Shown here: positions 1 to 62,483 of the stretch, in pieces
How the letters are laid out: the number at the start of each line of letters is the position of its first letter
Position numbering within the stretch: position 1 is the first letter of the stretch
Source of the DNA: Candidatus Woesearchaeota archaeon
Lineage (GTDB): Archaea > Nanobdellota > Nanobdellia > Woesearchaeales > JAHWHD01
DNA length: 62,483 nt
Reading direction: 5' to 3'
NCBI GenBank assembly: GCA_019323525.1
Contig: JAHWHD010000066.1
Span: 1-62,483, forward strand
Notes under the pieces: model-generated
Told to the model about the DNA's origin: nothing
Database searches by the model: none
The model's input: only the letters and a program-made list of their open reading frames with translations
Made by a program: the position numbers and the translations under genes

Positions 1-214
1 GAGATTGCGCTATTGGTTGAACCAAAGAAGAGTCATCTGAAACAGGAGCGACATCTAGAACAAGCTGCTCGGAATCTATATCCACAGACTCAGTCGGAAC
101 TTCATCTAAAAGCATATTCTCTTCACTTTCCCCAATTACTCCATCACCTTGAGCAACAACCAACTGAACGCAAATCACCAACATAAAAATAACCAATAAC
201 TTTTTCATCATCAT
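1..214 (-). CDS. secreted protein, N-terminal fragment (gene runs off the left edge)
   Basis: Reverse-strand ATGs at 214/211/208 are preceded by GGTGA. They give MMMKKLLVIFMLVICVQLVVAQG..., a signal-peptide-like start. The frame stays open to position 1. The gene sits directly downstream of the 610-aa gene on the same strand. It is absent from the ORF track because it is truncated. Confidence 0.45.
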   Translation of the reverse strand, partial: MMMKKLLVIFMLVICVQLVVAQGDGVIGESEENMLLDEVPTESVDIDSEQLVLDVAPVSDDSSLVQPIAQS

Positions 215-219
215 TCACC

Positions 220-2052
220 TCATCTATAATTGCCATATATGACCTGGACATAACAGGTCGTACCATATACGGACCACTGATCCCAATACAACCTTGAACC
301 TGCAGGGATATAACTAACACCTAAAGGTCTATGAAGACTAACAGCATCACCATTTCCTCCGCCTCCCGCGCTCTGAACAAAACCATAGGTCCCGCCTACG
401 ATATAATGAATCCCTGAGTCATAGTTCAAATCATAGAGAGCAGAGCCATACTGCTGACCACTATGCGAACCTGTAGTTGTCATGAAAGTCCAAGGAAAAG
501 TTCCATAATTATTGACACCAAGACTAAAATAATTAGGAACAAATGCAAGACAATAGGAGCCACCATAACTTGAAGCTCCATAAACCCGCATACCTAAAAC
601 AGGCCTGTTGGCGTCAAGCACTACAGAGTTTCTATAGTAACCTCCGCCTATGCCTAAAGCAGCAACAGTAGTTAGAGGAAAGCCTCCTGTGGAATGACCC
701 TCTGCAATTCCTTGCACACCAGACCAATCATTCTTACAAACACCACCTATACAAACTTTTCCACCTAGTACAGTACCGCCAGCATATTCTCCAGCATAGT
801 TAATATAGAGTGTATCTCCGCTTTCTTCATTTACACCAAGAATAGCTAGATTTCTATCATCACCACTTGCAGTAGATGCACCACCTTGTAGCCATAAATC
901 ATAATTTGTTCCATCATATTTGTTTCTTATTGGTCCACGCACATCCAATTTTTGTGTCGGCGTACTTGTCCCAACACCAACATTACCAGTAACACCAGAA
1001 TACATGTCACTTCCAGAGATTATCCAGTCAGTATCCGCGCCGCCACCAGCACCCCCAATTAAAGGCACCCAATAAATAATCGAACTAGCAGTCAACTCAC
1101 TTGGTTGAACATTGCCAACAACTTTCCAGTATTCTCCAGCTTTGACAGGCATTGTTATACTCCCATGATAATTCCAAGCAGAATTCTGTACATAAGTCCC
1201 AGCCTCTCTAGCCCTGATTGTAGTAGGATTACTATTTGAATCAGCATAACCTATCACAAATAAATTTGAATTTTGTGTAGTCGGAACCTGAAATGTAGCA
1301 ACTACAAACCCGTCAGTCGCAGCCTGATAAATAGTATCTGGACTTCTAGCCTCAATAGTACCAAAACCTCCACCAGCACCACCTTCATCTTCAGCGCACA
1401 CCCAACTTGATGTATCCATATCATACTTCAAAACCTGTCCGTCTGCGCATGTCGGAAGAGCAGCACCGGCACCCTCGCCGCAGATTATTAAGTACTGTGC
1501 TGAGCCATACCTGATTTGTAGGCCGTTTATTGAGTTGTGTGAAAAGCAAGTGACCACCCTTCCCTGTCCCACATCAGGCGGAGGATTAAAATCTGTGCTC
1601 ACAGCAGGTGATGACCAACAATGGGTACTTGTCCTGTAGTCTATGCCGGCTCCGTGGTTTGCTGCAGCGACTATCCATTTACACTGGGATTCATCTGTAA
1701 CACCCGCTGGAAGAGGTATTGTTCCTCCATGAGGAACTATTCCAGATTCGATGATCAATCCTGAGCCAGCTCCGCCAGTATCATCACCACAAATCCAAGT
1801 TCCTGAAACAGAATCGTACTTAACAACTTGTCCATCAATACATGTTGGTAAAACAGTTCCTGTCGGCCATGTACCTATACAATCACCATTCAAACACAGC
1901 ACGTCATTGACACTTACAGTATCGGCCGTCTTCCCTCTTAACTCATCTACATACAAAGTAGTATGCGAAGGCTGGTCAGCAGTGTAACCAGTTGCAGCTA
2001 CATACGCTGCCATAAGTATTAGCAAAACAAATATCACAAACATTTTTTTCAT
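220..2052 (-). CDS. secreted Gly/Cys-rich modular surface protein, tail-fibre-like (function unknown)
   Basis: The 610-aa ORF has an N-terminal signal peptide (MKKMFVIFVLLILMAAYVAA). A Cys-bracketed motif LPTCxDGQVxKYDxxxxxWxCxxDxGGAG occurs twice. Three GGAGxG hinges are present. The segment NVGVGTSTPTQKLDVRG resembles a motif I recall from phage tail-fibre/endosialidase-chaperone-type proteins. The start abuts the stop of the upstream pilin-like gene. Confidence 0.7.
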   Translation of the reverse strand: MKKMFVIFVLLILMAAYVAATGYTADQPSHTTLYVDELRGKTADTVSVNDVLCLNGDCIGTWPTGTVLPTCIDGQVVKYDSVSGTWICGDDTGGAGSGLIIESGIVPHGGTIPLPAGVTDESQCKWIVAAANHGAGIDYRTSTHCWSSPAVSTDFNPPPDVGQGRVVTCFSHNSINGLQIRYGSAQYLIICGEGAGAALPTCADGQVLKYDMDTSSWVCAEDEGGAGGGFGTIEARSPDTIYQAATDGFVVATFQVPTTQNSNLFVIGYADSNSNPTTIRAREAGTYVQNSAWNYHGSITMPVKAGEYWKVVGNVQPSELTASSIIYWVPLIGGAGGGADTDWIISGSDMYSGVTGNVGVGTSTPTQKLDVRGPIRNKYDGTNYDLWLQGGASTASGDDRNLAILGVNEESGDTLYINYAGEYAGGTVLGGKVCIGGVCKNDWSGVQGIAEGHSTGGFPLTTVAALGIGGGYYRNSVVLDANRPVLGMRVYGASSYGGSYCLAFVPNYFSLGVNNYGTFPWTFMTTTGSHSGQQYGSALYDLNYDSGIHYIVGGTYGFVQSAGGGGNGDAVSLHRPLGVSYIPAGSRLYWDQWSVYGTTCYVQVIYGNYR

Positions 2053-2448
2053 TTAATCCACCTCTTGTCCGCAGTTAAATCCTGAAATTTTAACATCATC
2101 AGACCCCGAACCTATCGAGATCTTATCTCCAAACTGGTAAACCTGGTTATGCAGGTCTACTAAGAAGATACAAAAATCGCTTTTAACACCTAACTGGCTC
2201 TTAATAACTTGGTAATCCTGCTGCCCAAGGTCTTGTAACTTAGAAGTGTCTATCTCATTAGTACCTTGTAACCTGACACCAGTCGTGCCTGTGACTGACC
2301 GGGATATTGCTCTGCCCTCTGTAACAAGGTTCTGCAAAGGCAGACCAGTCTCTGAGTAATAAAGAAACACAACAACCCCTACAAATGCGAGTAAAAAAAT
2401 CGTGATACCTATCAACAAGTCCCATGTAAAAACCTGTGCTTTATCCAT
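2053..2448 (-). CDS. pilin-like protein (atypical class III signal peptide)
   Basis: The N-terminus MDKAQVFTWDLLIGITIFLLAFVGVV has a short charged leader, then Q and a hydrophobic helix. It overlaps the upstream pilin-like gene by 8 nt (ATGGATAA). Confidence 0.5.
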   Translation of the reverse strand: MDKAQVFTWDLLIGITIFLLAFVGVVVFLYYSETGLPLQNLVTEGRAISRSVTGTTGVRLQGTNEIDTSKLQDLGQQDYQVIKSQLGVKSDFCIFLVDLHNQVYQFGDKISIGSGSDDVKISGFNCGQEVD

Positions 2449-2854
2449 TTGTCACAAAAATCTCTCCATTCCTTTTCTCGATAATGTTAGGACCCTTGGC
2501 AAAGTCTCCATTTATATCATAGTAAAGATTAACAACATGTTGTATATTAGTGCCTTCTAAGTTTATTGTGACTAGAGTAATACCTCCAAGCTGCTCTCTC
2601 TGAGTCTGTAGAGAGTAATCAAAACCAGCAAATATATACGGAATTGTAAAGTTTCTTGAATAGCCATCTTCAACATACGCAGCAGTTGAAACTTCTGCTG
2701 ACAAGAAATCGTCAAAAGACTCAAGCGCGACCCTCAGGTTCTCTTCATTCTTCTCAGCAGTCCTCTGCGTAACAAGTATCATGAACACAGCAAATATAAG
2801 TAGCAGTATCGACAAACCCAGTGCAAATTCCACAGCAGCCTGACCCTTTTTCAT
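2441..2854 (-). CDS. archaeal type IV pilin-like protein (class III signal peptide)
   Basis: The N-terminus MKKGQAAVEFALGLSILLLIFAVFMILV carries a KG/Q prepilin-peptidase-type site and a TadE/DUF361-like AAVEF helix. It overlaps the upstream gene by 4 nt. Confidence 0.65.
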   Translation of the reverse strand: MKKGQAAVEFALGLSILLLIFAVFMILVTQRTAEKNEENLRVALESFDDFLSAEVSTAAYVEDGYSRNFTIPYIFAGFDYSLQTQREQLGGITLVTINLEGTNIQHVVNLYYDINGDFAKGPNIIEKRNGEIFVTNG

Positions 2855-3273
2855 GTTATTGATATGTTGACATACGGACCTATGTTTTCAATCCTCACAT
2901 TCTTAATACCTTGACTATAATCCTCAGGAGAAAATTCTCCTCTAAGCATGACATCTGAAGCAAAAAGCAGTTCACTCCCTTGAACATCAATCTCTAAATA
3001 ATGAAGTTTAAGATTTACAGGATCACTATAAGCAGCCATGCCATCAACACCGTCAGGAAAGTTAAGCTCTAGCGTAATCCTAGAAAGCTGTCCAAGATTA
3101 TGAACATTCTTTGCAGTGTTTACAATATCAAACCCAATCTTGTCAACAGCAGCAAGACTTACCTCAGTCTTGGATTCCTGTAAACTCACATAAGCATAAT
3201 ACGTTATTGGAAGAATTATAACTAACGCAAATCCTACTACTAACAAGTATTCAAACGAAAATTGTCCCCTCAT
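2851..3273 (-). CDS. archaeal type IV pilin-like protein (class III signal peptide)
   Basis: The N-terminus is MRGQFSFEYLLVVGFALVIILPI, an RG/Q site followed by a hydrophobic helix. Confidence 0.65.
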   Translation of the reverse strand: MRGQFSFEYLLVVGFALVIILPITYYAYVSLQESKTEVSLAAVDKIGFDIVNTAKNVHNLGQLSRITLELNFPDGVDGMAAYSDPVNLKLHYLEIDVQGSELLFASDVMLRGEFSPEDYSQGIKNVRIENIGPYVNISIT

Positions 3274-3319
3274 TTAACGTCCTGAAAATAATTTAAAAAA
3301 AATATTAAAAAAATTAAAT

Positions 3320-3808
3320 CTATGGCGCATATGGACCCGTAATAGTCAACTCACCTAAAGCGTCCTTGCTAATTGTTCCGCCTGTGAACTGATAGTTAAC
3401 CCTTACATCCATTCTGTATTTCTGACCAGGTGTTAAAGCAATGTTTGCACCACCAGGAGCAGCCACACAGTTTGCATTAAGCACACCAGTAGCTCCATTT
3501 GCGATGTTAGGAACACCAGCTGCACTTACACATTGTATTGCACTATCTCTATCATCGATGATAAGACTAGTAACATCAATGCTTCTTCCCTGGCTATTTA
3601 GTACCTCAATTTGCAAAATGGTAGGGGTACCGTATGTCGCTCCAAAATCCCTACAACTCAGAGAAGATGGCAGAACGCACCTGTCAGGTACAAGTCTTGT
3701 CACATCAAATACTCCAAAAGCTGCTAAAGCGCCGATAACTATGATAACTATCAGAATAACCCAACCATAGGTCATCAAGAACTCTAGAGCTGCTTGACCT
3801 CTTTTCAT
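3320..3808 (-). CDS. archaeal type IV pilin-like protein (class III signal peptide), probable major subunit
   Basis: The N-terminus is MKRGQAALEFLMTYGWVILIVIIVIGALAAF. It is the first gene of the operon and the rest of the protein looks beta-rich. Confidence 0.7.
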   Translation of the reverse strand: MKRGQAALEFLMTYGWVILIVIIVIGALAAFGVFDVTRLVPDRCVLPSSLSCRDFGATYGTPTILQIEVLNSQGRSIDVTSLIIDDRDSAIQCVSAAGVPNIANGATGVLNANCVAAPGGANIALTPGQKYRMDVRVNYQFTGGTISKDALGELTITGPYAP

Positions 3809-3897
3809 TAATATCTACCTCCTTTTTTAAAAATTTTGTTCAATATATATAGATTTAAATACAATTCTGTGTTTTCTATTTATAAACGTTTCTATAT

Positions 3898-4992
3898 TTA
3901 TTCGTGAGAAACAGTAATAAGCCGAGATTTATTATCAACCTTAAACATCTTACCCAAAAACTGCTCAACTGTATATATGTTTGTCAAGCAATGATTCGAC
4001 ACTTTCGCGAGCTTCATCTTGCCTCCAAACACAAGCCAAGGGATCAGGTTATCTGCAAGGTACTCATCAACAGGTGCTTTATAGTTCATCTCGTTCATCA
4101 ACCGCTCAGCAGCCTCCTTCCCCACAATCTCTGCTTTCTTCCCCTTTTCACCCAGACTATCAGCCCCAATCCTAATAGGGTTCAAGTGATTAACATCCTC
4201 ATTCTTAGAAAAGACTCCCCAGAGAGTTATTCCGCAACCATCAGACATTGTATCCTGGTACTCTGTCCTGATCTTAACAGGAATACCTAACTTAATCAAA
4301 GCATGCTTTGCAGCCCTTGCCATCCTTTCAGCCACTTCAGCCTTTTGCAGACCAGAAGAAGCATGCGCAACACCTTTGACCAAGCTAAGCTTACCCTGCT
4401 CAATTAAATTGATATCAGGAACATTCCTTGAAACATCGCCTATGAACTCTGCATAATTATCATAATTATAAATCTTATACTCTGGTTTTACAGTGATATC
4501 AACCAAGCCGTTACCTTTAGGATAATACCCTCTTTTCAAGAGCTTGACATCAATAGACTTGCAGAACTTAGCCAGGTGCGGTACAAGTATCTCATTAAAA
4601 TAATCAAACGGCATTGACCATGCAACATCAGTGCCGCCTTTGATCTTCAACCTAATCTTTTTATCAGAAAAAAAACAAGGAAACAGTAAAGACTGTAAAA
4701 GTAACGTGATTGAGCCAGCAGTTCCAATATCAATGCTCAATGTCTGCGGCTTTATCCTGCCAGGTTCATACCGCAACACGCAAGAGCCAAGTTCAGCACC
4801 GTCAACTTTAGCACCGCACAGCTCCTGAAGCGCAGTTATACATGTAAGATGCTGCGGTTTCAATCCAGCTTTACAGCGACCTTTCCTGATATCAACTATC
4901 TCGAAAGGTTCTCCAAACAAAGTCGATAAAGCTAGAGCAGTCCTTGCAATCTGACCTCCTCCTTCTCCGTAATTACCGTCAAGTTTTATCAT
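3898..4992 (-). CDS. rtcA: RNA 3'-terminal phosphate cyclase
   Basis: The 364-aa protein starts MIKLDGNYGEGGGQIARTALALSTLFGEPFEIVDIRKGRCKAGLKPQHL, the characteristic RtcA N-terminus. The length is typical. Confidence 0.85.
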   Translation of the reverse strand: MIKLDGNYGEGGGQIARTALALSTLFGEPFEIVDIRKGRCKAGLKPQHLTCITALQELCGAKVDGAELGSCVLRYEPGRIKPQTLSIDIGTAGSITLLLQSLLFPCFFSDKKIRLKIKGGTDVAWSMPFDYFNEILVPHLAKFCKSIDVKLLKRGYYPKGNGLVDITVKPEYKIYNYDNYAEFIGDVSRNVPDINLIEQGKLSLVKGVAHASSGLQKAEVAERMARAAKHALIKLGIPVKIRTEYQDTMSDGCGITLWGVFSKNEDVNHLNPIRIGADSLGEKGKKAEIVGKEAAERLMNEMNYKAPVDEYLADNLIPWLVFGGKMKLAKVSNHCLTNIYTVEQFLGKMFKVDNKSRLITVSHE

Positions 4993-5043
4993 GATAACTA
5001 GAAAATGCCAAGTCTTTTTAATACTTTATATTTTAGAAAAAAA

Positions 5044-5841
5044 TTAGACTGCGTACTTCAAAGCTATTTCATGTACCTTTCTAGCACCTTCATAATATAA
5101 CGGATCATTCTCTCTTACTATAGCACCACAAGCAAAAGGACACTCGATCATCGTCTGTGAACCATCCAGATCTGTTATACCCTTAAGTATAGCCGAAGGT
5201 ATCTCCTCTACTGGCGTTACTTTAGGAAAGTCAGTCACATACCAAAAATCAGAGACTAACCCTTTACTCGCGTACAATGAAGCAATCCTATGGCTCCTGT
5301 AACCATGGTCTGCAGCTATCCAGATATGATTAGGTTCCCTTTCTAACGGACTTGCATCGATTTTAACATCTTCAGCGAGTTGAATTCCGTTTAGTTCATT
5401 AATAAAATCTTCAACAGCTTCAGGATCTATGTTTACATCTCCAAGGTATTCCCTACCCGCAACCTCCTCAGCCTTTTCCAGCTTAGCGAAACTACGCCTC
5501 CTGAAAAACTCTCCGAGTAATATAGAAACTGCAGCAATGCCTGCACAAGTTGGTGATGAAGTGAAATAAGCCTGCGCTCCAAAAAATAAAGCGCTCGTGT
5601 AACCTGCCAAACCATATTTATGGGAGTTAGCAGCAGCAACAGTAAAATGCTCAACACTATCAGCCCTATCTTTAAGTCGTTTGGTTTCAGCTAATTTAGC
5701 TAACAGGTCAGGATCCTTCTTAAGCATCTCCTCAAGTTCACAATTTGCAACTATAAGTGCGCGCTGTGCACCAGAAGCATTAATCTTTGCTGTTCTTTGC
5801 TCTTCTGAATTTCCGAATAAAGAATGTATAAATTGCATCAT
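5044..5841 (-). CDS. hypothetical protein
   Basis: The 265-aa ORF is preceded by GAGGTGA. A central hydrophobic stretch (GLAGYTSALFFGAQAYFTSSPTCAGIAAVSILLGEFF) is present. I recognise no family. Confidence 0.5.
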   Translation of the reverse strand: MMQFIHSLFGNSEEQRTAKINASGAQRALIVANCELEEMLKKDPDLLAKLAETKRLKDRADSVEHFTVAAANSHKYGLAGYTSALFFGAQAYFTSSPTCAGIAAVSILLGEFFRRRSFAKLEKAEEVAGREYLGDVNIDPEAVEDFINELNGIQLAEDVKIDASPLEREPNHIWIAADHGYRSHRIASLYASKGLVSDFWYVTDFPKVTPVEEIPSAILKGITDLDGSQTMIECPFACGAIVRENDPLYYEGARKVHEIALKYAV

Positions 5842-5919
5842 CGAATTTCACCTCATATAGAAATTAATCGCCATTGTTCTTAAATACATTGCTAGTGTCA
5901 AAAATATATTTTATAATCG

Positions 5920-7026
5920 TTATTCGTTATATTGTACCTTATTATCCTTCAGCCCATGGCCAGAAATAACACAAACAACATCTCCTTTAAGACCTAACTT
6001 CTTAGCACCTGCAAAACTAACAGCACCAGATGGCTCAGCAAAAATCCCTTTCTTTCCAAGTTCCTTACGAGAATCCAATATCTCTTTGTCACTCACATCA
6101 ACAGCCAAACCTCTTGACTTTTTAAGACCATAAAGAGCTTTAACACCATCCACAGGATTACCGCATGCTATAGCAGACGCAACTGTTGACGGATTTTTTA
6201 TTGATTTTAATCCTGTTTTAGAGTTAAAGGCTTTCACAATCGGATTGCACTTCTTAGCCTGCACAGCGACTATCTTAGGAATTCTCTTAATCAGACCAAC
6301 AGCCTTGAACTCGCTCACAGCTTTGAACACAGAATAAATCAAAGTAGCATTCCCGACAGGACAAACAATGTAGTCTGGAACCTCCCAATTCAACTGGTCA
6401 ATGATTTCATAACCAACAGACTTCTCCCCCTCACCTCGATAAGGATAATCTCCTGTCAAGTAAACACCCCTATCCTTTCTCAACTCTTTTGTCATGCCAA
6501 GAGCTTTATCATAATCACCTTTAACATTAACGACCTTAGCACCATGCGCTTTTATCTGCAATATCTTTTCCTTTGCAGCAATTGTAGGAACATATATTGA
6601 ACATCCCATCCCAGCACGAGCAGCATACGCAGCAACTGAAGCGCCCATGTTACCAGTTGAAGCACATACTACAGATTTAACACGAAACTCCCTTGCCTTA
6701 GTGATCTCCACAGTTGAACCTCTATCCTTAAAAGATCCTGTAGGGTTAACTCCCTCATATTTGAACCAGTACCCTGACTTTATCAGAGGAGTCCCCCCTT
6801 CATGAAAAGAAACTATCTTGTGAAAATCCTTGATTGGATAGAACGGAAGATACTTCCAATGATGTATTGCTCCTTCAAAAAAACCTTCAGGTATTAGCTG
6901 CTTCTTTATGAGCTTATAATCATAAACTATATCCAGAGGACCATGACATTTATCACACTCAAAAATAATCGTGTTAGGAGAAAACTCGCGTTTACAGCTA
7001 AAACACACTATCTTCTTAACTATCAT
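5920..7026 (-). CDS. thrC: threonine synthase (PLP-dependent, N-terminal Zn-ribbon)
   Basis: An N-terminal CxxC...CxxC ribbon, the SFKDRGS PLP-lysine motif and GNMGAS are present. The protein is 368 aa. Its start overlaps the acdB stop (ATGA). Confidence 0.8.
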   Translation of the reverse strand: MIVKKIVCFSCKREFSPNTIIFECDKCHGPLDIVYDYKLIKKQLIPEGFFEGAIHHWKYLPFYPIKDFHKIVSFHEGGTPLIKSGYWFKYEGVNPTGSFKDRGSTVEITKAREFRVKSVVCASTGNMGASVAAYAARAGMGCSIYVPTIAAKEKILQIKAHGAKVVNVKGDYDKALGMTKELRKDRGVYLTGDYPYRGEGEKSVGYEIIDQLNWEVPDYIVCPVGNATLIYSVFKAVSEFKAVGLIKRIPKIVAVQAKKCNPIVKAFNSKTGLKSIKNPSTVASAIACGNPVDGVKALYGLKKSRGLAVDVSDKEILDSRKELGKKGIFAEPSGAVSFAGAKKLGLKGDVVCVISGHGLKDNKVQYNE

Positions 7027-7649
7027 CTTACAAGCCTTACATCCACAGCCTTTCCCTCTTTAGAATTTATCATGAAAGGGTTAATGTCAAGCTCTTCAAC
7101 ACCCGTAATTTTGGAAACTCCGACAAGAGCGGCCTTAAGAATATCTAAATTAACAGGTTTTTCTCCTCTGAAACCCTCTAATAACTTTTTACCTTTCAAG
7201 TCATCTATCATATCTTGAGCATCATCTTGGCTGATAGGACAAACCCTGAAAGAAACATCTTTCAAGAGCTCGACAAATATGCCTCCAAGTCCGAACATTA
7301 TAACCTGTCCAAATGTAGGGTCTTTCTTAAGACCGATTATAACCTCTTTACCTTCGACAAACTCCTGAACAAGTATACCGTCAAGCCTTAGCTTCTTTCG
7401 TCTGGCAAGCTGAAGTAGATCATTAAAATTCTTCTGTAGCTCAAGATAGTTCTTCACAACCCTAACACCCTTAATCTCAGTCTTGTGCACAGCCTGCTTT
7501 GAAATGATTTTAAGGACAACATGATGTTTATACCTCTTAGCAAACCGTTCTGCTTCAGCTAGCTTTTTAACCATCACAGAATCAGCTACCTTGACATACC
7601 TTTTAACAAAATCATAGGCATCCTTGCCTAATAACACCCCTTTTTTCAT
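7023..7649 (-). CDS. acdB: acetyl-CoA synthetase (ADP-forming), beta subunit (ATP-grasp)
   Basis: The 208-aa ATP-grasp_5-like sequence contains VVLKIISKQAVHKTEIKGV and QEFVEGKEVIIGLKKDPTFGQVIMFGLGGIFVE. It is divergent from the alpha subunit gene. Confidence 0.75.
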   Translation of the reverse strand: MKKGVLLGKDAYDFVKRYVKVADSVMVKKLAEAERFAKRYKHHVVLKIISKQAVHKTEIKGVRVVKNYLELQKNFNDLLQLARRKKLRLDGILVQEFVEGKEVIIGLKKDPTFGQVIMFGLGGIFVELLKDVSFRVCPISQDDAQDMIDDLKGKKLLEGFRGEKPVNLDILKAALVGVSKITGVEELDINPFMINSKEGKAVDVRLVR

Positions 7650-7698
7650 GTATAGAATTAATAATCAAGGATATATATAATTTTTGATTTTAAAAAGA

Positions 7699-7706
7699 TT
7701 TATATA
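7699..7706 (+). promoter_or_regulatory. TATA box candidate for acdA
   Basis: TTTATATA lies about 40 nt upstream of the ATG at 7743. An AGAGGTGA Shine-Dalgarno-like element sits at 7731-7738. Confidence 0.35.
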
Positions 7707-7742
7707 CCAAAAATCCCCAAACATAAGTAAAAGAGGTGAAAG

Positions 7743-9092
7743 ATGTTAGATAATTTCTTCAACGCAAAACACATTGCGATAGTTGGCGCATCAAAAGAAC
7801 CTAGCAAGATAGGCCACGTTATTTTCAGGAACTTCATAGATACAGATTATGATGGAAAAATATTTCCTGTTAATCCCAACGCAGAACTGATCCTAAACCG
7901 CAAATCTTACAAATCAGTTCTAGACATAAAAGAAAAACTTCACCTTGCAATAATTGCAGTACCTGCAAAGTTCATTCTAAAGGTAGTTGAACAATGCGGT
8001 AAAAAAAAAATAAAAGATTTGATGATAATCACTGCAGGCTTTGAAGAGGTAGGAAACTTAAAACTGAAACAGCAACTAGAAAAGCTCTTAAAAAAATACA
8101 AGATACGCGTCATTGGACCAAATTGTCTTGGAACATTTAACTCCTACAACAACTTTGATTCTATGTTCTTACCAAGGTCGCGCCTAAAAAGACCAGAACC
8201 AGGGACTATATCATTTGTAAGCCAGTCAGGAGCTCTAGGCTCTGCAATCCTTGACCTGGCCGCAAAAGAAGGTTATGGAATCTCAAAGTTCATCAGCTAT
8301 GGCAATGCAATCAACACTAACGAATCTGACATACTGGAATACCTAAGTGACGACCCAAAGACAAAAGTCATCTGCCTTTATATCGAAGGCGTCAAAGACG
8401 GAAAACGATTCTTGGAAGTCTGTAAAAAGATAAAAAAACCTATCATCGCAATCAAGGGCGGCGTCACAGAAGCAGGTTCAAAAGCAACACTTTCTCATAC
8501 AGGAAGTTTAGCAGGCTCAGCTGAAATCTATAGAGGAGTCTTCAAACAAGCAGGGATTATAGAAGCTGAATCATTAGAAGACCTGTTCAATTATGCAAGG
8601 GTCTTAGAAAAAACAATTAAACCAAAAGGAAGGAGAGTACAGATTATAACAAACGGCGGCGGTTATGGGATAGTTAGTGCTGATGCTTTAGCACGGTACA
8701 ATCTTGAAGCCGCAAAACTATCTGCTACAACAATAAAAGAATTAAAAATACATCTACCGCCAATAGCAATCATAAAAAATCCGATGGACTTGATAGGAGA
8801 CGCCGACACTGAACGTTACAAGCTTGCAATCGATGCTTGCATGAACGATAACAATATAGACATCATCTACATCGTACTTCTATACCAGACACCGCTTATC
8901 ACTCCAGACATAATAGACATTGTCTCAGAATACAACGACTTAAAGAAAAAACCGATAATAACAGTCTCAACAGGCTCAGAGTTCACAGAAGTACTAAGAA
9001 AAGGCCTTGAAGAGAACAACGTACCTTGCTTTGAGTTTCCTGATAATGCAATGAAAGCTATAGGTAAATTGGTTGAGTATTATGATGTATAA
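7743..9092 (+). CDS. acdA: acetyl-CoA synthetase (ADP-forming), alpha subunit (CoA-binding/ligase-CoA domains)
   Basis: The protein starts MLDNFFNAKHIAIVGASKEPSKIGHVIFRN. It also contains GPNCLG, VSQSGALG and a SHTGSLAG phosphohistidine loop. Length is 449 aa. Confidence 0.85.
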   Translation: MLDNFFNAKHIAIVGASKEPSKIGHVIFRNFIDTDYDGKIFPVNPNAELILNRKSYKSVLDIKEKLHLAIIAVPAKFILKVVEQCGKKKIKDLMIITAGFEEVGNLKLKQQLEKLLKKYKIRVIGPNCLGTFNSYNNFDSMFLPRSRLKRPEPGTISFVSQSGALGSAILDLAAKEGYGISKFISYGNAINTNESDILEYLSDDPKTKVICLYIEGVKDGKRFLEVCKKIKKPIIAIKGGVTEAGSKATLSHTGSLAGSAEIYRGVFKQAGIIEAESLEDLFNYARVLEKTIKPKGRRVQIITNGGGYGIVSADALARYNLEAAKLSATTIKELKIHLPPIAIIKNPMDLIGDADTERYKLAIDACMNDNNIDIIYIVLLYQTPLITPDIIDIVSEYNDLKKKPIITVSTGSEFTEVLRKGLEENNVPCFEFPDNAMKAIGKLVEYYDV

Positions 9093-9111
9093 CTTCTGAA
9101 ACTACCGCCAA

Positions 9112-9224
9112 TGCTGAAATCTGTGTCTGTACATGCGAGCGAACAACAATGATATTCGTAAGACAGAAGGTGGCTCAATTAAAAGCTGCTGATGTTTAAG
9201 TCTATGAGCGAACAGATTTCAGCA
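9112..9224. ncRNA. candidate structured element E1 (13-bp closing stem, about 87-nt interior), family unknown
   Basis: TGCTGAAATCTGT (9112-9124) is the exact reverse complement of ACAGATTTCAGCA (9212-9224). The interior shares ordered blocks with a second element at 33989-34098. It lies in the convergent gap between acdA and porB, 20 nt after the acdA stop. Confidence 0.35.
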
Positions 9225-9246
9225 AGATTGCAAGCAAGAGGCTTTC

Positions 9247-10176
9247 TTAGTACTCGTCACTCTCCCAAAACTTTCCAGAATTAATCATATCCCATTCCTT
9301 GTTAACAACCTTTTGTATCTCTTTGACATGCTCAGGCTTAAGATGTTTAAAGCGACCCTGCATTGACAAAGCATTCTGAACAGGATCCATCTTAGGTTTA
9401 TGTGTAAGTGAAAACTTCTTATGCAATATTTCATACAAAGGCCAGATTCCTGTCTCAACCATTGCTTTACCTACCTCTATAGTATCGCTTTCCTTGATTA
9501 ACCATCCTGGAATGCAAGGACACAATAGGTCAATGAACGAAGGTCCTTCAACACTAGCTGCTTTCTTCAGCTTATCCATAAAATCTTTAGGAAAAGCAAC
9601 GCAAGCTGTTGCAACATAATCACAATGGCTCATTGCAAGCATCTTTGACATGTTTTTGCGAGGCAGGGCATTACCCCATGGACAACACTTGCCGGGCTCT
9701 GAAGTTTTCGTACGCGCTCCTTTAGGAGTTGCAGCTGTTCTCTGAAAACCAGTATTCGCAAAAGAGCTGTTATTATAGCATACATAGATAATCTTCTCCT
9801 TTCTGTACGCCATGCCTGACAAAGCCTGGAACCCGATATCATAAGTTGCTCCGTCCCCAGCAAAACAAAGTACATTAACATTTTTATCAAGCTTCTGCGA
9901 TTTCAATCCCATCAAGATACCAGAAGCAGTACTTGCACAATTCTCGATTGCAGAATGAACCCATGGAACATTGTAAGGTGTAAAGGGCCATGTAGCTGTC
10001 AATGTCATGCATCCTGCAGGGTTGACCATTATAGTATTCTTGCCAAGAGCTTTCAAAGCCAGCTTTGTACCAAGTATAGGTCCGCAACCAGAACATGCAA
10101 AGGTTCCACCCGTCAAGAACTTTTGTTCAGGCACATCAAAGACTTGACCCTTGATATTAACATTCACATCAGCCAT
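9247..10176 (-). CDS. porB: pyruvate:ferredoxin oxidoreductase, beta subunit (TPP-binding)
   Basis: The N-terminal region contains CSGCG. A GDG...NN TPP motif (FAGDGATYDIGFQALSGMAYRKEKIIYVCYNNSSFANTG) is present. Length is 309 aa. Confidence 0.85.
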   Translation of the reverse strand: MADVNVNIKGQVFDVPEQKFLTGGTFACSGCGPILGTKLALKALGKNTIMVNPAGCMTLTATWPFTPYNVPWVHSAIENCASTASGILMGLKSQKLDKNVNVLCFAGDGATYDIGFQALSGMAYRKEKIIYVCYNNSSFANTGFQRTAATPKGARTKTSEPGKCCPWGNALPRKNMSKMLAMSHCDYVATACVAFPKDFMDKLKKAASVEGPSFIDLLCPCIPGWLIKESDTIEVGKAMVETGIWPLYEILHKKFSLTHKPKMDPVQNALSMQGRFKHLKPEHVKEIQKVVNKEWDMINSGKFWESDEY

Positions 10177-11300
10177 CTTCTCTGCTCTCCTTTTGTCATC
10201 ATAATTTCTTTGAATATCTGTATAAAACCTTCATCTGAAACTAGAGCACCGCCAAGCCCAACTATATAATTAGATACTATTGCTTTTGAATCGTATAAAG
10301 CCATCTTAATCTCAGGATAAAGAATTCCTGACATCCCTGGACATATGCTTTGGTCAATCACAGCTATCTTCTTTATTCCGTCAAGTGCATCCTTTATCTG
10401 TTTCTCAGGAAACGGTCTGTAAACCCTTATCCTTAATAGACCAACTTTCTTACCCTGTTTCCTCATCTTATCAACAGCGCTTCTTGCAATAGTTGTGTTA
10501 GGCCCCATTATGACTAAACATGCTTCTGCATCCTTTAACCTATAAGATTCTAGTATATCGTACCCTCTTCCAGTTAATTTCTTCCACTCCGCCTGAGCCT
10601 TTTGTATAATTGGAAAAGCATCAAGCTGCGCTCTATGCAGCTGCGCCCTGTACTTCATATACTCTGCCATGACAGGAATTCCTAGTGTTCGCGGCTTTTT
10701 CACATCAAGCTTTATCTCAAGATTAAACTTAGGCAAAAACTTATCTACTAACTTCTGGTCAGGCACCTCAACTATCTCTCTGGTATAAGAATGTATAAAT
10801 CCGTCCATGTTAACTATTACAGGAAGATTTAGTATGGGGTTTTCTCCGACTTTATAACCCATGATAACTGAATCAAGCACCTCCTGGTTAGTTTCGCAAA
10901 AGATTATTATCCAGCCAGAATCGCGCATTGCAAGTATATCATTATGGTCGGGCCACAAAGTAATCGGAGCAGAAAGACCTCTGGATACATTGACCATCAC
11001 CATGGGCGTCCTTGTACCAGAAGCAATAGGCAGCATCTCGTGCATCAATAACAGACCTTGCGATGAAGTGGCTGTGAACGTCCTTGCACCTGTCATTGCA
11101 GAACCAATTGCAGCAGACATCACAGAATGCTCGCTTTCTACTTGGTTAAACTGCCCTGAAAACTCACCATTAACCTTCCATTTCTGTATTGTCTCTATAA
11201 TCTCTGTCTGTGGAGTTATAGGAAAACAAGGAACAGACTGCACTCTAGCTAACCTTGCTGCAATCGCGGCTGCCTTATTACCATCTATTAGATCCTTCAT
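10164..11300 (-). CDS. porA: pyruvate:ferredoxin oxidoreductase, alpha subunit
   Basis: MKDLIDGNKAAAIAARLARVQSVPCFPITPQTEIIE is a typical PorA start. I place the start at ATG 11300, which overlaps the porD stop (ATGA) and follows GGAGAAGGAG. The track start at 11324 is an upstream extension. Confidence 0.85.
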   Translation of the reverse strand: MKDLIDGNKAAAIAARLARVQSVPCFPITPQTEIIETIQKWKVNGEFSGQFNQVESEHSVMSAAIGSAMTGARTFTATSSQGLLLMHEMLPIASGTRTPMVMVNVSRGLSAPITLWPDHNDILAMRDSGWIIIFCETNQEVLDSVIMGYKVGENPILNLPVIVNMDGFIHSYTREIVEVPDQKLVDKFLPKFNLEIKLDVKKPRTLGIPVMAEYMKYRAQLHRAQLDAFPIIQKAQAEWKKLTGRGYDILESYRLKDAEACLVIMGPNTTIARSAVDKMRKQGKKVGLLRIRVYRPFPEKQIKDALDGIKKIAVIDQSICPGMSGILYPEIKMALYDSKAIVSNYIVGLGGALVSDEGFIQIFKEIMMTKGEQRRWLM

Positions 11301-11578
11301 TTCTCCTTCTCCATTGAAATACATTTAACAGGGCACTCTTTAGCACAGATTCCGCACCCCTTACAGGTATTAGAATCTGGATGGGTGAATCCCTTTTTAT
11401 CAATTGTATAAGCGCAGTCAGGACAGTAAAGCCAGCACTGGTGACATTTGATACACCGTTTATAATCTATAACAGGCTTGAAAACTCTCCAGCTGCTTCT
11501 CTCAGGGGCACCCATCCCTACTGTTGCATAAGGTACACCTTTTGTTCCAAGATTTTTTATCTCTTTCTCTGACTTCAT
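11297..11578 (-). CDS. porD: pyruvate:ferredoxin oxidoreductase, delta subunit (2x[4Fe-4S])
   Basis: The 93-aa protein carries two ferredoxin motifs, CIKCHQCWLYCP and CKGCGICAKECP. Confidence 0.85.
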   Translation of the reverse strand: MKSEKEIKNLGTKGVPYATVGMGAPERSSWRVFKPVIDYKRCIKCHQCWLYCPDCAYTIDKKGFTHPDSNTCKGCGICAKECPVKCISMEKEK

Positions 11579-12102
11579 TTTACTTTTTTGTAAGCTTCAT
11601 TAGCTCCTCTAACATTCTTGTCCAAAACAGCTGCAGGATATTTCCCAAGCTCAATCCTGACAGCTTTGTCAATCTGTTTCAATGTGAACAGCTTTGTGAT
11701 TTTTGCAAATGCTCCCAACAGAACAACATTTGCAACAGGTTTTCCTATCAACCTTAATGCAATCTCAGTTGCATCAACCTTATGCATATTCTTATACTCT
11801 TTAAACCCCTTGGCAGTGTTAATCAAGACCTTTGTAGTAGGTTTTGACCCAGTTAGATCACATCTAAGATCAACTGTATCGTCAAGAATTATTATATAAT
11901 CAGGATGAAATATATGACCCCTTGTGCGAATTGGGATCTTTGATAGCCTTACAAAGCTAGTCAATGGCGCACCTTTGCGTTCTGCGCCATACAATGCAAA
12001 GTCCTGCACATAATAACCTGCAAGAAACCCTGCTCTACCCAATATTTGTGCAGCCTTCTTAACTCCCTGGCCACCTCTTCCATGTAAACGTATTTCTATC
12101 AT
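11575..12102 (-). CDS. porG: pyruvate:ferredoxin oxidoreductase, gamma subunit
   Basis: MIEIRLHGRGGQGVKKAAQILGRAGFLAG is a canonical gamma-subunit start. The gene order G-D-A-B has 4-13-nt overlaps. Confidence 0.85.
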   Translation of the reverse strand: MIEIRLHGRGGQGVKKAAQILGRAGFLAGYYVQDFALYGAERKGAPLTSFVRLSKIPIRTRGHIFHPDYIIILDDTVDLRCDLTGSKPTTKVLINTAKGFKEYKNMHKVDATEIALRLIGKPVANVVLLGAFAKITKLFTLKQIDKAVRIELGKYPAAVLDKNVRGANEAYKKVK

Positions 12103-12177
12103 TCTCTTTTTTATAGAAATTTAGAACACAATAGTATATAAATATTATGAAAAATTAGAAAAAAATAAAAAAATAAT

Positions 12178-13434
12178 TTATTTGTTTTTCTTGCTGTTGC
12201 CCTTTGAGGTAGATTCTAGTTCCTCTTCATCTTCGACTTCATCGTCTTCTACTTCAAGGTCATCTAGCTGGTCTTCACTATCTTCGTCTTCAAGCTCAGC
12301 CCCGTCTTCTTCCTCTTCCTCAAGCTCGTCTTCGTCTTCAACATCTCCTGCTTTAGCCTTTTCCTTAGTTTTCGCTTTCTCTTTAGTCTCTGCTTTCTCT
12401 TTCTTAACGACGCCAGTACCTTTCTTGACGATTCTTACTTCAGAAAGTTCTCTACCTTCTTTAAGAGCACCTTCAAGAGCCTCAATCTCTTCATCTGTAG
12501 CTCCTTTCTCAGCCTTTATCTTGATCTTGGTCTTGTTCTTCTTAGCCTCAACCTTAACCTTGAACTGGCTGTTAACACCTTCTAAATTCTGAAGCATGTT
12601 CTGAAGCTGTGTTTGTTGCTCTTGGTCAAGTCCTTTAACTTTAAGCCTTAGCTGGTTAAGTTCTTGGAGTGTCTCCTGGTTCTCTTGAAGACCTGCTTCG
12701 ATTTCTAGTTGATCTTCTAGATCTGCTTCAGCATCTCCGTCACCAATAGCTTCAACATTCTCAGCTACTTCCTCCATTGCCTCTTCATACGCATCCTGAG
12801 CCTCTCCTGCTTTAGCTAACTTCTTAGCAGCGATCATAGCCTTAACTTCAGCTAGCCTCTCATGCGCATGTGCAAGACCTTTCTTAGCTTTAGCTGACTT
12901 CCCGAATGTTAAAGACAAGCTAATCCTTTCCATAGCCCTCTCAATACCGTACAATGGGCTGTCTGGAGTAATTCCAGCTTCTTCTTCCTCTTCTTCTGTT
13001 AGCTCTACAACCTCTTCTTCAACTACATCTTCTTCAGCAGCTTCGTCTTCAGCTACTTCTTCTTCAGCAGCTTCGTCTTCAGCCACGTCTTCTTCAGCAG
13101 CCCCGTCTTCAGCTACGTCTTCTTCAGCAGCCTCATCTTCAGCTACGTCTTCTTCAGCAGCCTCGTCTTCAGCTACGTCTTCTTCTGCAGCCTCATCTTC
13201 AGCTACGTCTTCTTCTGCAGCCGCGTCTTCAGCTACATCTTCTGCTGCGTCATCTTCAGCAGCAGCAGCATCAACTGTATCTTCAGCTGTCCCATCTGCT
13301 GTATCGTCAGCTACATCTTCTGTCACAGTATCATCTGCTACTGTGTCATCTGTTGCAGCCTCTTCTGCTAATGCAAACGATGCTACACTTAACACCATCA
13401 ACATCAGCACCAAAATTGCAAATATTTTTTTCAT
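12178..13434 (-). CDS. secreted, extremely acidic repeat protein with coiled-coil C-terminal half
   Basis: A signal peptide (MKKIFAILVLMLMVLSVASFALA) is followed by about 140 aa of D/E/A/V repeats. Next comes GITPDSPLYGIERAMERISLSLTFG, which from memory resembles the DUF5667-type motif. The C-terminus has K/E-rich helices and an acidic tail. Confidence 0.7.
   Translation of the reverse strand: MKKIFAILVLMLMVLSVASFALAEEAATDDTVADDTVTEDVADDTADGTAEDTVDAAAAEDDAAEDVAEDAAAEEDVAEDEAAEEDVAEDEAAEEDVAEDEAAEEDVAEDGAAEEDVAEDEAAEEEVAEDEAAEEDVVEEEVVELTEEEEEEAGITPDSPLYGIERAMERISLSLTFGKSAKAKKGLAHAHERLAEVKAMIAAKKLAKAGEAQDAYEEAMEEVAENVEAIGDGDAEADLEDQLEIEAGLQENQETLQELNQLRLKVKGLDQEQQTQLQNMLQNLEGVNSQFKVKVEAKKNKTKIKIKAEKGATDEEIEALEGALKEGRELSEVRIVKKGTGVVKKEKAETKEKAKTKEKAKAGDVEDEDELEEEEEDGAELEDEDSEDQLDDLEVEDDEVEDEEELESTSKGNSKKNK
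13021..13245. repeat. 30-bp in-frame tandem repeat (about 7 copies) encoding (A)AEEDVAEDE(A)
   Basis: The unit agctacgtcttcttcagcagcctcgtcttc is repeated head-to-tail with a few point differences. It lies inside the acidic protein CDS. Confidence 0.85.
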
Positions 13435-13522
13435 TTTGGTTTACCTCCGTATAGTTTATTATGATTGCAGCATTACTGCCACAATTATCTAGTAGGTGAA
13501 ACAAATACTTAGTTATTGTCAA

Positions 13523-13588
13523 TGGAACAATAGGCCATTTGCAGATATTAAGACAATACTGCAGGCCTAATTGTTCCATATTGTTCCA
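13523..13588. promoter_or_regulatory. cluster of three GGAACAAT-type motifs (one forward, two reverse in tandem), candidate operator
   Basis: TGGAACAATAGGCC (13523-13536) faces GGCCTAATTGTTCCA (13564-13578), a near-perfect inverted repeat. ATTGTTCC then recurs 10 nt later (13580-13587). The cluster lies upstream of the acidic-protein gene. Confidence 0.3.
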
Positions 13589-13680
13589 ACACCAATCTTT
13601 TCCCAAAATAGACCTGAAAAGAGCTTATTTGGACAAAGAGGCAGGGATTTTATGGCAAAAAGAGGGGTGGGAGTGCATTT

Positions 13681-13881
13681 TCATCCCGCCTCCTTTCCAA
13701 GCTCATTCCAGCAAATCTCATCTATTGAACCTTGGTTTGGTTTAAGATGATCATCTATCCTTCTAATCATGACATACTGCTCCATGAGTCTTTTTTCCTC
13801 AGCTTCATAAACTGCCTCGTAATCGCCATACAGTAAACGAGCAAGAGGTTCAATCAGATATTGTTTGATTACTTTGTACAT
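13681..13881 (-). CDS. small hypothetical protein (66 aa)
   Basis: An ATG at 13881 is preceded by GGAGGTAAGAAA. The product is MYKVIKQYLIEPLARLLYGDYEAVYEAEEKRLMEQYVMIRRIDDHLKPNQGSIDEICWNELGKEAG. The track start at 13977 adds an unsupported extension. Confidence 0.4.
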   Translation of the reverse strand: MYKVIKQYLIEPLARLLYGDYEAVYEAEEKRLMEQYVMIRRIDDHLKPNQGSIDEICWNELGKEAG

Positions 13882-13992
13882 TTTCTTACCTCCGGTTGTT
13901 AGACCATATCCTAGTAAGACTAGAAAATAGTTAGTTCTTGTTACTGAAACCATCAAAGCTTTTGATAAATAATCCACAGAAACTGCATTACA

Positions 13993-14010
13993 ATAGTTCC
14001 ATATTGTTCT
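13993..14010. promoter_or_regulatory. second copy of the GTTCCATATTGTTC 14-mer (two tandem motif units)
   Basis: GTTCCATATTGTTC at 13996-14009 is identical to 13573-13586. It sits 3 nt beyond the stop of the wHTH gene and upstream of the small ORF. Confidence 0.3.
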
Positions 14011-14011
14011 G

Positions 14012-14869
14012 TTAATCCTTTCTCAAGAAAACAAGGTTTTTTTTGCCTCTTTTCTCCTTATAGATAACCTTCCTGTCCTCTAATTCCTTCAAAACCCGAG
14101 ATAAGCTCGCTTTTGAAAATCCAGTAGCAACCCTTAATGTCCCCTGTTCACAAGCACCTTCTTTAAGTTTTAAGACGTTAACTACCTGTTCTTCAGGCTG
14201 TTTAAGATGCCCCTCAAATGTTTTTGAATCAAAAGTTTTTGAAGCATCAACAATTATTTCATCAACTTTTTTATTAGCAAAGATAACAAACTTTGCAGCA
14301 AAAAAGACAAGAACCCCTGCTAAAACCACAACAACCCATAGAAAACTATACTTTTGATGCCTGAACCTCACAAAGAAATTAACATCATCAGATTCCTTAA
14401 TATCCTCAGAACTCCATTCAATCACTATACTCTTACCATCTGTAGTGATTAAATCAGCATCAGGAAATATTGATGTCGATCTTCCGTTCTCAATGCCTGT
14501 CTTAAGAACTGCGCCCTCGGGAAGTACAAGATTAATATTATAGATTCCATCAAAATCAGGTTTAAGGTCAAATACAAAATTGCTTTCATCAAGATACTTT
14601 TTAGTTACATAGCTAACTTTCACTTCCTGATTATCTTCTAATACTAAAACATCGGAATATTCAACAAGTTCGCCGTCTACGTATAAAGAGACACCTTTAG
14701 CATCATTAGGAACAGAAAAAGTATAATTACCAGTAACTGATCTTTGAAAATCTACAGTTTTTTCAGCAACAACATTGCTTCCCACAATACTGAAATCATA
14801 ATCAACAGAAACGGCTGTAACAGGAACAACGAATACAAACAGCATAAAAATTAGCAACAGTTTCTTCAT
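14012..14869 (-). CDS. membrane-tethered winged-helix transcriptional regulator (extracytoplasmic domain-TM-wHTH)
   Basis: A signal/anchor (MKKLLLIFMLFVFVVPVTA) precedes an outside domain of about 170 aa. A TM segment follows (FLWVVVVLAGVLVFFAAKFVIFA). The C-terminus is a MarR/TrmB-like wHTH (QGTLRVATGFSKASLSRVLKELEDRKVIYKEKRGKKNLVFL). Confidence 0.6.
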   Translation of the reverse strand: MKKLLLIFMLFVFVVPVTAVSVDYDFSIVGSNVVAEKTVDFQRSVTGNYTFSVPNDAKGVSLYVDGELVEYSDVLVLEDNQEVKVSYVTKKYLDESNFVFDLKPDFDGIYNINLVLPEGAVLKTGIENGRSTSIFPDADLITTDGKSIVIEWSSEDIKESDDVNFFVRFRHQKYSFLWVVVVLAGVLVFFAAKFVIFANKKVDEIIVDASKTFDSKTFEGHLKQPEEQVVNVLKLKEGACEQGTLRVATGFSKASLSRVLKELEDRKVIYKEKRGKKNLVFLRKD

Positions 14870-14905
14870 TTTTAAGTATATAAGATAAGGAAATTTATAA
14901 AGCTT

Positions 14906-16060
14906 TTATCTCTTTTTTAAGAAATCAGCGATTCTGTCCATTGCTATTTCAATTAATTTATAGTCAGTTGCATAGGAACACCTGACATAACCTTCACCAT
15001 TATTCCCAAAATCAGTTCCAGGAACAACGGCCACCTTTGCTTTTTTGAGTAACTGGTCTGCAAAAAACCTAGAATTGTTAGAATATTCTTTGATGTTCGT
15101 AAAAGCATAGAAGGCTCCTTTAGGCATTGCTACACGCAGATTCAATTCGTTCAACCTTTTGATAATCATCTTCCTTCTTCTGTTATACTCCTTTACCATT
15201 GCATCAGTATACTTTGAAGATAAGGATAAAGCTTTCAAACCAACAAGCTGGGATACAGTTGGGGCGCATATCGTAGTATAAATATGTGACTTTGTCATTG
15301 CCTGTACAACATCTTCTGGCCCAACACAATAGCCTAGCCTAAACCCGCACATTGCATATGTTTTTGAAAAACTATGGAATGTAAGCACATAAGGCTCCAT
15401 CCCATTCAATGAACCTATTGAAATATGTTTAGCATTATCGTAGAGAATCTTTTCATAAGCCTCATCTGAGAATATGTAGAAATTGTACTCAATTGCCAAA
15501 TCAGCAATCTCTTCAAGCAACTTTTTAGAGAATACAGTCCCTGTTGGATTAGCTGGAGAATTTATAAGAAGCGCGTTCGTCTTCTTCCTATCAACCTGCT
15601 TCTTTATATCATCAGGATCAAAAGCAAAACCATTCTCTTCATAAACATCCACAAACCTAGGCACAGCATTAAACAGTTCAAATGTCGGCAAGAAGCCCAT
15701 AAAGCTAGGATTAGGCAGTATTATCTGCTCTGAAACATCAAGAGTGCAAGCAGTTGCTAACGCTAAACCTTCCTGGCTTCCGCAAGTAACAATAATATTC
15801 TCAGGGTTTGCCTTTATCCGGTTATCATTTTTCAGTTTCCTGATAATCGCTTCCTTAAAATCAGACCTTCCACCAGGCGGAGAATAGTGGTTGATCTTAT
15901 CAGCCACCCTCTTCACCTCAGCAACAAGCGGTTTTGGCAAAGGAAAATCTGGCTCACCAGGACCTAAACTGATAACACTCTTATCTTCAGCAGCAATCTT
16001 TAGAAGTTTACCAATAACAGCATCTGGCAGTTCCTGTTCCCTTTCAGAAATCTCTCTCAT
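14906..16060 (-). CDS. class I/II PLP-dependent aminotransferase (aspartate/aromatic aminotransferase-like)
   Basis: The 384-aa protein has the SFSKTYAMCGFRLGY PLP-lysine motif, NPANPTG and a conserved C-terminal R (YVRCSYA). Confidence 0.85.
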   Translation of the reverse strand: MREISEREQELPDAVIGKLLKIAAEDKSVISLGPGEPDFPLPKPLVAEVKRVADKINHYSPPGGRSDFKEAIIRKLKNDNRIKANPENIIVTCGSQEGLALATACTLDVSEQIILPNPSFMGFLPTFELFNAVPRFVDVYEENGFAFDPDDIKKQVDRKKTNALLINSPANPTGTVFSKKLLEEIADLAIEYNFYIFSDEAYEKILYDNAKHISIGSLNGMEPYVLTFHSFSKTYAMCGFRLGYCVGPEDVVQAMTKSHIYTTICAPTVSQLVGLKALSLSSKYTDAMVKEYNRRRKMIIKRLNELNLRVAMPKGAFYAFTNIKEYSNNSRFFADQLLKKAKVAVVPGTDFGNNGEGYVRCSYATDYKLIEIAMDRIADFLKKR

Positions 16061-16182
16061 CCTCTTTTTTCAAGCATAATTATTATTAACACATTTATAA
16101 TATTTTTGTAATTTACAGTAAAACTTATATACTTAAAACCCAAAAACATCATATTAACTATATATAAAAAAAGAGGTACAGC

Positions 16183-17652
16183 ATGAAGCAATACAAGCTT
16201 TACATTAATGGTAAATGGGTTAACTCTAGTTCTAGTAAGACCTTCAAAACCTACAACCCAGCAAACAAGAAACCTCTTGCAGTTTTCCAGGAAGGAACTG
16301 AGAAAGATGTAATGAAAGCAATAGCTGCAGGAGAGAAAGCTTACATAAAATGGTCATCATTACCTGCACCTAAAAGAGCCCAGTACCTTTTCGTAATTTC
16401 AAACTTGTTAAGAGAAAACAAGGAACGTCTTGCTAAACTCATCACTTTAGAGATGGGAAAAGTCCTGGTAGAAGCAAGAGGCGATGTACAGGAGGCTATC
16501 GACATATTCGAGTACATGGCTGGAGAAGGAAGAAGATTATTTGGCCATACCACGCCATCTGAACTTCCTGACAAGTTCTGCATGACTGTAAGAAGACCTA
16601 TAGGCGTTGTCGGGATTATAACTCCATGGAACTTTCCAATCGCGCTTCCTGCATGGAAGATAGCCCCTGCACTGATCTGCGGCAATTCAATCATCTTCAA
16701 ACCATCTTCAGACACCCCATTATGCGCTCTAGAACTTGTCAAGATACTTGAACAAGCCCAGTTACCTTCTGGAATTATTAACTTTATTCCAGGCCCTGGC
16801 AGCTCAGTAGGTTCAGAAATAGTAAAGAACCCAAAGATTCGGGCAGTATCGTTCACAGGCTCAACAATAACAGGTAAATGGATCACAGAAAACGCAGGTG
16901 TAAAAAAGCTTGGCTTAGAACTTGGCGGCAAGAACCCAATCATTATAATGGATGATGCTAACCTAGACCTTGCTGTTGACGGAATAATCTGGGGCGCTTT
17001 TGGAACAACAGGCCAGAGATGCACTGCAACCTCTAGAGTTATTGTGCATAAAAAAATAAAAAAGAAACTAGAAAAAAGACTGCTAAAAAGAGTAAGGAAA
17101 CTTAAACTCGGCTCTGGATTGAACCCAAAAACAGACATCGGACCTTTAATAAACAAAGCAGCAGTCGAAAAAGTAACAAACTATGTAAATTCAGGTAAAG
17201 AGCAAGGAGCTAAACTCTTATGCGGCGGCTCAACACCGAAAATAAAAGGATTTTTCTTTAACCCAACAATTTTCACAAATGTCAAGAAGGATATGAACAT
17301 AGCTAAAGAAGAGATCTTTGGCCCTGTTCTTTCAATTATTCCTGTTAAAGATATCGACCAGGCAATTGAAGTCGCAAACTCAGTAGAATACGGGCTGAGT
17401 TCCTCAATCTACACACAAGACATGAAATATGCATTCAAAGCAATCAACAAAATCGAAGCAGGAATCACATATATCAACTCAAGCACTATAGGTTCAGAAG
17501 TTCATCTTCCATTTGGCGGAATTAAGCATACAGGCAACGGCACAAGAGAGGCGGGGATAGAAGGGATTAACGAGTTCTCAGAAACAAAAACAGTCTATGT
17601 AGATTATTCAGATAAACTGCAGAAAGCGCAGATAGACCTTTACGAAAAATGA
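16183..17652 (+). CDS. NAD(P)+-dependent aldehyde dehydrogenase (possibly succinate-semialdehyde dehydrogenase)
   Basis: LELGGKNP, the catalytic Cys in GQRCTA, the EEIFGPV motif and FTGST are present. Length is 489 aa. The substrate guess rests only on the adjacent class III aminotransferase. Confidence 0.85.
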   Translation: MKQYKLYINGKWVNSSSSKTFKTYNPANKKPLAVFQEGTEKDVMKAIAAGEKAYIKWSSLPAPKRAQYLFVISNLLRENKERLAKLITLEMGKVLVEARGDVQEAIDIFEYMAGEGRRLFGHTTPSELPDKFCMTVRRPIGVVGIITPWNFPIALPAWKIAPALICGNSIIFKPSSDTPLCALELVKILEQAQLPSGIINFIPGPGSSVGSEIVKNPKIRAVSFTGSTITGKWITENAGVKKLGLELGGKNPIIIMDDANLDLAVDGIIWGAFGTTGQRCTATSRVIVHKKIKKKLEKRLLKRVRKLKLGSGLNPKTDIGPLINKAAVEKVTNYVNSGKEQGAKLLCGGSTPKIKGFFFNPTIFTNVKKDMNIAKEEIFGPVLSIIPVKDIDQAIEVANSVEYGLSSSIYTQDMKYAFKAINKIEAGITYINSSTIGSEVHLPFGGIKHTGNGTREAGIEGINEFSETKTVYVDYSDKLQKAQIDLYEK

Positions 17653-18953
17653 GCAAATACAAATGTCAAAGCATTGGACCTAAATCAAGGTCAGTTATCA
17701 GAAGGGATAAGAAAGTGATATCGCCATCTTTAACAAGAGAATTTGACTTTGTCTACAAAAAAGCAAAAGGAATGTACGTGTGGGATGAGGATGGAAGAAA
17801 ATACCTGGACTTTTCATCAGGCCTTGCTGTTCTTAACTCTGGCCACAACCATCCAGAGATTATCAAGGCGATAAACAAACAGCTGATATCAGGAATGCAT
17901 ATGGGTTTTGCAGACTTCTACTCCAAACTTCCAGTCGAATACGCTGAAAAGCTTCTTTCTTTAATGCCAAGGATGGACAAGGTCTTTTTCGCAAACTCAG
18001 GCACTGAAGCAAATGAAGCCGCATTTAAACTGTGCCGCTATCACACAAAAAGAAAAAAGTTCATTTCATTCACACCAAGCTTTCACGGCAGAACAATGGG
18101 AAGCCTATCTCTGCAGGATACAGGCGTGCCCGCTCACAAAAAAGGGTTTGAACCATTCTTTGAAGTACACCACCCACCTTATGGTTATTGTTACAGGTGC
18201 GCTTATGGCCAAGAATACGGAAAATGCGGATTTGAATGCATCAAAGCTGTTGAAAATTTAACTAAAAAAGACAAGGACTGCGCAGGGATGTTCTATGAAC
18301 CAGTAATGGGGGAACCAGGTTATGTTGTACCTCCGATAGAATTCGTAAAAGGAATTAGAGAAATCTGCGACAAAAACAACATACTGCTATGCGCAGACGA
18401 GATCCAGTCAGGAGCTTTCAGGACAGGAAAGTTTCTTGCAAGCGAGAATTTCAAAGTTAAGAATGACATAGTAACCCTTGGCAAAGGACTAGGAGGCGGA
18501 CTTCCCACAGGGATTATGGTGTCTAACAACAAGGTAATGACTTGGGAACCCGGAAGCCATGCAAACACCTTTGGAGGAAACTTTTTAGTATGCGCAGCAG
18601 GTCTTGCGTTCTTAGATATCGCGAAAAAAGAAAAACTTGCAGAAAGAGCTAAACATGCTGGCCGATATTTGCTGAAAAGAGTAAAAGAACTGTACGGTGA
18701 ATACGAAATTATCGGTGATGTACGCGGCCTTGGCCTGATGATCGGCATTGAATTTGTAAAGAACAGAAAAACAAAAGCATACGCTGTTAAAGAGAAAAAC
18801 AAGATACTATGCAAAAGCATCCAAAAAGGGTTATTGCTGCTGCCTGCTGGAAAGTCCTCAATAAGATTTTCTCCTCCATTGATCGTAAAGAGAAAACAGA
18901 TAGATCTTGCTCTTGATATATTCGAAGATGCGATAAAAGAGGTATCAAAATGA
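17649..18953 (+). CDS. class III PLP aminotransferase (4-aminobutyrate/ornithine aminotransferase-like)
   Basis: SGLAVLNSGHNHP, NSGTEANE, DEIQSG and the TLGKGLGGG PLP-lysine motif are present. It overlaps the ALDH gene by 4 nt. Confidence 0.85.
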   Translation: MSKYKCQSIGPKSRSVIRRDKKVISPSLTREFDFVYKKAKGMYVWDEDGRKYLDFSSGLAVLNSGHNHPEIIKAINKQLISGMHMGFADFYSKLPVEYAEKLLSLMPRMDKVFFANSGTEANEAAFKLCRYHTKRKKFISFTPSFHGRTMGSLSLQDTGVPAHKKGFEPFFEVHHPPYGYCYRCAYGQEYGKCGFECIKAVENLTKKDKDCAGMFYEPVMGEPGYVVPPIEFVKGIREICDKNNILLCADEIQSGAFRTGKFLASENFKVKNDIVTLGKGLGGGLPTGIMVSNNKVMTWEPGSHANTFGGNFLVCAAGLAFLDIAKKEKLAERAKHAGRYLLKRVKELYGEYEIIGDVRGLGLMIGIEFVKNRKTKAYAVKEKNKILCKSIQKGLLLLPAGKSSIRFSPPLIVKRKQIDLALDIFEDAIKEVSK

Positions 18954-19978
18954 AAGAAGAACTATTGATTAAACTCCTTGACACATTCGGCCCGAGCGGA
19001 AGTGAATATTCAGTAAGAGCCATAATCGAAAAAGAGATGAAGGACCTTGTTGACGAGATGTATACAGACAAACTTGGAAACCTAATCTGCCACAAATCTG
19101 GTAAAGGCGGAAAAGTAATGCTTACAGCTCACATGGACGAGATAGGTCTTATAATAAGGGATATAAAAGAAGATGGCAAGATAAAATTCTCGGTTGTAGG
19201 CGGCGTTGACCGTGCAACACTGCTAGGCCAGTACGTTGCAATCCTCAACAGAGAAAACGAGATAGTTGCTACTGGAGTAATAACTTACCAGGAACTCCAG
19301 GACGACTTAATAATTGAAGAAATGCCTGAAGTCGAAGACCTCCACATCGACACAGGCCTAAAAAAACAAGGCCTTATTAAAAAACGTATAGGCGTGGGCG
19401 CATTCGCAGTTCCGTTCCAGGAAGCAAGGTTTTTAGGCAACAAAGACGTAATCGCAGGTAAAGCTCTTGACGACAGGATAGGATGCTTTATCTTGATCGA
19501 ACTCGCAAAAAGATTGAAAGATACAGATAATGACATATACTACGTATTCACAGTGCAAGAAGAAGTTGGATTATACGGAGCTCAGATTGCAGTCTACAAG
19601 ATAGACCCTGACTGGGGCATTGCTGTGGATGTTACTAATGCTGAAGACTATGAAAAAGAATGCGTTTTGGAGTGCGGAAAAGGCCCTGTGATTAGCGTGA
19701 TGGACGCTGAAATGATTTCAAACAGATGCATTAACGATTGGCTTCTTGAGATAGCGAGAAAGAAACGAATCCCTGTCCAGTTCAAGGTAGACGATACAGG
19801 AACAACAGACGCCACAAAGATCATGCTATCCCGTGGAGGAGTTCCGTCTACGGTTGTTGGTGTAGCAGTAAGAAACCTTCATTCAACTATAAGCACCGCT
19901 AATCTCAACGATATTAAAGACGCCATTGAACTGCTTCATGAACTAATGAAAAACCCTCCAAAGGTGTGCTTTGCGTGA
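18950..19978 (+). CDS. M42 family metallo-aminopeptidase (TET/FrvX-like)
   Basis: The protein starts MKEELLIKLLDTFGPSGSEYSVR. It contains TAHMDEIGLII, ALDDRIGC and QEEVGLYGA. Length is 342 aa. Confidence 0.8.
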   Translation: MKEELLIKLLDTFGPSGSEYSVRAIIEKEMKDLVDEMYTDKLGNLICHKSGKGGKVMLTAHMDEIGLIIRDIKEDGKIKFSVVGGVDRATLLGQYVAILNRENEIVATGVITYQELQDDLIIEEMPEVEDLHIDTGLKKQGLIKKRIGVGAFAVPFQEARFLGNKDVIAGKALDDRIGCFILIELAKRLKDTDNDIYYVFTVQEEVGLYGAQIAVYKIDPDWGIAVDVTNAEDYEKECVLECGKGPVISVMDAEMISNRCINDWLLEIARKKRIPVQFKVDDTGTTDATKIMLSRGGVPSTVVGVAVRNLHSTISTANLNDIKDAIELLHELMKNPPKVCFA

Positions 19979-21102
19979 AATCAATAATAGAAGCTATCGC
20001 TACATTGATGGGGTGCGTACTCGGAGCAGGCATTCTAGGAATTCCGTATGTTGTATCTCGATCAGGCTTTGGTATAGGCATTTTATGGGTATTAGGTCTT
20101 GGCTTTGGAGTTCTCTTGATCAACCTGTACATGGGCGAGATTGTGTTAAGGACAAAAGGTTTCCATCAGCTTACAGGCTACGCTGATAAATATCTTGGAA
20201 AGAAAGGGCGGTTCTTAATGACTTTATCTATGATAATAGGAATCTACGGCGCTCTACTCGCCTATATCATCGGTGTAGGAAACTCATTGAACGCAATCTT
20301 TCCTGTGTTATCAAGTTTCCAGTTCAGTCTTATATTCTTTGTTGCAGTGACGTTCTTTGCACTCTTTGGAATAAAGATGATCGAGAGATTAGAAGTCGGA
20401 ATGGGGACTGCAATGATTGCGATTGCTGCAACAATAGCTATTATAATCATATTTTCCAAGCACTTTATACTCAGCAACCTCGCGGTTTCGAACAGCGCGA
20501 ACATATTCATACCGTATGGCATAGTTCTTTTCGCATACCTTGGCACAGCAGCAATCCCAGAAATGCACGAGGAACTGATAAGAAACAAGAGAGCTTTCAA
20601 GAAAGCTATAATCTGGGGAAGCTTATTGCCAATTATTATCTACTCGATATTCACCCTTGTTGTGATTGCTGCAACAGGAACCTCAACAACAGAGATTGCA
20701 ACAATAGGTCTAGGATTGCTTTACGGAAAATCGATGGTGATGTTCGCAAACCTGTTTGCAGTATTTGCAATGACAACATCGTTTTTAGTATTAGGCCTTG
20801 CCCTGAAAGAGATGTACTTCTATGACTTTAAGCTAAAACCTCTTAGTTCATGGAGCTTGACTGTTATTGTCCCTCTTGGCCTTTTTTTTCTTGGCATAAA
20901 GGATTTTATCGAAACACTGTGGTTCGCAGGCTCAATCTCAGCTGCACTTGCAGGAATTCTAATTGTACTTATGCATTGGCGGTGTAAGTACAGGGGCGAC
21001 AAAAAACCAGAATTCTCTGTACGCAAGAACTACATTATTGGAATCATCCTAATGGCGTTATTCTGTTTTGGCATTGTATACGAGATATTAAAGTTCGTAT
21101 AG
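19966..21102 (+). CDS. amino-acid permease (Aa_trans / Trp-Tyr permease-like, about 11 TM)
   Basis: This polytopic 378-aa protein has a GTG start. The N-terminal GAGILGIPYVVSRSGFGIG motif is typical of this transporter class. It overlaps the peptidase gene by 13 nt. Confidence 0.65.
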   Translation: MLCVKSIIEAIATLMGCVLGAGILGIPYVVSRSGFGIGILWVLGLGFGVLLINLYMGEIVLRTKGFHQLTGYADKYLGKKGRFLMTLSMIIGIYGALLAYIIGVGNSLNAIFPVLSSFQFSLIFFVAVTFFALFGIKMIERLEVGMGTAMIAIAATIAIIIIFSKHFILSNLAVSNSANIFIPYGIVLFAYLGTAAIPEMHEELIRNKRAFKKAIIWGSLLPIIIYSIFTLVVIAATGTSTTEIATIGLGLLYGKSMVMFANLFAVFAMTTSFLVLGLALKEMYFYDFKLKPLSSWSLTVIVPLGLFFLGIKDFIETLWFAGSISAALAGILIVLMHWRCKYRGDKKPEFSVRKNYIIGIILMALFCFGIVYEILKFV

Positions 21103-21107
21103 CAACA

Positions 21108-21116
21108 TTTATATAT
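21108..21116 (+). promoter_or_regulatory. TATA box candidate for tRNA-Trp
   Basis: TTTATATAT is centred about 36 nt upstream of the first tRNA nucleotide. Confidence 0.35.
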
Positions 21117-21186
21117 CACTACAAAAACGATTTCTTAGGTTATACATGGGGCTGTAGTATAACCTGGCCAGAACGGCTGGCTCCAG

Positions 21187-21262
21187 ACTTATTACTGGAG
21201 CGATGAGGCAATATGCCGATGATTATTCGCATGGTATGTCAGACATCAGCTCTGAGGAAGAT
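21187..21262 (+). other. tRNA-Trp intron 1 (76 nt, canonical 37/38 position)
   Basis: It is the sequence between G37 (21186) and A38 (21263). The boundary is ambiguous by 1 nt because A flanks both sides. The intron 5' part, CTGGAGC, pairs with the exon GCTCCAG. Confidence 0.65.
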
Positions 21263-21284
21263 ACCAGCAAATCTGGGTTCGAAT

Positions 21285-21305
21285 CGACCACAATGTCACG
21301 AGAGT
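21285..21305 (+). other. tRNA-Trp intron 2 (21 nt, non-canonical, in T-loop at about 60/61)
   Basis: TTCGAAT is separated from its T-stem 3' strand CCCAG by CGACCACAATGTCACGAGAGT. Removing this segment restores a perfect 5-bp T stem. The boundary is ambiguous by 1 nt. Confidence 0.6.
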
Positions 21306-21318
21306 CCCAGCAGCCCCA

Positions 21319-21324
21319 TTTTTT
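21319..21324 (+). terminator. oligo-T terminator after the tRNA
   Basis: TTTTTT immediately follows the discriminator base. Confidence 0.45.
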
Positions 21325-21330
21325 CTTAGA

Positions 21331-21345
21331 AAAACTTTAAATATA
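21331..21345 (+). promoter_or_regulatory. BRE/TATA promoter (AAAACTTTAAATATA) for the first island gene
   Basis: The TATA centre lies about 26 nt upstream of ATG 21367, which suggests a leaderless mRNA. The same cTTTAAATA core recurs at 25257 and 29821. Confidence 0.45.
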
Positions 21346-21366
21346 CTTTACCACTTCTTAGGGGTT

Positions 21367-22911
21367 ATGGGGGCTATAAGGGATAGAGCAGGAAATGGAA
21401 CACGAAGCACAGACACATCCTCAGAACTATGGATGGCAAGTAGAAGCCGATACACGCAAGTAATCAACAGAAGAGGCATCGTCTGGGACTATCTGGGAGA
21501 TATAATTAACAGATATACCAATTATCTGAAGAGCGTATTTTCTAGCAATCCAGAAAACAAAAGAGCTGCAAAAAGAGAGGAGATATTAGTAGAAATAGAA
21601 AAACTAGAAGATATTAAGAACCTGAACATGCTTTGGTACCGTCCATACAGGTGGAATGGCCTCTCATCATTCTTACTTGAAGAATACCCTGGAAAATATA
21701 AGGAGTATCCACCACTTACTAAAGAGCAGTTAAAGGAATTCTTTATGAAGTCATACGAGCTTATGGATAAGGCAGACGCACCATCAACCTGTCCTGAAGG
21801 AAAACCACCCAGTATTCATTTTCTTGAGACATTCGAAAAATTTTGCGAAACATATGAAAAAGAAGAAGGAGAAGAGGACATAGATTTGAGCAATAACTTT
21901 TTGAAAGGTGATGAGTGCAGTGACCAACAAGCAAATTTACAGACTAGAGCCGCTATAACATGCTTATGTAACATGATGTTTAACACTGCCAGCGAATTTT
22001 ATAATGATGGATATATCGCATCATGGAAAGGCGTGTTTAGAGATGCGGCAGAATATGCAGAATGCGACAAATTCAGGGCGTTAGAAACATTATTCACAAA
22101 AGTCGCAGAGCACAGATCTGCAAGAAAAAGAATAAGCGAATATATTTCCTGCAAAACAAAGAGAGCTGCCAAGATTGGAAAAATAGGGCTTACAACTACA
22201 GCTATTGTTGGTGCATGTTACGCAGGCCTATTATTTACTGGACTGTTTGACACATTTGCAAAAGAAGCTAAAAACGCCGGATGGAACAGAACTGCAGCAA
22301 TATTTAGACATTTAGACCAAGCACCAAAATCATTTTTTAGAGGTTCAAAAAAACTACAAGAAAAAATAAAGCAGCCGATAAAAGTAACAGCGTCCGCGAG
22401 ATTTGATTCTCCAGAACCGACACCAACCAAACCATCCACAAAAACACCGAGACCAACGCCAACACCCACAATAGACTACCAAAAACTATTGAACAGTTAT
22501 AGCAGCAAAGCAGTCACTTACCGTGCTGCTCTTGCAAAAGAGGATACTGATATTGGAAAACTAACTCAACAAATCCAGGAAAGTTATTCTGGATTTAGAA
22601 GCTTAGAACCAGAGTTCAAGTCTAGAAATTTAGATTATACAGGAATCAAAAAAAGCTTAGAAGGATATCTAAGGACAGCTAATGATAAATCAAAAACAAC
22701 GAGTAAGCTAGCTGGCGACATAAAATCATACCAAGCAGCAATGTCTAGTTTCGTTAAGGGAAAACACTCAACAGCTGAATGGTGCAAATGGCTTGAAGCG
22801 TATGAAAAGAAAAGAGACAGACTTCTTAAGAGAATAAAAGACCCTGCAAAAACAAAAGCAGTTAAGTCAGGTTACGACAAATTTGTTGACGAGTACATTA
22901 AAAACAATTAG
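21367..22911 (+). CDS. orphan bitopic membrane protein (island gene A)
   Basis: The 514-aa protein has a single TM near residue 275 (IGKIGLTTTAIVGACYAGLLFTGLF). A Pro/Thr linker (PEPTPTKPSTKTPRPTPTPT) and a helical C-terminal domain follow. I recognise no family. Confidence 0.55.
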   Translation: MGAIRDRAGNGTRSTDTSSELWMASRSRYTQVINRRGIVWDYLGDIINRYTNYLKSVFSSNPENKRAAKREEILVEIEKLEDIKNLNMLWYRPYRWNGLSSFLLEEYPGKYKEYPPLTKEQLKEFFMKSYELMDKADAPSTCPEGKPPSIHFLETFEKFCETYEKEEGEEDIDLSNNFLKGDECSDQQANLQTRAAITCLCNMMFNTASEFYNDGYIASWKGVFRDAAEYAECDKFRALETLFTKVAEHRSARKRISEYISCKTKRAAKIGKIGLTTTAIVGACYAGLLFTGLFDTFAKEAKNAGWNRTAAIFRHLDQAPKSFFRGSKKLQEKIKQPIKVTASARFDSPEPTPTKPSTKTPRPTPTPTIDYQKLLNSYSSKAVTYRAALAKEDTDIGKLTQQIQESYSGFRSLEPEFKSRNLDYTGIKKSLEGYLRTANDKSKTTSKLAGDIKSYQAAMSSFVKGKHSTAEWCKWLEAYEKKRDRLLKRIKDPAKTKAVKSGYDKFVDEYIKNN

Positions 22912-23350
22912 AGATAAATTCTATAACAGGTTTATGATAGCCTGTCAGATATGAAGCTGTACCCAAGATACTTAAACCCGCGATAATACATGCTCCAGCA
23001 ACAATCGCATTATCAATAGTACAGTGCTTGTTAGCAAAATCCTTGAAACCCTCAACACAAGTATTGAGCATGTTCTTTGCCCTTGTTGAATAGCTGTTGA
23101 TTTTTTCTATAGCTAATTCAGTCCTGTACCTTGCATAAGCATCTCTTGGAGTTATACCGGGATTCTCTGTAAGAATCTTATTATAGGCTCGTTCTAAGTC
23201 ATTACCTGAACCTGCGCACATCTTCATAAAATCATACTTCTGCTGTAGATTATCAAGTTTATCCTTTAGTAAAGAACTCTCTTTATCAGCAGCCTTCAGA
23301 CTAAGATCGACTATTCTTGACAAACCTCTAAAATCGTTATCCTCTGACAT
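22898..23350 (-). CDS. orphan tail-anchored membrane protein (island gene B)
   Basis: I prefer the ATG at 23350 (MSEDNDFRG...). A TTTTTTAAAC TATA-like box lies about 25 nt upstream, consistent with a leaderless transcript. The C-terminal TM is AIVAGACIIAGLSILGTASYLTGY. It overlaps gene A convergently by 14 nt. Confidence 0.5.
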   Translation of the reverse strand: MSEDNDFRGLSRIVDLSLKAADKESSLLKDKLDNLQQKYDFMKMCAGSGNDLERAYNKILTENPGITPRDAYARYRTELAIEKINSYSTRAKNMLNTCVEGFKDFANKHCTIDNAIVAGACIIAGLSILGTASYLTGYHKPVIEFISNCF

Positions 23351-23479
23351 GACTATTACAAAACATGAATAGTTTAAAAAACTTGTTGTTTTCACTACTC
23401 GAAAATACTAAAACAATAGAAAACTTTATATATTTTTGAGCTCATGCTAGATAAATATAGTATTAATAGGGGGATAATT

Positions 23480-25222
23480 ATGGTTGATGATAAAATTGAT
23501 GGACTTGAGCATGATAGGGATAGCTGGACTATTTTCTGGACAAATGTTAGCGCTCACTATGAAACACAAGGTGCTAAGACTATAGAGATTTATCCTCACT
23601 TTAAATCCTATATCAAAGAACAAGGAATCACAATCACCCCTGATAACATCCCAGAAACTGAAGAATTCTGTGCAGGTCTTGACAGCTACCTACTTGAAAA
23701 AGGATACACAAATGGCAATGGCTGGACATCAGAAATATTAGGATGGACTGAAGACGAGAAGCAAAGGAGAATCGTAGGCGCTAAAGTAAAGACTGTTATT
23801 GACGATCTGCTTAAAAAAATCGAAAATTTTGATAAGCAAGACGAGCCAACAAAAGCAGCTGTTGCTGGAGCAATCATTGCTGGCGGATTTGGATCCAATA
23901 CCCTTAAACAGGCAATAATCGCTAAAGACATTAAGAACGCTGAAGTCTATACAAGATCAGGACTTAACCAAGGAATGTATCAAGCTCTAATACAAGAGAT
24001 TGTTGAAATGCCTTCAGCACAGATGCAGACTTCTAAACAATATGGAGATTTATTGGAGATGTTAAGGCAGAACCACTGCAGGGATGTTGTAAAGCCTCAT
24101 ACTAAAGAAGTTATTGAAAAAACAGTTTTCGAAGTTCTTAACGAGAAACGAGAAGCATACCTTCAATTAAAAGAAACCCAAGAGGCAAGGCAAGAAGGTA
24201 CAGTAGACAGAAAGAGGCTTGACGATAAAGCAGACCAGAACCTTGCAGAAACAAAAGGTGTTCGACAGGTGGCTTCTACTATAAAATCATACCTAGACGC
24301 CGTTATAAATTGGGGTAGAGAAAACAAGAAAAACCTCGCATACGGAACTATCGGAGTGGTTTTGTTAGGCGGTCTTGGGATAGCGGGTATTGTCTATAAG
24401 TCACACAATGCTGCTAAACAAGCTGAAAAAGCTCGGATTGAAGCTTCAGAAACAAGAAAGACAGTTAATAACACTGCTAAAAAAGTTGAAGTTGTACAGA
24501 AAGAAGCAGATGCAGCACGTAAAGAGACAAAGCAAAGGCACAGCCTTGCACAGATGCTAGATGTATACTATAATGACGCTAAAAAAGCAAAAGGCTTTGA
24601 CGATGTCGCTTCAATGTACCTTATGGGCCATGAGGTAGAAGACTCAAAAAGTTTTGTATCAGCAGCAGCCACAATAGGCACAAGCGATCAAGCTTTGATA
24701 CAAGATAATGTTCCAAAGTTCAAGGAAGTTACACAGAGAAGAGCTTCTTACATAGCAAGGTCATTGTTTGACAAGGCTGTAGAGTTCGAACCAGATAACC
24801 TTAGCCTTAACAAGCTGCTTGTTAATTACAAGCATCTGCACCCTAAACGAAAAGTAACTTACATTGGAGATGCACTCTATGCTCTTGCTCAGAACCAACA
24901 ATTCAAAGCAAAGATGCCAGAAGAGTTAAAGCCTTTGTTCGGCAACATCGAGAGAACAGTAAGTGAAGCTAAAAAATCCGGCTTTAACAGAAGACGGAGT
25001 ACTTTGCAGCTGATACGGAAGTTTGTTGCAGATATTAATAACGAATCTAGACTTCAGGGAAAGGCGCTTGACAAGGCTTTAAAAAATGAATGGGTCTGGA
25101 AAGTTGACAGTATAACTCCTTTCACAGAAATCTGGTATAAAAGATTAGACGAGCTTGAAAAAGAAGCTGAAGGAGACAACTCAAAAGAGGACGTAAGGCA
25201 GCTGTTGTTTAAAACCAAATGA
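23480..25222 (+). CDS. orphan bitopic coiled-coil membrane protein (island gene C)
   Basis: I prefer the ATG at 23480, after AGGGGGAT. The track start at 23444 lies too close to the TATA box at 23425-23433. A central TM (LAYGTIGVVLLGGLGIAGIVY) is followed by a K/E/A coiled coil. Confidence 0.55.
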   Translation: MVDDKIDGLEHDRDSWTIFWTNVSAHYETQGAKTIEIYPHFKSYIKEQGITITPDNIPETEEFCAGLDSYLLEKGYTNGNGWTSEILGWTEDEKQRRIVGAKVKTVIDDLLKKIENFDKQDEPTKAAVAGAIIAGGFGSNTLKQAIIAKDIKNAEVYTRSGLNQGMYQALIQEIVEMPSAQMQTSKQYGDLLEMLRQNHCRDVVKPHTKEVIEKTVFEVLNEKREAYLQLKETQEARQEGTVDRKRLDDKADQNLAETKGVRQVASTIKSYLDAVINWGRENKKNLAYGTIGVVLLGGLGIAGIVYKSHNAAKQAEKARIEASETRKTVNNTAKKVEVVQKEADAARKETKQRHSLAQMLDVYYNDAKKAKGFDDVASMYLMGHEVEDSKSFVSAAATIGTSDQALIQDNVPKFKEVTQRRASYIARSLFDKAVEFEPDNLSLNKLLVNYKHLHPKRKVTYIGDALYALAQNQQFKAKMPEELKPLFGNIERTVSEAKKSGFNRRRSTLQLIRKFVADINNESRLQGKALDKALKNEWVWKVDSITPFTEIWYKRLDELEKEAEGDNSKEDVRQLLFKTK

Positions 25223-25257
25223 TGTTGTCACTCCAACATACTAACAACAACGAAAGC

Positions 25258-25266
25258 TTTAAATAT
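25258..25266 (+). promoter_or_regulatory. TATA box (gcTTTAAATAT) for island genes D-E
   Basis: It lies about 40 nt upstream of ATG 25302. GAGGGGA sits 7 nt before the ATG. Confidence 0.4.
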
Positions 25267-25301
25267 TATCGCAATTTTGCAATCAAATCGAGGGGATTTT
25301 A

Positions 25302-27959
25302 ATGAAAAGACATTATAAAACAGCATTATTCGCATTAGGACTTCACCTAGCAGGAATGGTTAGTCCAGTACTTGGCGCACTTGATGATTCTAAATATAAT
25401 CAAATAAGAACACAGCAAATTCTAGCACAAACTGAATATGAACGTTCAAGTTCAGCTGCAAAAGAAGCTGTTTTAAGCCACCTTGAAGATAAAGCGCTCT
25501 CTTACCATAGAGAAGCTCGTTCTGGAGGCAACGCCTTTGTAAATTCAAGAACATTATCAACTTTCCGAATTATTAAGCCGTATGCTCAAAGAGAAGGTAA
25601 GAAAGTTTCAAGACTCTTAGCTGAAAAATGCGTAGACCCTATTGGCAAAGAATTCGGCTATGGACTAATAGGAAAAGACTGTGTTGGATTATCCACGTAT
25701 AAGGATGATAAAAACGGAACCGTAAGATTCCAGTTACAGGATTATACTGGTGCAAAGAAAGCGTCGATTACTGTTACATATGGAACTGCAGTCGCTTCAA
25801 GACCAGCACCTTCAGCACCCTCAACAGAAGCAACAGCTGCTGAAGCAGCAAGAGGTATGCCTGTAGAAGGAATCAAAGATTATGCTCGTAGCGCACATAC
25901 AAGAGCAGTGGACAGATTAGCTGCTGACAGATCAGCAGCCACAGCACAACCAGAAAGCCGTAAAGAAAGATTAAGAAATATTAGACAGATACTATATCAA
26001 TTGCGTCAAACTAGATCTAAAGCTGGCCCACAAGACACCCCACGAGCAGAAGAAACAGGAGCAACCACGCCTGCTCCAAGTCCAAGATCTGCTCAACCAG
26101 TTCAACCAACACAAGCTCTAGCAAGAGTCGAAAAAACATCTTGGAACGAAGCAAGAGGAGAATACAGAAAAGGTTCATACGGCGTAAGTGGAGATAAGCT
26201 ATGGTTTACTCAAAAATATACTGGAAAATCAAGCACTGATGGTTACTTTAACTCAACATGGCAGTTAAGCCCAAGCCAAACAAAAAAGATCTGGGGGTCT
26301 AACAAGGAGCTTGCAGATTTAGTATTCCAATATATCAAGAAAGACTCTAAACTAAATAAAGGCCTTAAAGACGGCACATGGGAGTTCACATTCTCAGGTG
26401 AAAAAGTAACAGGAGCTAAACACACTGCAGGCTTTAGGTCTGCTCCAGAGTATTCTTCAGTTCCAAGCGCTTCTCCAAGAGCAACAAGAAGAAACGGAAA
26501 AATCGAAAGACCTTCAGAATCGTTTGAATATACAAAAGTTGACAAACTTTTCGATAATAACGCCGACAAAGCAAGACACAAAATAGACTTTACTGGTAAA
26601 CCGATAAAGGTAAGAAAAGCTGCACTAGAATATTTAGTGGGTGATTTCGCGAACGACGTTACAAACGTTAGATATCACGGAATTTCTACAACAGATCAAA
26701 TTACTGGCAACTATCTTAGAGATCGTGCAATGTTGTCGTTTAAGTTGAAGAATGGAAGGAGCATTTGGAAAGCGCTAAGAGACGTAACAGAACCAAAAGA
26801 TTTCTTTCCAGGACAATATGGTCTTCAAGATAAAGAGATCAAACTTGATCTAGGTAGGAAGAAAGCAGAAGTTGCACCTCCAGCACCAATCCCACCACCT
26901 CCCGTTCCAGAACCGCAAACAAGACCTTTTGCTAAAAAACCAATAACAATTCCAGAAGCACCAGGATACGAACTTGACGATAACAGCTTACTGACAATTC
27001 CAACCGACTTAGGCGACTTATCAAAAATAGTTATCCCTGCAAGCAAGATATTCAAACCAGGAGTTGATCCTAGCACAGTTAATCCAAGAAGAGCTGGTAA
27101 AAATTACCAACCATGGGCTTATGACCTACACAAGATTCTTGCAAGATCTGCAAGGAGAGATACAAGGAACGACAGGAGAGTCACATTCAAAGGTCTAAAA
27201 GGACGGCATTTAATCTCTGCACTTAATAATCATTGGACATCATGGAGTCCTTCAAGATCAGATTATGCACTGTTCAATCGCAGAAATGTATTAGGCAGAA
27301 AAAACAGAGGAAACGTAGACAGAGAAGTATTCAAGAGGCTAAAAGACGGCATAGACGGTTATGAACTAAGAAGCATGCTGAAAGGACTCGAATACCTTTA
27401 CTTAGTCAAAGACAATAACGTAACATTTGGCCAGTTCAAAAAAGCTGGAAGCAAACTTGAAGATATGATGCAAGGCGCTTTCAACAGATATCACAAAAAA
27501 TCAGTTGGCAGGTTCATGAACGACAGGCTAAACCCTGTTAATATCGCTAAAGGTCTTGGAAAAGACTTAGAAACCATTGCGCACGCAGTCACATTCAAGA
27601 GAGACGAAGACGGAAAAAGGGTTAAGTTCTTCAGATTCCTAGGAAGTGCAGCAAACATATGCACAGTTAACGCAGGAGCAAGGCAACTTGCCTGGAACAA
27701 AAAGGTAGCAAAGCTCCACAACATAGGAAGAATCGCCAAACCTGTATACGAAATAGGTAAGACAATAGAAGGCAAGAAAGACTTCAGAGCAGGAACCACA
27801 GGAGGGAATGTTCTAAACATAGGACAGATACTCTGCCGTCGTAAGGTTAAAAAATCAAGCCCAACAACCCCTCCACCGCCAGGAGTTAATGGCGGAGTTA
27901 TATGGGAAGGCAATCCAACGATAACTAGACCAGTCATAATAAGACCAAGCAGATCATAA
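25302..27959 (+). CDS. orphan secreted, basic, multi-domain protein with proline-rich linkers (island gene D)
   Basis: The 885-aa protein has a signal peptide (MKRHYKTALFALGLHLAGMVSPVLGA). Its linkers are SRPAPSAPS, TTPAPSPRSAQPVQPTQ, APPAPIPPPPVPEPQTRP and SSPTTPPPPG. It is rich in R and K. I recognise no family. Confidence 0.6.
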   Translation: MKRHYKTALFALGLHLAGMVSPVLGALDDSKYNQIRTQQILAQTEYERSSSAAKEAVLSHLEDKALSYHREARSGGNAFVNSRTLSTFRIIKPYAQREGKKVSRLLAEKCVDPIGKEFGYGLIGKDCVGLSTYKDDKNGTVRFQLQDYTGAKKASITVTYGTAVASRPAPSAPSTEATAAEAARGMPVEGIKDYARSAHTRAVDRLAADRSAATAQPESRKERLRNIRQILYQLRQTRSKAGPQDTPRAEETGATTPAPSPRSAQPVQPTQALARVEKTSWNEARGEYRKGSYGVSGDKLWFTQKYTGKSSTDGYFNSTWQLSPSQTKKIWGSNKELADLVFQYIKKDSKLNKGLKDGTWEFTFSGEKVTGAKHTAGFRSAPEYSSVPSASPRATRRNGKIERPSESFEYTKVDKLFDNNADKARHKIDFTGKPIKVRKAALEYLVGDFANDVTNVRYHGISTTDQITGNYLRDRAMLSFKLKNGRSIWKALRDVTEPKDFFPGQYGLQDKEIKLDLGRKKAEVAPPAPIPPPPVPEPQTRPFAKKPITIPEAPGYELDDNSLLTIPTDLGDLSKIVIPASKIFKPGVDPSTVNPRRAGKNYQPWAYDLHKILARSARRDTRNDRRVTFKGLKGRHLISALNNHWTSWSPSRSDYALFNRRNVLGRKNRGNVDREVFKRLKDGIDGYELRSMLKGLEYLYLVKDNNVTFGQFKKAGSKLEDMMQGAFNRYHKKSVGRFMNDRLNPVNIAKGLGKDLETIAHAVTFKRDEDGKRVKFFRFLGSAANICTVNAGARQLAWNKKVAKLHNIGRIAKPVYEIGKTIEGKKDFRAGTTGGNVLNIGQILCRRKVKKSSPTTPPPPGVNGGVIWEGNPTITRPVIIRPSRS

Positions 27960-27975
27960 CGAGGTGTTTAAAAAA

Positions 27976-29772
27976 ATGAAAAAAATATTCGGATTATTGA
28001 TTGTATTCATTGTATGCTTAGGCATAGTCGGAGCTGAGGTTACTCAGCACGTCACATTCGTTGACGTTAATACCCAACCTCTAGGCGGAGACAGCATTAT
28101 ACTGTTCTATGACCAGCTGACAGACGGATCGCTGGTTTATCAAGGAGAATCAACAGTCTCAGGCACAGGCGCAGACATTGTATACGCGACAAACATTCCT
28201 GCAGGAGTACAAGACTACTGGACATTCTTCCTTAAAGACGGCTACTTACCATGGTTCATGGAAAACGATTATAGTGGAACTGGCGAAGTGGATTACAATG
28301 CAAAATTCCTTAAAGCCGCAGACTGCCACGCACCTATACGTGAACCAAAGGTCCTTAATGTAGACGACCCTACACTACCAGTACTAATAAATGTTGAGAC
28401 TGAGGTAGACGGTTCAGTCTACTCACCATTTATATTCAATCCACAACGTCCAGACGTGAGCAACTTTATCAGGCAAGAGTTCAAAGGTCACACTTATGAA
28501 GATCACTTCTCAGCTACTACAAATGTTAACTTAATAATCTATGATTCAAACGGTAACGAGGTACACTCAGAAACGCAATCAATGGAATTGTTTGTAGACG
28601 AATCAGAACTTTTCCAATTTACTTGGTACCCTGCAGAGGACGGAGAGTATAACTTCACAGTATACTCTGAAGTAGTTGACAACCAGTGCAGTTCAAGCAG
28701 GATAGAAGATGCAAGCATTGTACGTGACGTTTACAGGAGAACTGACCTGAGAAACTCATGCGACGCATCTATACCTTCAGGCATCACACTAACACCTGTT
28801 GAGCCTGTTGTTAACCAGGAAGCAACAATCTCAGGTACAAAGAGAACAACTTACTACGACTCTTCACTTGACGAGACAACAGTACCTACTAATCTATATT
28901 TAACTATCTGGGACAGCCAAGGTAATGAAGTTCATAGAGACTCGCAATCGCTCCCTGCTAATCTTGACGAGGACCAGCCAGAAGCGTTTGAATTCAAGTG
29001 GACTCCTCAAGCAGAAGGTGTTTACAACCTTGAGCTAGCAGTAGTCGCTGACAGTGACCTATGCACAAACATGAACACACCAGAGATACACACTCTAGGT
29101 TTCACAGTAGGTACATCTTCAGTAAACTACGCGCCAAGCATCTCAACTATACCGGACAGGAACGTCAACCTAGGCACAACATCTACATGGCAGATTGACC
29201 TATGGCAGTATACCCAAGACGAGACTGCTGATGACCAGCTGACATTCTCAATGTCAGAATCCAACACAACTCCAATTGACTGTTCACTGGATAATAATAG
29301 ATACATCACATGCGGCCAGGCAAATCAACTAGGAACTAACACCATCACAGTGACAGCTTCAGACGGAACATTACAGACGTCAAAAAGCTTTAATGTAAAC
29401 GTATTAAAGGTATCGTCACCAGACGACGAAACAAAAGAAGATGAAGACTTCGGCGAAGGACTCTACATCTCAAGCCTTACTCTAAAGAACGGAGAGGTAC
29501 TTTACCCTGGTGAAGACCTGTTTACAAGAGTCACAGTAAAAAATCTAGGCAATGACCTGGAAGATGTTACAGTTACTGCAGTAATCCCTGATCTTGGCAT
29601 AAGGCGAAGAGCAGGACCTTTTGACATCGACCACAATGACCAGCACGAAACCAAGTTAATCCTTGACATACCTGAATATGCAGAGCCAGGAGAATACGCT
29701 GTAAGGTTTGTCATGAGAGACGCGGACAACGAGATATACAGAGTCAAGCACAGAGTCATCGAAATCATTTAA
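27976..29772 (+). CDS. secreted surface protein with repeated Ig-like/CARDB-like and cadherin-like modules
   Basis: The ATG at 27976 follows GAGGTG and gives the signal peptide MKKIFGLLIVFIVCLGIVGA. Two modules look paralogous: NLIIYDSNGNEVHSETQS...FTWYPAEDGEYNF and LTIWDSQGNEVHRDSQS...FKWTPQAEGVYNL. A segment resembles a cadherin-like domain (NYAPSISTIPDRNVNLG...ITVTASDG). The C-terminal module is CARDB-like (VTVKNLGNDLEDVTVTAVIPDLG...PGEYAVRF). Confidence 0.65.
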   Translation: MKKIFGLLIVFIVCLGIVGAEVTQHVTFVDVNTQPLGGDSIILFYDQLTDGSLVYQGESTVSGTGADIVYATNIPAGVQDYWTFFLKDGYLPWFMENDYSGTGEVDYNAKFLKAADCHAPIREPKVLNVDDPTLPVLINVETEVDGSVYSPFIFNPQRPDVSNFIRQEFKGHTYEDHFSATTNVNLIIYDSNGNEVHSETQSMELFVDESELFQFTWYPAEDGEYNFTVYSEVVDNQCSSSRIEDASIVRDVYRRTDLRNSCDASIPSGITLTPVEPVVNQEATISGTKRTTYYDSSLDETTVPTNLYLTIWDSQGNEVHRDSQSLPANLDEDQPEAFEFKWTPQAEGVYNLELAVVADSDLCTNMNTPEIHTLGFTVGTSSVNYAPSISTIPDRNVNLGTTSTWQIDLWQYTQDETADDQLTFSMSESNTTPIDCSLDNNRYITCGQANQLGTNTITVTASDGTLQTSKSFNVNVLKVSSPDDETKEDEDFGEGLYISSLTLKNGEVLYPGEDLFTRVTVKNLGNDLEDVTVTAVIPDLGIRRRAGPFDIDHNDQHETKLILDIPEYAEPGEYAVRFVMRDADNEIYRVKHRVIEII

Positions 29773-29820
29773 GAATAGTTAAAAGCAGTAACTACTGGAA
29801 CATACTAAAAAAAGCGAAAC

Positions 29821-29830
29821 CTTTAAATAC
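29821..29830 (+). promoter_or_regulatory. TATA box (CTTTAAATAC) for the 416-aa surface protein gene
   Basis: It has the same core as the promoters at 21336 and 25258. GGAGG at 29876-29880 precedes ATG 29890. Confidence 0.4.
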
Positions 29831-29889
29831 AAGGCGTATTTACCAGGTGATATTCATTATTAAAATGACAGATTCGGAGGGAAAATAAA

Positions 29890-31140
29890 ATGAATAGCAA
29901 GTTCAAAATTTTGGGGGTATTGACAGTATTTCTAATCGTAGCTCTAGCTGCAACAGTTAGCGCTTTACCATCAATCGAGGAAGTAAAGGTTAATGGTAAC
30001 GAGTATAAAGCAAATACTGTTATAGAAAGAGCTGATACACTTGAGCTAAAGCTTGAAGTGTTTGCTCAGAATAACGAGACTGATATTCAGATCTCTGCGG
30101 AGATTCTAGGTTACGAGTACAGCGACTTCGAAGACCTAGAAGACACCACACACAACTTTGACATGACAGCAGGAGACACCGAGTTCAAGACATTAAAACT
30201 TAAGATTCCTGAAGAGATGGACAAAGACTACTTTGACGTAAGAGTTAGAGTAGGTACAAAAACAGGTTCATCTAATGAATACCTTTACAGGATCCATGTT
30301 AAAGGCGACAGACACCTATTAAAGATTAAGAAAGTGTATCTAAGCCCTGAAAACGAAGTCAAGGCAGGAGGCACTTTAATCGCAAAGGTTAAGGTTAAGA
30401 ACATCGGCGAACAAGACGAAGACGATGTCTCAGTAAGAGTAGCTATCCCTGAACTAGGCCTTTCAGAGGTTGAGCCAATGGGCGAAATCGAAGAAGGCGA
30501 GACAGAGACAAGCGAGGAACTCTATCTAAGGATACCAAGAGATGCAGAAGCTGGCGAATACACAGCTGTTGTAACTGTTGAGTATGATGAATACGAGAAA
30601 GTTACACAAGAGTACCCAGTTGAAGTCCTTGCAAGCGAGACTCTTAAACAAGAACCAAAGGCTGATGAAAAACCTGCTGTAATCCAAGTTTCTGTTGAGA
30701 AACAGGATGTTACAAAAGGCCAAGCTGGCGCAATCTACCCTGTTACAATAAGTAACCCTGGTAGTGAAGCTAAGACATTCACCCTTACTGCAGACGCAGA
30801 ATGGGCAGACATCAGAGTAAGTCCTTCAAACGTTGTTGTTGTAAACAGTGAAGACTCAGAAGTTGTCTATGTTTATGTCTCAGCTAAAGACACAGCAGCA
30901 GCTGGAGAACAGGTTTTCGGTCTTGAGGTTAAATCAGGCGAAGAAGCAAAATCAGTCACTCTAAAGGCAAATGTTTTAGAAGCTCCTAAGAGCGGTTCAA
31001 ACACAAAGAGAGTCCTAGAGATTGGCTTGATCGTGCTAGTCATCATCTTGGTAATCGTTGGCCTTGTAGTTGCTTTCAGCAGAGGCAGGAAAGACGAAGA
31101 CCTAGAAGAGCCTGAAGTAGCTGACCAAACCTATTATTAA
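29890..31140 (+). CDS. C-terminally membrane-anchored surface protein (S-layer/envelope candidate) with CARDB-like domains
   Basis: A signal peptide is present. The module VKVKNIGEQDEDDVSVRVAIPELG...AGEYTAVVTV parallels the C-terminal module of the upstream gene. A C-terminal TM (VLEIGLIVLVIILVIVGLVVAF) is followed by a charged tail. Confidence 0.65.
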   Translation: MNSKFKILGVLTVFLIVALAATVSALPSIEEVKVNGNEYKANTVIERADTLELKLEVFAQNNETDIQISAEILGYEYSDFEDLEDTTHNFDMTAGDTEFKTLKLKIPEEMDKDYFDVRVRVGTKTGSSNEYLYRIHVKGDRHLLKIKKVYLSPENEVKAGGTLIAKVKVKNIGEQDEDDVSVRVAIPELGLSEVEPMGEIEEGETETSEELYLRIPRDAEAGEYTAVVTVEYDEYEKVTQEYPVEVLASETLKQEPKADEKPAVIQVSVEKQDVTKGQAGAIYPVTISNPGSEAKTFTLTADAEWADIRVSPSNVVVVNSEDSEVVYVYVSAKDTAAAGEQVFGLEVKSGEEAKSVTLKANVLEAPKSGSNTKRVLEIGLIVLVIILVIVGLVVAFSRGRKDEDLEEPEVADQTYY

Positions 31141-31170
31141 TTTTTTTCTTTTAACCTATTTTTCTTTTAT
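31141..31170 (+). terminator. T-rich terminator region
   Basis: TTTTTTTCTTTTAACCTATTTTTCTTTT lies directly after the stop at 31140. Confidence 0.4.
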
Positions 31171-31215
31171 TATATACATTGATTTACTAGCCAGCTAGAA
31201 CCAACGGGGTTAAAA

Positions 31216-32910
31216 ATGAAAATAATACACATAATACCGATAATCCTCATTTTAGTCATAAGCGCATCAGCCCTTTCAGAGGATTTCTCTCTAGAATCGC
31301 TCAAGGAGGATATTACACTTTGCACGTCATCCCCGGATGTTGCTGATATCCTGACAATTACCAATACAGGCATTATCCCTGGCACTTACCACATCAAAGT
31401 ATCAGGAGACATTGCAGAGTTCACAACCTTATCACAAACATCATTCTCATTAGAACCTGCAGACTCTCTAGACGTGTTCGTATACATAAGGGCGCCTAAC
31501 ACAGGTAAACACACATTGAATATTAACATGTACACTGATTTTGGTCTTGAGAAATCATTCCAAAAAGAAGTAATAATCAACAACTGTCAAAACCTGCTTA
31601 TTTTCCCAAAAACATGGTCTCATACTACAGCACCATGCCAGGCAGCAACATTTGAGTTTGAGATATTTAACACAGGAGACTACACTGAAGTATACGAGAT
31701 AAAAACAGCCTCAGAATTCGCAGAGTTAAGCCATAATCCTGCTATAATCGAACCAAACACTGCGCAGCCTGTTTTTGTATACACAACGCCTGGGTGCGAG
31801 TTGTACGGCAACCAAAACTTTGAGGTCCAAGTAACAGCCAAAACCAGCGGCTACAAGGCAACATTCCCTCTATACCTTAACATTCTGCCACTGTACAATT
31901 TTTCATTGGCCAGCCAAGAAGAGTATTCTGTATGCGAATCATCAGACACGCAGATTCCAATCAAGCTATCTAACAAAGCAGAGCTTCAGAACGCGTACAA
32001 GCTAACTCTTAACTCTCCAAGATGGGTCAAACTAGACAAAAAATACCCAATACTTGCTCCAAAACAAGAAGCCCAGATTAACCTAAACATAACAGACCCA
32101 AAAGAAGGTGCTTACAATATCACGATCAAAGCAGAGAGCCTGCTCGGCGATCTATACCTTGAAAAGTCATTCATCCTCTATGTTACAAAGTGTCACGAGT
32201 TTGAACTAAAGCTTCCAGGTGATAAAGACACTATTTGCGCATCTACCACAAAAAGACATTCAATTGAAGTGATAAACAAAGGAACAGATGAAACAACGCT
32301 TGACCTGAGCTTGGAAGCTCCTGAATGGGTAAGTCTCTCAGAATACGAACTCACCCTGGAACCTAACTCGTCTGAAAACATTATTTTGATGGCAAACCCT
32401 CCTGAAGATGTCACAGGCAAACACAACATAGAGATAAAAGCTGCAGTGGGCTCTCTCATCAAATCTGAAAAAATGCAACTTGAAGTAATCACAGGCAAAC
32501 AATGCACTGCTTTCGAATTCCAGTCATCTAAAAACATCAATGTCGAGCAGTTCCACCAGATGTTAAAGCTTCCTGTAGCAAACAGCGGCGCTGAACAAGA
32601 CACGTTCATAATTAATATCGATGGGCCAGAATTCATAACCTTAGCTACAGACGAACTCACTCTTGAGCCTGGAGAGGCAAGCTATATTGAACTTGAGATA
32701 AACCCTGGCAACAGCACAGGAACATATGAGGTACTTATACAAGCATCTGGAAAAGAGCAGTCATATTCAGATGTGTTCAAGATCAAAATTGGCGAGAGCC
32801 AGTTCTTGGAATTTTTAAGGATATATCTTCTATACGTCATTATCGGCATAGCAATCATTCTCGTCATAACAGGAGTTCTTAAGCTAAGAGAACTAAAATC
32901 CAAAAAATAG
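31216..32910 (+). CDS. C-terminally membrane-anchored surface protein with repeated beta-sandwich-like modules
   Basis: The 564-aa protein has a signal peptide and repeated E(F/W)xxLSxxxxxLEPxxxxxI modules. A C-terminal TM (IYLLYVIIGIAIILVITGVL) is followed by a KK tail. Several N-x-S/T sequons are present (NFS, NIT x2, NSS, NST). Confidence 0.6.
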   Translation: MKIIHIIPIILILVISASALSEDFSLESLKEDITLCTSSPDVADILTITNTGIIPGTYHIKVSGDIAEFTTLSQTSFSLEPADSLDVFVYIRAPNTGKHTLNINMYTDFGLEKSFQKEVIINNCQNLLIFPKTWSHTTAPCQAATFEFEIFNTGDYTEVYEIKTASEFAELSHNPAIIEPNTAQPVFVYTTPGCELYGNQNFEVQVTAKTSGYKATFPLYLNILPLYNFSLASQEEYSVCESSDTQIPIKLSNKAELQNAYKLTLNSPRWVKLDKKYPILAPKQEAQINLNITDPKEGAYNITIKAESLLGDLYLEKSFILYVTKCHEFELKLPGDKDTICASTTKRHSIEVINKGTDETTLDLSLEAPEWVSLSEYELTLEPNSSENIILMANPPEDVTGKHNIEIKAAVGSLIKSEKMQLEVITGKQCTAFEFQSSKNINVEQFHQMLKLPVANSGAEQDTFIINIDGPEFITLATDELTLEPGEASYIELEINPGNSTGTYEVLIQASGKEQSYSDVFKIKIGESQFLEFLRIYLLYVIIGIAIILVITGVLKLRELKSKK

Positions 32911-32940
32911 TTAAATAGACCTTTAGTTCTACAAGACATC

Positions 32941-33987
32941 ATGATATCCATCATTGGTGCAGGACCAATTGGCTGCTATGCAGGCTATCTTCTTGCCAAA
33001 GAAGGTTACACTATAGACATTTACGAGGAACATAGCGAGATAGGCAAGCCAGTCCAATGCGCAGGTTTACTTGCAGAGGACATCAATAACTTAGTAAAGC
33101 TTGACGAAGAATTAATTGCAAATAAGATTTCAAGGATAAAGATAATATCTCCTGACAAAAGCGAATTGGATATAGCGACAAAAGAGATTGTCCTTGACAG
33201 GGAGAAGTTCGATAAACACCTTGCCCAGATCGCATCAGACGCTGGCTGCAATATCCATCTTGGCTCCAGGTTTGAAAATAACAAGATTAATGGAAAAACC
33301 CTAAAATCAGAGATACTTATAGGAGCAGACGGCCCATTCTCGCGAGTTGCAGATTCAGCAGGCATCTTAAAGCCTAGGAAGTACCAGATAGGTATGCAAG
33401 TGCGAGCTGAACATAAAACAGACATCGAGGAGTACAAGGTAATTATAAAAGATTTCCCAGGGTTTGCATGGGTAATACCTGAAAGCGAAAATATTTCGAG
33501 GATCGGGCTTTTAACTAACACAAACCCTGCAGAGCATTTCAATAAGCTGCTTAAAGAGATAAAACCAAAAAAGATTCTTGAATCCAATTCAGGGCTGATA
33601 CCTATTCACGACCCTAAATTAGAGATACAGAAGAACAACATTTACCTAATAGGAGATGCTGCTACACAGGTAAAGACATCCACAGCAGGCGGCATAATCC
33701 CTGGGCTGAAAGCAGCCACACACCTTTGTAAAGCGATTACAAAAGATCTTAACTATTCCAATCTTTGCATGAAAGACATAGGTAAACAGCTTAAAACGCA
33801 CCTTTTAATAAGAAACATTCTTAACAAATTCTCTCAATCAGACTATAACGACTTGGTCAAGATGCTCGACAAACCCAATATTAAAGACCTATTCAAGAAC
33901 ATTTCAAGAGAGAAACCATCCCTTCTTCTTCCAAAACTGATGCTAAGACAACCCAAGCTTTTAAAGTATTTTAAATGTCTGATATAA
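32941..33987 (+). CDS. FAD-dependent geranylgeranyl reductase family oxidoreductase
   Basis: MISIIGAGPIGCYAGYLLAKEGYTIDIYEE is a GxGxxG dinucleotide fold. LIGADG and the IYLIGDAA motif are present. Length is 348 aa. Confidence 0.65.
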   Translation: MISIIGAGPIGCYAGYLLAKEGYTIDIYEEHSEIGKPVQCAGLLAEDINNLVKLDEELIANKISRIKIISPDKSELDIATKEIVLDREKFDKHLAQIASDAGCNIHLGSRFENNKINGKTLKSEILIGADGPFSRVADSAGILKPRKYQIGMQVRAEHKTDIEEYKVIIKDFPGFAWVIPESENISRIGLLTNTNPAEHFNKLLKEIKPKKILESNSGLIPIHDPKLEIQKNNIYLIGDAATQVKTSTAGGIIPGLKAATHLCKAITKDLNYSNLCMKDIGKQLKTHLLIRNILNKFSQSDYNDLVKMLDKPNIKDLFKNISREKPSLLLPKLMLRQPKLLKYFKCLI

Positions 33988-33988
33988 G

Positions 33989-34098
33989 AATGAAACCTTG
34001 GCCAATGATGGCCAGCGAGCAACTGTGCAACATCGTAAGACTTTCGGCGCCTTGTTTAAACTATTTAAAATCAAGGCTGCGAGCGACAAGGTTTCATT
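33989..34098. ncRNA. candidate structured element E2 (12-bp closing stem), same family as 9112-9224
   Basis: AATGAAACCTTG (33989-34000) is the exact reverse complement of CAAGGTTTCATT (34087-34098). It shares the blocks GCCAGCGAGCAA, TCGTAAGAC and stem-abutting GAGCGA with E1. It starts 2 nt after the reductase stop. Confidence 0.35.
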
Positions 34099-34147
34099 TA
34101 AACTTAAAATCACAATCTTTATAAATTATCATTCTTTCGATTCAAAA

Positions 34148-34714
34148 ATGCCGAAAAAGACACGTTTTTACAAAAACAAGACCTTTTGGGCTTGGTTTAT
34201 AGTCATTATAATGGTGGCCAGCACCCTGGGTATAGTGCTTAACTACAGGAGTGAAGACACTGTCAAAGCCAAGGATTATAAAGATTACAAGTTCTTTCCG
34301 ACAAGCAATGGTTACATGAGCATTATAAACAACAGACAGTTCTTTTTCGCACATTTTCCAGGAGACCTTGAAAACATCAGTGTTGAGTACAACCTTAACT
34401 TTGAATCAGAAAAGGTTTATTTTACCTACGACCCATCTGACGAAATAAACTTTGACTCCAGCATTAACAAGTTAGGCAGCATTATATTCAGCATGAACCT
34501 AAGACCTGTAAAGGCATGCATTAAAGAAGAAGGCTGCCCAGACATACCAGTTGTTGATTGCGAAGAGGAAACACCAAAATTCTTTTTCAAGGAATCCGAC
34601 TCCACAAGCATTAGCCAGGAAAATAATTGCGTTGTTCTGGAAGCTGAATCAAGAGACAAGATGGACCAGCTTGTTGAGATTATCTACTACAGACTATTAG
34701 GGATAATGAACTAA
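34148..34714 (+). CDS. N-terminally anchored membrane protein, function unknown
   Basis: I prefer the ATG at 34148 (MPKKTRFYKNKTFWAWFIVIIMVASTLGIVL...). The track extension from 33998 reads through element E2. The stop lies 1 nt before the aglB start. Confidence 0.55.
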   Translation: MPKKTRFYKNKTFWAWFIVIIMVASTLGIVLNYRSEDTVKAKDYKDYKFFPTSNGYMSIINNRQFFFAHFPGDLENISVEYNLNFESEKVYFTYDPSDEINFDSSINKLGSIIFSMNLRPVKACIKEEGCPDIPVVDCEEETPKFFFKESDSTSISQENNCVVLEAESRDKMDQLVEIIYYRLLGIMN

Positions 34715-34715
34715 A

Positions 34716-37481
34716 ATGGACGATACTGAACAAAAAAGGCAAAAGCTTGTAAAATCATTTAAAGGGATATTTTCAAAACAGCCTAAGCTACAAGACAGTA
34801 CCACTAAAGACGAGAAAAAGTACACAGAGGACCAGATAGATCTTGAAAAACAAAGACTTGCCCTTATCACGTTTTTCAAAAAATACCCGTCTCTAATAGC
34901 GTATGTAATTCTTGCAATTATTATTTGGTTCGGAAGTTATATCAGGCTTAGGAATCTATGGCTCCTTAAAGACGTAGTTACAGGAAAATATGTACCTCTT
35001 GCTTTAGATCCGCATTCATTCCTAAGATATGCGAAATACATAGTCGAACACGGATTTTTGATGTCGCAGGACATGATGAGGTTCGTACCTGTAGGAAGGA
35101 CAACTGCTGATAACAAGCTTTTATCTTATATCATAGTATATTTATACAAATTTCTCAGCATATTCAGCCCAAACATAACAATCGAATTCGCAGATATTGT
35201 TTATCCGGTTATCGCATTCGCAATCTCGCTAGTGTTCTTTTTCTTGCTTATTAAAAAATTGTTCAATAACAATGTAGCTGTCCTTGCATCCCTGTTCCTT
35301 GCAATTCTGCCAGCTTTCCTGTATAGAACAATGGCAGGTTTCTCTGATAAAGAAGCGCTTGCTATGATATTCATGTTCGCTGCAATGTACTTCTATATAA
35401 GTGCTTGGAAATCAAAGAGCCATACGAGTACAATTACATACGGAGTTCTTGCAGGCGTGCTTACAGGTCTGCTTGGTATGACTTGGGGCGGTGTAAAGTT
35501 CCTATTAATGATAATAGCATTGTTCGGCTTAATCGAATTCCTGCTGCAGAAATTCGAAAAAAAAGACTTTTACATGTACACAGCTTGGTTGATTCCTTCA
35601 ATACTCATGCTAGGTCTTTTAACACCAAGGTATGGAGGAATTCCTGGCCTTGTACGCTCTGTGACATCAGGAGCAGCCATTCTTATATTCGTCCTTGCGC
35701 TTATTGACTATATTCTGTTCAAAATAGATGTGCTAAGGGTAAAAGAAAAACTAGAGAAAAAGATCCCTCTTAGCATTGCAACAGTTCTGATAGGAATCGT
35801 GCTTGGCCTTGTTGTAATCGCCGGCATTATGGGCCCTCAGACACTTGCCACGCAGGTTACAGAACTAAGTAACAACCTATTAAGACCTCTTGGTACAGAT
35901 AGATGGATGCTTACAGTTGCAGAACAGCACCAACCATTCTTTACAGACTGGCAAAGCAATTTCAAAGGCTTCTTCTGGCTTTTCTTCCTAGGTTCTATCT
36001 GGCTATTCTATGAACTTCTTAAGCCGTTAAAGAAACATAAGATCGGACTGACAATTGTATACGCGCTATTCATCTCAGGTTTCATATTCAGCAGGTATTC
36101 AACTTCATCAGTTCTTAACGGAACTAGCGCCCTCTCAAAATTTTTGTACATCGGCTCTTTAGTATTTTTCGGCATAATTATGCTAATTTGGTACTTGCAA
36201 GCGTACTATAAAGATAAAGAACTTTACTCATCAATCCTTACACTTGATAAAGCAGCCATATTCACGCTTATCTGGTTCATTGTAATGGTCATTGCTGCAA
36301 GAGGCGCTATCAGGTTGCTGTTCGTATTCGCACCGATCACCGCAATCCTTGGAGCATACTTCCTTGTGCAGCTATTCAAAACATCTATCAGGTTTAAAGA
36401 TAACCTATACAAAATTGCCGGAGTGGTTATAGTGATAATAATAGCGACGGTATTCATAGTCGGATTCTCAAGAACAACTATGCAACAAGCAAAGTACACA
36501 GGCCCAAGCTACAACCAGCAATGGCAAAAAGCAGGTGCATGGATAAAAGACAACACACCTCTCGATGCAGTGTTCGGACACTGGTGGGATTATGGTTATT
36601 GGGTCCAGACAGGCGGAGAACGTGCAACAATGCTAGATGGAGGTAACTCGATCGTATACTGGAACTATCTCATGGGGCGTCATGGTTTAGGAGCTCAAGA
36701 ACAAAATGAGGCACTTGAACTATTATACGCACACAACGTCAGCCATTTCCTTATAATAAACGATGAGATTGGGAAATATACAGCATACTCGTCTATCGGC
36801 TCTGATAAAGATTATGACAGGTATTCGTGGATAACAACCTTCAGCATGGACCAGTCAAGGACACAAGAGACAAGAAACCAGACAATATACTTTTACCAGG
36901 GAAGCTATGTATTAGATGACGACTTTATATTTAACTCACAAATATTCCCTGCAAGAGAGGCAGGTATTGGCGGAATATTCCTTCCGCTTGAAGACACTTA
37001 TATTATTCAAAACAATGAAACTATAAAAACCCAGACTATAAAACAGCCTATCGCCGGCCTCATATATAAAGGCGCACAGGTCCAAGTGCCTATCGAATGC
37101 CTCTACATAAACGGCAAGTATCTTAGATTCAACGAACCAGGGCTTAAAGGGTGTTTCAGGATCCTTCCTACGCTTAACAGCCAGGGGCAGCTTGAAAATC
37201 CGTTTGGTGCCGGATTATATGTATCAGAAGAAGGCGTTAACGCCCTATGGACTCAGCTCTACCTATTTGAACAGAACAATCCAGAGTACGACACAAGCGC
37301 TTTCAAGCTGGCATACAACGACGAGCAAGGCATGCCTTTCGCAATCTACCAGGGCAGAATCATTGGCCCTATCAAGATATGGGAGATCCAATATCCAGAG
37401 GATTTCACAGTCAGTGAAGAACTGATACACGAATACACAGCAGGAAACGAGCATCTTCCTGATTACTTCTTTGATGTATAA
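34716..37481 (+). CDS. aglB: archaeal oligosaccharyltransferase (STT3 family)
   Basis: The 921-aa protein has a polytopic N-terminal half. The hallmark WWDYGYW motif is present (GHWWDYGYWVQTGG). A first-loop LDPHSF acidic motif and a DK-like INDEIGKY segment are also present. Confidence 0.9.
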   Translation: MDDTEQKRQKLVKSFKGIFSKQPKLQDSTTKDEKKYTEDQIDLEKQRLALITFFKKYPSLIAYVILAIIIWFGSYIRLRNLWLLKDVVTGKYVPLALDPHSFLRYAKYIVEHGFLMSQDMMRFVPVGRTTADNKLLSYIIVYLYKFLSIFSPNITIEFADIVYPVIAFAISLVFFFLLIKKLFNNNVAVLASLFLAILPAFLYRTMAGFSDKEALAMIFMFAAMYFYISAWKSKSHTSTITYGVLAGVLTGLLGMTWGGVKFLLMIIALFGLIEFLLQKFEKKDFYMYTAWLIPSILMLGLLTPRYGGIPGLVRSVTSGAAILIFVLALIDYILFKIDVLRVKEKLEKKIPLSIATVLIGIVLGLVVIAGIMGPQTLATQVTELSNNLLRPLGTDRWMLTVAEQHQPFFTDWQSNFKGFFWLFFLGSIWLFYELLKPLKKHKIGLTIVYALFISGFIFSRYSTSSVLNGTSALSKFLYIGSLVFFGIIMLIWYLQAYYKDKELYSSILTLDKAAIFTLIWFIVMVIAARGAIRLLFVFAPITAILGAYFLVQLFKTSIRFKDNLYKIAGVVIVIIIATVFIVGFSRTTMQQAKYTGPSYNQQWQKAGAWIKDNTPLDAVFGHWWDYGYWVQTGGERATMLDGGNSIVYWNYLMGRHGLGAQEQNEALELLYAHNVSHFLIINDEIGKYTAYSSIGSDKDYDRYSWITTFSMDQSRTQETRNQTIYFYQGSYVLDDDFIFNSQIFPAREAGIGGIFLPLEDTYIIQNNETIKTQTIKQPIAGLIYKGAQVQVPIECLYINGKYLRFNEPGLKGCFRILPTLNSQGQLENPFGAGLYVSEEGVNALWTQLYLFEQNNPEYDTSAFKLAYNDEQGMPFAIYQGRIIGPIKIWEIQYPEDFTVSEELIHEYTAGNEHLPDYFFDV

Positions 37482-37516
37482 AAGCCAGATAACAAAATCA
37501 ATAGGAATTAACTTTT

Positions 37517-38215
37517 TTATTTTTTTTCACAGATAAGGATATCATCAAAACACCAAGAAGGTATAGCGAATAATCCTAGAATCTTATACAGCCAGCCAAA
37601 ATAAGCAGGCCAGAGTTGGGTTAACTGGAAAAGAACAGGTATTGTAACTCCGACCCCTTTAACCTTCTTAATTTTAAAGTGCGTTTTCAACATCTTAATA
37701 TACTCTGCCAAAGGTCTGTCGCCAGGATGATAACTCGGCTTTGCTGTCCTGATTAATCTGCCTGTAAAAAAGAACATAAACCTTGATGAAAGATGGGCCA
37801 GATTAGGTAAAGCAATTATCAGTGTCCCACCAGTTTTCAAAATGCGGTGTAATTCCTTGATTAGTTTTTCTTGATCCTCTAACACCAAATGCTCGATCAC
37901 ATCTAGATTAAGAACAAGATCAAAATGATTGGCCTGAAAACCAGTATTCAGAATATTTCCTTTCTTCACATGTTTTCCTTGGTATTGAATGTCCATTCCT
38001 GAGATATCAAAACCCTTGTCACTATATTTATTGACTAAGAGGCCCTGGCCGCAACCAGCATCGAATATCTTAGCAGTCTTAGATATTTTAGAGAGAAGTT
38101 TATCTATGTACTTCATCTTAGCAACAAATGTATGCCTGTAACTCCATTTTTCAAATGTCCAGTTTGGGTCTATCTTTTTAAGATGCTCGCCTGTAATCCT
38201 ATATTCAGGTTTCAT
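37517..38215 (-). CDS. class I SAM-dependent methyltransferase
   Basis: Motif I IFDAGCGQGLL and post-I DLVLNLDVIEH are present. Length is 232 aa. Confidence 0.75.
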   Translation of the reverse strand: MKPEYRITGEHLKKIDPNWTFEKWSYRHTFVAKMKYIDKLLSKISKTAKIFDAGCGQGLLVNKYSDKGFDISGMDIQYQGKHVKKGNILNTGFQANHFDLVLNLDVIEHLVLEDQEKLIKELHRILKTGGTLIIALPNLAHLSSRFMFFFTGRLIRTAKPSYHPGDRPLAEYIKMLKTHFKIKKVKGVGVTIPVLFQLTQLWPAYFGWLYKILGLFAIPSWCFDDILICEKK

Positions 38216-38329
38216 AGTTTGGCTTTAATTAGAGGTTCATTATAAATCTTTCTAACAGAGAAAAAATATCGGCCATTCAGAATTAGATTAAGCAAGAACT
38301 AAGAGTTTAAAGCAAAGCGAAGATTAAAC

Positions 38330-38908
38330 TTACCTGGTTTTCCTCGCAATCACGAACATATTTTTTGCCAAAGGAAAAACCCTGCCGATAAGACTAACTT
38401 TAATTACACTAAAACCATTCTCATTCAGCTGATTTACTAAAGTCTTTTTAGTATAAAAACGAACATGCTCGTGCTCAGGATGGTAATGTTTATTAAAGTT
38501 AAAAACTGCTATAGACAAATTCTTGATAATCCCATGATAAGGAGTTGAAAGGAACAAAGTACCTCCGGACTTTAAAACCCTGTTTAGCTCGCGTAAGAAG
38601 AATTTGGTGTTTACTAGGTGCTCTATTATGTCGCCTGCCCAAACATAATCAAAAGAACTATCTGCAAAAGGTAGTTTTCGGGTAAGGTCATGTTCAACGA
38701 ATTTAATCTTTGGAAAACGATTCTTTGCTTCAATTAAAATCTTTTTATCCACATCTATCCCAACTACATCAAACCCCAATTCGTGAACTTTTTGGCATGT
38801 ATCTCCTCTATTGCAACCTACATCCAAAAACCGGCCTTCTTTATACATTGATAGAGATTTTAACAATAATTTTTCTCTTGCCTCATATACTGGATCCCTT
38901 CCAATCAT
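38330..38908 (-). CDS. class I SAM-dependent methyltransferase
   Basis: Motif I FLDVGCNRGDT, plus FDYVWAGDIIEH and LKSGGTLFLSTP, are present. Length is 192 aa. Confidence 0.75.
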   Translation of the reverse strand: MIGRDPVYEAREKLLLKSLSMYKEGRFLDVGCNRGDTCQKVHELGFDVVGIDVDKKILIEAKNRFPKIKFVEHDLTRKLPFADSSFDYVWAGDIIEHLVNTKFFLRELNRVLKSGGTLFLSTPYHGIIKNLSIAVFNFNKHYHPEHEHVRFYTKKTLVNQLNENGFSVIKVSLIGRVFPLAKNMFVIARKTR

Positions 38909-38912
38909 ACAA

Positions 38913-40148
38913 TCACCTTTTATACCTCAATTTTTTGATAGCATAGACGTTGAGCAGAATCTTAAACAATAGCACGATGGTTATTGCAATAGGCGCTCCG
39001 ACTATACCCAAAACCCTGACTAAAAGAATGCTCAACAAAATACTGACAACCAAAGATAATCCAACATCAATAATTATTATGGTTAAGTAAAACCTTGAGA
39101 AGACGTTCTCTCCTGCAAATATTGAATTCAAGTATGAATAAACGATTAGTAAAGACGAAGCAACCACAAGTGCAATAGGCAAAAATGTGGATTTATATTC
39201 TGCTCCATAAAGTATTGGCACTAAAACATACGCTGCTACCAAGACAGCTAAAGCAAAAGGTGCTAAGAAAAACAACAATTTCTTTAAAGAGGCTCTCAGC
39301 TTATATCTTGTTTGAACAGCTAACGGAATCATAACAACAGGAAAAACATACGCTGTCAATCTGATAACATTTGTTATAGACGAATAAGCAGAGTATAGAC
39401 CTAGACTTGCAAAATCAGTCACATACTTGATAACCAAGCTATCTACAAAACGCAAGGTATAGAAACTTATCTGTACAAGGAGCAAAGACAGCGCCATGTA
39501 AAAGAACGGCTTTCTAGGGAGCTTCAGGGAGACTTTAGGCCAGATCTTAACTAGACGAGGTATTGCGACGATAACGGGTATTACAAGGATTACAGACATG
39601 AAATAAAGGAAATATATGAACTCTACTTTGTAGAGGAACATCACGAGAATGCCCAATATCAGCAGCACCCGATATATTAATGAAAGTGAAGAACCAAAGA
39701 CAAAACTCTTGAAACCGCGAAATATGGAATAGACAAGAAAAAAGAAACTATAGATTAATATATACAGCACAACAGCCAAGTTAATTCCTGGAACATCAGG
39801 GTTCAATGAGGTAAAGTTCGTAAGAATGTATACAACAAGTATAGATATTATTGTAGCAGGGAGCATTATCCAGAACGAGTGTTTTAATCCCTGGTTTAAC
39901 TTAGATGTATCCTCAGCCAGAACCTTAGTAAGTGCATCTGCTGCACCAAACGAAGAGAATATGAACACAAAACTTACTAGATTATAAAAATAAGTAAATA
40001 CACCTAGCTGTTCCTGACCGTACAGCCTAGCTATCAGTACCCTTAGAACAAGTATTGCAATCGATATGAACGCATAGACAAAGAACGTAGGCAATAAGTG
40101 TTTTGAAGTTGCTCCAAGTTTAGATTTAAAATAATCAATGATTTTCAT
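38913..40148 (-). CDS. oligosaccharide/polysaccharide flippase (MOP superfamily, Wzx-like)
   Basis: The 411-aa protein has about 12 predicted TM segments. The N-terminus and overall pattern are typical of the polysaccharide biosynthesis protein family. It sits inside the glycosylation operon. Confidence 0.6.
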   Translation of the reverse strand: MKIIDYFKSKLGATSKHLLPTFFVYAFISIAILVLRVLIARLYGQEQLGVFTYFYNLVSFVFIFSSFGAADALTKVLAEDTSKLNQGLKHSFWIMLPATIISILVVYILTNFTSLNPDVPGINLAVVLYILIYSFFFLVYSIFRGFKSFVFGSSLSLIYRVLLILGILVMFLYKVEFIYFLYFMSVILVIPVIVAIPRLVKIWPKVSLKLPRKPFFYMALSLLLVQISFYTLRFVDSLVIKYVTDFASLGLYSAYSSITNVIRLTAYVFPVVMIPLAVQTRYKLRASLKKLLFFLAPFALAVLVAAYVLVPILYGAEYKSTFLPIALVVASSLLIVYSYLNSIFAGENVFSRFYLTIIIIDVGLSLVVSILLSILLVRVLGIVGAPIAITIVLLFKILLNVYAIKKLRYKR

Positions 40149-40188
40149 GTTCTACAATTTATGAAGAAGAATTTAAATAGGTTTCGTC

Positions 40189-41121
40189 TTAATAGACCTT
40201 TTCAACTTCATACTGCTTGTTCTTCATATTGCTAAAATAATGCTTAGTCTGTATCTCACTCACAAAACCAAGTGAAAAGAACTGTATTCCTAATATAATA
40301 AACAAAACAGCTGCAAGAAGCAAAGGCCCAACGTTTAAAGGATTTCCTAGAATAAGCAAAGAAACAAACACTTTATACAGAGCTATCAATATACCGATAG
40401 CTAAGGATAGTATGGCCAAAATCCCAAAAAAATGGAATGGCCTTATCGAGAACTTATGCCATAACAATGCACTAAGCATGTCAAAAAAACCTTTTCTAAC
40501 CCTGTTCATGCTGTACTTTGTCTTTCCATACCTGCGCGGATAATGCCTTACCTTAATCTCTTTTATCCTATAACCTTCCCACCTCAGAAGCGTAGGTATA
40601 AACCTGTGCATCTCTCCATAAAGATTTAGATTATCAAAACACGAACGCCTATAGAGTTTAAGTGTACACCCAAGGTCGTGCAGCTTTTCTCCAGTCAATA
40701 ACTTACGAATATTCCTCGCAACTATAGAAGTCATCCTTTTTGAAAAAGAATCCCTCCTGTTATACCTCCATCCTGAGATTACATCATAGCCGCAATTCTC
40801 AGCTAATCTTAACATTCTTGGAATATCTTCAGGCGAATTCTGAAGATCTCCATCCATTGTAATCACATACTTTCCTTTTGCATGCCTTATACCTGCATCG
40901 AGAGCAGGCGTCTGTCCATAGTTCCTTTTAAACTTGACCAGCTTGATAAAAGAAAATCTCCTTTTCATGGCAAGAATAGCTTTAACAGAACTATCGCTGC
41001 TACCGTCATCCACAAACACAACCTCATAATCCTCTTTCCCCAGATACTCCACTATAGCTTCAACTAAAGGTTTGATGTTCCTTTCTTCATTATAGATAGG
41101 AATAACTATCGAAAAAAGCAT
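40189..41121 (-). CDS. GT2 polyprenol-phosphate glycosyltransferase (DPM1/GtrB/ArnC-like, two C-terminal TM)
   Basis: MLFSIVIPIYNEERNI, VFVDDGSSDSS and the DGDLQN DxD motif are present. A C-terminal TM pair is also present. Length is 310 aa. Confidence 0.8.
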   Translation of the reverse strand: MLFSIVIPIYNEERNIKPLVEAIVEYLGKEDYEVVFVDDGSSDSSVKAILAMKRRFSFIKLVKFKRNYGQTPALDAGIRHAKGKYVITMDGDLQNSPEDIPRMLRLAENCGYDVISGWRYNRRDSFSKRMTSIVARNIRKLLTGEKLHDLGCTLKLYRRSCFDNLNLYGEMHRFIPTLLRWEGYRIKEIKVRHYPRRYGKTKYSMNRVRKGFFDMLSALLWHKFSIRPFHFFGILAILSLAIGILIALYKVFVSLLILGNPLNVGPLLLAAVLFIILGIQFFSLGFVSEIQTKHYFSNMKNKQYEVEKVY

Positions 41122-41155
41122 ATTTAAATCCCCCTTTTTTGAGAAGCTATCAAGC

Positions 41156-41177
41156 CTTTTTATAGATTTCTATAGTC
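41156..41177. repeat. 22-nt exact direct repeat, copy 1 (CTTTTTATAGATTTCTATAGTC)
   Basis: It is identical to 41960-41981. It lies just beyond the stop of the 253-aa methyltransferase gene. On the minus strand it reads TIEIYKK in frame after that stop. Confidence 0.85.
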
Positions 41178-41938
41178 TAGGCTTTTCGTCCAATTAATGT
41201 CCAAGAATTGTTATTGACCCTATAAATCTGAACATCCCTAAGCCCTTTATTTTTAAATAGACCCAGAGCTTGCTCCATCTTCCAATAATTAGCTATCCTT
41301 GGAATCAACTGGTCAAAGACTATTGAACGAACATGCCAAAACCTAAATTTAGATAATTGCTTAAGATACGGATGTTTCTGAGGCAAAAGTTTAAGATATA
41401 AACAGAAAGGCAATGCAAGTAAAAAACTGATAAAAGAAGTAAGCCTAAGCGGCAGTTTGCTAGTGAGTTGCCTTATCGGATTTATGTATTGAACTATCCA
41501 TTCATTGTTCTCATATCCATAGACCCAGATAAGAACAGTCCCGCCTTTCTTAACAGCTTTAACAAGATTTTTTATAGCTAGATGAGGGTTTTCTAAATGA
41601 TGAATCACACCTATAGAGAATGCAATGTCAAAATGATCTTCATAGTCAATATCGTAAATCGACTGAAACCTAACCTCTGCGTTCTTGAAAGTAGCGAGAT
41701 TTCTTTTTGCAACAGCAACAGTCCTTCTATCAAAATCAAAACCCAAAACATGCTTAGCACCATATTTTAAAGGCCAAAAGCTATTTCTGCCAATGCCACA
41801 ACCTGCATCAAGAACAGACGTTCCAGAAAAATCAGACTGCTTTAAAGGATAAACCCATTTAAGAAACTGACCTTCATATTCAGGGATTATTTTTGAGTAC
41901 TTATTCCACTCATAACCAAATCTCTCAGTTGAAGCCAT
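41177..41938 (-). CDS. class I SAM-dependent methyltransferase
   Basis: Motif I VLDAGCGIGRNS, plus FDIAFSIGVIHH and KKGGTVLIWVY, are present. Length is 253 aa. Confidence 0.75.
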   Translation of the reverse strand: MASTERFGYEWNKYSKIIPEYEGQFLKWVYPLKQSDFSGTSVLDAGCGIGRNSFWPLKYGAKHVLGFDFDRRTVAVAKRNLATFKNAEVRFQSIYDIDYEDHFDIAFSIGVIHHLENPHLAIKNLVKAVKKGGTVLIWVYGYENNEWIVQYINPIRQLTSKLPLRLTSFISFLLALPFCLYLKLLPQKHPYLKQLSKFRFWHVRSIVFDQLIPRIANYWKMEQALGLFKNKGLRDVQIYRVNNNSWTLIGRKA

Positions 41939-41953
41939 AAAACCACATCAAAG

Positions 41954-43531
41954 CTAAGACTTTTTATAGATTTCTATAGTCGGAGATACAGGATATCCTT
42001 CAAAAGTTCTGCTAAGTGAGGTATAGAAGTCCTGGTTAAAGAAGTTAGACCTAAAAGTCTTTATAAGTGTATAGCCCATATCGCCTTTTCTAAAATCTTG
42101 ATACTCTTTTGTATAAATCTTCCAATCATCATGCTCTGAAGTAAAAATAATAAATTCTGGCTCATTCTCATTTAGCCAATCGGTATCTAACTTAATCCAA
42201 GGGATTATCTCATAAAACTCAGAAGATATCTTTGGAGAATAAAATTCAGGGTCGTTCCCAATTCTAGCTCCCTCGGGAATATTCTTATAGATCCAATCAG
42301 CTGCGACATCCCTAGTATCATTTGTATAACGGGCAGTTGTGCTTATTGCAAAGATTAGAGTATAAACAATAACAATTGCCAACAAGATATTCCATAACTT
42401 ACTCTTCTTCTCAGCAAAAAACCTCGCGCCCAAAATTAAAAATACAGGAATGATTGGTAACATCAACCTGATATAAGGTTTTGCCCATCCTCCAACATAA
42501 AGAAAATATGCTAAAAAAAATGCTAATAACAAAATGTCATACTTTGACCTTTTCTTGAAAGCGTAAAAAAAACCAGGGAGAACAGCCAGATAAAGCAGTA
42601 TGCCCATGCTGAAAGGAAACGTCGCCAATATCTTAAAAATATAAGGTGAATTAAACGGAACATTACCAGACACTGCTGTATAACCAGAAGTATACTGCGT
42701 CATGTAAGCATAGAACTGTGCAAAATTTGCAAAAAAACTAAGATTTGTAATGAAATAAATCACCAACACGACCCCAATCGCAATAAAGATATTCATGTCA
42801 AAGACCGACTTTAAAAAGAACTTAAGCCTTTTCTCATGCCCCTTGCTTTTATAGAAATGGTGAAGCACATGTGCAAGTATCAAAACAAGTAAAGCAATCC
42901 AGCCAGTATGCTTCATCCCCATAGCGAATACAGCGCTTAAACCAGCAAGTATGTACCACTTAAAGTTAGCATTATCAATAATGTATAATGAAAAGAGTAA
43001 AGTAAGAGCAATACCTGCAAGAACAGGGATATCATTGTACATGTAATGACTGTGCCAAATATGTATCGGTGTGATTGCTAAAAGAAAAGCTGCAATATAA
43101 CCTGCTTTCTTGCTATGCACTTTTTTTCCGATAAAAAAAACCGCGACAACAGTAATGAGACTCATCATAATCCCAAACATTCTACCTGCAGCATACATGC
43201 TTTGAAGCGATGCAGCTCCGGTTGGCACATTTGACCCGAACAAACCTCTTAGGATTGAAGCGTATAACTGCGGATGATCAAAAAAATTCCCGAACTTTAT
43301 TCCCTCAAAGACAATCCTGACAAAACCTACCTCATCTGGATGGTAAACCAAACCATGCCCCCATTGCATTGCACCCCAGAACCGAAATGCAAAAGCAATT
43401 ATAAGAATTGCAAAGAGAATCAACCACATTTGGTGCTTAAGAACAAAATCAATAGCTCCATACTGCAAATTATTATCAGAATTTTCGATGTTCTCTTTAT
43501 TATCAGCATTTATTGGATTAGATTCCATCAA
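41954..43531 (-). CDS. GT-C fold membrane glycosyltransferase (ArnT/PMT, GT39/GT83-like)
   Basis: The 525-aa polytopic protein has an early-loop YHPDE motif (GLVYHPDEVGF), as in ArnT/PMT-type enzymes. A soluble C-terminal domain is present. Confidence 0.65.
   Translation of the reverse strand: MMESNPINADNKENIENSDNNLQYGAIDFVLKHQMWLILFAILIIAFAFRFWGAMQWGHGLVYHPDEVGFVRIVFEGIKFGNFFDHPQLYASILRGLFGSNVPTGAASLQSMYAAGRMFGIMMSLITVVAVFFIGKKVHSKKAGYIAAFLLAITPIHIWHSHYMYNDIPVLAGIALTLLFSLYIIDNANFKWYILAGLSAVFAMGMKHTGWIALLVLILAHVLHHFYKSKGHEKRLKFFLKSVFDMNIFIAIGVVLVIYFITNLSFFANFAQFYAYMTQYTSGYTAVSGNVPFNSPYIFKILATFPFSMGILLYLAVLPGFFYAFKKRSKYDILLLAFFLAYFLYVGGWAKPYIRLMLPIIPVFLILGARFFAEKKSKLWNILLAIVIVYTLIFAISTTARYTNDTRDVAADWIYKNIPEGARIGNDPEFYSPKISSEFYEIIPWIKLDTDWLNENEPEFIIFTSEHDDWKIYTKEYQDFRKGDMGYTLIKTFRSNFFNQDFYTSLSRTFEGYPVSPTIEIYKKS
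41960..41981. repeat. 22-nt exact direct repeat, copy 2
   Basis: It encodes the C-terminus (PTIEIYKKS) of the 525-aa GT-C gene. Confidence 0.85.
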
Positions 43532-45414
43532 ATAGCACTCAATTTTTCATCATTTATAAAAATATCGTGCCAAAGCTCAAATGTAAGCAAGCACCATAAC
43601 TGTCTACTATAGTACAACCGAGATTTTTTGAAATCTTTCAAGACCTTCTCAATATAGTTATAGTTGAAAATCCCTTTTCTCTTGATAATGTCTTGGTCCA
43701 GCTTCTGCAGTATAAAATCGTTCAACTCACGACTAAACCAATTGTCTATAGGCACAAAAAACCTCTGTTTCTTGTTCTTCAAAGTTGAACCAGGAAGCTT
43801 TCCTTTCATCGCTGTCTTAAGAATAAACTTTTCATTTGTCCCATTAATTTTATAACTTGATGGAACCCTCGCCATCAATTCAGTAATCCTATGGTCTAAG
43901 AAAGGAACTCTAGCCTCAATCGCATGCGCCATTGTATTTTTATCAGTCTTCATCAATATATCTTCAGAAAGCATATACTCAGTATCTCTTGCAATTATTG
44001 AATACAGATAATCATCAACATTACTAAAATAACGGCTGAAAATAGCAGAATAATTTAAAGGCCCGGTGTAATTATTAATAACCTCTGACTTTTCTTTCTC
44101 ATCAAATATTGAGACCATATTAAGATAAGACTCCCCAACATCATTTGTGCCAACAACATTGGATAATCGCTCAATACCTTTCTCGCCTAAAGCATCCGCG
44201 TACTTAAAAAACCTAGAAAATACAGACGGAGGAACCTTTTGCACAAGCTTTGCAAGGTTCTTTCTAAACACGAGCGGCACTTTCTGCAAATATCTTTTAT
44301 ATAGCATCATAATCTTGAACTGCTCATAACCGCCAAACTGCTCATCACCGCCATCTCCAGTCAAAACAACTGTAGCGTGCTTCTTTGTACCATTTGACAA
44401 CGCATATACTGGAATAGCCGTCGGATCTGCCATGGGTTCATCAAGGTGCCATACTATCCTTGGCAACAACTTGATTGCATCAACCTTTACGATTATCTCA
44501 TTATGGTCAGTTGAAAAATATTCAGCAATAAATCTCGCTTTATCAAGCTCATTGAACTGTGGAGCATTATCAAAACCAATAGAGAAAGTGTTTACCTCTC
44601 CACCAAACTTTCTCATCATAGAAACAATACTTGCAGAGTCAATTCCCCCAGAAAGATAAGCCCCTAACGGAACATCAGACATCAATCTTTTTTTAACAGA
44701 ATCAGTTATCAAAGAATCTAAAAGTTTAGCAAAATGAGTTACAGAACCAGTCGACTTCTCAAATTTTGGAAACTGCCAATACTTTTTCTGGAATAATCGT
44801 CCATTGTAAGTCATCTGGTGACCTGGCAAAAGCTTATAAATATTCTTAAACATCGTCTCTCTTTCGCTATTGCACCTGAAGGTAAGAAAACTATAAACTG
44901 CGTCAAGATTAATCTCTTTCTTAACGTCAGCCTCTAGAATCGCCTTTATCTCGCTTGCAAAGATAAACCTTTCACCGTCCCAGTAATAATAGAAAGGTTT
45001 TATTCCGTGCCTGTCCCTTGCCATGAACAAGTGGTTTTTCCGGTTATCCCATATCGCGAAGGCAAATGCCCCATTGAATAGCTCAACACAATTATCCCCA
45101 TACTCTTCGTATGCATGTATAATAACTTCAGTATCTGTGTTTGACTTGAACTTATGCTTATTCTCCAGATTTTGCCTAATCTTCTTATAATTGTATATCT
45201 CGCCATTAAACACTATCCAAATACTTCCTTCTTCGTTTGACATCGGCTGCCTTCCTGCTGTAGAAAGATCAATTATAGAAAGCCGCCTATGACCTAAACT
45301 CATACCTTTTGTAACTATGTGGCCTTTATCATCAGGACCTCTATGCTCAAGTTTAGAGTTCATTCTCTGGATTAGATTCTTATCATCCCAATTAAAACCA
45401 CAGATCCCGCACAT
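43528..45414 (-). CDS. asnB: asparagine synthase (glutamine-hydrolysing) family amidotransferase
   Basis: MCGICGF supplies the N-terminal Cys nucleophile. The SGGIDS PP-loop (YLSGGIDSASIV) is present. Length is 628 aa. Confidence 0.85.
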   Translation of the reverse strand: MCGICGFNWDDKNLIQRMNSKLEHRGPDDKGHIVTKGMSLGHRRLSIIDLSTAGRQPMSNEEGSIWIVFNGEIYNYKKIRQNLENKHKFKSNTDTEVIIHAYEEYGDNCVELFNGAFAFAIWDNRKNHLFMARDRHGIKPFYYYWDGERFIFASEIKAILEADVKKEINLDAVYSFLTFRCNSERETMFKNIYKLLPGHQMTYNGRLFQKKYWQFPKFEKSTGSVTHFAKLLDSLITDSVKKRLMSDVPLGAYLSGGIDSASIVSMMRKFGGEVNTFSIGFDNAPQFNELDKARFIAEYFSTDHNEIIVKVDAIKLLPRIVWHLDEPMADPTAIPVYALSNGTKKHATVVLTGDGGDEQFGGYEQFKIMMLYKRYLQKVPLVFRKNLAKLVQKVPPSVFSRFFKYADALGEKGIERLSNVVGTNDVGESYLNMVSIFDEKEKSEVINNYTGPLNYSAIFSRYFSNVDDYLYSIIARDTEYMLSEDILMKTDKNTMAHAIEARVPFLDHRITELMARVPSSYKINGTNEKFILKTAMKGKLPGSTLKNKKQRFFVPIDNWFSRELNDFILQKLDQDIIKRKGIFNYNYIEKVLKDFKKSRLYYSRQLWCLLTFELWHDIFINDEKLSAI

Positions 45415-45416
45415 TA

Positions 45417-45887
45417 TTATCCCTTAACATGCGTTTCAATGAATTCATTAATAAACTTATCCATGTTACATTCGAGCCGTTTATAAGGCTTAAACTTAAA
45501 GGTCCTAGCTTTATTAATATAGTCAAGAATGTGGTCTATATCCTCACAAAGAATAAGAGAACCTGTATTAGAGATTGCCCTTAGATACTCAACCTGATGC
45601 ATTGGATCAGTCCTCTCAACATTAGGAACACCTATCAACCTTTTACGCATATCAAGAATCTCAAAGATACATCCTGGGCCGCCATGGCTAATGACAATAT
45701 CTGCCGCTGTTTCATACTTTGCTAATGATGGAGCAAAGTCAAAAAACTTACAATGCTGGGGTTTATAATCGCCCCTGCCTATCTGCATAACCACTTCATC
45801 CTTAAGTCGACCAGAACCAACCAACTCATCAATCTTTTTAACCAATTTCTCAAACTTCCCATTCCCAACAGTCACAAATATCTTCAT
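45417..45887 (-). CDS. Alg13-like glycosyltransferase catalytic subunit (GT28 C-terminal domain)
   Basis: The 156-aa protein contains MKIFVTVGNGKFEKL, ADIVISHGGPGCIFEIL and GVPN...HQVE. This matches the Alg13/Glyco_tran_28_C pattern. Confidence 0.75.
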   Translation of the reverse strand: MKIFVTVGNGKFEKLVKKIDELVGSGRLKDEVVMQIGRGDYKPQHCKFFDFAPSLAKYETAADIVISHGGPGCIFEILDMRKRLIGVPNVERTDPMHQVEYLRAISNTGSLILCEDIDHILDYINKARTFKFKPYKRLECNMDKFINEFIETHVKG

Positions 45888-46369
45888 CCTAATCTGCCAG
45901 CATATATTGATTTTTTATACTTCTTCTGAAGTTCAGGCCACTGCACAAAAAACAGATTGCAATACGGATAGATCAATTTACCGCTTATTGACTTATGCTC
46001 AACCCTTACCCAAGACTCGAAAAAGATTAACTTTTTGCTGAAAAAAACCTTAGCAACAAAAAACAAAGGCAATATAAGTGAAGGACCGCATCCTAAAAGA
46101 ACCTTTGCCCTGCTCTTTCTTAATATCCTAAAACTATCAATAGTCGCAGGAATCATATTAAGTATAATCTTGAATATGTTATTGTCTTTCATTAGCCTAG
46201 GATTTTTCATTATAAATATTGGACCTCTATCTTTGACTTTTGGAGCCGATGTTTTGTCATCATGACCAACAACGAACTCATAATTATACTTATTGCCTAG
46301 CTTTTCCAGTAACCTAAGCATCTGGTTAGTGTGTCCGCCCATCCCCAAAACAACCAGGATTGTCTTCAT
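45884..46369 (-). CDS. Alg14-like glycosyltransferase partner subunit
   Basis: The 161-aa protein contains VLGMGGHTNQML, LLGCGPSLILP and FFESWVRVEHKSISGKLIYPYCNLFFVQWPEL. This matches the Alg14 family pattern. It overlaps the Alg13-like gene by 4 nt. Confidence 0.75.
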   Translation of the reverse strand: MKTILVVLGMGGHTNQMLRLLEKLGNKYNYEFVVGHDDKTSAPKVKDRGPIFIMKNPRLMKDNNIFKIILNMIPATIDSFRILRKSRAKVLLGCGPSLILPLFFVAKVFFSKKLIFFESWVRVEHKSISGKLIYPYCNLFFVQWPELQKKYKKSIYAGRLG

Positions 46370-47352
46370 TCTATAGGTTTTCCCTCTCCTTCGATACTGA
46401 ACTTTGATTCACGTAATTTGAGCAGGCTTTTTACCTTGGATAAAGGAATCTTATAGTAATACATGAGAACAATAGCGTAAATATAAGGCATGAGTGTACC
46501 AAAAACACGGGCAACAAGCAACAGCGATATAGCTGCCTCGGCCGGAACCCCTATGATTGAATAAAGGAACAAAACAGAAAAATCCATTGCACCGACTCCT
46601 GCTGGAAGAAACGACAACAAACCAAGAACTGTACTAACACCCAATATTGCAATAACACTAAATAGTGAAACATCGACCCCCATACCCATAGCAAATACCC
46701 ACTGAACAGCCCCTTCAAGCGACCAAGTCAAGATACTTAAGACAACAACCAATATCAAAGTCCAGAAATGGCCTCCGAACTTAAGGTCGCGAAGATGTTT
46801 TGCAATCATCTCAAACCTCTTAGGAATTATCCGCACTATCAACCGTGGGTATCTTAATAAGAATATGAGGATAACAGTCAACACAATTATCAAAGTGAGG
46901 AGCGCGTTCAATCTTGCATCTTGTACAACAAATATTGCAAAGAGAACACCAAAACCAGTAAGAACAAATAAATCAATCAACCTTTCAAATATCATGATAC
47001 TCATCGAAATGCTCAATCTTATTCCTTTTCTATAGAGAAGGTATATCTTTGAAGCTTCGCCCAACCTTCCAGGAGTTACCATTGCAACACAGATGCCAAA
47101 CATTTGTATCAATGCAGAGTTTCTGAAGTTTAACTTGTGGTCAAAATACTTTGTCACAAACTTAAACCTGATTATTTTCACAAGAATGCTTGCCACCATC
47201 ACAAAAAAAGCTGCAATAAGAAAAAACAGATTGCTATTAAGGAAAAGGTCATAGGCCTTAAGCCAGTCAATCTTACTCAACATGTAACCCAATCCTAAAA
47301 AGAATAAAATGCTGACAATAATAAGAGCAACCTTATATTTAGCAATCTTCAT
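46366..47352 (-). CDS. UPF0104/MprF-type flippase-like integral membrane protein
   Basis: The 328-aa protein has about 8 TM segments. The N-terminal pattern (KIDWLKAYDLFLNSNLFFLIAAFFVMVASILVKIIRFKF) is typical of the lysyl-PG-synthase TM-region family, which is often paired with GT2 genes. Confidence 0.5.
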   Translation of the reverse strand: MKIAKYKVALIIVSILFFLGLGYMLSKIDWLKAYDLFLNSNLFFLIAAFFVMVASILVKIIRFKFVTKYFDHKLNFRNSALIQMFGICVAMVTPGRLGEASKIYLLYRKGIRLSISMSIMIFERLIDLFVLTGFGVLFAIFVVQDARLNALLTLIIVLTVILIFLLRYPRLIVRIIPKRFEMIAKHLRDLKFGGHFWTLILVVVLSILTWSLEGAVQWVFAMGMGVDVSLFSVIAILGVSTVLGLLSFLPAGVGAMDFSVLFLYSIIGVPAEAAISLLLVARVFGTLMPYIYAIVLMYYYKIPLSKVKSLLKLRESKFSIEGEGKPIE

Positions 47353-47405
47353 GGAGAGATATTTATGTTGGATATTTTAAATACTTTGTGTTTTCATATT
47401 AGAAA

Positions 47406-47416
47406 GTTATATATAT
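47406..47416 (+). promoter_or_regulatory. TATA box candidate in the divergent promoter region
   Basis: GTTATATATAT lies between the divergent glycosylation operons. Confidence 0.3.
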
Positions 47417-47481
47417 AGATAGCTCATCAGCTCAGACAGGTGGTTTTTATAGAAGAAAAAAAAGAAGAGCGATCTAAAGTG

Positions 47482-49077
47482 ATGAAATTATTTAAAAACC
47501 GATATACCTGGTTTTTTATACTTATCTTAATATTTGCAATCTTCACAAGAGCCAGGTTTCAGTTCACAGACAGTATCTGGAATGATGAAGGCATAAATAT
47601 GTGGAACGGGTATGCAATTACCCAAGGAGAGATTTTTGACCAGGAGATTCTAAGCGAGGGACTAGCGCCAAAGATCCTGATTGCATTCTTCACACTTTTC
47701 ACAGGAAGCTTTAATGCAGTCCGGCTTATGAGCCTTACTTTCTCTCTTCTAGGCATAATCTTTATCTTCTTGCTCGGAAAAGAGGTGAAGGATGAACTTA
47801 CTGGCTTAATTGCTGCAATTCTGCTGACAACACACCACCTTTACTGGTATATTGGAGCAAAAGGCATACTCGATGTGCCAATATCTGCAATGTTTATTAT
47901 CACTGCATATGCTTTTCTAAAGATGGAGCATTCCAACGAAAAGTTATGGAGTATCGCCACAGGCCTACTTATTATAATCTCAATGTTTACAAAAAGACCT
48001 GGCGTTTTACTTTTGATATCAATCATAATCTATTTTGTAATAACTAGAAAAAAACTAATTTTTAAGGACAAAAAAGTCAGATACTGTCTAGGCATTCCAA
48101 TTGGATTCTTAGTAATCGGAGACATAATTTTTTATGCCCTCTTCAGAAGTTCTATGCTTAAAGGACTTGCAGTGTATCTCGGATCTATCAGAGGAATAGT
48201 AGACCAACCGTTCAACTTCACATCGATATTATTTACATTCATTCTGAACCCATGGGTAATTGTGTTCTTAGTGATTGGAATATTATTCATCCTATTCTAT
48301 AGAAAAAAAGAGCAGATATTTCTCTTGCTGTGGTTTGTAATATTCCTTGCATTCTTTGAAATAAATGTAGCAGGTCAAACAATTCCCAGGTATCTAGTTC
48401 CGCTAGTTCCTGCAGCTCTGCTTATCGCAGGCTTTGCGCTCAGTGAAATCAATGATCTTGTAAAGGCATTCACTAAAAAGAAAATAGTCTGGCTTATTGT
48501 TATTATAGCAATACTAATCTCAATACCTTTTTACAAAGAAGGGGTAGCATTGCATGAAAGCAAATCATATACATATTCTGGGTACCAAGAAGCTGCATCA
48601 TGGATTCTCAGAAATGCAGAAGAAAATGCAATACTATTTGCAGGATCTCCAAGGACAATGCGCGGCTTAACAAGATGGCAGTATTACATAGGTGGACCAG
48701 GAGGAACTGAAGATGGAAGACTTTACTATCTACGGGGCCCGAAGTACCTCGATAATAGAACCGCTTTTGAGAAAGATGTCGAACTTAATGCTGAATCAGG
48801 GATCCCAATATATCTCGAAATTGATATGTGGGAGTATACGCAGCCAAGCTGGTACTATCCTCTAAGTCAAGATAGTATAGATTATTTCATAAGCCAAGGA
48901 TTCGAACCAGTTTATGTTGTACAAAGGGAGCTTCCTACACAGCAAGGCATAGAAAAAGCTCCAGTGATATTGATTTTGAAACACTCAGGGATAATTGAAA
49001 AAACAGATACATTTAATAATACAGAATATAGTAATCCATTTGAAGATGTACCTGAGCATAGTAATTCCAGCCTATAA
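47482..49077 (+). CDS. GT-C fold membrane glycosyltransferase (ArnT/PMT-like)
   Basis: This polytopic protein has a soluble C-terminal domain. I prefer the ATG at 47482 (MKLFKNRYTWFFILILIF). The track uses GTG 47440, which lies at or before the predicted TSS. Confidence 0.6.
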   Translation: MKLFKNRYTWFFILILIFAIFTRARFQFTDSIWNDEGINMWNGYAITQGEIFDQEILSEGLAPKILIAFFTLFTGSFNAVRLMSLTFSLLGIIFIFLLGKEVKDELTGLIAAILLTTHHLYWYIGAKGILDVPISAMFIITAYAFLKMEHSNEKLWSIATGLLIIISMFTKRPGVLLLISIIIYFVITRKKLIFKDKKVRYCLGIPIGFLVIGDIIFYALFRSSMLKGLAVYLGSIRGIVDQPFNFTSILFTFILNPWVIVFLVIGILFILFYRKKEQIFLLLWFVIFLAFFEINVAGQTIPRYLVPLVPAALLIAGFALSEINDLVKAFTKKKIVWLIVIIAILISIPFYKEGVALHESKSYTYSGYQEAASWILRNAEENAILFAGSPRTMRGLTRWQYYIGGPGGTEDGRLYYLRGPKYLDNRTAFEKDVELNAESGIPIYLEIDMWEYTQPSWYYPLSQDSIDYFISQGFEPVYVVQRELPTQQGIEKAPVILILKHSGIIEKTDTFNNTEYSNPFEDVPEHSNSSL

Positions 49078-49762
49078 CGAAGAAAAACGGATCATTAAAA
49101 GTCTGGACAAGATTCTCAAGTTCTTGAAAAATAAAGCATACAAATGGGAGATCATCGTTGTTAGCGATGGCAGCAAAGACCACACTGTTGACATTGTTAG
49201 AAAGATAAAAAACAAAAATGTTTCTGTTCTTAGCTATAAGAAAAACAAAGGCAAAGGTTTTGCTGTCAGAAAAGGCATGATGAAAGCAAAAGGAAAAATA
49301 ATCCTATTCTCTGATGCAGATCTATCTACACCCATCAAAGAGATTGACAGGTTCATCCCATATCTTGAGAAAGGTTATGATATAGTTATAGGCTCAAGAA
49401 ACCAGAAAGACAGCAATATTAAGATTCCACAACCGATACATAGAAAATTGGTTGGAAAAATGTTCCAGTTTATAGTGGCTAGCGTGGCATTGAGGGGCGT
49501 TAAAGACAGCCAATGCGGTTTCAAGGCATTCACTCATAGAGCAGCAAAAAAGATATTTAACCTGCAGAAACTTAATGGTTTTAGTTTTGATGTTGAAGCC
49601 CTGTATCTTGCAAAAAATCTCGGTTTCAGGATTAAAGAAGTGGGGGTTACATGGATTAACAGTGAAGCGTCAAAGGTAAACCCATTAAAAGATTCAGTCC
49701 GGATGTTGAAAGACACATTAAAGATTAAAAATCTCCACAAGAACTTCTTTAAAAGTAAGTAG
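49046..49762 (+). CDS. GT2 dolichyl-phosphate hexosyltransferase (Alg5/AglK-like)
   Basis: MYLSIVIPAYNEEKRI, IIVVSDGSKDHT and the DADLSTP DxD motif are present. QCGFKAF and FSFDVEALYLAKNLGFRIKEVGVTW are also present. Confidence 0.75.
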   Translation: MYLSIVIPAYNEEKRIIKSLDKILKFLKNKAYKWEIIVVSDGSKDHTVDIVRKIKNKNVSVLSYKKNKGKGFAVRKGMMKAKGKIILFSDADLSTPIKEIDRFIPYLEKGYDIVIGSRNQKDSNIKIPQPIHRKLVGKMFQFIVASVALRGVKDSQCGFKAFTHRAAKKIFNLQKLNGFSFDVEALYLAKNLGFRIKEVGVTWINSEASKVNPLKDSVRMLKDTLKIKNLHKNFFKSK

Positions 49763-49800
49763 CATAAAATATATAAAACTCCGGAATTCTTTGCAATAGA

Positions 49801-50733
49801 ATGAAGACAATTCTAGTAACAGGCGGAGCAGGGTTTATAGGTTCTCATCTATGCGAAAAACTGCTTAGCAAAGGCTGCAATGTAATATGTGTGGATAATT
49901 TCTTTACAGGGAATAAAAGAAACATTGGGCATCTTATGGACAACCCTAATTTTGAACTGATTAGGCACGACATCACAAGACCTTTATGGGTCGAATGCGA
50001 CCAAATATACAATCTTGCATGCCCTGCAGCACCAGTACACTACCAATACAACCCTATTAAGACAATAAAATGCGGAACTGTTGGTATGGTAAACATGCTG
50101 GGTCTTGCAAAAAGGTTAAAGGCAAGGATACTCCAAGCATCAACTTCTGAGATATACGGCACGCCATTAGAGCATCCGCAAACAGAATCATATTGGGGCA
50201 ATGTAAACCCGATTGGAATTAGAAGCTGTTACGATGAAGGTAAGAGAGTCGCAGAATGCCTTTGCATGGACTATCACAGGCAGAACAGTGTAGACATCAG
50301 GATAATAAGAATATTCAACACATACGGTCCAAGAGTGGCATTAAATGATGGGAGAGTAGTCTCTAACTTCATAATCCAAGCACTGAAGAATGAACCTATC
50401 ACAGTTTATGGCGAAGGCAACCAGACAAGAAGCTTCTGTTATATCTCCGATCTCGTCAGGGGCATGATTGCAATGATGGAAAAAGATAATTTCATTGGGC
50501 CTGTTAATTTAGGCAACCCGCAAGAATTCACGATACTTGAACTTGCAAAAAAGATTATTGAACTTACTGGTAGCAGCAGCGAAATCGTACACAAGGAACT
50601 TCCTAAAGATGACCCTACAAGAAGAAAACCAGATATCTCACTTGCAAAACAAAAACTTAACTGGGAACCTGTAGTTCCGATAGACGAAGGCCTTAAGCAT
50701 ACAATAGAATATTTTAAGGAAGTTCTAAAATGA
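49801..50733 (+). CDS. uxs: UDP-glucuronate decarboxylase (UDP-xylose synthase)
   Basis: The protein starts [22 protein letters not shown], followed by [18 protein letters not shown]...[19 protein letters not shown] and the YDEGKR catalytic YxxxK are present. This is the classic UXS signature. Confidence 0.8.
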
Positions 50734-51434
50734 TATCATTGTTCATACCGATGTATAACGAAGAACATGTTATAGAACAAAGCATACCGAAAGTACTGGA
50801 ATTTCTAAGGACAGTCCCAAAAGACATCAAGCTGATAATGCTAGACGATGGTTCAACAGACAGGACACCTGAGCTTGCAAAGTCATTAACCGAGAAGTAC
50901 GATAAACTATATTACCAAAGACACAATGGACCTAGCAGAAGGGAGAACCTTGCGCAGGCAATGGCGCAACAAGACTCTGATATTATTATGTTCATGGACA
51001 TGGACCTTTCTACAGACTTGTGTCATATCCCTGAACTGATTACACAAATTGAGAACGGTTACGATATTGCTACAGGCAGCAGACATGTTAAAGGTTCTAA
51101 GGTGAAAAGAAATTTCTCAAGGTACTTTATCAGCCATGGTTTCAAGATTTTTATTAAACTATATTTTGGCTCGAAAATAAATGATCATGAATGCGGGTTT
51201 AAAGCCTTTAAAAAGGAAGTAATCAAAGATCTTGTCAATGAACTTGGATATGACCATAAGAAAGAGAGAAAAATGTTCTGGGACACTGAGATGTTTCTTA
51301 GAGCTCAGAGAAAAGGCTACAGGATCAAGGAGATACCTATTAGATGGACAGAAGGCAAGAAATCTGCTCTAAGAATTAGAACAGAGTTAAGTATGCTTCC
51401 TTATATTCTAAGACTAAGAAAAAGGCTAGGGTAA
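50730..51434 (+). CDS. GT2 glycosyltransferase (dolichyl-phosphate hexosyltransferase-like)
   Basis: [30 protein letters not shown] and [10 protein letters not shown] are present. Length is 234 aa. Confidence 0.7.
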
Positions 51435-51542
51435 AAGTATAGGAACGTCATTCTTAATAATATATTTTGTAGAACAAGAATTGCATTCTAATTGCTCGTT
51501 TAACTCTTGCTTGCACTTTGGACAAGCCAGTAGCTCTTTCAT
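51426..51542 (-). CDS. Trm112-like zinc-ribbon small protein (38 aa), not in the ORF track
   Basis: The reverse strand reads ATG AAA GAG CTA CTG GCT TGT CCA AAG TGC ... TAG. The product is [38 protein letters not shown]. This shows the CPxC...CxxC pattern and the (D/N)xxPxLL tail of Trm112/UPF0434 proteins. Confidence 0.55.
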   Translation of the reverse strand: MKELLACPKCKQELNEQLECNSCSTKYIIKNDVPILLP

Positions 51543-51627
51543 GAGATTACGTCTGTAAAACTCATTTATAAATCTTTAGTAATGAGTCAGCACAAACTAT
51601 ATAAATCGCTGTAAAACACCCAAGGAT

Positions 51628-52329
51628 ATGGAGAAACTGTCTCAACTTAAAAAGCATTTAAACAAATCCATTCCTGAAGAATTAAGGAGAAACATGGGCG
51701 CCATCAACCCCTATTTAGTACCGATCTATGGGAGAATCGTATACTATAAAAGGCTGAAATTCTGTTTAAATGCAATCAAAAAATTATCTAGACTGCCTAA
51801 AGAATCTGCATTCAATTTCGTGGATGTTGGCTGTGGTTTTGGTATATTCATGCGCATAGTTGGAAAGGAATATCCTAATGCAAAAATATATGGGGTAGAC
51901 CTTCGCGACGAAGAGCAATTAAAGTATGGCTACGATATAGTCAACAATAAAAACGCATTATTCATAAGAGCAGATGCATTAAATCTTCCGCTTAAAGAAA
52001 AATCATTTGATATTGTTCTCACAACCGACGTATTAGAGCATGTTAATGATCCTATAAAAGGGCTAGACGAACTATCAAGAATCATGAAAGATAACTCATT
52101 GCTAGTCATACTCGTACCTACTGAGCTTTTTCTATTCAAACTTTTAAGAAGAATGTTCGGAAAAAGAAGGTTCCATGCTCAGTATCACTGGATTGGAAAC
52201 ATCAAGAACGTCAAGGAGTTTGAAAAAGTGCTAAAGACAAGGTTCAAAGTGATACAAAGAAGATTCATACCATTCCCATTTCTAAGAGGTTTGCTTAATT
52301 ACGATCTTATGTACGTATGCAGAAAATGA
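51628..52329 (+). CDS. class I SAM-dependent methyltransferase
   Basis: Motif I FVDVGCGFGIF and FDIVLTTDVLEHV are present. Length is 233 aa. Confidence 0.75.
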   Translation: MEKLSQLKKHLNKSIPEELRRNMGAINPYLVPIYGRIVYYKRLKFCLNAIKKLSRLPKESAFNFVDVGCGFGIFMRIVGKEYPNAKIYGVDLRDEEQLKYGYDIVNNKNALFIRADALNLPLKEKSFDIVLTTDVLEHVNDPIKGLDELSRIMKDNSLLVILVPTELFLFKLLRRMFGKRRFHAQYHWIGNIKNVKEFEKVLKTRFKVIQRRFIPFPFLRGLLNYDLMYVCRK

Positions 52330-54011
52330 AAAAATCAACAATAATACTCATTATAATTATAGTGGCCAGTATCCTTGTCAAGATTTCTGGGATAAACCAA
52401 CCGCTATATGACGACGAAACAAACTCTGTTGAATCAGTCTTTAATCCAGGAGATTTGTATACTGTAAACCCAATAAGTAAACATCCGCATCCACCATTTG
52501 CACCATGGATGTATCTTTTCACAGGCGCGTTACTTGGAGCAGAGGTTTGGGTGTTTAGGTTAGTTCCCCTCATATTCTCCATAGCAAGTATGATCTTGAT
52601 ATTTGTTATTGTTAAAAGATACTACTCTGAAAGATCTGCTTTATGGTCCACAGCACTCTATGGTCTATGCTTCTATCCTGTGCTTGCATCGCTACAGACC
52701 GACGACGCGTCTATCACAATAACATTCTTCCTTCTCACAACGCTGTTTTATCTAAGATTTAGAGAAAATGAAAAGAAAAGATACTTAATTCCAACTGGAA
52801 TCTTTTTTGGGATATCTTTACTCTCTAAATACACCAGCGTATTTTTATTTATTATAATAATAATCCATTCATTTATCTCAAAGACAGAAGGAATCAAGTT
52901 CAAATCAATATTAAGATTATTCAATCCAAGAAACATTCTCCGAACCTTCATAGAGGTTATAATTATCGGAATAATCGCAGCGGCAATATTTTCAATGTAC
53001 CCAATATTTGCACCAGAGATATTTAGAGCTACTATCGGACATTCATCGCAGTACTTCGGCCTGAACATATCCCTTATGGCTCTAGCCATGCTTTTATTCT
53101 GGGCAACCTCTTTACTGTTGATTCCGGCCCTAATACAAATTTTAAAGTTCAGAAAAAAAGATTCCTTCTGGACAACCTGGGCTGTCGTTATATTTATTAT
53201 AGGCATATTCCTGCTAAGCGGCCGCGGCCAAGGGTCGTTCCTTGTCGGAGGAATTGCAGAGTATAGTAGGTATATGATGATCATCATCCCTTCATTATCT
53301 GTTCTATCTGGCCTTTATATCTCAAGCATCAGGTTCAATAAAAGGATACTTTTGTTCATTGGTATAGTTACAGGAACATTGCTTGCAGTATTCTATTACC
53401 TCAACTACAACTTCATCGCAATTGTTCCCAGAGAGTTCAGCATTTATCTTAAACTTATTAAAGAATTCATGTGGAATTTCACGTTCAGCTATACTACAAG
53501 TTCAGGTAATCTCCTGGGAGTCAACTTTTTGGTTCTTGTAATTGCATACGCAGTATCAATAGTGTTCCTGATTACATATTTCTATGGAGTTAAAAGAAAC
53601 CCAGGAGCCATGATACTTAGCCTAATGATCCTGCTGAGTGCGGGGTTTGCAGTAAACATCTTCCTTGTCAGCGAGTATGTGGGTCCTGTAACAAGTTTAG
53701 ATGTTAATAAAGCGACTTGGGAAATGATTGAATTTGTTAAAGATTACAGGCATGATCTCAACCTTTACTCTAATGACGAAGGACTGTTATTGTTAGCCAA
53801 CGACTTCAGAGTTGAAACTGATGATAACAACTATCATCTAGGAGTTTATTGTGACAACTGTCATTTAATTGATATCGAAAAGAACTCATTAGTTGCACTC
53901 ATGAACTTTCCTCCACAGGATAAAAAAACCTGGCAACTGGTAGATGGTTGCGTATTGATAAAAAACACATACTCAAAAGGAATCAAACTAGGATACCTAT
54001 ACCTTTGCTGA
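52317..54011 (+). CDS. GT-C fold membrane glycosyltransferase (ArnT/PMT-like)
   Basis: The 564-aa polytopic protein has an early-loop YDDETN acidic motif. A soluble C-terminal domain is present. Confidence 0.6.
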   Translation: MQKMKKSTIILIIIIVASILVKISGINQPLYDDETNSVESVFNPGDLYTVNPISKHPHPPFAPWMYLFTGALLGAEVWVFRLVPLIFSIASMILIFVIVKRYYSERSALWSTALYGLCFYPVLASLQTDDASITITFFLLTTLFYLRFRENEKKRYLIPTGIFFGISLLSKYTSVFLFIIIIIHSFISKTEGIKFKSILRLFNPRNILRTFIEVIIIGIIAAAIFSMYPIFAPEIFRATIGHSSQYFGLNISLMALAMLLFWATSLLLIPALIQILKFRKKDSFWTTWAVVIFIIGIFLLSGRGQGSFLVGGIAEYSRYMMIIIPSLSVLSGLYISSIRFNKRILLFIGIVTGTLLAVFYYLNYNFIAIVPREFSIYLKLIKEFMWNFTFSYTTSSGNLLGVNFLVLVIAYAVSIVFLITYFYGVKRNPGAMILSLMILLSAGFAVNIFLVSEYVGPVTSLDVNKATWEMIEFVKDYRHDLNLYSNDEGLLLLANDFRVETDDNNYHLGVYCDNCHLIDIEKNSLVALMNFPPQDKKTWQLVDGCVLIKNTYSKGIKLGYLYLC

Positions 54012-54095
54012 AAGAACTTAGTTCTATAAGGTATTTAAAAGCAACCAAAGTTCTTAATAAAAAGATATTTAAATAAACGTATTTCGTGATTAACT

Positions 54096-55082
54096 ATGGA
54101 TTTAAAAGACAAAAAGGTTCTAGTTACAGGTGCAGGTGGCTTTATAGGCTCTCATCTTGCAGAGGCTCTTGTCAAAAAGGGGTGCAAAGTAAGAGCATTT
54201 GTACATTATAACCCTAATAACCACTGGGGGTGGCTCGAAGATTCTGAATATAAAGATCAAATAGAGGTAGTGCTTGGCGATGTTCGAGACAGCGACTCTG
54301 TCTTGAACGCAATGAAAGATATTGACGTAGTGTTCCATCTTGCAGCTTTGATAGGGATACCATATTCATACGAATCTCCTCTAGCGTATATCAGGACAAA
54401 CATAGAAGGAACATACAACATTCTCCAGGCTGCAAGGATGCTTAACACCTCTAAAATCCTGATTACATCAACAAGCGAAACATACGGCACAGCGCAGTAT
54501 GTTCCAATAGATGAAACGCATCCTGCAGTTGGCCAGAGCCCATACTCAGCAACTAAGATTGGAGCAGACCAGATAGCTATCAGCTACCACAAAGCCTTCA
54601 ATCTTCCTGTAACAATAGTAAGGCCGTTCAATACGTACGGACCTAGACAAAGTGCCCGCGCAATAATTCCTACTATAATTACCCAAATTCTTGACGGAAA
54701 ACGAGAGATTAAGTTAGGAAACCTAACCCCTACAAGAGACCTTAACTATGTCCTTGATACAGTCGCAGGATTCATTTCAATAGCTGAAAGCGACAATACA
54801 GTCGGCCAAGTAATCAACATTGGCGCAAATCAAGAGATAAGCATGGGAGAACTTGCTCAAACAATAATAAACCTGATAGGAAAGGATGTAAAGATTGTTC
54901 AAGACCAGCAAAGATTAAGACCTGAAAAAAGCGAAGTAGAGAGATTAAGGTGTGATAACTCAAAAATAAAAGAACTTACTGACTGGAGCCCTAAGCACGA
55001 CTTAAAACAAGGACTTTCTGAAACTATTGAATGGATCAAGAAAAACATGCACAATTACAAATCAGAACTTTATAACGTCTAA
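54096..55082 (+). CDS. legB: NAD-dependent nucleotide-sugar 4,6-dehydratase, LegB-like
   Basis: The protein starts KKVLVTGAGGFIGSHLAEALVKKGCKVRAFVHYNPNNHWGWLEDS. From memory, the YN..N.WGWL pattern is typical of LegB-type dehydratases. STSETYG and YSATK (YxxxK) are present. Confidence 0.7.
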   Translation: MDLKDKKVLVTGAGGFIGSHLAEALVKKGCKVRAFVHYNPNNHWGWLEDSEYKDQIEVVLGDVRDSDSVLNAMKDIDVVFHLAALIGIPYSYESPLAYIRTNIEGTYNILQAARMLNTSKILITSTSETYGTAQYVPIDETHPAVGQSPYSATKIGADQIAISYHKAFNLPVTIVRPFNTYGPRQSARAIIPTIITQILDGKREIKLGNLTPTRDLNYVLDTVAGFISIAESDNTVGQVINIGANQEISMGELAQTIINLIGKDVKIVQDQQRLRPEKSEVERLRCDNSKIKELTDWSPKHDLKQGLSETIEWIKKNMHNYKSELYNV

Positions 55083-55083
55083 A

Positions 55084-56208
55084 ATGATACCTCTATGCGT
55101 GCCAAACATTAAAGGAAATGAACAACATTATGTCAAAGAATGCATTGAGACAGAATGGGTTGTAGACGGTAAATACATTACTTTATTCGAGGGCAAAGTA
55201 AAGGGTTACGTGGGTTCAAAATTTGCAGTCGCATGCGCAAATGGAACTTCAGCGCTGCACATATCTTTAATTATCTCAGGAGTAAAAAACGATGATGAAG
55301 TGATTGTCCCGACAATAACATTTATTGCTCCGGTTAATGTAGTAAAGTACATAGGAGCTCATCCTATTTTTATGGACTGTGACGATTACTATAATATGGA
55401 CGTCAACAAACTAAAGCAATTTATTGAAGAAGAATGCGAATTCTCTAATGACAAACTAATCAATAAAACAACAAAAAAGCAGATTAAAGCAATAATCCCT
55501 GTTCACGTATTTGGAAACCCTGTTGATATGGATCCGCTTATGGATTTAGCACAGAAATATAATCTAACAGTCATAGAAGACGCAACTGAAAGCCTTGGCT
55601 CAAGGTACAAAGGAAAATTCACTGGTACAATAGGAAACATTGGATGCTTCAGCTTCAACGGAAATAAGATAATCACAACAGGCGGTGGAGGTATGATAGT
55701 TACAGATAACCAAGAAGTAGCAGAAAAAGCGCGTTATCTCATAAACCAGGCAAAAGACGATGGTGTCAGGTACGTCCATCACGAGATAGGCTTTAACTAC
55801 AGGCTTAGCAATGTCCACGCAGCTATTGGAGTTGGACAGATGGAGAGACTAAGTGAATATATTGAAATAAAAAGACAGAATTTCCAAAAGTACAGGGAGC
55901 TATTGAAAGATGCAGATATTAAACTGACAGAAGAACCTGAATACGCAGAATCCAATTACTGGTTCTATGCGATAAAACTTGGCAGCAGCTTTGATAAAGA
56001 ATCCTTGATAAAACTCTTTTCAGATAACAAAATTCAGGTACGGCCATTGTGGGCACCAATACATATACAAAAACCATACCAAGACTGCCAAGCATATAAG
56101 ATTGAAAAAGCACTTGAATTATGGAATAAGACAATAAACATTCCATGTTCTATAAATATAACAGATGAAGAAATAAAAGAAGTTTCTGAGGTGTTCAAGA
56201 ATGGATAA
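55084..56208 (+). CDS. legC: DegT/DnrJ/EryC1 family sugar aminotransferase, LegC-like
   Basis: The ATG at 55084 lies 1 nt after the upstream stop. MIPLCVPNIKGNEQHYVKECIETEWV is typical of LegC. FSFNGNKIITTGGGGM carries the PLP lysine. Confidence 0.75.
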   Translation: MIPLCVPNIKGNEQHYVKECIETEWVVDGKYITLFEGKVKGYVGSKFAVACANGTSALHISLIISGVKNDDEVIVPTITFIAPVNVVKYIGAHPIFMDCDDYYNMDVNKLKQFIEEECEFSNDKLINKTTKKQIKAIIPVHVFGNPVDMDPLMDLAQKYNLTVIEDATESLGSRYKGKFTGTIGNIGCFSFNGNKIITTGGGGMIVTDNQEVAEKARYLINQAKDDGVRYVHHEIGFNYRLSNVHAAIGVGQMERLSEYIEIKRQNFQKYRELLKDADIKLTEEPEYAESNYWFYAIKLGSSFDKESLIKLFSDNKIQVRPLWAPIHIQKPYQDCQAYKIEKALELWNKTINIPCSINITDEEIKEVSEVFKNG

Positions 56209-56827
56209 AATCATTATTGTTGGAGGAGGAGGTCATGCTAAAGTCGTCATCTCTATTCTTCAGAAGAATAACAACTACGAAATAGTTGGTTACACAGATA
56301 TGGAAGATAGAGGAAACATGCTCGGAGTCAGATACATAGGAGATGACAACATACTAGAAAAACTAAAACAAGAGGGTTGTTCAAGCGCAGCAGTAGGCAT
56401 AGGCAGTATTGGCGATATAAGCATAAGGGAAAAGGTCTGGAATAAGTTAAAAGACCTGGGCTTTAATCTTCCTGCAATTATTTCCAAAGATGCAGTTGTA
56501 AATAATGATGTTTCAATAGGCCAAGGAACTGTTGTTATGGACGGAGCAGTCATACAACCAGGGACTGTAATAGGCGAATGCTGCATAATAAACACAAGAT
56601 CATCAATAGACCACGACTGTGAGATAAAAGATTTCGTCCATGTAGCGCCAGGAGTCACACTTAGCGGAGGGGTAAAAATTGGAAAACACAGCCATCTTGG
56701 AATGGGTGCAAACGTCATACAATACTTAAATATAGGAGATAAGTGCATCATAGCAGCAGGAGCTACTGTTATCAAAGACTGCGAAGATAATAAAAGATAT
56801 AGAGGAGTTCCTGCTAAGGAATTCTAA
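56201..56827 (+). CDS. NeuD/PglD/LegH-type sugar N-acetyltransferase (hexapeptide repeat)
   Basis: The protein starts MDKIIIVGGGGHAKVVISIL and contains YEIVGYTD. The C-terminal half has left-handed beta-helix hexapeptide repeats. Confidence 0.75.
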   Translation: MDKIIIVGGGGHAKVVISILQKNNNYEIVGYTDMEDRGNMLGVRYIGDDNILEKLKQEGCSSAAVGIGSIGDISIREKVWNKLKDLGFNLPAIISKDAVVNNDVSIGQGTVVMDGAVIQPGTVIGECCIINTRSSIDHDCEIKDFVHVAPGVTLSGGVKIGKHSHLGMGANVIQYLNIGDKCIIAAGATVIKDCEDNKRYRGVPAKEF

Positions 56828-58173
56828 AAGAGATCCTTGTAAATCTCTTTTATCCTTTTATCTCTCATCTCAAATACAGCATTAAAAACTGTCTGGTATC
56901 TTTTATAGAAATCTACGTCTTTAATCCAAGGAATAAACATAGGATTTATCTCTCCATACTGATTAGTATCAGCCCAACCCTCCAAAGCATCTGGCTCTTT
57001 TAAACCATGGTCCTTTTTCATAGACTCATACATCTCTGATCCTGGATAAGGAACATATATCCCGATTACAAATCTGTGGTTTGGATGTATTTTGTGCAGC
57101 TTCTTTGCAAAATTAACATTTGCTACCAGATCATCTTCAGTTTCAAAAGGAAAACCGCACATAAAACCTGAAGCATACTCGATGTCGTACTTCTTGAGGA
57201 GTTTAACAGTTTCTTCAATCTGTTCGAGCGTCAGTTGCTTTTTAAGTATATCAAGTATCCTCTGCGAGCCAGACTCTATGCCAAAACTCACCTCTTTACA
57301 GATTCCAGACATCTTTGATAGAATATCATCGTTAAGAAGATTGGCCCTTGTCATGCACCATTTAAGCCTAATGCCGCGTTCTTTAAGACCTTGAATAATC
57401 TTCTCAGCCCTGTCCTTTACCATTAAAAAATTATCATCACCTATCTGGATCTCTTTAATCCCGAATTCCTTGATAAGATAATCAATTTCACTAAGAACGT
57501 GTTCTGCACTTCTTGCACGCCACCTTCTTTTATGATAAAGCTTATTGTAGCAAAAAGTACATTCATACGGACAACCTTTTGAAGTAAACAACCGAATTAA
57601 GTATCTCTGAAAATTCTCTCTAACTAGATGCCAAGCAGGTATTGGATAATCATCAAGATTTACGAACTCTTTTATCGGCTCTGTAATAACAGGCTCACCA
57701 TTCTCCTTAAACGCAATACCCTCAACATCCCTCAAACTATCGCCATTCTTAAGAGCCTCTATTAACTTTACAACTGTTACCTCAGCTTCATTAATGACCA
57801 CTATGTCAACATAAGGATTCTTCAATGTCTGTAATGGCAAAATAGAAGGATGTACACCTCCCCAAACAATAGGAATACCTGCATCAGTATCTCTCACAAT
57901 TTTACAGATATTTAGTGCAAACCTTATCTGCGGACCTGTCATAGAATTTATACCAACAAAAATAGGTTTTTTAGAAACCTCATCCCTGATAATTGACTCA
58001 AAGTCATGTTCAATCCTTGTATCGATGATTTTTACAGAATAACCCTGTTTCTCAAGTATAGCTCCCAGTGTTAAGAAAGCATAAGGGGGCTCTTTCATTG
58101 AAGATTCTATCTCTCGTCTACCTTTTTTGCTCCTGTCAACAGTATCAGGTGTGATAAAAAGTACATCAGCCAT
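56824..58173 (-). CDS. B12-binding-domain radical SAM enzyme
   Basis: An N-terminal Rossmann-like B12-binding region is present (VLFITP..., GGVHPS). The radical SAM cluster motif is CPYECTFC (CxxxCxxC). Length is 449 aa. Confidence 0.75.
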   Translation of the reverse strand: MADVLFITPDTVDRSKKGRREIESSMKEPPYAFLTLGAILEKQGYSVKIIDTRIEHDFESIIRDEVSKKPIFVGINSMTGPQIRFALNICKIVRDTDAGIPIVWGGVHPSILPLQTLKNPYVDIVVINEAEVTVVKLIEALKNGDSLRDVEGIAFKENGEPVITEPIKEFVNLDDYPIPAWHLVRENFQRYLIRLFTSKGCPYECTFCYNKLYHKRRWRARSAEHVLSEIDYLIKEFGIKEIQIGDDNFLMVKDRAEKIIQGLKERGIRLKWCMTRANLLNDDILSKMSGICKEVSFGIESGSQRILDILKKQLTLEQIEETVKLLKKYDIEYASGFMCGFPFETEDDLVANVNFAKKLHKIHPNHRFVIGIYVPYPGSEMYESMKKDHGLKEPDALEGWADTNQYGEINPMFIPWIKDVDFYKRYQTVFNAVFEMRDKRIKEIYKDLF

Positions 58174-58289
58174 ATTTAAATAGTCGACAACCTAAGATAT
58201 TTAAAGGTTTCTAACCGCTATTGCAGAGGATTTTTAAATCATAAGATATATAAAGCGACATACTTGTCGAGGTATTGGAGGGATATACA

Positions 58290-59324
58290 ATGGTAAAAAA
58301 TGTCCGAGTAGGAAAGTTCATTCTTGGTAAAGGTCAAAGAACATTTATAATAGCAGAAATAGGAGGAAACTTTACAACACTTGAAAATGGCAAGAAACTA
58401 GTCAATCTCGCAGTAGAATCTGGGGCAGACGCTGTAAAGCTACAGACTTATACCGCCAAAAACACAGCAACAAAAGAGGCATTTATAAACCTAGAAAACA
58501 CTGGCGAGATAAACCAATACGAATACTTCCAAAACTTTGAGTTGTCACCCGAAATTCACAAAGAGATATTTGATTATTGTAAAGAAAAAGGCATCCTTTG
58601 TTTTTCTACACCAAGCCACCCTGAAGATGTTGAACTTCTTGAAAGCTTAGGAGTCGAGGTCTATAAAGTAGGATCAGATGATGCGATAAACCTTCCTCTG
58701 CTTACTTACATAGCTAAAAAGAACAAACCTATCCTTATGTCTACAGGAATGTGCACCCTTGAAGAAGTAAGAGAAGCCGTCAATACAATATTGAAATATA
58801 ACGACAAACTCGTATTGCTTCATGCAATATCTAATTACCCTAGCTACGCTGAAGACGCGAATCTAAAAGTGATTGAGACTTTCTATAACGAATTCGACCT
58901 GCCAATTGGATTTTCAGACCATAGTCTTGGCATTGAACTTCCGATTGCAGCGGTTGCACTAGGAGCTTGCGTTGTTGAAAAACATTTCACATACGACAAG
59001 AACGCAGAAGGTCCTGATCACATGCTATCTGCAACTCCTGAAGAGATGAAAGATATTATCAAGAGCATAAGATTAATCGAAGACGCATTAGGAGACGGGG
59101 AGAAAAAACCTACAGAGAAAGAACTTAAAAGCATGAAATATATGAGAAAAAGCATTGTAGCAACAAAAGACATCCCTACAGGAACCACAATAACAGAAGA
59201 GATGATTGACATAAAAAGACCTTGCCTTGGAATTCTGCCAAAAGAGTTCGAAAATGTAGTTGGCAAGATAGCAAAAACAGACATAAAAGAGGACGATATA
59301 ATCCAGTGGGACAGGCTATCATGA
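58290..59324 (+). CDS. neuB: nonulosonic acid synthase (NeuB/LegI/PseI family) with C-terminal SAF domain
   Basis: The ATG at 58290 follows GGAGGG. FIIAEIGGNF, DAVKLQTY, YKVGSDD and FSDHSLG are present. Confidence 0.85.
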   Translation: MVKNVRVGKFILGKGQRTFIIAEIGGNFTTLENGKKLVNLAVESGADAVKLQTYTAKNTATKEAFINLENTGEINQYEYFQNFELSPEIHKEIFDYCKEKGILCFSTPSHPEDVELLESLGVEVYKVGSDDAINLPLLTYIAKKNKPILMSTGMCTLEEVREAVNTILKYNDKLVLLHAISNYPSYAEDANLKVIETFYNEFDLPIGFSDHSLGIELPIAAVALGACVVEKHFTYDKNAEGPDHMLSATPEEMKDIIKSIRLIEDALGDGEKKPTEKELKSMKYMRKSIVATKDIPTGTTITEEMIDIKRPCLGILPKEFENVVGKIAKTDIKEDDIIQWDRLS

Positions 59325-60337
59325 AAACACTTATTATCAGGGCTGACGGATCAAATCAGATAGGCATGGGCCACATAGCAAGGATGAGCATTCTATACAA
59401 GACGCTTTCTGGATCATACAATGTAATTTTCATCAGTGTAAAAGATGATAAGGTTAAAGAACTTCTCTTAAAATATAATATTAAGCCGATTTGGGTTGAC
59501 AACGACGTACAAGGGCAAATAAGGATTACTAAAGAGACCATAACAGAAAATGACGCAATTTTACTGTTCAATGACAGTCTAGAAATAAAAAGAGAATACC
59601 TTGAACACCTTAAAGATAAGATAAAAATCATCAACTACGACGACCCTGCTGCGGGTTTTGGACTAATAGACTGCGCAATCACACCAACCGCATTTCTATG
59701 GAGCGACCGACAATATGAGATAGAAACGTATCAAGGTTTTGGTTATTTTATTATGTCTGACAAAATTAAGAAGTATAGAAGAGCAAACATTAGCAAAGAT
59801 AAAAAAAAGATTGTTATCTCAATGGGAGGCGCAGACACATACGGACTAAGTATAAAGCTACTGAACATATTCAAAGACCTTCCGGAGTATGACACGACAG
59901 TTATCCTTGGCCCAGGTTTTGAACATTTCAAAGAGATTGAATCAATAACCATACCAGACCACATAACAATCGTCCATAACGTAGAGAATCTATACGACTA
60001 CCTAAATAAAGCAGACATCTGTTTTTGCGCAGGTGGAATTACATTATTCGAACTAATGTACATCGGCACACCCACAGTATCAATTGCAGCTGAGAAGCAT
60101 GAAACATATAATTGCGAATACTTTAGGTCAAAAGGAGCTGTTAAATATCTTGGATTTAGGAATGATATAGATTATTGTGGAATTCCCGAGATCCTAAAAA
60201 ACTGGAACTATGAAGAAAGAAAAAGCATGTCAGATACAGGCAAGTCAATAATCGACGGCAATGGCCTGGATAGAGTTAAAAAAATAATCGAAAAGGTAAT
60301 TCAAGATGAAAGTATTAGTAATATCTGCGCATCCTGA
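59321..60337 (+). CDS. PseG/SpsG-like nucleotide-sugar hydrolase (GT28-like fold)
   Basis: The ATG at 59321 overlaps the neuB stop (ATGA). MKTLIIRADGSNQIGMGHIARMSIL is the characteristic PseG-family N-terminus. Confidence 0.65.
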   Translation: MKTLIIRADGSNQIGMGHIARMSILYKTLSGSYNVIFISVKDDKVKELLLKYNIKPIWVDNDVQGQIRITKETITENDAILLFNDSLEIKREYLEHLKDKIKIINYDDPAAGFGLIDCAITPTAFLWSDRQYEIETYQGFGYFIMSDKIKKYRRANISKDKKKIVISMGGADTYGLSIKLLNIFKDLPEYDTTVILGPGFEHFKEIESITIPDHITIVHNVENLYDYLNKADICFCAGGITLFELMYIGTPTVSIAAEKHETYNCEYFRSKGAVKYLGFRNDIDYCGIPEILKNWNYEERKSMSDTGKSIIDGNGLDRVKKIIEKVIQDESISNICAS

Positions 60338-60965
60338 TGACGAGACACTGGGGGCTGCAGGCACAATCCTTAAGCATATAGAGAATGGTGACCAAGTATA
60401 TTGGTGTACATTTACATATGCATTTCGCGATGCACCTCAAGAATACCTAGATCATAGACTTAAAATCATCAATCAAGTGTCAAAAACTTATGGATTCTCA
60501 GAGACATTTAACCTAAAATTCCCGACAGTAGAGCTTGATACAGTTTCTCTAAAACAGATGGTAGACAAATTATCTGCAGTGATAAACAGCATAAGGCCTG
60601 AGATTATCTATACGCCGACTGATGCTGATGTCAACACAGACCACGAGATCGTACATAAAGTTGTAATGGTATGCTGCAAACCGTTTGCTGCACCATTCGT
60701 TAAACAAATACTTGGTTATGAGGTAATTTCATCAACAAACACTTCCTTCCCAGAAAAACAAAAAAGATATATTCCGAATCTTTTCGTAGACATATCAGAT
60801 TATATAGACAAAAAGATAGAAATAATGAAACTATTTGATGAGGAATTCAAGCAATTTCCTCATCCGCGCTCTGTTGAAGGTATTAGAGCGCTTGCTGCTT
60901 ACAGGGGAACATCATCAAATCTTATAGCGGCCGAGGCATTTATGTTACTAAGAATGATAAAATGA
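60306..60965 (+). CDS. PIG-L/LmbE family N-deacetylase
   Basis: MKVLVISAHPDDETLGAAGT carries the AHPDDE motif. A downstream HxxH-type metal ligand region (NTDHEIVH) is present. Confidence 0.8.
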   Translation: MKVLVISAHPDDETLGAAGTILKHIENGDQVYWCTFTYAFRDAPQEYLDHRLKIINQVSKTYGFSETFNLKFPTVELDTVSLKQMVDKLSAVINSIRPEIIYTPTDADVNTDHEIVHKVVMVCCKPFAAPFVKQILGYEVISSTNTSFPEKQKRYIPNLFVDISDYIDKKIEIMKLFDEEFKQFPHPRSVEGIRALAAYRGTSSNLIAAEAFMLLRMIK

Positions 60966-61663
60966 AAACCATATCAATACACCAACCAAGCTACTGGCCA
61001 TGGTTAGGCCTATGCCACAAAGTTGCAAATAGCGATGTTTTTGTAATCCTTGATACTGTGGACCTTAACAAAGAAGCTTATCAACATAGAAACCAATTTC
61101 TGTGCAATGGAAAAAAACAGATGCTAACAATACCTATCACCTACAGCCTTGGAACTCCAATAAAAGACATCAAGATTGCAGACCGTAAATGGGGAGAATC
61201 ACATTACAATAAGCTGCTTAACTGGTATAGAAACTCTAGATTCTTTGGATATTACCACGAAAGAATAAAAGAACTCTACAGCAGACCGTTCACTAACATG
61301 ATAGAGCCAGTTATAGAGACCATGAAGTTCATTTTCAATGAATTAGGGATCAATACTGAAATAATACATGCATCTTGCATAAATCCTGAAGGAAAAAAAG
61401 CAGAACTTGTCTTGGACATTTGCAAAAAGCTTAAAGCAGACTTATATTTATCAGGCAGAGGTGCACTTAATTATATGGGCGATGATGCAAAATCAGAGTT
61501 TGAAAAAGCCAATATTAAAATAGAACTTCAGAACTTCACACATCCAACATACGAACAGTTCAACAGCCAAGAATTTATTCCAGGATTAGCGGCTTTAGAC
61601 TTGTTGTTCAACCATGGCCCTAACGAAGCAAAGAATATATTCAGACAAACTTTAGAAAAATGA
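60962..61663 (+). CDS. WbqC family protein
   Basis: ISIHQPSYWPWLGLCHKVANSDVFVILDTV matches the WbqC N-terminal pattern (QPxYxPWxG). Length is 233 aa. Confidence 0.7.
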   Translation: MKTISIHQPSYWPWLGLCHKVANSDVFVILDTVDLNKEAYQHRNQFLCNGKKQMLTIPITYSLGTPIKDIKIADRKWGESHYNKLLNWYRNSRFFGYYHERIKELYSRPFTNMIEPVIETMKFIFNELGINTEIIHASCINPEGKKAELVLDICKKLKADLYLSGRGALNYMGDDAKSEFEKANIKIELQNFTHPTYEQFNSQEFIPGLAALDLLFNHGPNEAKNIFRQTLEK

Positions 61664-62373
61664 TAAACAACAAAAAAGTCCTAGCATACATCCCTGCAAG
61701 ATCAGGCTCTAAAGGAATTCCTGATAAAAATATAGTAGAGGTCAATGGCTTACCCTTGATGGCTTACACGATAAATGCTACAAAGGCCAGCAAATACGTT
61801 GACAGGATAATTGTATCAACAGACTCTCAACAATATGCAGACATCGCTATCAAATACGGTGCAGATGTTCCGTTTCTTAGACCTGAACACTTAGCAACAG
61901 ACTTAGCTGATGAAAGCGATGTTGTTGAACATTTGATCAACTGGCTAGAAGAAAACAAAGAACCATACGACATCATAATAAAACTCCAACCAACATCTCC
62001 TTTAAGGACAGCAGAGGATATAGACAACGCCATACGGATGTTATTAGAAAAAGATGCTAACTGCATAATCAGCGTTAATGAAGCCACAGTTAACCCACTA
62101 TGGATGAATACTTTGCCTGACAATCATTCAATGGACAATTTTATTAATTTCGACCTAATTAGGAAACAAAGGCAAGAACTAAAGAAATATTACCAGCTCA
62201 ATGGCGCCGTGTTCTGCGCTAAATGGGAATTTATAAAAGAAAACAAGAATTGGTATGGTCCAAACACATTTGCCTACATCATGCCAATTGAAAGGTCTAT
62301 CGACATTGACGAACCGACAGATATAAAACTTTTGAAGACCATAATTAGTGAAAAAGATGAAAACCGAGATTGA
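61660..62373 (+). CDS. neuA: CMP-nonulosonic acid synthetase (acylneuraminate cytidylyltransferase, NeuA/LegF-like)
   Basis: YIPARSGSKGIPDKNI, QPTSPLR and NGAVF are present. Length is 237 aa. Confidence 0.85.
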   Translation: MINNKKVLAYIPARSGSKGIPDKNIVEVNGLPLMAYTINATKASKYVDRIIVSTDSQQYADIAIKYGADVPFLRPEHLATDLADESDVVEHLINWLEENKEPYDIIIKLQPTSPLRTAEDIDNAIRMLLEKDANCIISVNEATVNPLWMNTLPDNHSMDNFINFDLIRKQRQELKKYYQLNGAVFCAKWEFIKENKNWYGPNTFAYIMPIERSIDIDEPTDIKLLKTIISEKDENRD

Positions 62374-62483
62374 AAAACTAGTATTGATTGGAACTGCGTC
62401 AGTAAAACAAAGCATTAAACTTATGGACGATGCAGGCGAAGGACTCCTAATAATACTAGACGAATCACACCGCATCAAAGGCC
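62357..62483 (+). CDS. partial CDS (N-terminus), possibly CBS-domain/nucleotidyltransferase protein
   Basis: The ATG at 62357 gives MKTEIEKLVLIGTASVKQSIKLMDDAGEGLLIILDESHRIKG..., which resembles the start of a CBS-pair. The frame is open to the window edge and overlaps the neuA end by 17 nt. Confidence 0.4.
   Translation, partial: MKTEIEKLVLIGTASVKQSIKLMDDAGEGLLIILDESHRIKG

What the first reader, a model, noticed from the sequence alone, without database searches (positions are those of the whole stretch)
9112..9224. Two about 110-nt intergenic elements with covarying closing stems and shared internal blocks: a candidate undescribed structured RNA/DNA element family
**Closing stems.** Element E1 (9112-9224) closes with a perfect 13-bp inverted repeat, TGCTGAAATCTGT / ACAGATTTCAGCA. 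Element E2 (33989-34098) closes with a perfect 12-bp inverted repeat of unrelated sequence, AATGAAACCTTG / CAAGGTTTCATT. Complementarity is therefore conserved while sequence is not, which is a covariation-like pattern.

**Shared internal blocks, in the same order:**
- Exactly 10 nt after the 5' arm, E1 has GCGAGCGAACAA and E2 has GCCAGCGAGCAA (10 of 12 identical).
- TCGTAAGAC is present in both (9156-9164 and 34033-34041).
- GAGCGA directly abuts the 3' arm in both (9206-9211 and 34081-34086).

**Size and position.** The lengths are 113 and 110 nt. Each element starts just downstream of a plus-strand gene stop (acdA, and the geranylgeranyl reductase gene).

**Classes checked.** I could not match them to tRNA, C/D or H/ACA sRNA, hammerhead, a riboswitch class I know, or a MITE. 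A MITE would keep the same terminal repeats in both copies.
Basis: seen in the sequence. Interest (0 to 1): 0.78.

Follow-up and report, generated by a model that had tools for sequence, protein, structure and literature searches.

The report
Dispersed folded intergenic element in DPANN archaea
The two 110-nt elements belong to a real family, absent from the RNA family database Rfam, of small insertions in tiny-celled (Woesearchaeota-type) archaea that come and go between genes yet always keep the same four-helix fold, so a folded single strand (RNA or DNA) is doing something still unknown.

Summary
E1 (9112-9224) and E2 (33989-34098) carry the only perfect inverted repeats of 12 bp or more at short range in the window. 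They also hold the only exact copies of the shared blocks.

I found four more copies in three other Woesearchaeota-type MAGs. All six share one plan:
- a closing helix P1 (GAAA + 5 variable pairs + UUUC, 53 of 54 cells paired, 6 of 9 pairs changed on both sides);
- a GCC/GGC mini-hairpin P2;
- a hairpin P3;
- a variable hairpin P4;
- unpaired blocks CAGCGAA, AAGAC and GAGCGA.

There is no Rfam, tRNA or coding signal. Copies are only 57-65% identical to each other.

Every occupied site is empty in some or all of the close relatives sampled. One copy has a 9-bp target-site-like duplication. Solo arms and a possible internally deleted mini-copy also exist.

Best reading (confidence 0.42): a MITE-like dispersed insertion that sits in 3' UTRs or spacers, with selection acting on its folded single strand. 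Main rival (0.30): a fast-turnover small-RNA gene family.

Two points need correcting: the arms are not unrelated in sequence, and a MITE was dismissed too quickly. The molecular function was not determined.

The parts
9112..9224 (+). Element E1, full copy (113 nt)
   Evidence: Covariance-model (CM) score 108.9 bits. Plus-strand fold -35.4 kcal/mol, z = -3.4.
9112..9124 (+). E1 helix P1, 5' strand (UGCU-GAAA-UCUGU)
   Evidence: Perfect 13-bp pairing with 9212-9224. The GAAA core and five covarying pairs are shown.
9212..9224 (+). E1 helix P1, 3' strand (ACAGA-UUUC-AGCA)
9125..9136 (+). E1 P2 mini-hairpin (GUCU-GUAC-AUGC). This is the weakest P2 in the family.
   Evidence: P2 reads GCC...GGC in the other five copies.
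9135..9146 (+). E1 conserved block A (GCGAGCGAACAA). GCGAA at 9139-9143 is the P3 5' strand.
9156..9164 (+). E1 conserved block B (UCGUAAGAC). UUCGU at 9155-9159 is the P3 3' strand and AAGAC is unpaired.
9169..9190 (+). E1 P4 hairpin (GGUGGCU / AGCUGCU, with three G-U pairs)
9206..9211 (+). E1 conserved block C (GAGCGA), abutting the P1 3' strand
9098..9113 (+). Solo 5' arm remnant (GAAACTACC-GCC-AATG), starting 5 nt after the acdA stop and overlapping the first two bases of E1
   Evidence: It is the only match in the window to the L002 arm GAAACTGCCGCC at up to 1 mismatch (0.09 expected).
33989..34098 (+). Element E2, full copy (110 nt)
   Evidence: CM score 103.5 bits. Fold -36.9 kcal/mol, z = -4.0.
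33989..34000 (+). E2 helix P1, 5' strand (AAU-GAAA-CCUUG)
34087..34098 (+). E2 helix P1, 3' strand (CAAGG-UUUC-AUU)
34001..34012 (+). E2 P2 mini-hairpin (GCCA-AUGA-UGGC)
34011..34022 (+). E2 block A (GCCAGCGAGCAA). GCGA at 34015-34018 is the P3 5' strand.
34033..34041 (+). E2 block B (UCGUAAGAC). UCGU is the P3 3' strand.
34049..34077 (+). E2 P4 hairpin (GCCUUG / CAAGGC with an A/U-rich loop)
34081..34086 (+). E2 block C (GAGCGA), abutting the P1 3' strand

Best explanation
**What it is.** E1 and E2 are two copies of a dispersed intergenic element of about 105-125 bp found in Woesearchaeota/Nanoarchaeota-type DPANN archaea. It behaves as a small non-autonomous insertion, similar to a MITE (miniature inverted-repeat transposable element).

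- It has A/T-rich termini close to TAATAT-GAAA ... UUUC-ATATTA.
- It lands in the very short spacers after stop codons or between promoters.
- It is present or absent between close relatives.
- It leaves solo arms and possibly internally deleted derivatives.

**The fold.** Because of where it sits, most copies are transcribed on the + strand as part of the 3' UTR or intercistronic RNA of the upstream gene. The single strand folds into a four-helix junction:
- P1, the closing helix;
- P2, a GCC/GGC mini-hairpin that starts immediately after the P1 5' strand;
- P3, formed by GCGA(A) and (U)UCGU;
- P4, a hairpin of free sequence.

Three unpaired blocks are conserved: CAGCGAA, AAGAC and GAGCGA.

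**What is shown.** The family exists. The fold is kept by compensatory change. Occupancy is sporadic. One copy has a 9-bp duplication. No coding signal and no match to a described RNA family were found.

**What is inferred.**
- A factor reads the junction of the folded strand. It could be the mobilising enzyme or a host RNA-binding protein.
- In the mRNA the compact fold acts as a structured 3' end that is harmless or mildly protective.
- This would explain why only folding copies persist.
For: **Family membership.** There are six copies in four genomes.
- L002 and L037 were found by motif alone, with no arm information.
- L046 and L047 were found by a CM that had not seen them (53 bits, E = 6e-10; 71 bits, E = 9e-14).

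**Fold.**
- P1 is 98% paired, and 6 of 9 pairs changed on both sides. The covariation score is 0.518 against 0.221 in shuffles (0 of 500 reach it), and the signal collapses when the partner strand is slid.
- Under independent decay at the observed 57-65% identity, about 36 of 54 P1 cells should pair. The observed number is 53 (P about 9e-9).
- A P4 hairpin is present in every copy, each time with a different sequence.
- G-U pairs in P1 (L037), P2 (E1), P3 (all copies) and P4 (E1) favour the + strand.

**Sporadic occupancy.**
- The E1 site is empty in L035, L037 and L053 (intergenic regions of 28, 48 and 40 nt).
- The E2 site is empty in L044 and L045.
- The L037 site is empty in the window at 16060-16183.
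- The L046 site is empty in the window at 32910-32941.
- The DnaK site is filled in L002 and L047 and empty in L049 and L052.

**Insertion signature and decay.**
- A 9-bp direct repeat, AATTATTCC, lies 4 nt outside both arm extensions of the L037 copy. Only 1 of 100,000 flank shuffles gives a shared word this long.
- Decay products are the solo arm at 9098-9113, a solo 3' arm beside the L002 copy, and a possible mini-copy in the L046 spacer orthologous to the E2 site (weak match, 13 bits).

**Position in transcripts.**
- In L002 and L047 the element lies between the DnaK stop codon and a conserved T5-6 run.
- E2 lies between the stop codon of the geranylgeranyl reductase (GGR) gene and the conserved TATA-like box of the next gene.
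Against: - Copies are only 57-65% identical to each other, even within one genome. No recent burst of near-identical copies was seen.
- Only one of six copies has a clear target duplication.
- The inner five base pairs of the arms differ between copies. A transposase that reads end sequence does not predict this.
- No transposase, integrase or reverse transcriptase is encoded in the window.
- No copy was found in viral contigs.
- Conserved unpaired blocks together with covarying helices are the classic signature of a functional RNA gene, not of junk.
- The L037 copy sits between divergent promoters, where co-transcription with a neighbour is not obvious.
- Only about 0.25 Mb of relevant genomes was sampled, so copy number per genome is unknown.
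Confidence: 0.42

Rival explanations
1. The elements are a family of independent small-RNA genes of about 110 nt, forming a new RNP or guide-type RNA of DPANN archaea. The conserved junction blocks would bind a protein. The variable P3 and P4 loops, or P1, would carry copy-specific information. Paralogues would turn over quickly between species, as archaeal C/D box sRNA genes do.
For: - Helices covary and unpaired blocks are conserved.
- All pairwise identities are a star-like ~60%. This means long-standing purifying selection on each copy rather than recent copying.
- G-U pairs indicate a strand-specific RNA.
- The L037 copy lies outside any obvious host transcript, so it would need its own promoter.
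- There are several copies per genome.
Against: - No TATA/BRE-like box lies at a fixed distance upstream, and no oligo-T terminator follows directly downstream in the six copies.
- Three copies begin 1-6 nt after the upstream stop codon, which leaves no room for a promoter outside coding sequence.
- Each site is unoccupied in relatives with 66-92% protein identity.
- Truncated and solo-arm remnants and a 9-bp flanking duplication point to insertion and decay.
- No target or partner protein was identified.
Confidence: 0.3
2. The functional form is folded single-stranded DNA. The element would be a structure-specific recombination or transposition substrate, in the manner of integron attC sites or IS200/IS605 ends. 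The arms would stay complementary because the hairpin is the substrate, or because mismatches in the fold-back are corrected during mobilisation.
For: - Complementarity is kept while sequence drifts, and the conserved nucleotides lie next to the helix.
- The elements sit directly 3' of open reading frames.
- Occupancy is polymorphic, and one copy has a flanking duplication.
- Both strands fold well: z = -2.6 and -3.2 for the minus strands.
Against: - The arms do not fit the attC R''/R' consensus (RYYYAAC / GTTRRRY, recalled from memory).
- The neighbouring genes are syntenic core genes, not cassettes.
- No integrase or HUH/Y1 transposase is encoded in the window.
- G-U pairs (G-T in DNA) are frequent in P3 and P4.
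- IS200/IS605-type elements make no target duplication, yet the L037 copy has one.
Confidence: 0.13
3. The elements are divergent members of a known RNA class: tRNA or tRNA-like, 5S rRNA, C/D or H/ACA sRNA, a self-cleaving ribozyme, or a riboswitch.
For: - The size and the cloverleaf-like four-helix outline fit.
- A 4-bp helix with a 13-14-nt loop followed by AAG loosely recalls 5S rRNA helix III and loop C.
- E1 and E2 contain UGAUG-like words.
Against: - No Rfam family reaches gathering score in the window, and the permissive scans give only noise at 10-22 bits.
- ARAGORN finds nothing, even with introns allowed.
- The C/D-like words are not at conserved positions.
- The GAAA lies inside a helix and covaries (GAGA/UCUC in L047).
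- No 5S-type helix II can be drawn in L037.
- There is no consistent gene association.
Confidence: 0.04
4. The resemblance is chance, or the elements are remains of a duplicated coding fragment.
For: - Block A reads Ala-Ser-Glu-Gln in one frame, and the two E1/E2 differences in that block are synonymous in that frame.
- E2 overlaps a 49-codon ORF.
Against: - Only E2 has an ATG start.
- Block spacings shift the reading frame between copies, and stops occur in nearly all frames.
- Independent copies were recovered in other genomes with compensated helices.
Confidence: 0.02

Closest known systems
ERIC/IRU elements of enterobacteria and Rickettsia palindromic elements (RPE). These are intergenic or genic palindromic repeats with no known transposase.
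   Same: - They are about 100-150 bp long.
- They sit in transcribed spacers.
- They fold back on themselves.
- Occupancy of a given locus differs between related species.
- For ERIC, substitution patterns that preserve RNA pairing have been reported.
   Different: - ERIC and RPE copies resemble each other closely in sequence and form one long imperfect hairpin.
- Here the copies are only about 60% identical.
- The fold is a four-helix junction.
- The most conserved nucleotides are unpaired.
- The host is a DPANN archaeon.
MITEs (miniature inverted-repeat transposable elements), including archaeal ones
   Same: - The element is small and non-coding, with terminal inverted repeats.
- It is intergenic and shows insertion polymorphism.
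- One copy has a 9-bp flanking direct repeat.
- Decayed derivatives exist.
   Different: - The inner half of the terminal repeat differs between copies but stays complementary within each copy.
- No burst of near-identical copies was seen.
- No autonomous partner was found.
- Conserved internal single-stranded blocks are present.
Integron attC sites
   Same: - Structure is conserved while sequence varies.
- The sites are 57-141 nt long and lie directly 3' of an ORF.
- The functional form is a folded single strand.
   Different: - The R''/R' box consensus is not present.
- The neighbouring genes are syntenic housekeeping genes, not cassettes.
- No integron integrase is nearby.
- The conserved blocks lie inside the element rather than at the crossover point.
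Archaeal C/D box sRNA gene families
   Same: - There are many paralogues per genome, with conserved short boxes and variable segments.
- The genes often abut or overlap the 3' ends of protein genes.
- Turnover between species is rapid (from my own knowledge).
   Different: - No C (RUGAUGA) or D (CUGA) boxes lie at the helix ends.
- No k-turn can be drawn.
- The element is twice the size of a C/D sRNA.
- Rfam C/D models score only 14-22 bits, against thresholds of 36-75 bits.
tRNA and tRNA-like cloverleaves
   Same: Four helices radiate from one junction, and the closing helix is formed by the two ends.
   Different: - The closing helix is 9-14 bp long.
- The zero-nucleotide junction is on the 5' side, so the outline mirrors a tRNA.
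- No T-loop, D-loop or anticodon features are present.
- ARAGORN is negative.

Membership tests
MITE | Terminal inverted repeats of the same sequence in all copies of a family | tested here: inconclusive
   The outer part (A/T-rich, close to TAATAT, then GAAA/UUUC) is shared. The inner 5 bp differ in every copy but stay complementary.
MITE | Target-site duplication of fixed length flanking each copy | tested here: inconclusive
   The L037 copy has a clear 9-bp repeat (1 of 100,000 shuffles). L002 has a 9-mer at unequal offsets. E1, E2, L046 and L047 have none.
MITE | Many near-identical copies, and an autonomous element with matching ends | tested here: not met
   Pairwise identity is 57-65%. 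The window encodes no transposase. Whole genomes could not be searched.
ERIC/RPE-type intergenic palindromic repeats | Location in transcribed spacers, with occupancy that varies between related genomes | tested here: met
   Filled and empty orthologous sites were seen at five loci. Transcription is inferred from position only.
ERIC/RPE-type intergenic palindromic repeats | High sequence similarity among copies and a single long imperfect hairpin | tested here: not met
   Identity is about 60%. The fold is a four-helix junction.
tRNA | Cloverleaf with the canonical arms, detectable by ARAGORN with or without an intron | tested here: not met
   No tRNA genes were found in the window at default thresholds, with or without introns.
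5S rRNA | Match to the Rfam 5S model, with a three-way junction containing helix II | tested here: not met
   No hit even at E up to 10. Helix II pairing is not available in L037.
C/D box and H/ACA sRNA | C/D boxes forming a k-turn next to the terminal helix, or an ACA box 3' of a pocket hairpin | tested here: not met
   Sub-threshold noise only. By inspection, no GA follows a 3-nt bulge after P1 and no ANA triplet lies at a constant position.
Self-cleaving ribozymes (hammerhead, twister, twister-sister, pistol, hatchet, HDV-like) | Conserved catalytic core, scored by the Rfam models | tested here: not met
   No hits. The GAAA is base-paired and covaries to GAGA/UCUC.
Integron attC | R''/R' boxes (RYYYAAC / GTTRRRY), cassette context and a nearby IntI integrase | tested here: not met
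   The arms read GAAAY / RUUUC followed by A/U. The flanking genes are syntenic core genes, and no integrase is in the window. The consensus was recalled from memory.
Riboswitch or cis-regulatory leader | Constant position upstream of one functional class of genes | tested here: not met
   The neighbours are acdA/PFOR, GGR/AglB, an Ig-like surface protein/GGR, DnaK/DnaJ, and aminotransferase/aldehyde dehydrogenase.
Any described RNA family (Rfam 15) | Score at or above the family's gathering threshold | tested here: not met
   One search gave 0 matches in the window. Searches gave only chance-level matches.

The most novel reading that the evidence does not exclude
The elements are a new class of archaeal element whose unit of selection is a conserved four-helix single-strand fold. 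There are two versions. In the first, it is a mobile element that is recognised and mobilised through its folded RNA or ssDNA rather than through fixed end sequences. In the second, it is a new small RNP RNA family specific to DPANN archaea, whose variable helices carry copy-specific information.
Probability: 0.3. Interest if true: 0.8.

Novelty: new variant of a known kind. Interest (0 to 1): 0.6.

Why it matters
DPANN archaea have about 1-Mb genomes under strong deletion pressure, and almost nothing is known about their non-coding RNAs or mobile DNA.

This repeat survives only in a folded form, keeps three unpaired sequence blocks, and hops or is lost between species. Two outcomes are possible:
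- It is a structure-dependent mobile element of a type not described in archaea.
- It is an unrecognised RNP RNA.

Either outcome gives a concrete, searchable model (CM R2) and a handful of loci for transcript mapping. It also offers a marker for recent genome rearrangement in Woesearchaeales.

If it proves to be an ordinary MITE with an RNA-level side effect, the interest is modest.

Tried and rejected
**Known RNA classes**
- tRNA, including intron-containing, permuted and split forms: ARAGORN was negative, and no T-loop or D-loop features are present.
- 5S rRNA: the motif 'CGAAC...AAG' after a 13-nt loop looked similar, but there is no Rfam hit and no helix II.
- C/D and H/ACA RNAs and a k-turn at P1: no GA follows a 3-nt bulge, and the box-like words are not positionally conserved.
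- Hammerhead and other ribozymes: the GAAA is paired and covaries.
- Bulge-helix-bulge splicing motif: P1 has no bulges, and no 4-bp central helix can be drawn next to GCGA.
- CRISPR repeat or crRNA tag: the only evidence is the weak Rfam hit to CRISPR-DR5 in E2, which comes from the word GAAAC.

**Coding and regulatory readings**
- Coding peptide ('ASEQ'): the frame is not kept between copies.
- Riboswitch or leader: there is no common neighbouring gene.

**Searches that led nowhere**
- The metagenome pattern scan and two viral scans returned only chance hits. In hindsight the patterns were too strict, because L037, L046 and L047 would all fail them.
- BLAST against plasmids and phages gave nothing relevant.
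- Literature searches for the motif strings and for DPANN ncRNAs gave nothing relevant.
- Consistent promoter or terminator signals around the six copies: none found.

Full report
**1. Observation**

Both elements are exactly as described.
- A scan of the whole window for inverted repeats within 200 nt gives 21 pairs. Only two are perfect and at least 12 bp long. These are E1 (13 bp, 87 nt between arms) and E2 (12 bp, 86 nt).
- The 9-mer TCGTAAGAC and the 12-mer GCSAGCGARCAA each occur exactly twice in 62 kb. Each occurrence is in the same place in one of the two elements.
- E1 starts 19 nt after the stop of an ADP-forming acetyl-CoA synthetase alpha-type gene (7743-9092). It faces the stop of a convergent PFOR (pyruvate:ferredoxin oxidoreductase) beta gene.
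- E2 starts 1 nt after the stop of a geranylgeranyl-reductase (GGR)-like gene (32941-33987). A 188-aa hypothetical gene and an AglB/STT3 gene follow.

**2. Not a known RNA**

- Rfam 15 gives no match at gathering score anywhere in the window.
- Permissive scans of the two regions give only noise at 10-22 bits.
- ARAGORN finds no tRNA in the window, with or without introns.
- Both elements fold better than shuffles on the + strand (z = -3.4 and -4.0) and somewhat less well on the - strand (z = -2.6 and -3.2).

**3. More copies**

- *L002.* A scan of one genome per GTDB species used a pattern made only of the three internal blocks. It returned six loci. Five are obvious chance hits in GC-rich coding DNA. 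The sixth, L002, has the blocks at the same spacing and a perfect 9-bp helix (GAAACTGCC / GGCAGTTTC) at exactly the predicted positions. It lies downstream of dnaK. The record is labelled Methanosarcinales, but its DnaK groups with Woesearchaeota/Nanoarchaeota proteins.
- *Host lineage.* The acdA homologues place the window in the same DPANN group.
- *L037, L046 and L047.* Syntenic loci of relatives were fetched through exact-protein look-ups. They yielded L037 19031-19151, L046 5953-6066 (both in GCA_034722435.1) and L047 11868-11981 (identical to L048). L046 and L047 were found by a covariance model built without them (53 and 71 bits).
- *Collections without copies.* Metagenome and viral pattern scans found only chance matches. 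Those patterns were stricter than the true family.

**4. Anatomy**

- *P1* is the closing helix. It has an A/U-rich outer part (close to UAAUAU / AUAUUA) and then GAAA/UUUC. L047 has GAGA/UCUC instead, and L037 has UAAA opposite UUUC (a U-C mismatch). Five further pairs follow, with pyrimidines on the 5' strand and purines on the 3' strand, and they differ in every copy. Across six sequences, 53 of 54 core cells pair, and 6 of 9 pairs show changes on both sides.
- *P2* starts with no spacer after the P1 5' strand. It reads GCC-loop-GGC, with the fourth pair switching between A-U and U-A. It is weakest in E1.
- *Block A and P3.* Block A is CAGCGAA. Its GCGA (GUGA in L047) can pair with UCGU of block B to form P3, with an 11-14-nt loop. 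P3 never shows a double change and is broken in L046, so it is the least secure helix. UCGU could equally pair with the GCGA/ACGA of block C.
- *AAGAC* follows P3 and is unpaired.
- *P4* is a 6-8-bp hairpin of unrelated sequence in each copy.
- *Block C* is GAGCGA (GAACGA in L047, GGCGA in L046) and lies directly before the P1 3' strand.
- *Statistics.* The covariation score is 0.518 against 0.221 in shuffles (0 of 500 reach it). Pairing drops to 25-47% when the 3' partners are slid by 1-3 columns.
- *Neutral expectation.* If the two arms had decayed independently at the observed between-copy identity (57-65%), about 36 of 54 cells would still pair. The probability of 53 or more is about 9e-9.
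- *Strand.* G-U pairs in P1 (L037), P2 (E1), P3 (all copies) and P4 (three in E1) would be A-C mismatches on the other strand. This points to the + strand as the folded one.

**5. Not coding**

- The block A to block B distance is 17, 18 or 19 nt. The block B to block C distance is 50-57 nt. Neither holds a reading frame.
- Nearly every frame of every copy has stops.
- Only E2 has an ATG start.

**6. Behaviour in genomes**

Every occupied site has an empty orthologous counterpart among the close relatives sampled.
- *E1 site.* The acdA-PFOR spacer is 28 nt in L035, 48 nt in L037 and 40 nt (before a CYTH gene) in the closest relative, L053.
- *E2 site.* The spacer is 75 nt in L044 and 40 nt in L045.
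- *L037 site.* The orthologous spacer in the window (16060-16183) is 122 nt and has no element.
- *L046 site.* The orthologous spacer in the window is 30 nt.
- *dnaK site.* It is filled in L002 and L047 but empty in L052 and in the marine L049-L051. Those relatives share 90-92% DnaK identity with L002.

Other signs of insertion and decay:
- The L037 copy is flanked by a 9-bp direct repeat, AATTATTCC, 4 nt outside the arm extension on each side. A shared word that long arose in 1 of 100,000 shuffles of the two 20-nt flanks.
- A solo 5' arm plus the start of P2 (GAAACTACC-GCC-AATG) lies just upstream of E1, at 9098-9113. It is the only match in the window to the L002 arm at up to one mismatch (0.09 expected).
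- A solo 3' arm (GTAGTTTCATAA) lies 37 nt downstream of the L002 copy, at the position of the L047 3' arm.
- The long spacer of L046 that corresponds to the E2 site holds a mini-hairpin, UUGAAAAU...GCGA-AAUUUUCAA. It looks like an internally deleted copy, but the match is weak at 13 bits.

Limits and context:
- The other five copies show no convincing target duplication.
- No transposase, integrase or reverse transcriptase is encoded in the window.
- No common promoter or terminator motif surrounds the copies.
- In L002 and L047 the element lies between the dnaK stop and a conserved T5-6 run. E2 lies upstream of the conserved TATA-like box of the next gene. These copies should therefore be in the 3' UTR of the upstream gene. 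This is an inference.

**7. Interpretation**

*Settled*
- The elements form a real family that matches no described RNA family.
- A single-strand fold is under selection.
- The family is dispersed, dispensable at any one site and prone to decay.

*Open*
- Whether the copies spread by transposition or are old paralogous RNA genes being lost piecemeal.
- What reads the conserved junction.

*My ranking*
- I favour a MITE-like insertion whose folded transcript, or folded single-stranded DNA, is the selected form (0.42). The support is the duplication, the remnants, the shared A/T-rich termini and the total lack of site conservation.
- The small-RNA-gene reading (0.30) explains the conserved unpaired blocks and the star-like ~60% identity better. 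It lacks promoters and terminators, and it does not predict the insertion signatures.
- An attC-like or IS200-like ssDNA substrate (0.13) remains possible.
- Known RNA classes and chance are effectively excluded.

**8. Comparison with known elements and novelty**

- The closest analogues are the ERIC and RPE intergenic palindromic repeats and MITEs.
- It differs from all of them in four ways. Copies diverge in sequence while the helices are compensated. The fold is a four-helix junction. The most conserved nucleotides are unpaired. The host is a DPANN archaeon.
- I rate it a new variant of a known kind.
- If mobilisation or function proves to depend on the fold itself, it would be a more distinct class (probability about 0.3).

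Noticed in passing
window 9098-9113: A solo 5' arm of the same family (GAAACTACC-GCC-AATG) lies directly upstream of E1. It matches the arm of the L002 copy in another genome at 11 of 12 positions. This suggests a partial duplication, or a new copy landing beside or inside an older one.
   Followed up: partly
L046 7215-7372 (spacer orthologous to the E2 site): The spacer is 234 nt long, against 40-75 nt in other relatives. It holds two small fold-backs. One has 10-bp arms, AAAAGUUUGC / GCAAACUUUU, enclosing GCC...GGC and AAGAC. The other is a mini-hairpin, UUGAAAAU...GCGA-AAUUUUCAA. Both may be decayed copies of the family.
   Followed up: partly
L002 about 4150-4180 (minus strand), downstream of the L002 element: A second 3'-arm-like sequence, GTAGTTTCATAA, sits 37 nt after the element. 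A 9-mer, AAATTACAA, is repeated on both sides of the element at unequal distances. The history of the locus is more complex than a single insertion.
   Followed up: partly
L002 record title: The MAG is labelled 'uncultured Methanosarcinales archaeon'. Its DnaK is 74-92% identical to Woesearchaeota/Nanoarchaeota proteins, so the label or the bin is probably wrong.
   Followed up: partly
window 13008-13289 (inside the minus-strand gene 12178-13434): A tandem repeat with a 30-nt period, 7.8 copies and 91% matches lies inside a 418-aa DUF5667 protein gene. It would encode a 10-residue acidic repeat.
   Followed up: no
window 13435-14011: This 578-nt spacer is unusually long for so dense a genome. 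It contains a small minus-strand ORF that is also called in relatives (51-98 aa). It also has two exact copies of GTTCCATATTGTTC, at 13573 and 13996, next to a DUF7343/MarR-like regulator gene. These may be operator sites.
   Followed up: partly
window 16061-16176: The divergent aminotransferase / aldehyde dehydrogenase spacer is bracketed by CCTCTTTTTT ... AAAAAAAGAGG. These are mirror-image ribosome-binding or 5'-leader sequences of the two genes, not an element of the family.
   Followed up: no
window 1-62483: No tRNA or other Rfam RNA was detected in 62 kb. About half of the window (34.7-62.4 kb) is a glycosylation and cell-surface cluster. It includes one AglB/STT3 and three further PMT_2/STT3-like membrane glycosyltransferases, NeuB, DegT, and a radical-SAM/B12 enzyme.
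   Followed up: partly
window 220-3808 and 21367-29772: Runs of genes have no Pfam match: ORFs of 610, 131, 137, 140 and 162 aa, then 514, 165, 592 and 885 aa. A 602-aa ORF has only a faint Ig-like hit. They are probably lineage-specific surface proteins.
   Followed up: no
L052 7997-11107: The helicase gene (Helicase_C / HTH_61) of this relative is 1036 aa long and carries an intein with a LAGLIDADG endonuclease. The orthologues in L047 and L049 are 527-529 aa long and have no intein.
   Followed up: no
window 3898-4992: An RNA 3'-phosphate cyclase (RtcA-type) gene lies 4 kb from E1 and is syntenic in relatives that lack E1. No link to the element is indicated.
   Followed up: no

Follow-up and report, generated by a model that had tools for sequence, protein, structure and literature searches.

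A fixed tRNA-Trp-linked module of four rapidly diverging genes in Woesearchaeota, with a possible role in the cell envelope

Four genes, A to D, follow a tRNA-Trp gene in a tiny DPANN (Woesearchaeota) archaeon with a 39% GC genome, and their proteins show an amino-acid similarity to relatives that is, per residue, 10-30 times below that of the genes on either side. On balance we favor reading A-D as real, vertically inherited, clade-restricted genes in a module of fixed layout (tRNA-Trp, then A, B on the other strand, C, then D with the following gene E), which would be co-regulated and would encode an envelope complex. The module has an ordinary GC composition, and its proteins escape ordinary homology searches through fast divergence rather than foreign origin. 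Coordinates (Table 1) are positions in the analyzed window, the whole stretch of 62,483 nucleotides; L005, L023, L025 and L028 are contigs of relatives. An ORF check finds the four genes where a sequence-only reading had placed them, and because the first codons of B and C are conserved in relatives, their starts are fixed as that reading had them.

Table 1. Features of the tRNA-Trp locus and the A-D module in the analyzed window
Feature	Position	Strand	Basis or remark
tRNA-Trp(CCA), two introns	21148..21318	+	ARAGORN call after in-silico splicing
tRNA-Trp intron 1, 76 nt, canonical 37/38 position	21187-21262	+	C/D-box-like motifs
tRNA-Trp intron 2, about 20 nt, T-arm	around 21285-21305	+	removed in silico
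Gene A promoter BRE/TATA, CTTTAAATA	21335-21343	+	motif search, footprint
Gene A promoter conserved element, TTTACCACTT	21347-21356	+	footprint in four lineages
Gene A, 514 aa	21367..22911	+	ORF
Gene B, 150 aa, MSED...	22898..23350	-	start from conserved first codons
Divergent B/C promoter region	23351..23479	.	77-84% identical to L005; footprinted in four lineages
Gene C BRE/TATA, CTTTATATA	23425-23433	+	motif search; GGGGGAT ribosome-binding-like site in same region
Gene C, 580 aa, MVDD...	23480..25222	+	start from conserved first codons
Gene D BRE/TATA, CTTTAAATA	25257..25265	+	44 nt before ATG; GAGGGGA ribosome-binding-like site
Gene D, 885 aa	25302..27959	+	ORF; identical copies in four other samples
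D conserved C-terminal domain, residues about 563-885, pI 10.7	26988..27959	+	alignments of relatives
Gene E, 602 aa	27964..29772	+	acidic, Ig-like, exported, without membrane anchor
Genes F (S-layer-type, NF033506) and G (Ig-like)	29890..32910	+	acidic, C-terminally anchored, conserved neighbors downstream of module

Gene order and divergence across lineages

The lineages compared were found through the contigs of three remote relatives of D and one close relative; L005 and L028, both from one MAG, together make up the fourth of the four lineages known to carry the module. Across these Woesearchaeota/Nanoarchaeota lineages the order is permease, tRNA-Trp, A, B (minus strand), C, D, E, F, G, FAD enzyme, AglB, with gene content and order constant in 4/4 and the A-D block at the identical position in every one examined. 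The four genes had been put forward as a set; far from being dispersed in relatives, the A-B-C-D set, its strand pattern and its neighbors are all kept, which supports the four genes belonging together. Long intact ORFs (150-885 codons) in a 39% GC genome are retained in the four lineages. In this small Woesearchaeota clade the module heads a cell-envelope supercluster of about 40 kb, ahead of cell-surface genes. The supercluster comprises genes for Ig-like surface proteins, for an S-layer protein, for AglB and for N-glycan and nonulosonic-acid synthesis; envelope context extends throughout the 3' half of the window.

The tRNA itself, proposed from the letters alone, is real: ARAGORN calls tRNA-Trp(CCA) once both introns are removed in silico, and it is these introns that make ARAGORN and Rfam miss the gene on the unspliced sequence. 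In L005, L023 and L025 an orthologous tRNA directly precedes the A-like gene. L005 also carries a LAGLIDADG homing-endonuclease gene inserted at the tRNA and flanked by duplicate copies of the tRNA 3' end; this insertion is upstream of the A promoter and outside A-D.

Within this constant frame the proteins of the module change quickly. Flanking proteins are 56-86% identical to relatives (with one exception at 31%) and the S-layer protein F 56-76%, while A-C reach 17-33%, mostly over partial alignments. In bits per residue the flanks score 1.2-1.8, F 1.0-1.3, E and G 0.5-1.05, and A-D 0.04-0.20; D against a partial C-terminal fragment in L028 gives 0.39. Orthologues of A (L005, L023, L025) share 20-27% identity (best E=2.5e-10), and A of the window scores higher against L025 and L023 (44-49 bits) than against L005, its nearest relative (31 bits). 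This ranking carries little signal because all A-C similarities are near saturation. B orthology is weak but significant (E=1e-5). For C the L023 orthologue is found at E=4e-11, the one in L025 is assigned by position and linked via L023 (L023-L025 E=9e-7; window-L025 only E=0.1), and the one in L005 is recognized by its N-terminus, ending after 170 aa close to the contig end. The best orthologue match of D is at E=1e-28.

The sequence-only reading had recognized no family in A-D, and indeed nothing significant is found in Pfam, PHROGs, NCBIfam or PADLOC. A, C and D as queries match no PDB sequence, and a search of 5.8 billion clusters with the same three returns only the queries themselves; A-D diverge so quickly that ordinary searches miss their relatives. 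An exhaustive HMMER search of 1.84 billion representatives does yield three remote relatives of the C-terminal ~290 residues of D (E=5e-17 to 3e-11), the only part of D with relatives there. Comparison of A-D with one another shows neither paralogy nor common domains.

Protein architecture and promoters

Topology was assigned from Kyte-Doolittle windows alone. The membrane topology first proposed for A-D agrees with this simple hydropathy and is conserved in orthologues: A and C each have a single weakly hydrophobic segment midway along the chain, B is anchored at its C-terminus, and D begins with a signal-like segment. TM position, the tail motif of B and the charge of D are conserved as well. 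Protein A is probably bitopic with its N-terminus inside, as judged from its sequence. Its predicted cytoplasmic N-domain (motifs W[YF][RK]P..GGL.EFLF..YPPL) leads to a weak, Gly/Ala/Thr-rich TM at about residues 273-291, whose hydropathy is marginal (1.58; 1.3-2.05 among orthologues), and then to a Pro/Thr linker and a predicted external helical domain ending GYDKFVDEY. By hydropathy B is tail-anchored, with a helical/coiled-coil cytoplasmic part, a TM at 115-133 and a conserved external tail of 15-20 aa (Y.TG.H..V.E..SN); the cytoplasmic part has 114 aa in the window versus 154-389 aa in orthologues, and total length ranges from 150 to 426 aa. Likewise C appears bitopic, with a central Gly-rich TM (287-305), an acidic N-side (pI 5.4) and a basic C-side (pI 9.5). 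The density of N-glycosylation sequons does not distinguish segments predicted to lie outside from those predicted to lie inside. In A and B, divergence is as fast in the cytoplasmic as in the external parts, a pattern not predicted by a pure surface arms race.

D is strongly basic (pI 10.1, net +66). Its N-terminal ~560 aa are variable, with Ala/Pro-rich linkers, and its C-terminal domain, 28-34% identical among relatives, carries the motifs LH+ILAR..RRDTRND, GR.NR.NV, AFN.Y..KS..RF.N.R.NPV and GR...RAGT. A single-sequence AF2 run of D gives low pLDDT throughout (mean 38); this is expected of a run that had no alignment and does not speak for disorder. Given an alignment of four sequences, residues 10-175 of the C-domain rise to pLDDT 62-89, and a fold search with the C-domain model found no match. 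E starts 4 nt past the D stop, so the two are probably co-transcribed, and their adjacency is retained in L023, L025 and L028. The contrast in pI between D (9.5-10.1) and E, F and G (4.1-5.1) is conserved across orthologues.

Promoters and first codons of the A-D genes are conserved where the coding sequences cannot be aligned. The A promoter is 87% identical to L005 while the coding sequence is unalignable, and the coding sequences flanking the B/C promoter region are likewise unalignable. That region holds the B TATA, TTTAAAAA as read on the plus strand, and, from 23392, a conserved element TTCACTACTC..AAAATACTAAAA. For A, which had been read as looking leaderless, the TATA is at -31 and the ATG lies 31 nt past the start of the TATA, a spacing compatible with a leaderless mRNA. 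Of the boxes first listed, CTTTAAATA is present at 21335, 25257 and 29821 and CTTTATATA at 23425; the boxes at 21335 and 25257 had been given one base off. The genes' own promoters are real; they are also generic, in that an identical box precedes an unrelated gene (58198), TTTAWATA-type boxes precede many window genes, and the count of CTTTAAATA in the window (4 vs 1.7 expected) is not significant. An element T[TC]AC[CT]ACT[CT] is, at four loci, almost confined to the promoters of A and of B/C (in L023 it lies upstream of D); having been defined post hoc from these sequences, it is of modest significance.

Origin and function of the module

The block had been described as an island at the tRNA, with hand counts of 50 and 42 G+C in D as against 31-33 in the POR and GT-C genes. 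That contrast is a sampling artefact. D has a mean 100-nt GC of 41.2, compared with 39.5-42.0 for the POR genes and 40.8 for AglB, and the 50-55% GC windows in D encode Ala/Pro/Arg-rich linkers; gene GC (A 0.384, B 0.364, C 0.398, D 0.411) sits around the window mean of 0.388 (sd 0.025), and GC3 of the block is ordinary. Integrase, reverse transcriptase, att-type repeats and DGR are absent throughout the window, 2.9 million viral contigs hold no relatives of the A or D family, and viral structure models do not match the D C-domain model. An acquired genomic island, or a virus or mobile-element remnant integrated at the tRNA-Trp 3' end, is therefore highly improbable, although the block directly follows the 3' end of a tRNA, its proteins belong to no known family, C weakly matches Rz-like spanins in PHROG (E=7e-4 to 0.05), and the L005 homing-endonuclease gene marks the site as able to take insertions. 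That insertion spares A-D, and in 4/4 lineages the block keeps its location, with the A promoter right after the tRNA.

An unlikely reading, though one to be taken seriously, is that A-D are functionally unrelated, loosely constrained, quickly drifting proteins (largely coiled-coil, linker or disordered) whose order is kept by regional synteny, with no complex. It would fit the lack of paralogy, the low single-sequence pLDDT of D (with the caveat given above), the like divergence of cytoplasmic and external parts, the range in B length and the collinearity of the entire neighborhood; it sits poorly with the intact ORFs, the conserved motifs, TM position, B tail and D charge, the conserved promoters with their shared element, and the conserved D-E coupling. 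We find it improbable that the locus is a hypervariable one, in which diverged alleles under frequency-dependent selection (virus/host recognition) are exchanged among genomes by recombination in conserved promoters and flanks instead of having diverged in situ. Orthologue similarity of A, B and C is out of step with flanking-gene relatedness (as in the bit scores of A), the conserved intergenic stretches could be recombination anchors, and raised non-synonymous variation is known in hypothetical Nanoarchaeota surface proteins (PMC6142677). Near saturation, however, the ranking says little, gene content and order are invariant, and sampled strains show near-identical copies (99.97-100% in five samples of the window strain; identical in four of the L025 strain). 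It is quite improbable that D is cytoplasmic, its N-terminal segment being no signal peptide and the protein a basic nucleic-acid or membrane binder. Its pI of about 10 (C-domain 10.1-10.7), the weakness of the segment (Kyte-Doolittle 1.3-1.8) and its depleted N-glycosylation sequons (7 vs 16 expected from composition) point that way, but the signal-like pattern (positive start, Ala/Gly/Leu core, small residues last) recurs in 3/3 full-length orthologues, the gene adjoins exported Ig-like E in every lineage, and E, clearly exported, is equally sequon-poor.

A trans-envelope complex of A-D remains plausible on sequence grounds, given the conserved topology, the promoters conserved across lineages and the shared promoter element, together with D-E coupling, the opposite charges of D and the surface proteins, and the position at the head of an S-layer/glycosylation cluster. 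The four genes would be co-regulated, and their products would form a membrane-spanning complex held together by small-residue TM helices and by the external helical parts. At the acidic S-layer surface this complex may retain or organize the exported proteins D and E, which lack an anchor; alternatively, it may display them to a partner (host) cell. Two causes would together account for the extreme divergence: a helical, coiled-coil and linker architecture under loose constraint, and pressure to diversify at the cell surface.

Comparison with known systems

Like tRNA-linked islands and integrative elements, the block starts right past a tRNA 3' end and encodes family-less proteins; unlike them, it lacks an integrase, a flanking duplicated tRNA end and a compositional shift, and it is present in every relative examined. 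The likeness of C to Rz-like i-spanins (PHROG 214, 739, 89) is confined to residues about 297-388 (TM plus helical) and is best explained by TM and coiled-coil composition: C has 580 aa and a central TM, while spanins have roughly 130-180 aa and an N-terminal TM, no o-spanin, holin or endolysin lies near C, and NCBIfam LysB scores E=0.99.

KASH-SUN (LINC) and SNARE-type proteins are eukaryotic tail-anchored coiled-coil bridging systems. B is alike in layout (a variable-length, coiled-coil-like cytoplasmic part, a C-terminal TM and a short conserved far-side tail), and its gene lies beside the predicted bitopic helical partners A and C; this is a works-like analogy only, as no sequence or fold similarity was found for B and the archaeal host has a single membrane. 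Replacement surface loci (O-antigen, S-layer and pilin loci of bacteria and haloarchaea) have conserved flanks around cell-surface genes that are nearly unrecognizable between close relatives, and their gene content usually varies. A-D likewise diverge strongly between well-conserved flanks, but only their coding sequence changes: content, order, strand pattern and internal promoters stay the same.

In Nanoarchaeota, which are DPANN symbionts, uncharacterized single-TM surface proteins show high amino-acid change relative to housekeeping genes, and host-recognition roles have been proposed for them (Jarett et al. 2018, Microbiome 6:161, PMC6142677). A-D are likewise uncharacterized membrane or exported proteins of a DPANN lineage, unusually variable relative to housekeeping genes. 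They differ in that their signal is between-lineage divergence near saturation rather than within-population SNP density, in that their predicted cytoplasmic domains diverge too, and in forming a fixed module of four genes whose promoters and architecture are conserved.

Conservation and distribution of the gene set

Four long ORFs, here A to D, are present 3' of a tRNA-Trp gene as the sequence-only reading described them, and its view that they belong to no recognised family holds: Pfam, PHROGs, NCBIfam and PADLOC give no meaningful match, and PDB sequences give none for A, C or D. Public copies are all annotated "hypothetical protein" and come from Candidatus Woesearchaeota or Nanoarchaeota MAGs, and literature searches found no paper on this module. 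All-against-all BLAST detects no paralogy among the four, nor does profile-profile comparison of the A and C or the C and D families. A word-indexed search of 5.8 billion protein clusters with A, C and D returns only the queries themselves despite the presence of orthologues in the collection; its prefilter is blind at such divergence. Exhaustive HMMER with D over 1.84 billion representatives yields three relatives (E = 5e-17, 2e-11 and 3e-11), all matching only residues ~563-866 of D. Synteny combined with exhaustive HMMER recovers orthologues of proteins that the word-indexed search reported as "orphans," a useful methodological example.

The flanking M42 peptidase leads to a Nanoarchaeota MAG (contig L005, 82% identity) and to two Woesearchaeota MAGs (49-57%). 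Past the permease, L005 has tRNA-Trp, a bitopic protein of 597 aa (+), a tail-anchored protein of ~390-410 aa (-) and a gene with the start MVDDK (+); there the contig ends, and near this end the counterpart of C (C') stops after 170 aa. The third D relative opens another contig of the same MAG (L028), which continues D'-E'-F'-G'-FAD oxidoreductase-small ORF-AglB, the primes marking counterparts in this MAG. The other contigs with D relatives are L023, from a JGI metagenome, and L024-L027, which include a 209-kb contig of GCA_019323515.1. These five read permease, A-like (+), B-like (-), C-like (+), D-like (+), E-like, F-like, G-like, FAD oxidoreductase, small ORF, AglB. (L025 has no M42 peptidase gene between the class-III aminotransferase and the permease.) Joining L005 and L028 with the window, L023 and L025 gives the complete locus in four lineages, and A-D form a gene set as had been supposed, with the same genes, order and strands in all four. 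In each, tRNA-Trp immediately precedes the A-like gene. The components are co-conserved and co-located across the four lineages, as would be expected of a trans-envelope complex.

A metagenome scan through the flanking permease was unproductive, giving only ~40%-identical relatives with neither tRNA-Trp nor a similar module downstream, and in contigs L006 and L007 synteny is lost directly after the peptidase. Current data restrict the module to a narrow clade; families A, B and C have been traced through synteny alone, in four lineages. Contigs from four other samples (L001-L004) carry identical copies at 99.97-100% DNA identity to the window and hence represent the same strain; L024, L026 and L027 are 100% identical to L025.

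Features of the window and of related contigs
Feature	Contig	Position	Strand	Length	Remarks
Central metabolism	window	1-21 kb			POR, ADP-forming acetyl-CoA synthetase-type domains, aminotransferases, aldehyde dehydrogenase, M42 peptidase, Trp/Tyr permease
DUF5667 protein	window	12178-13434	-		repeats at 12948-13307
HTH-domain protein	window	14012-14869
Class-III aminotransferase	window	17649-18953
tRNA-Trp	window	21.1-21.3 kb			compared region 21148-21318
tRNA-Trp intron at 37/38	window	21187-21262		76 nt
A-D	window	21.4-28.0 kb
A	window	21367-22911	+	514 aa
B	window	22898-23350	-	150 aa	start set by first-codon conservation (MSE..) in relatives
C	window	23480-25222	+	580 aa	start set by first-codon conservation (MVDD..) in relatives
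D	window	25302-27959	+	885 aa
E, F, G	window	28.0-32.9 kb			acidic Ig-like or S-layer-type proteins
E	window	27964-29772
Envelope and glycan genes	window	33-62 kb			FAD oxidoreductase, AglB/STT3, long glycan and nonulosonic-acid synthesis cluster
AglB/STT3	window	34716-37481
GT-C/PMT_2 proteins	window	41954-43531, 47440-49077, 52317-54011
26-nt sequence	window	41152-41177, 41956-41981		26 nt	two copies
TTTACYACTY element	window	21347-21356, 23392-23415
TTTACYACTY element	L005	13192, 16219
TTTACYACTY element	L025	5720, 8146
TTTACYACTY element	L023	4633, 9924
tRNA-Trp	L025	5459-5700			compared region
tRNA-Trp	L005	12216-13160			compared region
LAGLIDADG gene	L005	12341-13060	-
tRNA-Trp 3'-end copies	L005	12401, 13146
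Extra ORF	L023	2825-4162	-	445 aa

A-D head a cell-envelope supercluster of ~40 kb, as the region downstream is filled by surface-protein and glycan genes. Immediately after D (4 nt from its stop to the start of E, an adjacency conserved in relatives) come E, F and G, of which F matches NF033506 at E = 6e-32. Besides AglB and three more GT-C/PMT_2 proteins, the glycan cluster holds Alg13/Alg14-like genes, three GT2 genes, a flippase, four methyltransferases, and a NeuB/PglD/DegT/cytidylyltransferase set for a nonulosonic acid. Two 26-nt copies (96% identical), each containing the palindrome CTATAGAAATCTATAG, lie upstream of two successive genes of this cluster (GT2 and methyltransferase) and may be a shared operator or terminator. 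In the metabolic part of the window, a DUF5667 protein is 34% Asp+Glu, and its gene contains ~17 tandem 15-nt units.

Divergence and protein architecture

Identity between the window and the L005/L028 MAG is 74-86% in the upstream flanks, with three exceptions. The HTH-domain protein is 56% identical, under the flank range; the DUF5667 protein is 79% identical, aligned over its central half only; and the class-III aminotransferase shares only 31% identity with the gene that holds its place in L005, against 73% with its L025 counterpart. This last comparison suggests a paralogue or xenologue replacement in L005, whose genome is otherwise closer to the window. Downstream, F is 76% identical, G 55%, E 37%, the FAD oxidoreductase 66% and AglB 78%. 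The same comparison gives 23% over 179 aa for A, 32% over 62 aa for B, 24% over 122 aa for C, and 32% for the C-terminal domain of D. Orthology is supported by pairwise E values of 2.5e-10 for A (nearly full length), 4e-11 for C, 1e-28 for D and 1e-5 for B. In bits per residue over all lineage pairs, the flanks score 1.2-1.8, F 1.0-1.3, E and G 0.5-1.05, and A-D 0.04-0.20 (0.39 for D against the partial C-terminal fragment in L028). A-D change far faster than their neighbours, the S-layer gene included; measured as retained similarity per residue, their rate is 10-30 times higher. E is also fast-evolving, with 37-45% identity between lineages and an alignment limited to its N-terminal ~480 aa.

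Certain features persist through this divergence. The A family has an N-domain motif W[YF][RK]P..GGL.EFLF..YPPL and a C-terminal GYDKLVD.YMKN; the B family keeps a tail Y.TG.H..V.E..SN after the TM segment, while its cytoplasmic part ranges from 114 to 389 aa; and the D family carries LH+ILAR..RRDTRND, GR.NR.NV, AFN.Y..KS..RF.N.R.NPV and GR..RAGT in its C-terminal domain. A, B and C each have one TM segment, judged by hydropathy only, that is conserved in position, weakly hydrophobic, and rich in Gly, Ala and Thr (Kyte-Doolittle values of 1.3-2.1, against 2.5-3.5 in E, F and G). D is strongly basic in every lineage (pI 9.5-10.1, net charge +26 to +66; C-domain pI 10.1-10.7), and the pI of E, F and G, at 4.1-5.1, is that of strongly acidic proteins. 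F and G have a C-terminal membrane anchor; D and E have none. N-glycosylation sequons are depleted in D and in E relative to composition, and since even E and F are sequon-poor, sequon density is uninformative for topology.

AF2 on D alone is unusable (mean pLDDT 38). Run on the C-domain of D with a 4-sequence alignment, it gives pLDDT 62-89 over the first ~165 residues and low confidence beyond, and the core is predicted to be alpha/beta. Foldseek with this model finds no PDB match (best E = 6.4), and the D profile finds nothing among PDB sequences. The A-family profile has marginal long-helix matches there, to CHIP (E = 0.006) and influenza HA2 (E = 0.013), which are regarded as coiled-coil composition and rejected as homology.

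The tRNA-Trp site, composition and promoters

Neither ARAGORN nor Rfam (at gathering and at E<=10) reports a tRNA in the window, because the gene is interrupted by two introns. The region has a clear acceptor stem, an anticodon stem-loop (CCA) and a T-arm, with one intron at 37/38 and another of ~20 nt in the T-arm; once both are removed in silico, ARAGORN calls tRNA-Trp(CCA), and the original identification proves right. The 37/38 intron contains GATGA and CTGA motifs, box C/D-like and conserved in L025 and L005; Rfam gives no C/D match on the + strand of the window. Intron number varies by lineage: L025 has the anticodon-loop intron only, and part of its 5' exon recurs 86 nt upstream, while L005 appears to have extra T-arm interruptions. 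L005 also has, upstream of the conserved A promoter and between two copies of the tRNA-Trp 3' end (TCCCAGTAGCCCCA), a gene for a homing endonuclease of the LAGLIDADG type (Pfam LAGLIDADG_3, E = 1e-9). Either this gene inserted at the tRNA end and duplicated its target, or the T-arm has a very large intron that carries it. A second lineage-specific insertion beside tRNA-Trp is the extra ORF between permease and tRNA-Trp found in L023 only, which has no Pfam match.

The description of A-D as an "island," in the sense of acquired DNA, does not survive: GC is ordinary, integrase, att, reverse transcriptase and viral relatives are lacking, and the genes occupy the same site in relatives. Pfam scans of the window (ORFs of at least 150 aa, overlapping shadow ORFs left out) list no integrase or recombinase, and the repeat search finds no copy of the tRNA 3' end (att) past 21318; the duplication that is missing here does occur in L005, around the LAGLIDADG gene. 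There is no empty site among relatives, A-D standing at tRNA-Trp in 4/4 lineages. A-D have a GC of 0.364-0.411, which falls inside the spread of window values (mean 0.388, sd 0.025), and a GC3 of 0.28-0.34, against 0.358 (sd 0.041) for the window. The two high-GC samples of D counted by hand (50% and 42%) fall in segments encoding Ala/Pro/Arg-rich linkers, mean 100-nt GC being 41.2 in D, 39.5-42.0 in the POR genes and 40.8 in AglB. As to a diversity-generating retroelement (DGR), Pfam finds no reverse transcriptase, and no template/variable repeat pair involves A-D; their only repeat pair (28 nt, 82% match, A against C) has no significance at the protein level and is probably chance. Viral-contig scans with D and A family profiles show no relatives, Foldseek of the D C-domain against viral structure models (BFVD) no match (best E = 0.43), and PADLOC defence models no match to A-D at E<=0.1. 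The DGR, integrase, att and defence-system hypotheses were all negative.

The TTTAWATA boxes proposed as promoters of A, C and D are real; they are not special to these genes, as the same box stands before an unrelated gene at 58173 and similar ones before many genes. (A promoter/terminator scan, covering bacterial sigma-70-type sites only, gives background-level counts.) Nucleotide alignment of the A-C block with L005 succeeds only in the A promoter (87%) and in the region between B and C (77-84%); both can be footprinted across 4/4 lineages. Within them, T[TC]AC[CT]ACT[CT] lies between the TATA box and ATG of A and again between both TATA boxes of B/C, where TTTACYACTY is followed by AAAATACTAAAA. 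In L005 and L025 it occurs at the A and B/C promoters only; the window has one further match, which is intragenic, and in L023 it is found at the A promoter and upstream of D. The element may bind a regulator common to these promoters, a reading graded as suggestive because the motif was defined after the sequences were seen.

A candidate envelope complex and its alternatives

A-D are real genes: each is a long ORF kept intact in four lineages. Their inheritance is vertical, their order does not change, and they occur in a single clade, with both regulatory DNA and protein architecture conserved. We infer that the four proteins work jointly, in an envelope complex anchored in the membrane. TM helices of small residues would link the cytoplasmic parts of A, B and possibly C to external helical domains. 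The basic D and the acidic, Ig-like E, both exported and anchor-less, would be retained or organised by the complex at the acidic S-layer or else presented to a partner cell. The shared promoter element, the conserved D-E adjacency, the opposite charges of D and of E-G, and the lack of an anchor in D and E hint at such a link in function. A bolder reading, which we consider improbable, is that A-D with E make up a previously unrecognised archaeal trans-envelope apparatus for host recognition, attachment or bridging, its hypervariation tracking host specificity. B would then be a tail-anchored coiled-coil "ruler," the bitopic helical A and C would couple the cytoplasm to D, and D would dock on the S-layer to present its hypervariable N-terminal region and an Ig-like adhesin.

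The rapid change of A-D has more than one possible source. Fast evolution is documented as general among hypothetical surface proteins of Nanoarchaeota (PMC6142677), and in A-D the cytoplasmic parts diverge as fast as the external ones, which points to low structural constraint as a contributing cause. The same fact keeps alive the explanation that A-D are unrelated, drifting proteins. Less probably, A-D may evolve by replacement alleles; the strains compared are 99.97-100% identical. Should the module consist of mere loosely constrained structural proteins, its interest would be modest and clade-specific.

DPANN archaea, Woesearchaeota included, are abundant; most are uncultured, and a life attached to hosts is presumed. 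To our knowledge, almost nothing is known of the proteins that build their contact surface. The locus is a concrete, testable candidate for that surface, its value lying in four families without known relatives, held in a fixed arrangement with co-conserved promoters at the head of an S-layer/glycosylation cluster. Work on the structures by which DPANN archaea contact hosts in co-culture is in progress (PMC11329633).

C was rejected as a phage Rz-like spanin: it scores only E = 7e-4 to 0.05 against PHROG spanin models and 0.99 against NCBIfam LysB, its TM segment is central in 580 aa, and no lysis genes are nearby. Rz-like spanins are small, of type-II membrane topology, and have their coiled coil in the periplasm; a lysis cassette encodes them together with a partner o-spanin. 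Assignment of A-D to the Ig-like/S-layer class was likewise rejected, since they have no Ig-like, CARDB or NF033506-type domains and D is basic; it is E, F and G, directly downstream, that have the domains and the acidic composition of archaeal S-layer/Ig-like proteins.

Follow-up and report, generated by a model that had tools for sequence, protein, structure and literature searches.

Gene content of the aglB region

The window is a 62,483-nucleotide contig of a tiny, uncultured Candidatus Woesearchaeota archaeon (DPANN), and the stretch analysed in it (34716-54011, about 19 kb) holds 17 genes. Besides AglB they encode three more enzymes of the GT-C class, an Alg13/14 pair in two separate genes, Wzx, a UPF0104 flippase-like protein, a UDP-xylose synthase, AsnB, three GT2 enzymes and four class I methyltransferases. 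The gene families are demonstrated, nearly all gene calls being backed by Pfam, NCBIfam and PDB searches. Profile searches confirmed the inventory given by the sequence-only reading except for the GT2 enzymes, counted there as three plus one: searching the whole genome with PF00535 places three on the contig (40189-41121, 49046-49762 and 50730-51434), one of which is the membrane-anchored GT2. The features of the region and its flanks are:

32941-33987, plus strand: geranylgeranyl-reductase-family flavoprotein (TIGR02032, 168 bits; cut-off 158.8)
33998-34714, plus strand: conserved unknown protein with one membrane helix, directly preceding aglB
34716-37481, plus strand: AglB, STT3-type oligosaccharyltransferase, 921 aa (PF02516, 60 bits; TIGR04154, E 2e-35)
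37517-38215, minus strand: MT1, class I SAM methyltransferase (Methyltransf_23/_11)
38330-38908, minus strand: MT2, class I SAM methyltransferase (Methyltransf_11, 74 bits)
38913-40148, minus strand: Wzx-type (MOP family) flippase candidate (PF01943, 40.5 bits; cut-off 28.2)
40189-41121, minus strand: GT2a, ArnC/GtrB-like polyprenyl-phosphate sugar synthase with two C-terminal membrane helices (PF00535, 122 bits)
41177-41938, minus strand: MT3, class I methyltransferase between GTC1 and GT2a (Methyltransf_11, 60 bits)
41954-43531, minus strand: GTC1, PMT-like GT-C glycosyltransferase, 525 aa (PMT_2, 46 bits; PMT, 30 bits)
43528-45414, minus strand: AsnB-type glutamine amidotransferase (PF00733, 302 bits; TIGR01536, 496 bits)
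45417-45887, minus strand: Alg13-like half of a split GT-B, PssE/Cps14G type (PF04101, 58 bits)
45884-46369, minus strand: Alg14-like half of the split GT-B, PssD/Cps14F type (PF08660, 104 bits)
46366-47352, minus strand: UPF0104/MprF-flippase-like membrane protein (PF03706, 144 bits; TIGR00374)
47353-47481, no strand: AT-rich 129-bp divergent intergenic region with TATA-like runs, read from the sequence
47482-49077, plus strand: GTC2, GT-C glycosyltransferase, 531 aa (PMT_2, 56 bits)
49046-49762, plus strand: GT2b, DPM1/DPMS-like polyprenyl-phosphate sugar synthase (PF00535, 112 bits)
49801-50733, plus strand: UDP-glucuronate decarboxylase (UDP-xylose synthase, UXS; human UXS1, E 4e-130, full length)
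50730-51434, plus strand: GT2c, DPM1/DPMS-like polyprenyl-phosphate sugar synthase (DPMS 5MLZ, E 5e-19, then ArnC)
51628-52329, plus strand: MT4, class I methyltransferase between GT2c and GTC3 (Methyltransf_11, 65 bits)
52317-54011, plus strand: GTC3, ArnT-like GT-C glycosyltransferase, 564 aa (PMT_2, 73.5 bits)
54096-62373, plus strand: adjacent nonulosonic-acid pathway (Pfam)

The stretch from orfC to AglB keeps its synteny in the related genomes G001 and G002; downstream of AglB the gene content differs. The flavoprotein, a context gene kept upstream of aglB (66% identity in G001, 41% in G002), is a candidate polyprenol/dolichol reductase. The protein that follows it gave no match in Pfam and NCBIfam searches; its homologues adjoin AglB in G001, G002 and G015 and an STT3-like gene in G018. 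AglB carries the motifs LDPHSF (97), SDKEA (210) and WWDYG (623) and has matches in 28 of 30 relatives (E <= 0.001), with close full-length orthologues in about seven.

On the minus strand, the Alg13-like half of the split enzyme scores 142.6 bits against NF041548 (PssE/Cps14G; cut-off 120) and the Alg14-like half, with a GMGGH motif at residue 9, 135 bits against NF041549 (cut-off 110). AsnB reaches 506 bits against the EPS-type TIGR03108, under its cut-off, and probably amidates a sugar acid. The Wzx candidate has about 11 hydrophobic segments. The UPF0104 protein, divergent partner of GTC2, is a candidate Dol-P-sugar flippase whose four homologues in the relatives' regions examined all adjoin a GT-C gene; the flippase assignment is indirect, since a search for a GtrA- or SMR-type small flippase found none. 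The intergenic region between the two presumably contains the promoters of both divergent operons. On the plus strand, the UXS gene overlaps GT2c by 4 nt and MT4 overlaps GTC3 by 13 nt; a UDP-sugar dehydrogenase is encoded at another site in the genome. The glycan island continues into the nonulosonic-acid region, which comprises dehydratase, aminotransferase, acetyltransferase, NeuB, PseG-like, PIG-L, WbqC and CMP-transferase genes and, on the minus strand, a B12-radical SAM gene. The GC content is 0.367 in the island and 0.394 in the genome.

GT-C enzymes and their GT2 partners

The identification of three polytopic proteins as GT-C enzymes was borne out. All exceed the PMT_2 cut-off of 26.1 bits (46, 56 and, rounded, 74 bits), and an acidic D/E motif in loop 1, at least 90% conserved in the GTC1 alignment, shows no variation in the families of GTC2 and GTC3. 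In GTC1, D66 and E67 are kept in at least 90% of 40 homologues, and its family profile matches yeast Pmt1 (E 2e-11), Pmt4 (3e-9) and AfAglB (7e-8). GTC2, whose relatives are labelled 'GT39 family' by NCBI, has W33 and D35 invariant among 21 homologues, and its AF2 model (pLDDT 87) finds exclusively GT-C enzymes in Foldseek (STT3 at 2e-9, ArnT, ALG12, AglB, PglB). For GTC3, in which D33 and E34 are invariant, the profile matches ArnT 5EZM (E 3e-5), and a model of moderate confidence (pLDDT 73) has ArnT as its top Foldseek match (E 9e-10, TM-scores about 0.5); like that of GTC2, it matches GT-C enzymes and nothing else.

The GT2 enzymes had been described as Dol-P-sugar-synthase-like, and all three indeed resemble ArnC/DPMS. 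GT2a aligns with ArnC structures from end to end, membrane helices included (E 5e-49), and with GtrB at 1e-30; the best structure for GT2b is Pyrococcus DPMS 5MLZ (E 7e-20), followed by GtrB and ArnC, and the top NCBIfam match of GT2c is a haloarchaeal Dol-P hexose transferase (69 bits, below cut-off). One GT-C lies beside each GT2, on the same strand and 0-870 bp away, with stop and start codons overlapping in several places (by 32 nt between the end of GTC2 and the start of GT2b). Because of this pairing, the island can be read as three outer-face "three-component" modules plus one cytoplasmic branch. As had been suggested from the sequence, the identity of the GT-Cs and the adjoining GT2s make outer-face glycosylation fed by lipid-linked monosaccharide donors the best reading.

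Recurrence in relatives and closest known systems

GT2/GT-C pairing demonstrably recurs in relatives. In a census of 79 non-AglB GT-C genes from 24 related genomes, a DPM1/ArnC-like GT2 lay within 100 bp of 33%, within 1 kb of 53% and within 3 kb of 77%; GT2 density fell from 0.32 per kb in the first flanking kb to 0.07-0.09 per kb at distances of 2-6 kb, against 0.006 per kb genome-wide in G000. The UPF0104, GT-C and GT2 trio recurs in G002, G011 and G028, and one metagenome contig has the same layout (Wzx, Alg13, Alg14, methyltransferase, then divergently GT-C, GT2, GT-C). A GT-C/methyltransferase/GT2 sandwich like that around MT3 is also found in G022 and G033, and elsewhere the methyltransferase lying between GT2 and GT-C forms one fused protein with the GT2, in a family with over 4000 members. 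Within the lineage, the description of the cluster as exceptionally dense fails: PMT_2 matches range from 0 to 10 per genome (median 4) among 40 related genomes, 13 of which have at least as many, and comparable or larger GT-C clusters occur in relatives, such as one of 43 kb with seven GT-C genes in G002. The island is accessory, GTC1-3 all being missing from the same-genus genome G001 (search at E <= 1e-10).

The layout had also been considered unlike the usual archaeal Agl assembly; it is ordinary in this order and has precedents. In the experimental precedent, AglD/AglR/AglS of Haloferax volcanii (PMC3871713), a DPM1-like GT2 loads one sugar onto dolichol phosphate, a Wzx-like protein has been implicated as its flippase, and a polytopic relative of PMT attaches the sugar on the outer face; a methyltransferase (AglP) and sugar-nucleotide enzymes are clustered with aglB (PMC3871713, PMC4973528). 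Each of these has a counterpart by family in the island. In contrast, Haloferax has one such module and the island three, with mutually distant GT-C lineages (identity at most 24%) whose likeness to AglS would be one of family, and the UPF0104 domain fused to GT2 in AglD is a separate protein here. The neighbourhood of arCOG00899 (UPF0104), arCOG00563 (PMT/STT3-like) and arCOG00897 (AglD-like GT2), for example MJ_1079/MJ_1080, has been known since 2015, with flipping and glycosylation roles predicted by comparative genomics without experiment (Makarova, Galperin and Koonin 2015, PMC5898192). The UPF0104 gene (46366-47352) and, divergently, GTC2 and GT2b match it by family.

Bacterial three-component systems (GtrA/GtrB/GtrC; ArnC/ArnE-F/ArnT; CsbB/GtcA/YfhO; PgfS/PgfM; the pentofuranose system of PMC11127046) likewise keep together the genes for a polyprenyl-phosphate sugar synthase of the GT2 class, a flippase and a transferase of the GT-C class. 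The Arn system is similar in that GT2a aligns full length with ArnC, GTC3 is nearest to ArnT, and the decarboxylase domain of ArnA parallels the UDP-glucuronate decarboxylase in an island module; no island gene reaches the ArnC or ArnT NCBIfam equivalog cut-offs. Unlike these systems, the island lacks a GtrA-/SMR-type flippase and, in the module, ArnB-, ArnD- or formyltransferase-like genes, has a methyltransferase inserted in two of its three modules, and belongs to an archaeon, so that the carrier is presumably dolichol. The split pair resembles PssD/PssE, Cps14F/Cps14G (EpsE/EpsF) and eukaryotic Alg14/Alg13 in that two small adjacent genes make up a MurG-like GT-B with a GGH loop, both halves exceeding NCBIfam equivalog cut-offs. 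Split homologues from DPANN fall into the EpsE/EpsF group, interspersed among bacteria (Meyer et al. 2022). In contrast to Alg14/Alg13, no Alg7/AglH that would provide Dol-PP-GlcNAc was detected here.

A probable two-layer surface glycosylation and the alternatives

We consider it probable (about 0.7) that the region is the variable stretch of a cell-surface glycan island that starts directly downstream of the conserved aglB and works in two layers, a cytoplasmic branch and three outer-face modules. We infer the donor sugars, flippase identity, acceptors (N-glycan, Ser/Thr or lipid) and order of steps as follows: (i) in the cytoplasmic branch, encoded by the minus-strand operon, a DPM1-like GT2 probably starts a lipid-linked glycan on dolichol phosphate, since the genome, which is 89% complete, yielded neither an Alg7/AglH- nor a WbaP-type primer; (ii) the split PssD/E-Cps14F/G-type (Alg14/13-like) enzyme would elongate the glycan, AsnB and methyltransferases would tailor it, and the nearby nonulosonic-acid genes may contribute; (iii) Wzx would flip it and AglB would then transfer it to Asn of surface proteins; (iv) in the outer-face modules, GT2a, GT2b and GT2c would each make a polyprenyl-phosphate monosaccharide, which the UPF0104 protein or Wzx, as flippase candidates, would carry across the membrane and the adjoining GTC1 (PMT-like), GTC2 or GTC3 (ArnT-like) would attach outside the cell. 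The sugar delivered by the GT2c-MT4-GTC3 module is probably a pentose, given the translational coupling of UXS and GT2c, and the methyltransferase between GT2 and GT-C in two modules may methylate the lipid-linked sugar. If Alg7 and WbaP are truly absent, at least one GT2 must prime the AglB substrate, and the 3:3 pairing may thus be partly coincidental.

Part of this gene content would also fit an island that mainly makes a non-protein glycoconjugate, for example a polysaccharide of capsule or EPS type or decorated membrane lipids, with AglB only a conserved edge neighbour, which we consider unlikely. The cut-offs exceeded by the split pair are those of polysaccharide enzymes and AsnB is most like EPS-associated amidotransferases, assignments that suit a polysaccharide and an N-glycan equally. 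Wzx is encoded in the island, the target of ArnT, which GTC3 resembles, is a lipid, the variation downstream of AglB resembles O-antigen loci, and N-X-S/T sequons show no excess in neighbouring secreted proteins (0 to 5 observed, 1.8 to 5.9 expected). However, searches for a Wzy polymerase, chain-length regulator, export machinery and priming phosphoglycosyltransferase found none, and GTC1 is nearest to protein O-mannosyltransferases. The catalytic motifs of AglB are intact, its substrate must be a lipid-linked glycan, and the island is the main adjoining glycan locus found.

In eukaryotes, ALG3/9/12/6/8/10 extend the dolichol-linked oligosaccharide before its en bloc transfer. A comparable role for the GT-Cs here, lengthening such an oligosaccharide at the outer face ahead of en bloc transfer by AglB, would agree with their clustering with AglB, with the few cytoplasmic elongating GTs in the genome (three GT4 and Alg13/14) and with the GTC2 model, which fits ALG12 and ALG9 no worse than STT3 and ArnT (TM 0.57-0.64); moreover, it has been argued that the lumenal GTs have their closest relatives among prokaryotic PMT-domain proteins (Lombard 2016, PMC4973528). 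The resemblance to the ER lumen that had been claimed for the layout finds only partial support. However, GTC1-3 match PMT_2, PMT and STT3 and none of the Pfam profiles of those ALG families at E <= 0.01, the Alg13/14 pair groups by score with the bacterial PssDE/Cps14FG enzymes, and Alg7 was not found. AglS, the sole characterised archaeal case, works after transfer to protein (PMC3871713), and the GT-Cs, missing from a same-genus genome, are accessory, unlike a core assembly line. Elongation before transfer is distinctly improbable in our view.

In summary, the variable island next to aglB, in which each of three GT-Cs is paired with a GT2 resembling polyprenyl-phosphate sugar synthases, is real, yet ordinary for the Woesearchaeota lineage and of a kind already known. 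The methyltransferase inserted between GT2 and GT-C is the one fresh lead of the analysis.

Gene content of the island and the aglB neighbourhood

The glycan island at 34716-54011 consists of 17 genes with nearly no spacing, on contig C43 of a 1.14-Mb genome (G000; 108 contigs, 89% complete). Orthologues of the contig's genes are labelled Candidatus Woesearchaeota in public NCBI records. Downstream of the plus-strand gene aglB lies a convergent minus-strand operon, which an AT-rich 129-bp region with TATA-like runs separates from a plus-strand series.

Genes of the island, with operon genes in order of transcription
34716-37481, +, aglB
46366-47352, -, UPF0104/MprF-like membrane protein (operon gene 1)
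45884-46369, -, Alg14-like protein (operon gene 2)
45417-45887, -, Alg13-like protein, 4-nt overlap with the Alg14-like gene (operon gene 3)
43528-45414, -, AsnB (operon gene 4)
41954-43531, -, GTC1, a GT-C enzyme (operon gene 5)
41177-41938, -, MT3, a class I methyltransferase (operon gene 6)
40189-41121, -, GT2a, membrane-anchored GT2 (operon gene 7)
38913-40148, -, Wzx (operon gene 8)
38330-38908, -, MT2, a class I methyltransferase (operon gene 9)
37517-38215, -, MT1, a class I methyltransferase (operon gene 10)
47482-49077, +, GTC2, a GT-C enzyme (plus-strand gene 1)
49046-49762, +, GT2b (plus-strand gene 2)
49801-50733, +, UDP-xylose synthase, UXS (plus-strand gene 3)
50730-51434, +, GT2c (plus-strand gene 4)
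51628-52329, +, MT4, a class I methyltransferase (plus-strand gene 5)
52317-54011, +, GTC3, a GT-C enzyme (plus-strand gene 6)

Pfam, NCBIfam and PDB sequence searches bore out the family assignments of the sequence-only reading except for the number of GT2 enzymes: four had been claimed, three are present, and a whole-genome PF00535 search placed only three on this contig. By Pfam, a nonulosonic-acid pathway follows directly after GTC3 and reaches the end of the window, in which tRNA and Rfam scans returned no match.

AglB carries the STT3 N-terminal membrane domain (PF02516, 60.2 bits against a cut-off of 24.5) and matches TIGR04154 at E = 2e-35, a score under that subfamily's own cut-off. 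Its translation reads WWDYG at residue 623, the external-loop motif LDPHSF at 97 and SDKEA (DxE) at 210. In the C-terminal domain, DEIGK at 683 has DxxxK spacing, non-canonical relative to DxxK, and the PF21436 core domain, at 21 bits, falls short of its cut-off of 23. The gene at 33998-34714, which ends 1 nt before aglB, encodes a 238-aa protein that has a single membrane helix and matches no family. It is kept beside aglB in the same-genus genome G001 (67% identity), the sister-genus genome G002 (43%) and G015 (30%), its homologue in G018 adjoins an STT3-like gene, and the protein may be an accessory subunit of AglB. A geranylgeranyl-reductase-family flavoprotein (32941-33987), also just upstream of aglB and conserved in the family, is a candidate dolichol/polyprenol reductase. 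The conservation of both genes upstream of aglB in relatives fits a dolichol-based system. Neighbouring secreted proteins have no excess of N-X-S/T sequons and give no support either way for N-glycosylation; in two of them (220-2052 and 27964-29772) sequons are rarer than composition predicts, at 0 against 4.3 and 2 against 5.9 expected, which are raw small counts.

GT-C enzymes, their GT2 partners and the outer membrane face

The three enzymes besides AglB are genuine GT-C enzymes and belong to old, separate lineages. Single-sequence searches of all three against PDB sequences gave no match, and relationships were drawn from family profiles and fold models. GTC1 contains a PMT domain (PF02366, 30.1 bits against a cut-off of 22.7) with the loop-1 Asp-Glu pair in HPDEVG at residue 64, and D66/E67 are kept in at least 90% of aligned homologues. 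A 40-member profile built on it matches yeast Pmt1 (E = 2e-11), Pmt4 (E = 3e-9) and Archaeoglobus fulgidus AglB (E = 7e-8), and its wider family comprises 5984 representative clusters at E <= 1e-3. No MIR domain was matched in GTC1 by Pfam; bacterial PMTs are likewise not known to carry one. The GTC2 model (pLDDT 87) gave exclusively GT-C matches in Foldseek, led by STT3 (E = 2e-9) and followed by ArnT, ALG12, AglB, PglB and ALG9, at TM scores of 0.5-0.64; GTC2 has no WWDXG motif, and its relatives are labelled 'glycosyltransferase family 39' by NCBI. GTC3 is nearest to ArnT by family profile (E = 3e-5) and by fold (Foldseek, E = 9e-10, with GT-C enzymes as the only matches; model pLDDT 73), with D33 and E34 invariant in its alignment; the loop-1 acidic D/E is invariant in the alignments of both GTC2 and GTC3. 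GTC3 matched no NCBIfam family at E <= 0.001, the ArnT equivalog included, and the resemblance to ArnT is limited to the level of fold. Archaea are not known to make lipid A.

All three GT2 enzymes resemble loaders of a single sugar onto polyprenyl phosphate. GT2a matches ArnC structures (E = 5e-49) and GtrB (E = 1e-30) over its full length, including the two C-terminal helices, and GT2b and GT2c have Pyrococcus dolichol-phosphate mannose synthase as their nearest match (E = 7e-20 and 5e-19), ahead of GtrB and ArnC. One GT-C gene lies beside each of them, in the arrangements GTC1-MT3-GT2a, GTC2-GT2b (32-nt overlap) and GT2c-MT4-GTC3, with GT2-to-GT-C gaps of 0-870 bp. Pairing was tested in about 0.65 Mb around GT-C genes of relatives, in which jackhmmer was used to collect GT-C and DPM1/ArnC-like GT2 ORFs. 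For the 79 non-AglB GT-C ORFs obtained from 24 related genomes, such a GT2 lies within 100 bp in 33%, within 1 kb in 53% and within 3 kb in 77%. The first flanking kb contains 0.32 GT2 genes per kb, compared with 0.07-0.09 per kb at 2-6 kb, a local enrichment of about 3.5-fold; the genome-wide value in G000 is 0.006 per kb. These distances and densities identify the GT2 and GT-C pair as a recurrent unit in this order. The GT2s, the GT-Cs and their clustering fit three-component systems of the Gtr/Arn/AglD-R-S type, from which transfer of polyprenyl-phosphate-linked sugars to an external acceptor is predicted; N-glycans, Ser/Thr residues, lipid-linked oligosaccharides or lipids are candidate acceptors.

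As to the flippase of such systems, no GtrA-type protein (PF04138) scored above cut-off in the whole genome. The UPF0104 protein (144 bits) is one candidate: in the fetched regions of relatives its homologues directly adjoin a GT-C gene in four of four loci, with a GT2 on the far side. The same gene neighbourhood, arCOG00899 beside the PMT/STT3-like arCOG00563 and an AglD-like GT2, is already on record with a predicted flippase role (Makarova, Galperin and Koonin 2015, PMC5898192), and the UPF0104 domain also forms the C-terminus of Haloferax AglD (PMC5898192). Wzx is a second candidate; in Haloferax, the Wzx-like AglR has been implicated in the flipping of Dol-P-mannose (PMC3871713).

The UXS assignment is unambiguous (E = 4e-130 and 437 bits to human UXS1 over residues 2-309). 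Its gene overlaps GT2c by 4 nt and a UDP-sugar dehydrogenase is present elsewhere in the genome, on which grounds GT2c-MT4-GTC3, with its ArnT-like GT-C, looks like an analogue of the Arn pathway for the delivery of a pentose. On the cytoplasmic side, the split pair is homologous to Alg13 and Alg14 (PF04101, PF08660), with a GMGGH loop at residue 9 of the Alg14-like half, and passes the NCBIfam equivalog cut-offs of PssE/Cps14G (142.6 against 120 bits) and PssD/Cps14F (135.1 against 110 bits). This assignment agrees with Meyer et al. 2022, where the split homologues of DPANN archaea fall within the EpsE/EpsF group, intermingled with bacteria. AsnB is most similar to EPS-associated amidotransferases in NCBIfam.

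Other readings of these genes were weighed against the outer-face systems. A recent tandem duplication of one GT-C gene is rejected because pairwise identities are at most 24% and GTC3 can barely be aligned with the other two. Membership in the ALG families was likewise rejected on profile searches, in which none of the three matched ALG3, ALG9/12, ALG6/8 or ALG10 (PF05208, PF03901, PF03155, PF04922) at E <= 0.01. The neat three-to-three pairing itself carries a caveat: enzymes of the Alg7/AglH type (PF00953) and the WbaP type (PF02397) gave no hit above cut-offs in the whole genome (89% complete), and since no such primer was found, it is probably a DPM1-like GT2 that, like AglJ in Haloferax, starts the lipid-linked glycan for AglB on dolichol phosphate. 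If priming occurs in this way, at least one island GT2, or one of two DPM1-like GT2s on contig C35, would be the primer and not a donor synthase for a GT-C.

The same evidence bears on the resemblance to the eukaryotic ER lumen that had been proposed for this layout. Island and ER lumen have a common logic, in which the Dol-P-sugar is made inside, flipped and used outside by GT-C enzymes. The parts, however, are not eukaryotic: the GT-Cs are of the PMT_2/PMT/ArnT type, the split GT-B pair is of bacterial type and Alg7 was not found in the genome. The proposal of outer-face glycosylation fed by lipid-linked sugars holds up, and both the eukaryotic resemblance and the rarity of the island were overstated. 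Prokaryotic PMT-domain proteins have been proposed as the nearest relatives of the lumenal enzymes, at a time when O-mannosylation was undescribed in archaea (Lombard 2016, PMC4973528), and an archaeal outer-face step has already been shown by experiment for AglS (PMC3871713). The island is a known kind of arrangement, already predicted in the literature.

Variability of the island within the order

The island had been described as exceptionally dense, a reading rejected for this lineage. A survey of PMT_2 matches in 40 genomes of the order gave a median of 4 per genome (range 0-10), and 13 of the 40 equal or exceed the count of G000. In G002, the same conserved block is followed within 43 kb by seven GT-C genes, and a JGI metagenome contig repeats the layout, with Wzx, Alg13, Alg14 and a methyltransferase followed divergently by GT-C, GT2 and GT-C. 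Synteny with G001 and G002 covers the stretch from orfC to aglB, and the genes after aglB differ; in G001 (94% complete), homologues of the three island GT-Cs are absent at E <= 1e-10. The GC content is 0.367 in the island against 0.394 in the genome. The island is accessory and shows the pattern of a variable, serotype-like glycan locus with a conserved flank as its anchor. We found nothing relevant on GT-C expansions in DPANN archaea in the literature searched. In a related island on a JGI metagenome contig, a four-gene insertion (L067:1376-4263) separates Alg13 and Alg14; two of the four genes encode AlbA_2/HATPase_c_4 (Schlafen-like) proteins, on account of which it may be a defence or mobile insertion.

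G000 has additional GT-C genes on contig C35 and on contig C90, and these too have GT2 neighbours. The C35 module (20-5898, L025) encodes an ArnC-like GT2 that shares 41% identity with GT2a, a PMT_2 GT-C of 636 aa, a capsule-synthesis-like protein and a Wzx/MATE flippase, then two GT4 enzymes. The module on C90 (7572-15096, L026), a second one made up entirely of membrane proteins, is conserved across the order (also in G007_C45, G009_C6, G020_C3, G023_C1, G026_C77 and G033_C4) and comprises two GT-C-type proteins of STT3/PMT-like character (about 505 and 470 aa), a processive chitin/cellulose-synthase-like GT2 of 411 aa, a small ORF and a large GT-C. The large GT-C, 903 aa in G000, matches PMT_2 and the Alg9-like Glyco_transf_22 (PF03901); it is unrelated to GTC1-GTC3 and the only one to match PF03901.

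Methyltransferase-coupled modules and implications

In two of the three island modules, a class I methyltransferase (MT3 or MT4) sits between GT2 and GT-C. G022 and G033 have this sandwich as well, and in G007 and G013 a methyltransferase abuts a GT-C gene; across the relatives, one lies within 100 bp of 8 of 79 GT-C ORFs, a modest 2-3 fold local enrichment. G002 encodes a fusion of about 420 aa (L012:18670-19941), with a DPM1-like GT2 at residues 28-186 and a class I SAM methyltransferase at 272-430; the gene directly downstream encodes a GTC3-like GT-C. Among the candidates scored, 4113 proteins belong to this fusion family at E <= 1e-10. The best 120 of the 4113 (P0184-P0303) all contain both domains at about 50-60% identity, come from Chloroflexi, Omnitrophota and Binatia among bacteria and from Methanosarcinales, Nanoarchaeia and Woesearchaeota among archaea, and carry only the generic labels 'glycosyltransferase' or 'dolichol-phosphate mannosyltransferase'. 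In the three gene neighbourhoods examined, the Methanosarcinales fusion gene lies beside a PMT_2 GT-C and a Wzx/MATE protein, the Omnitrophota gene overlaps a YfhO-type GT-C, and the Chloroflexi gene follows a small EamA/TMEM234-like membrane protein (a 4-helix transporter). The methyltransferases of the window are only distantly related to the one in the fusion.

We tentatively propose, as a possible but rather doubtful reading, that MT3 and MT4 are a fourth module part: acting at the cytoplasmic face, they would methylate the sugar while it is bound to polyprenyl phosphate, and the GT-C would then install a ready-methylated cap outside. Support comes from the fusion, taken as a Rosetta stone, and from its GT-C neighbourhoods; on this evidence, the lipid-linked monosaccharide may be the substrate of methylation. 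Deformylation and epimerisation, to which such a step would be comparable, are known for lipid-linked sugars (PMC11127046). No description of three-component systems containing a methyltransferase was found in the literature searched, a weak negative.

Together with the adjacent sialic-acid-like pathway, the island places about 2.4% of the 1.14-Mb genome in one locus. Because the arrangement has already been predicted, its value is that of one more well-annotated example, and new biochemistry could come only from the modules coupled to a methyltransferase and from the large, uncharacterised family of GT2-methyltransferase fusions. In G000 and across the order, there seem to be more outer-face GT-C steps than elongating glycosyltransferases in the cytoplasm. 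This preponderance has relevance for how DPANN archaea attach to hosts and evade viruses, and it bears on the debate over the origin of the eukaryotic lumenal glycosyltransferases. For a host-dependent archaeon with a tiny genome, the island provides a testable parts list for the building and variation of its surface coat.
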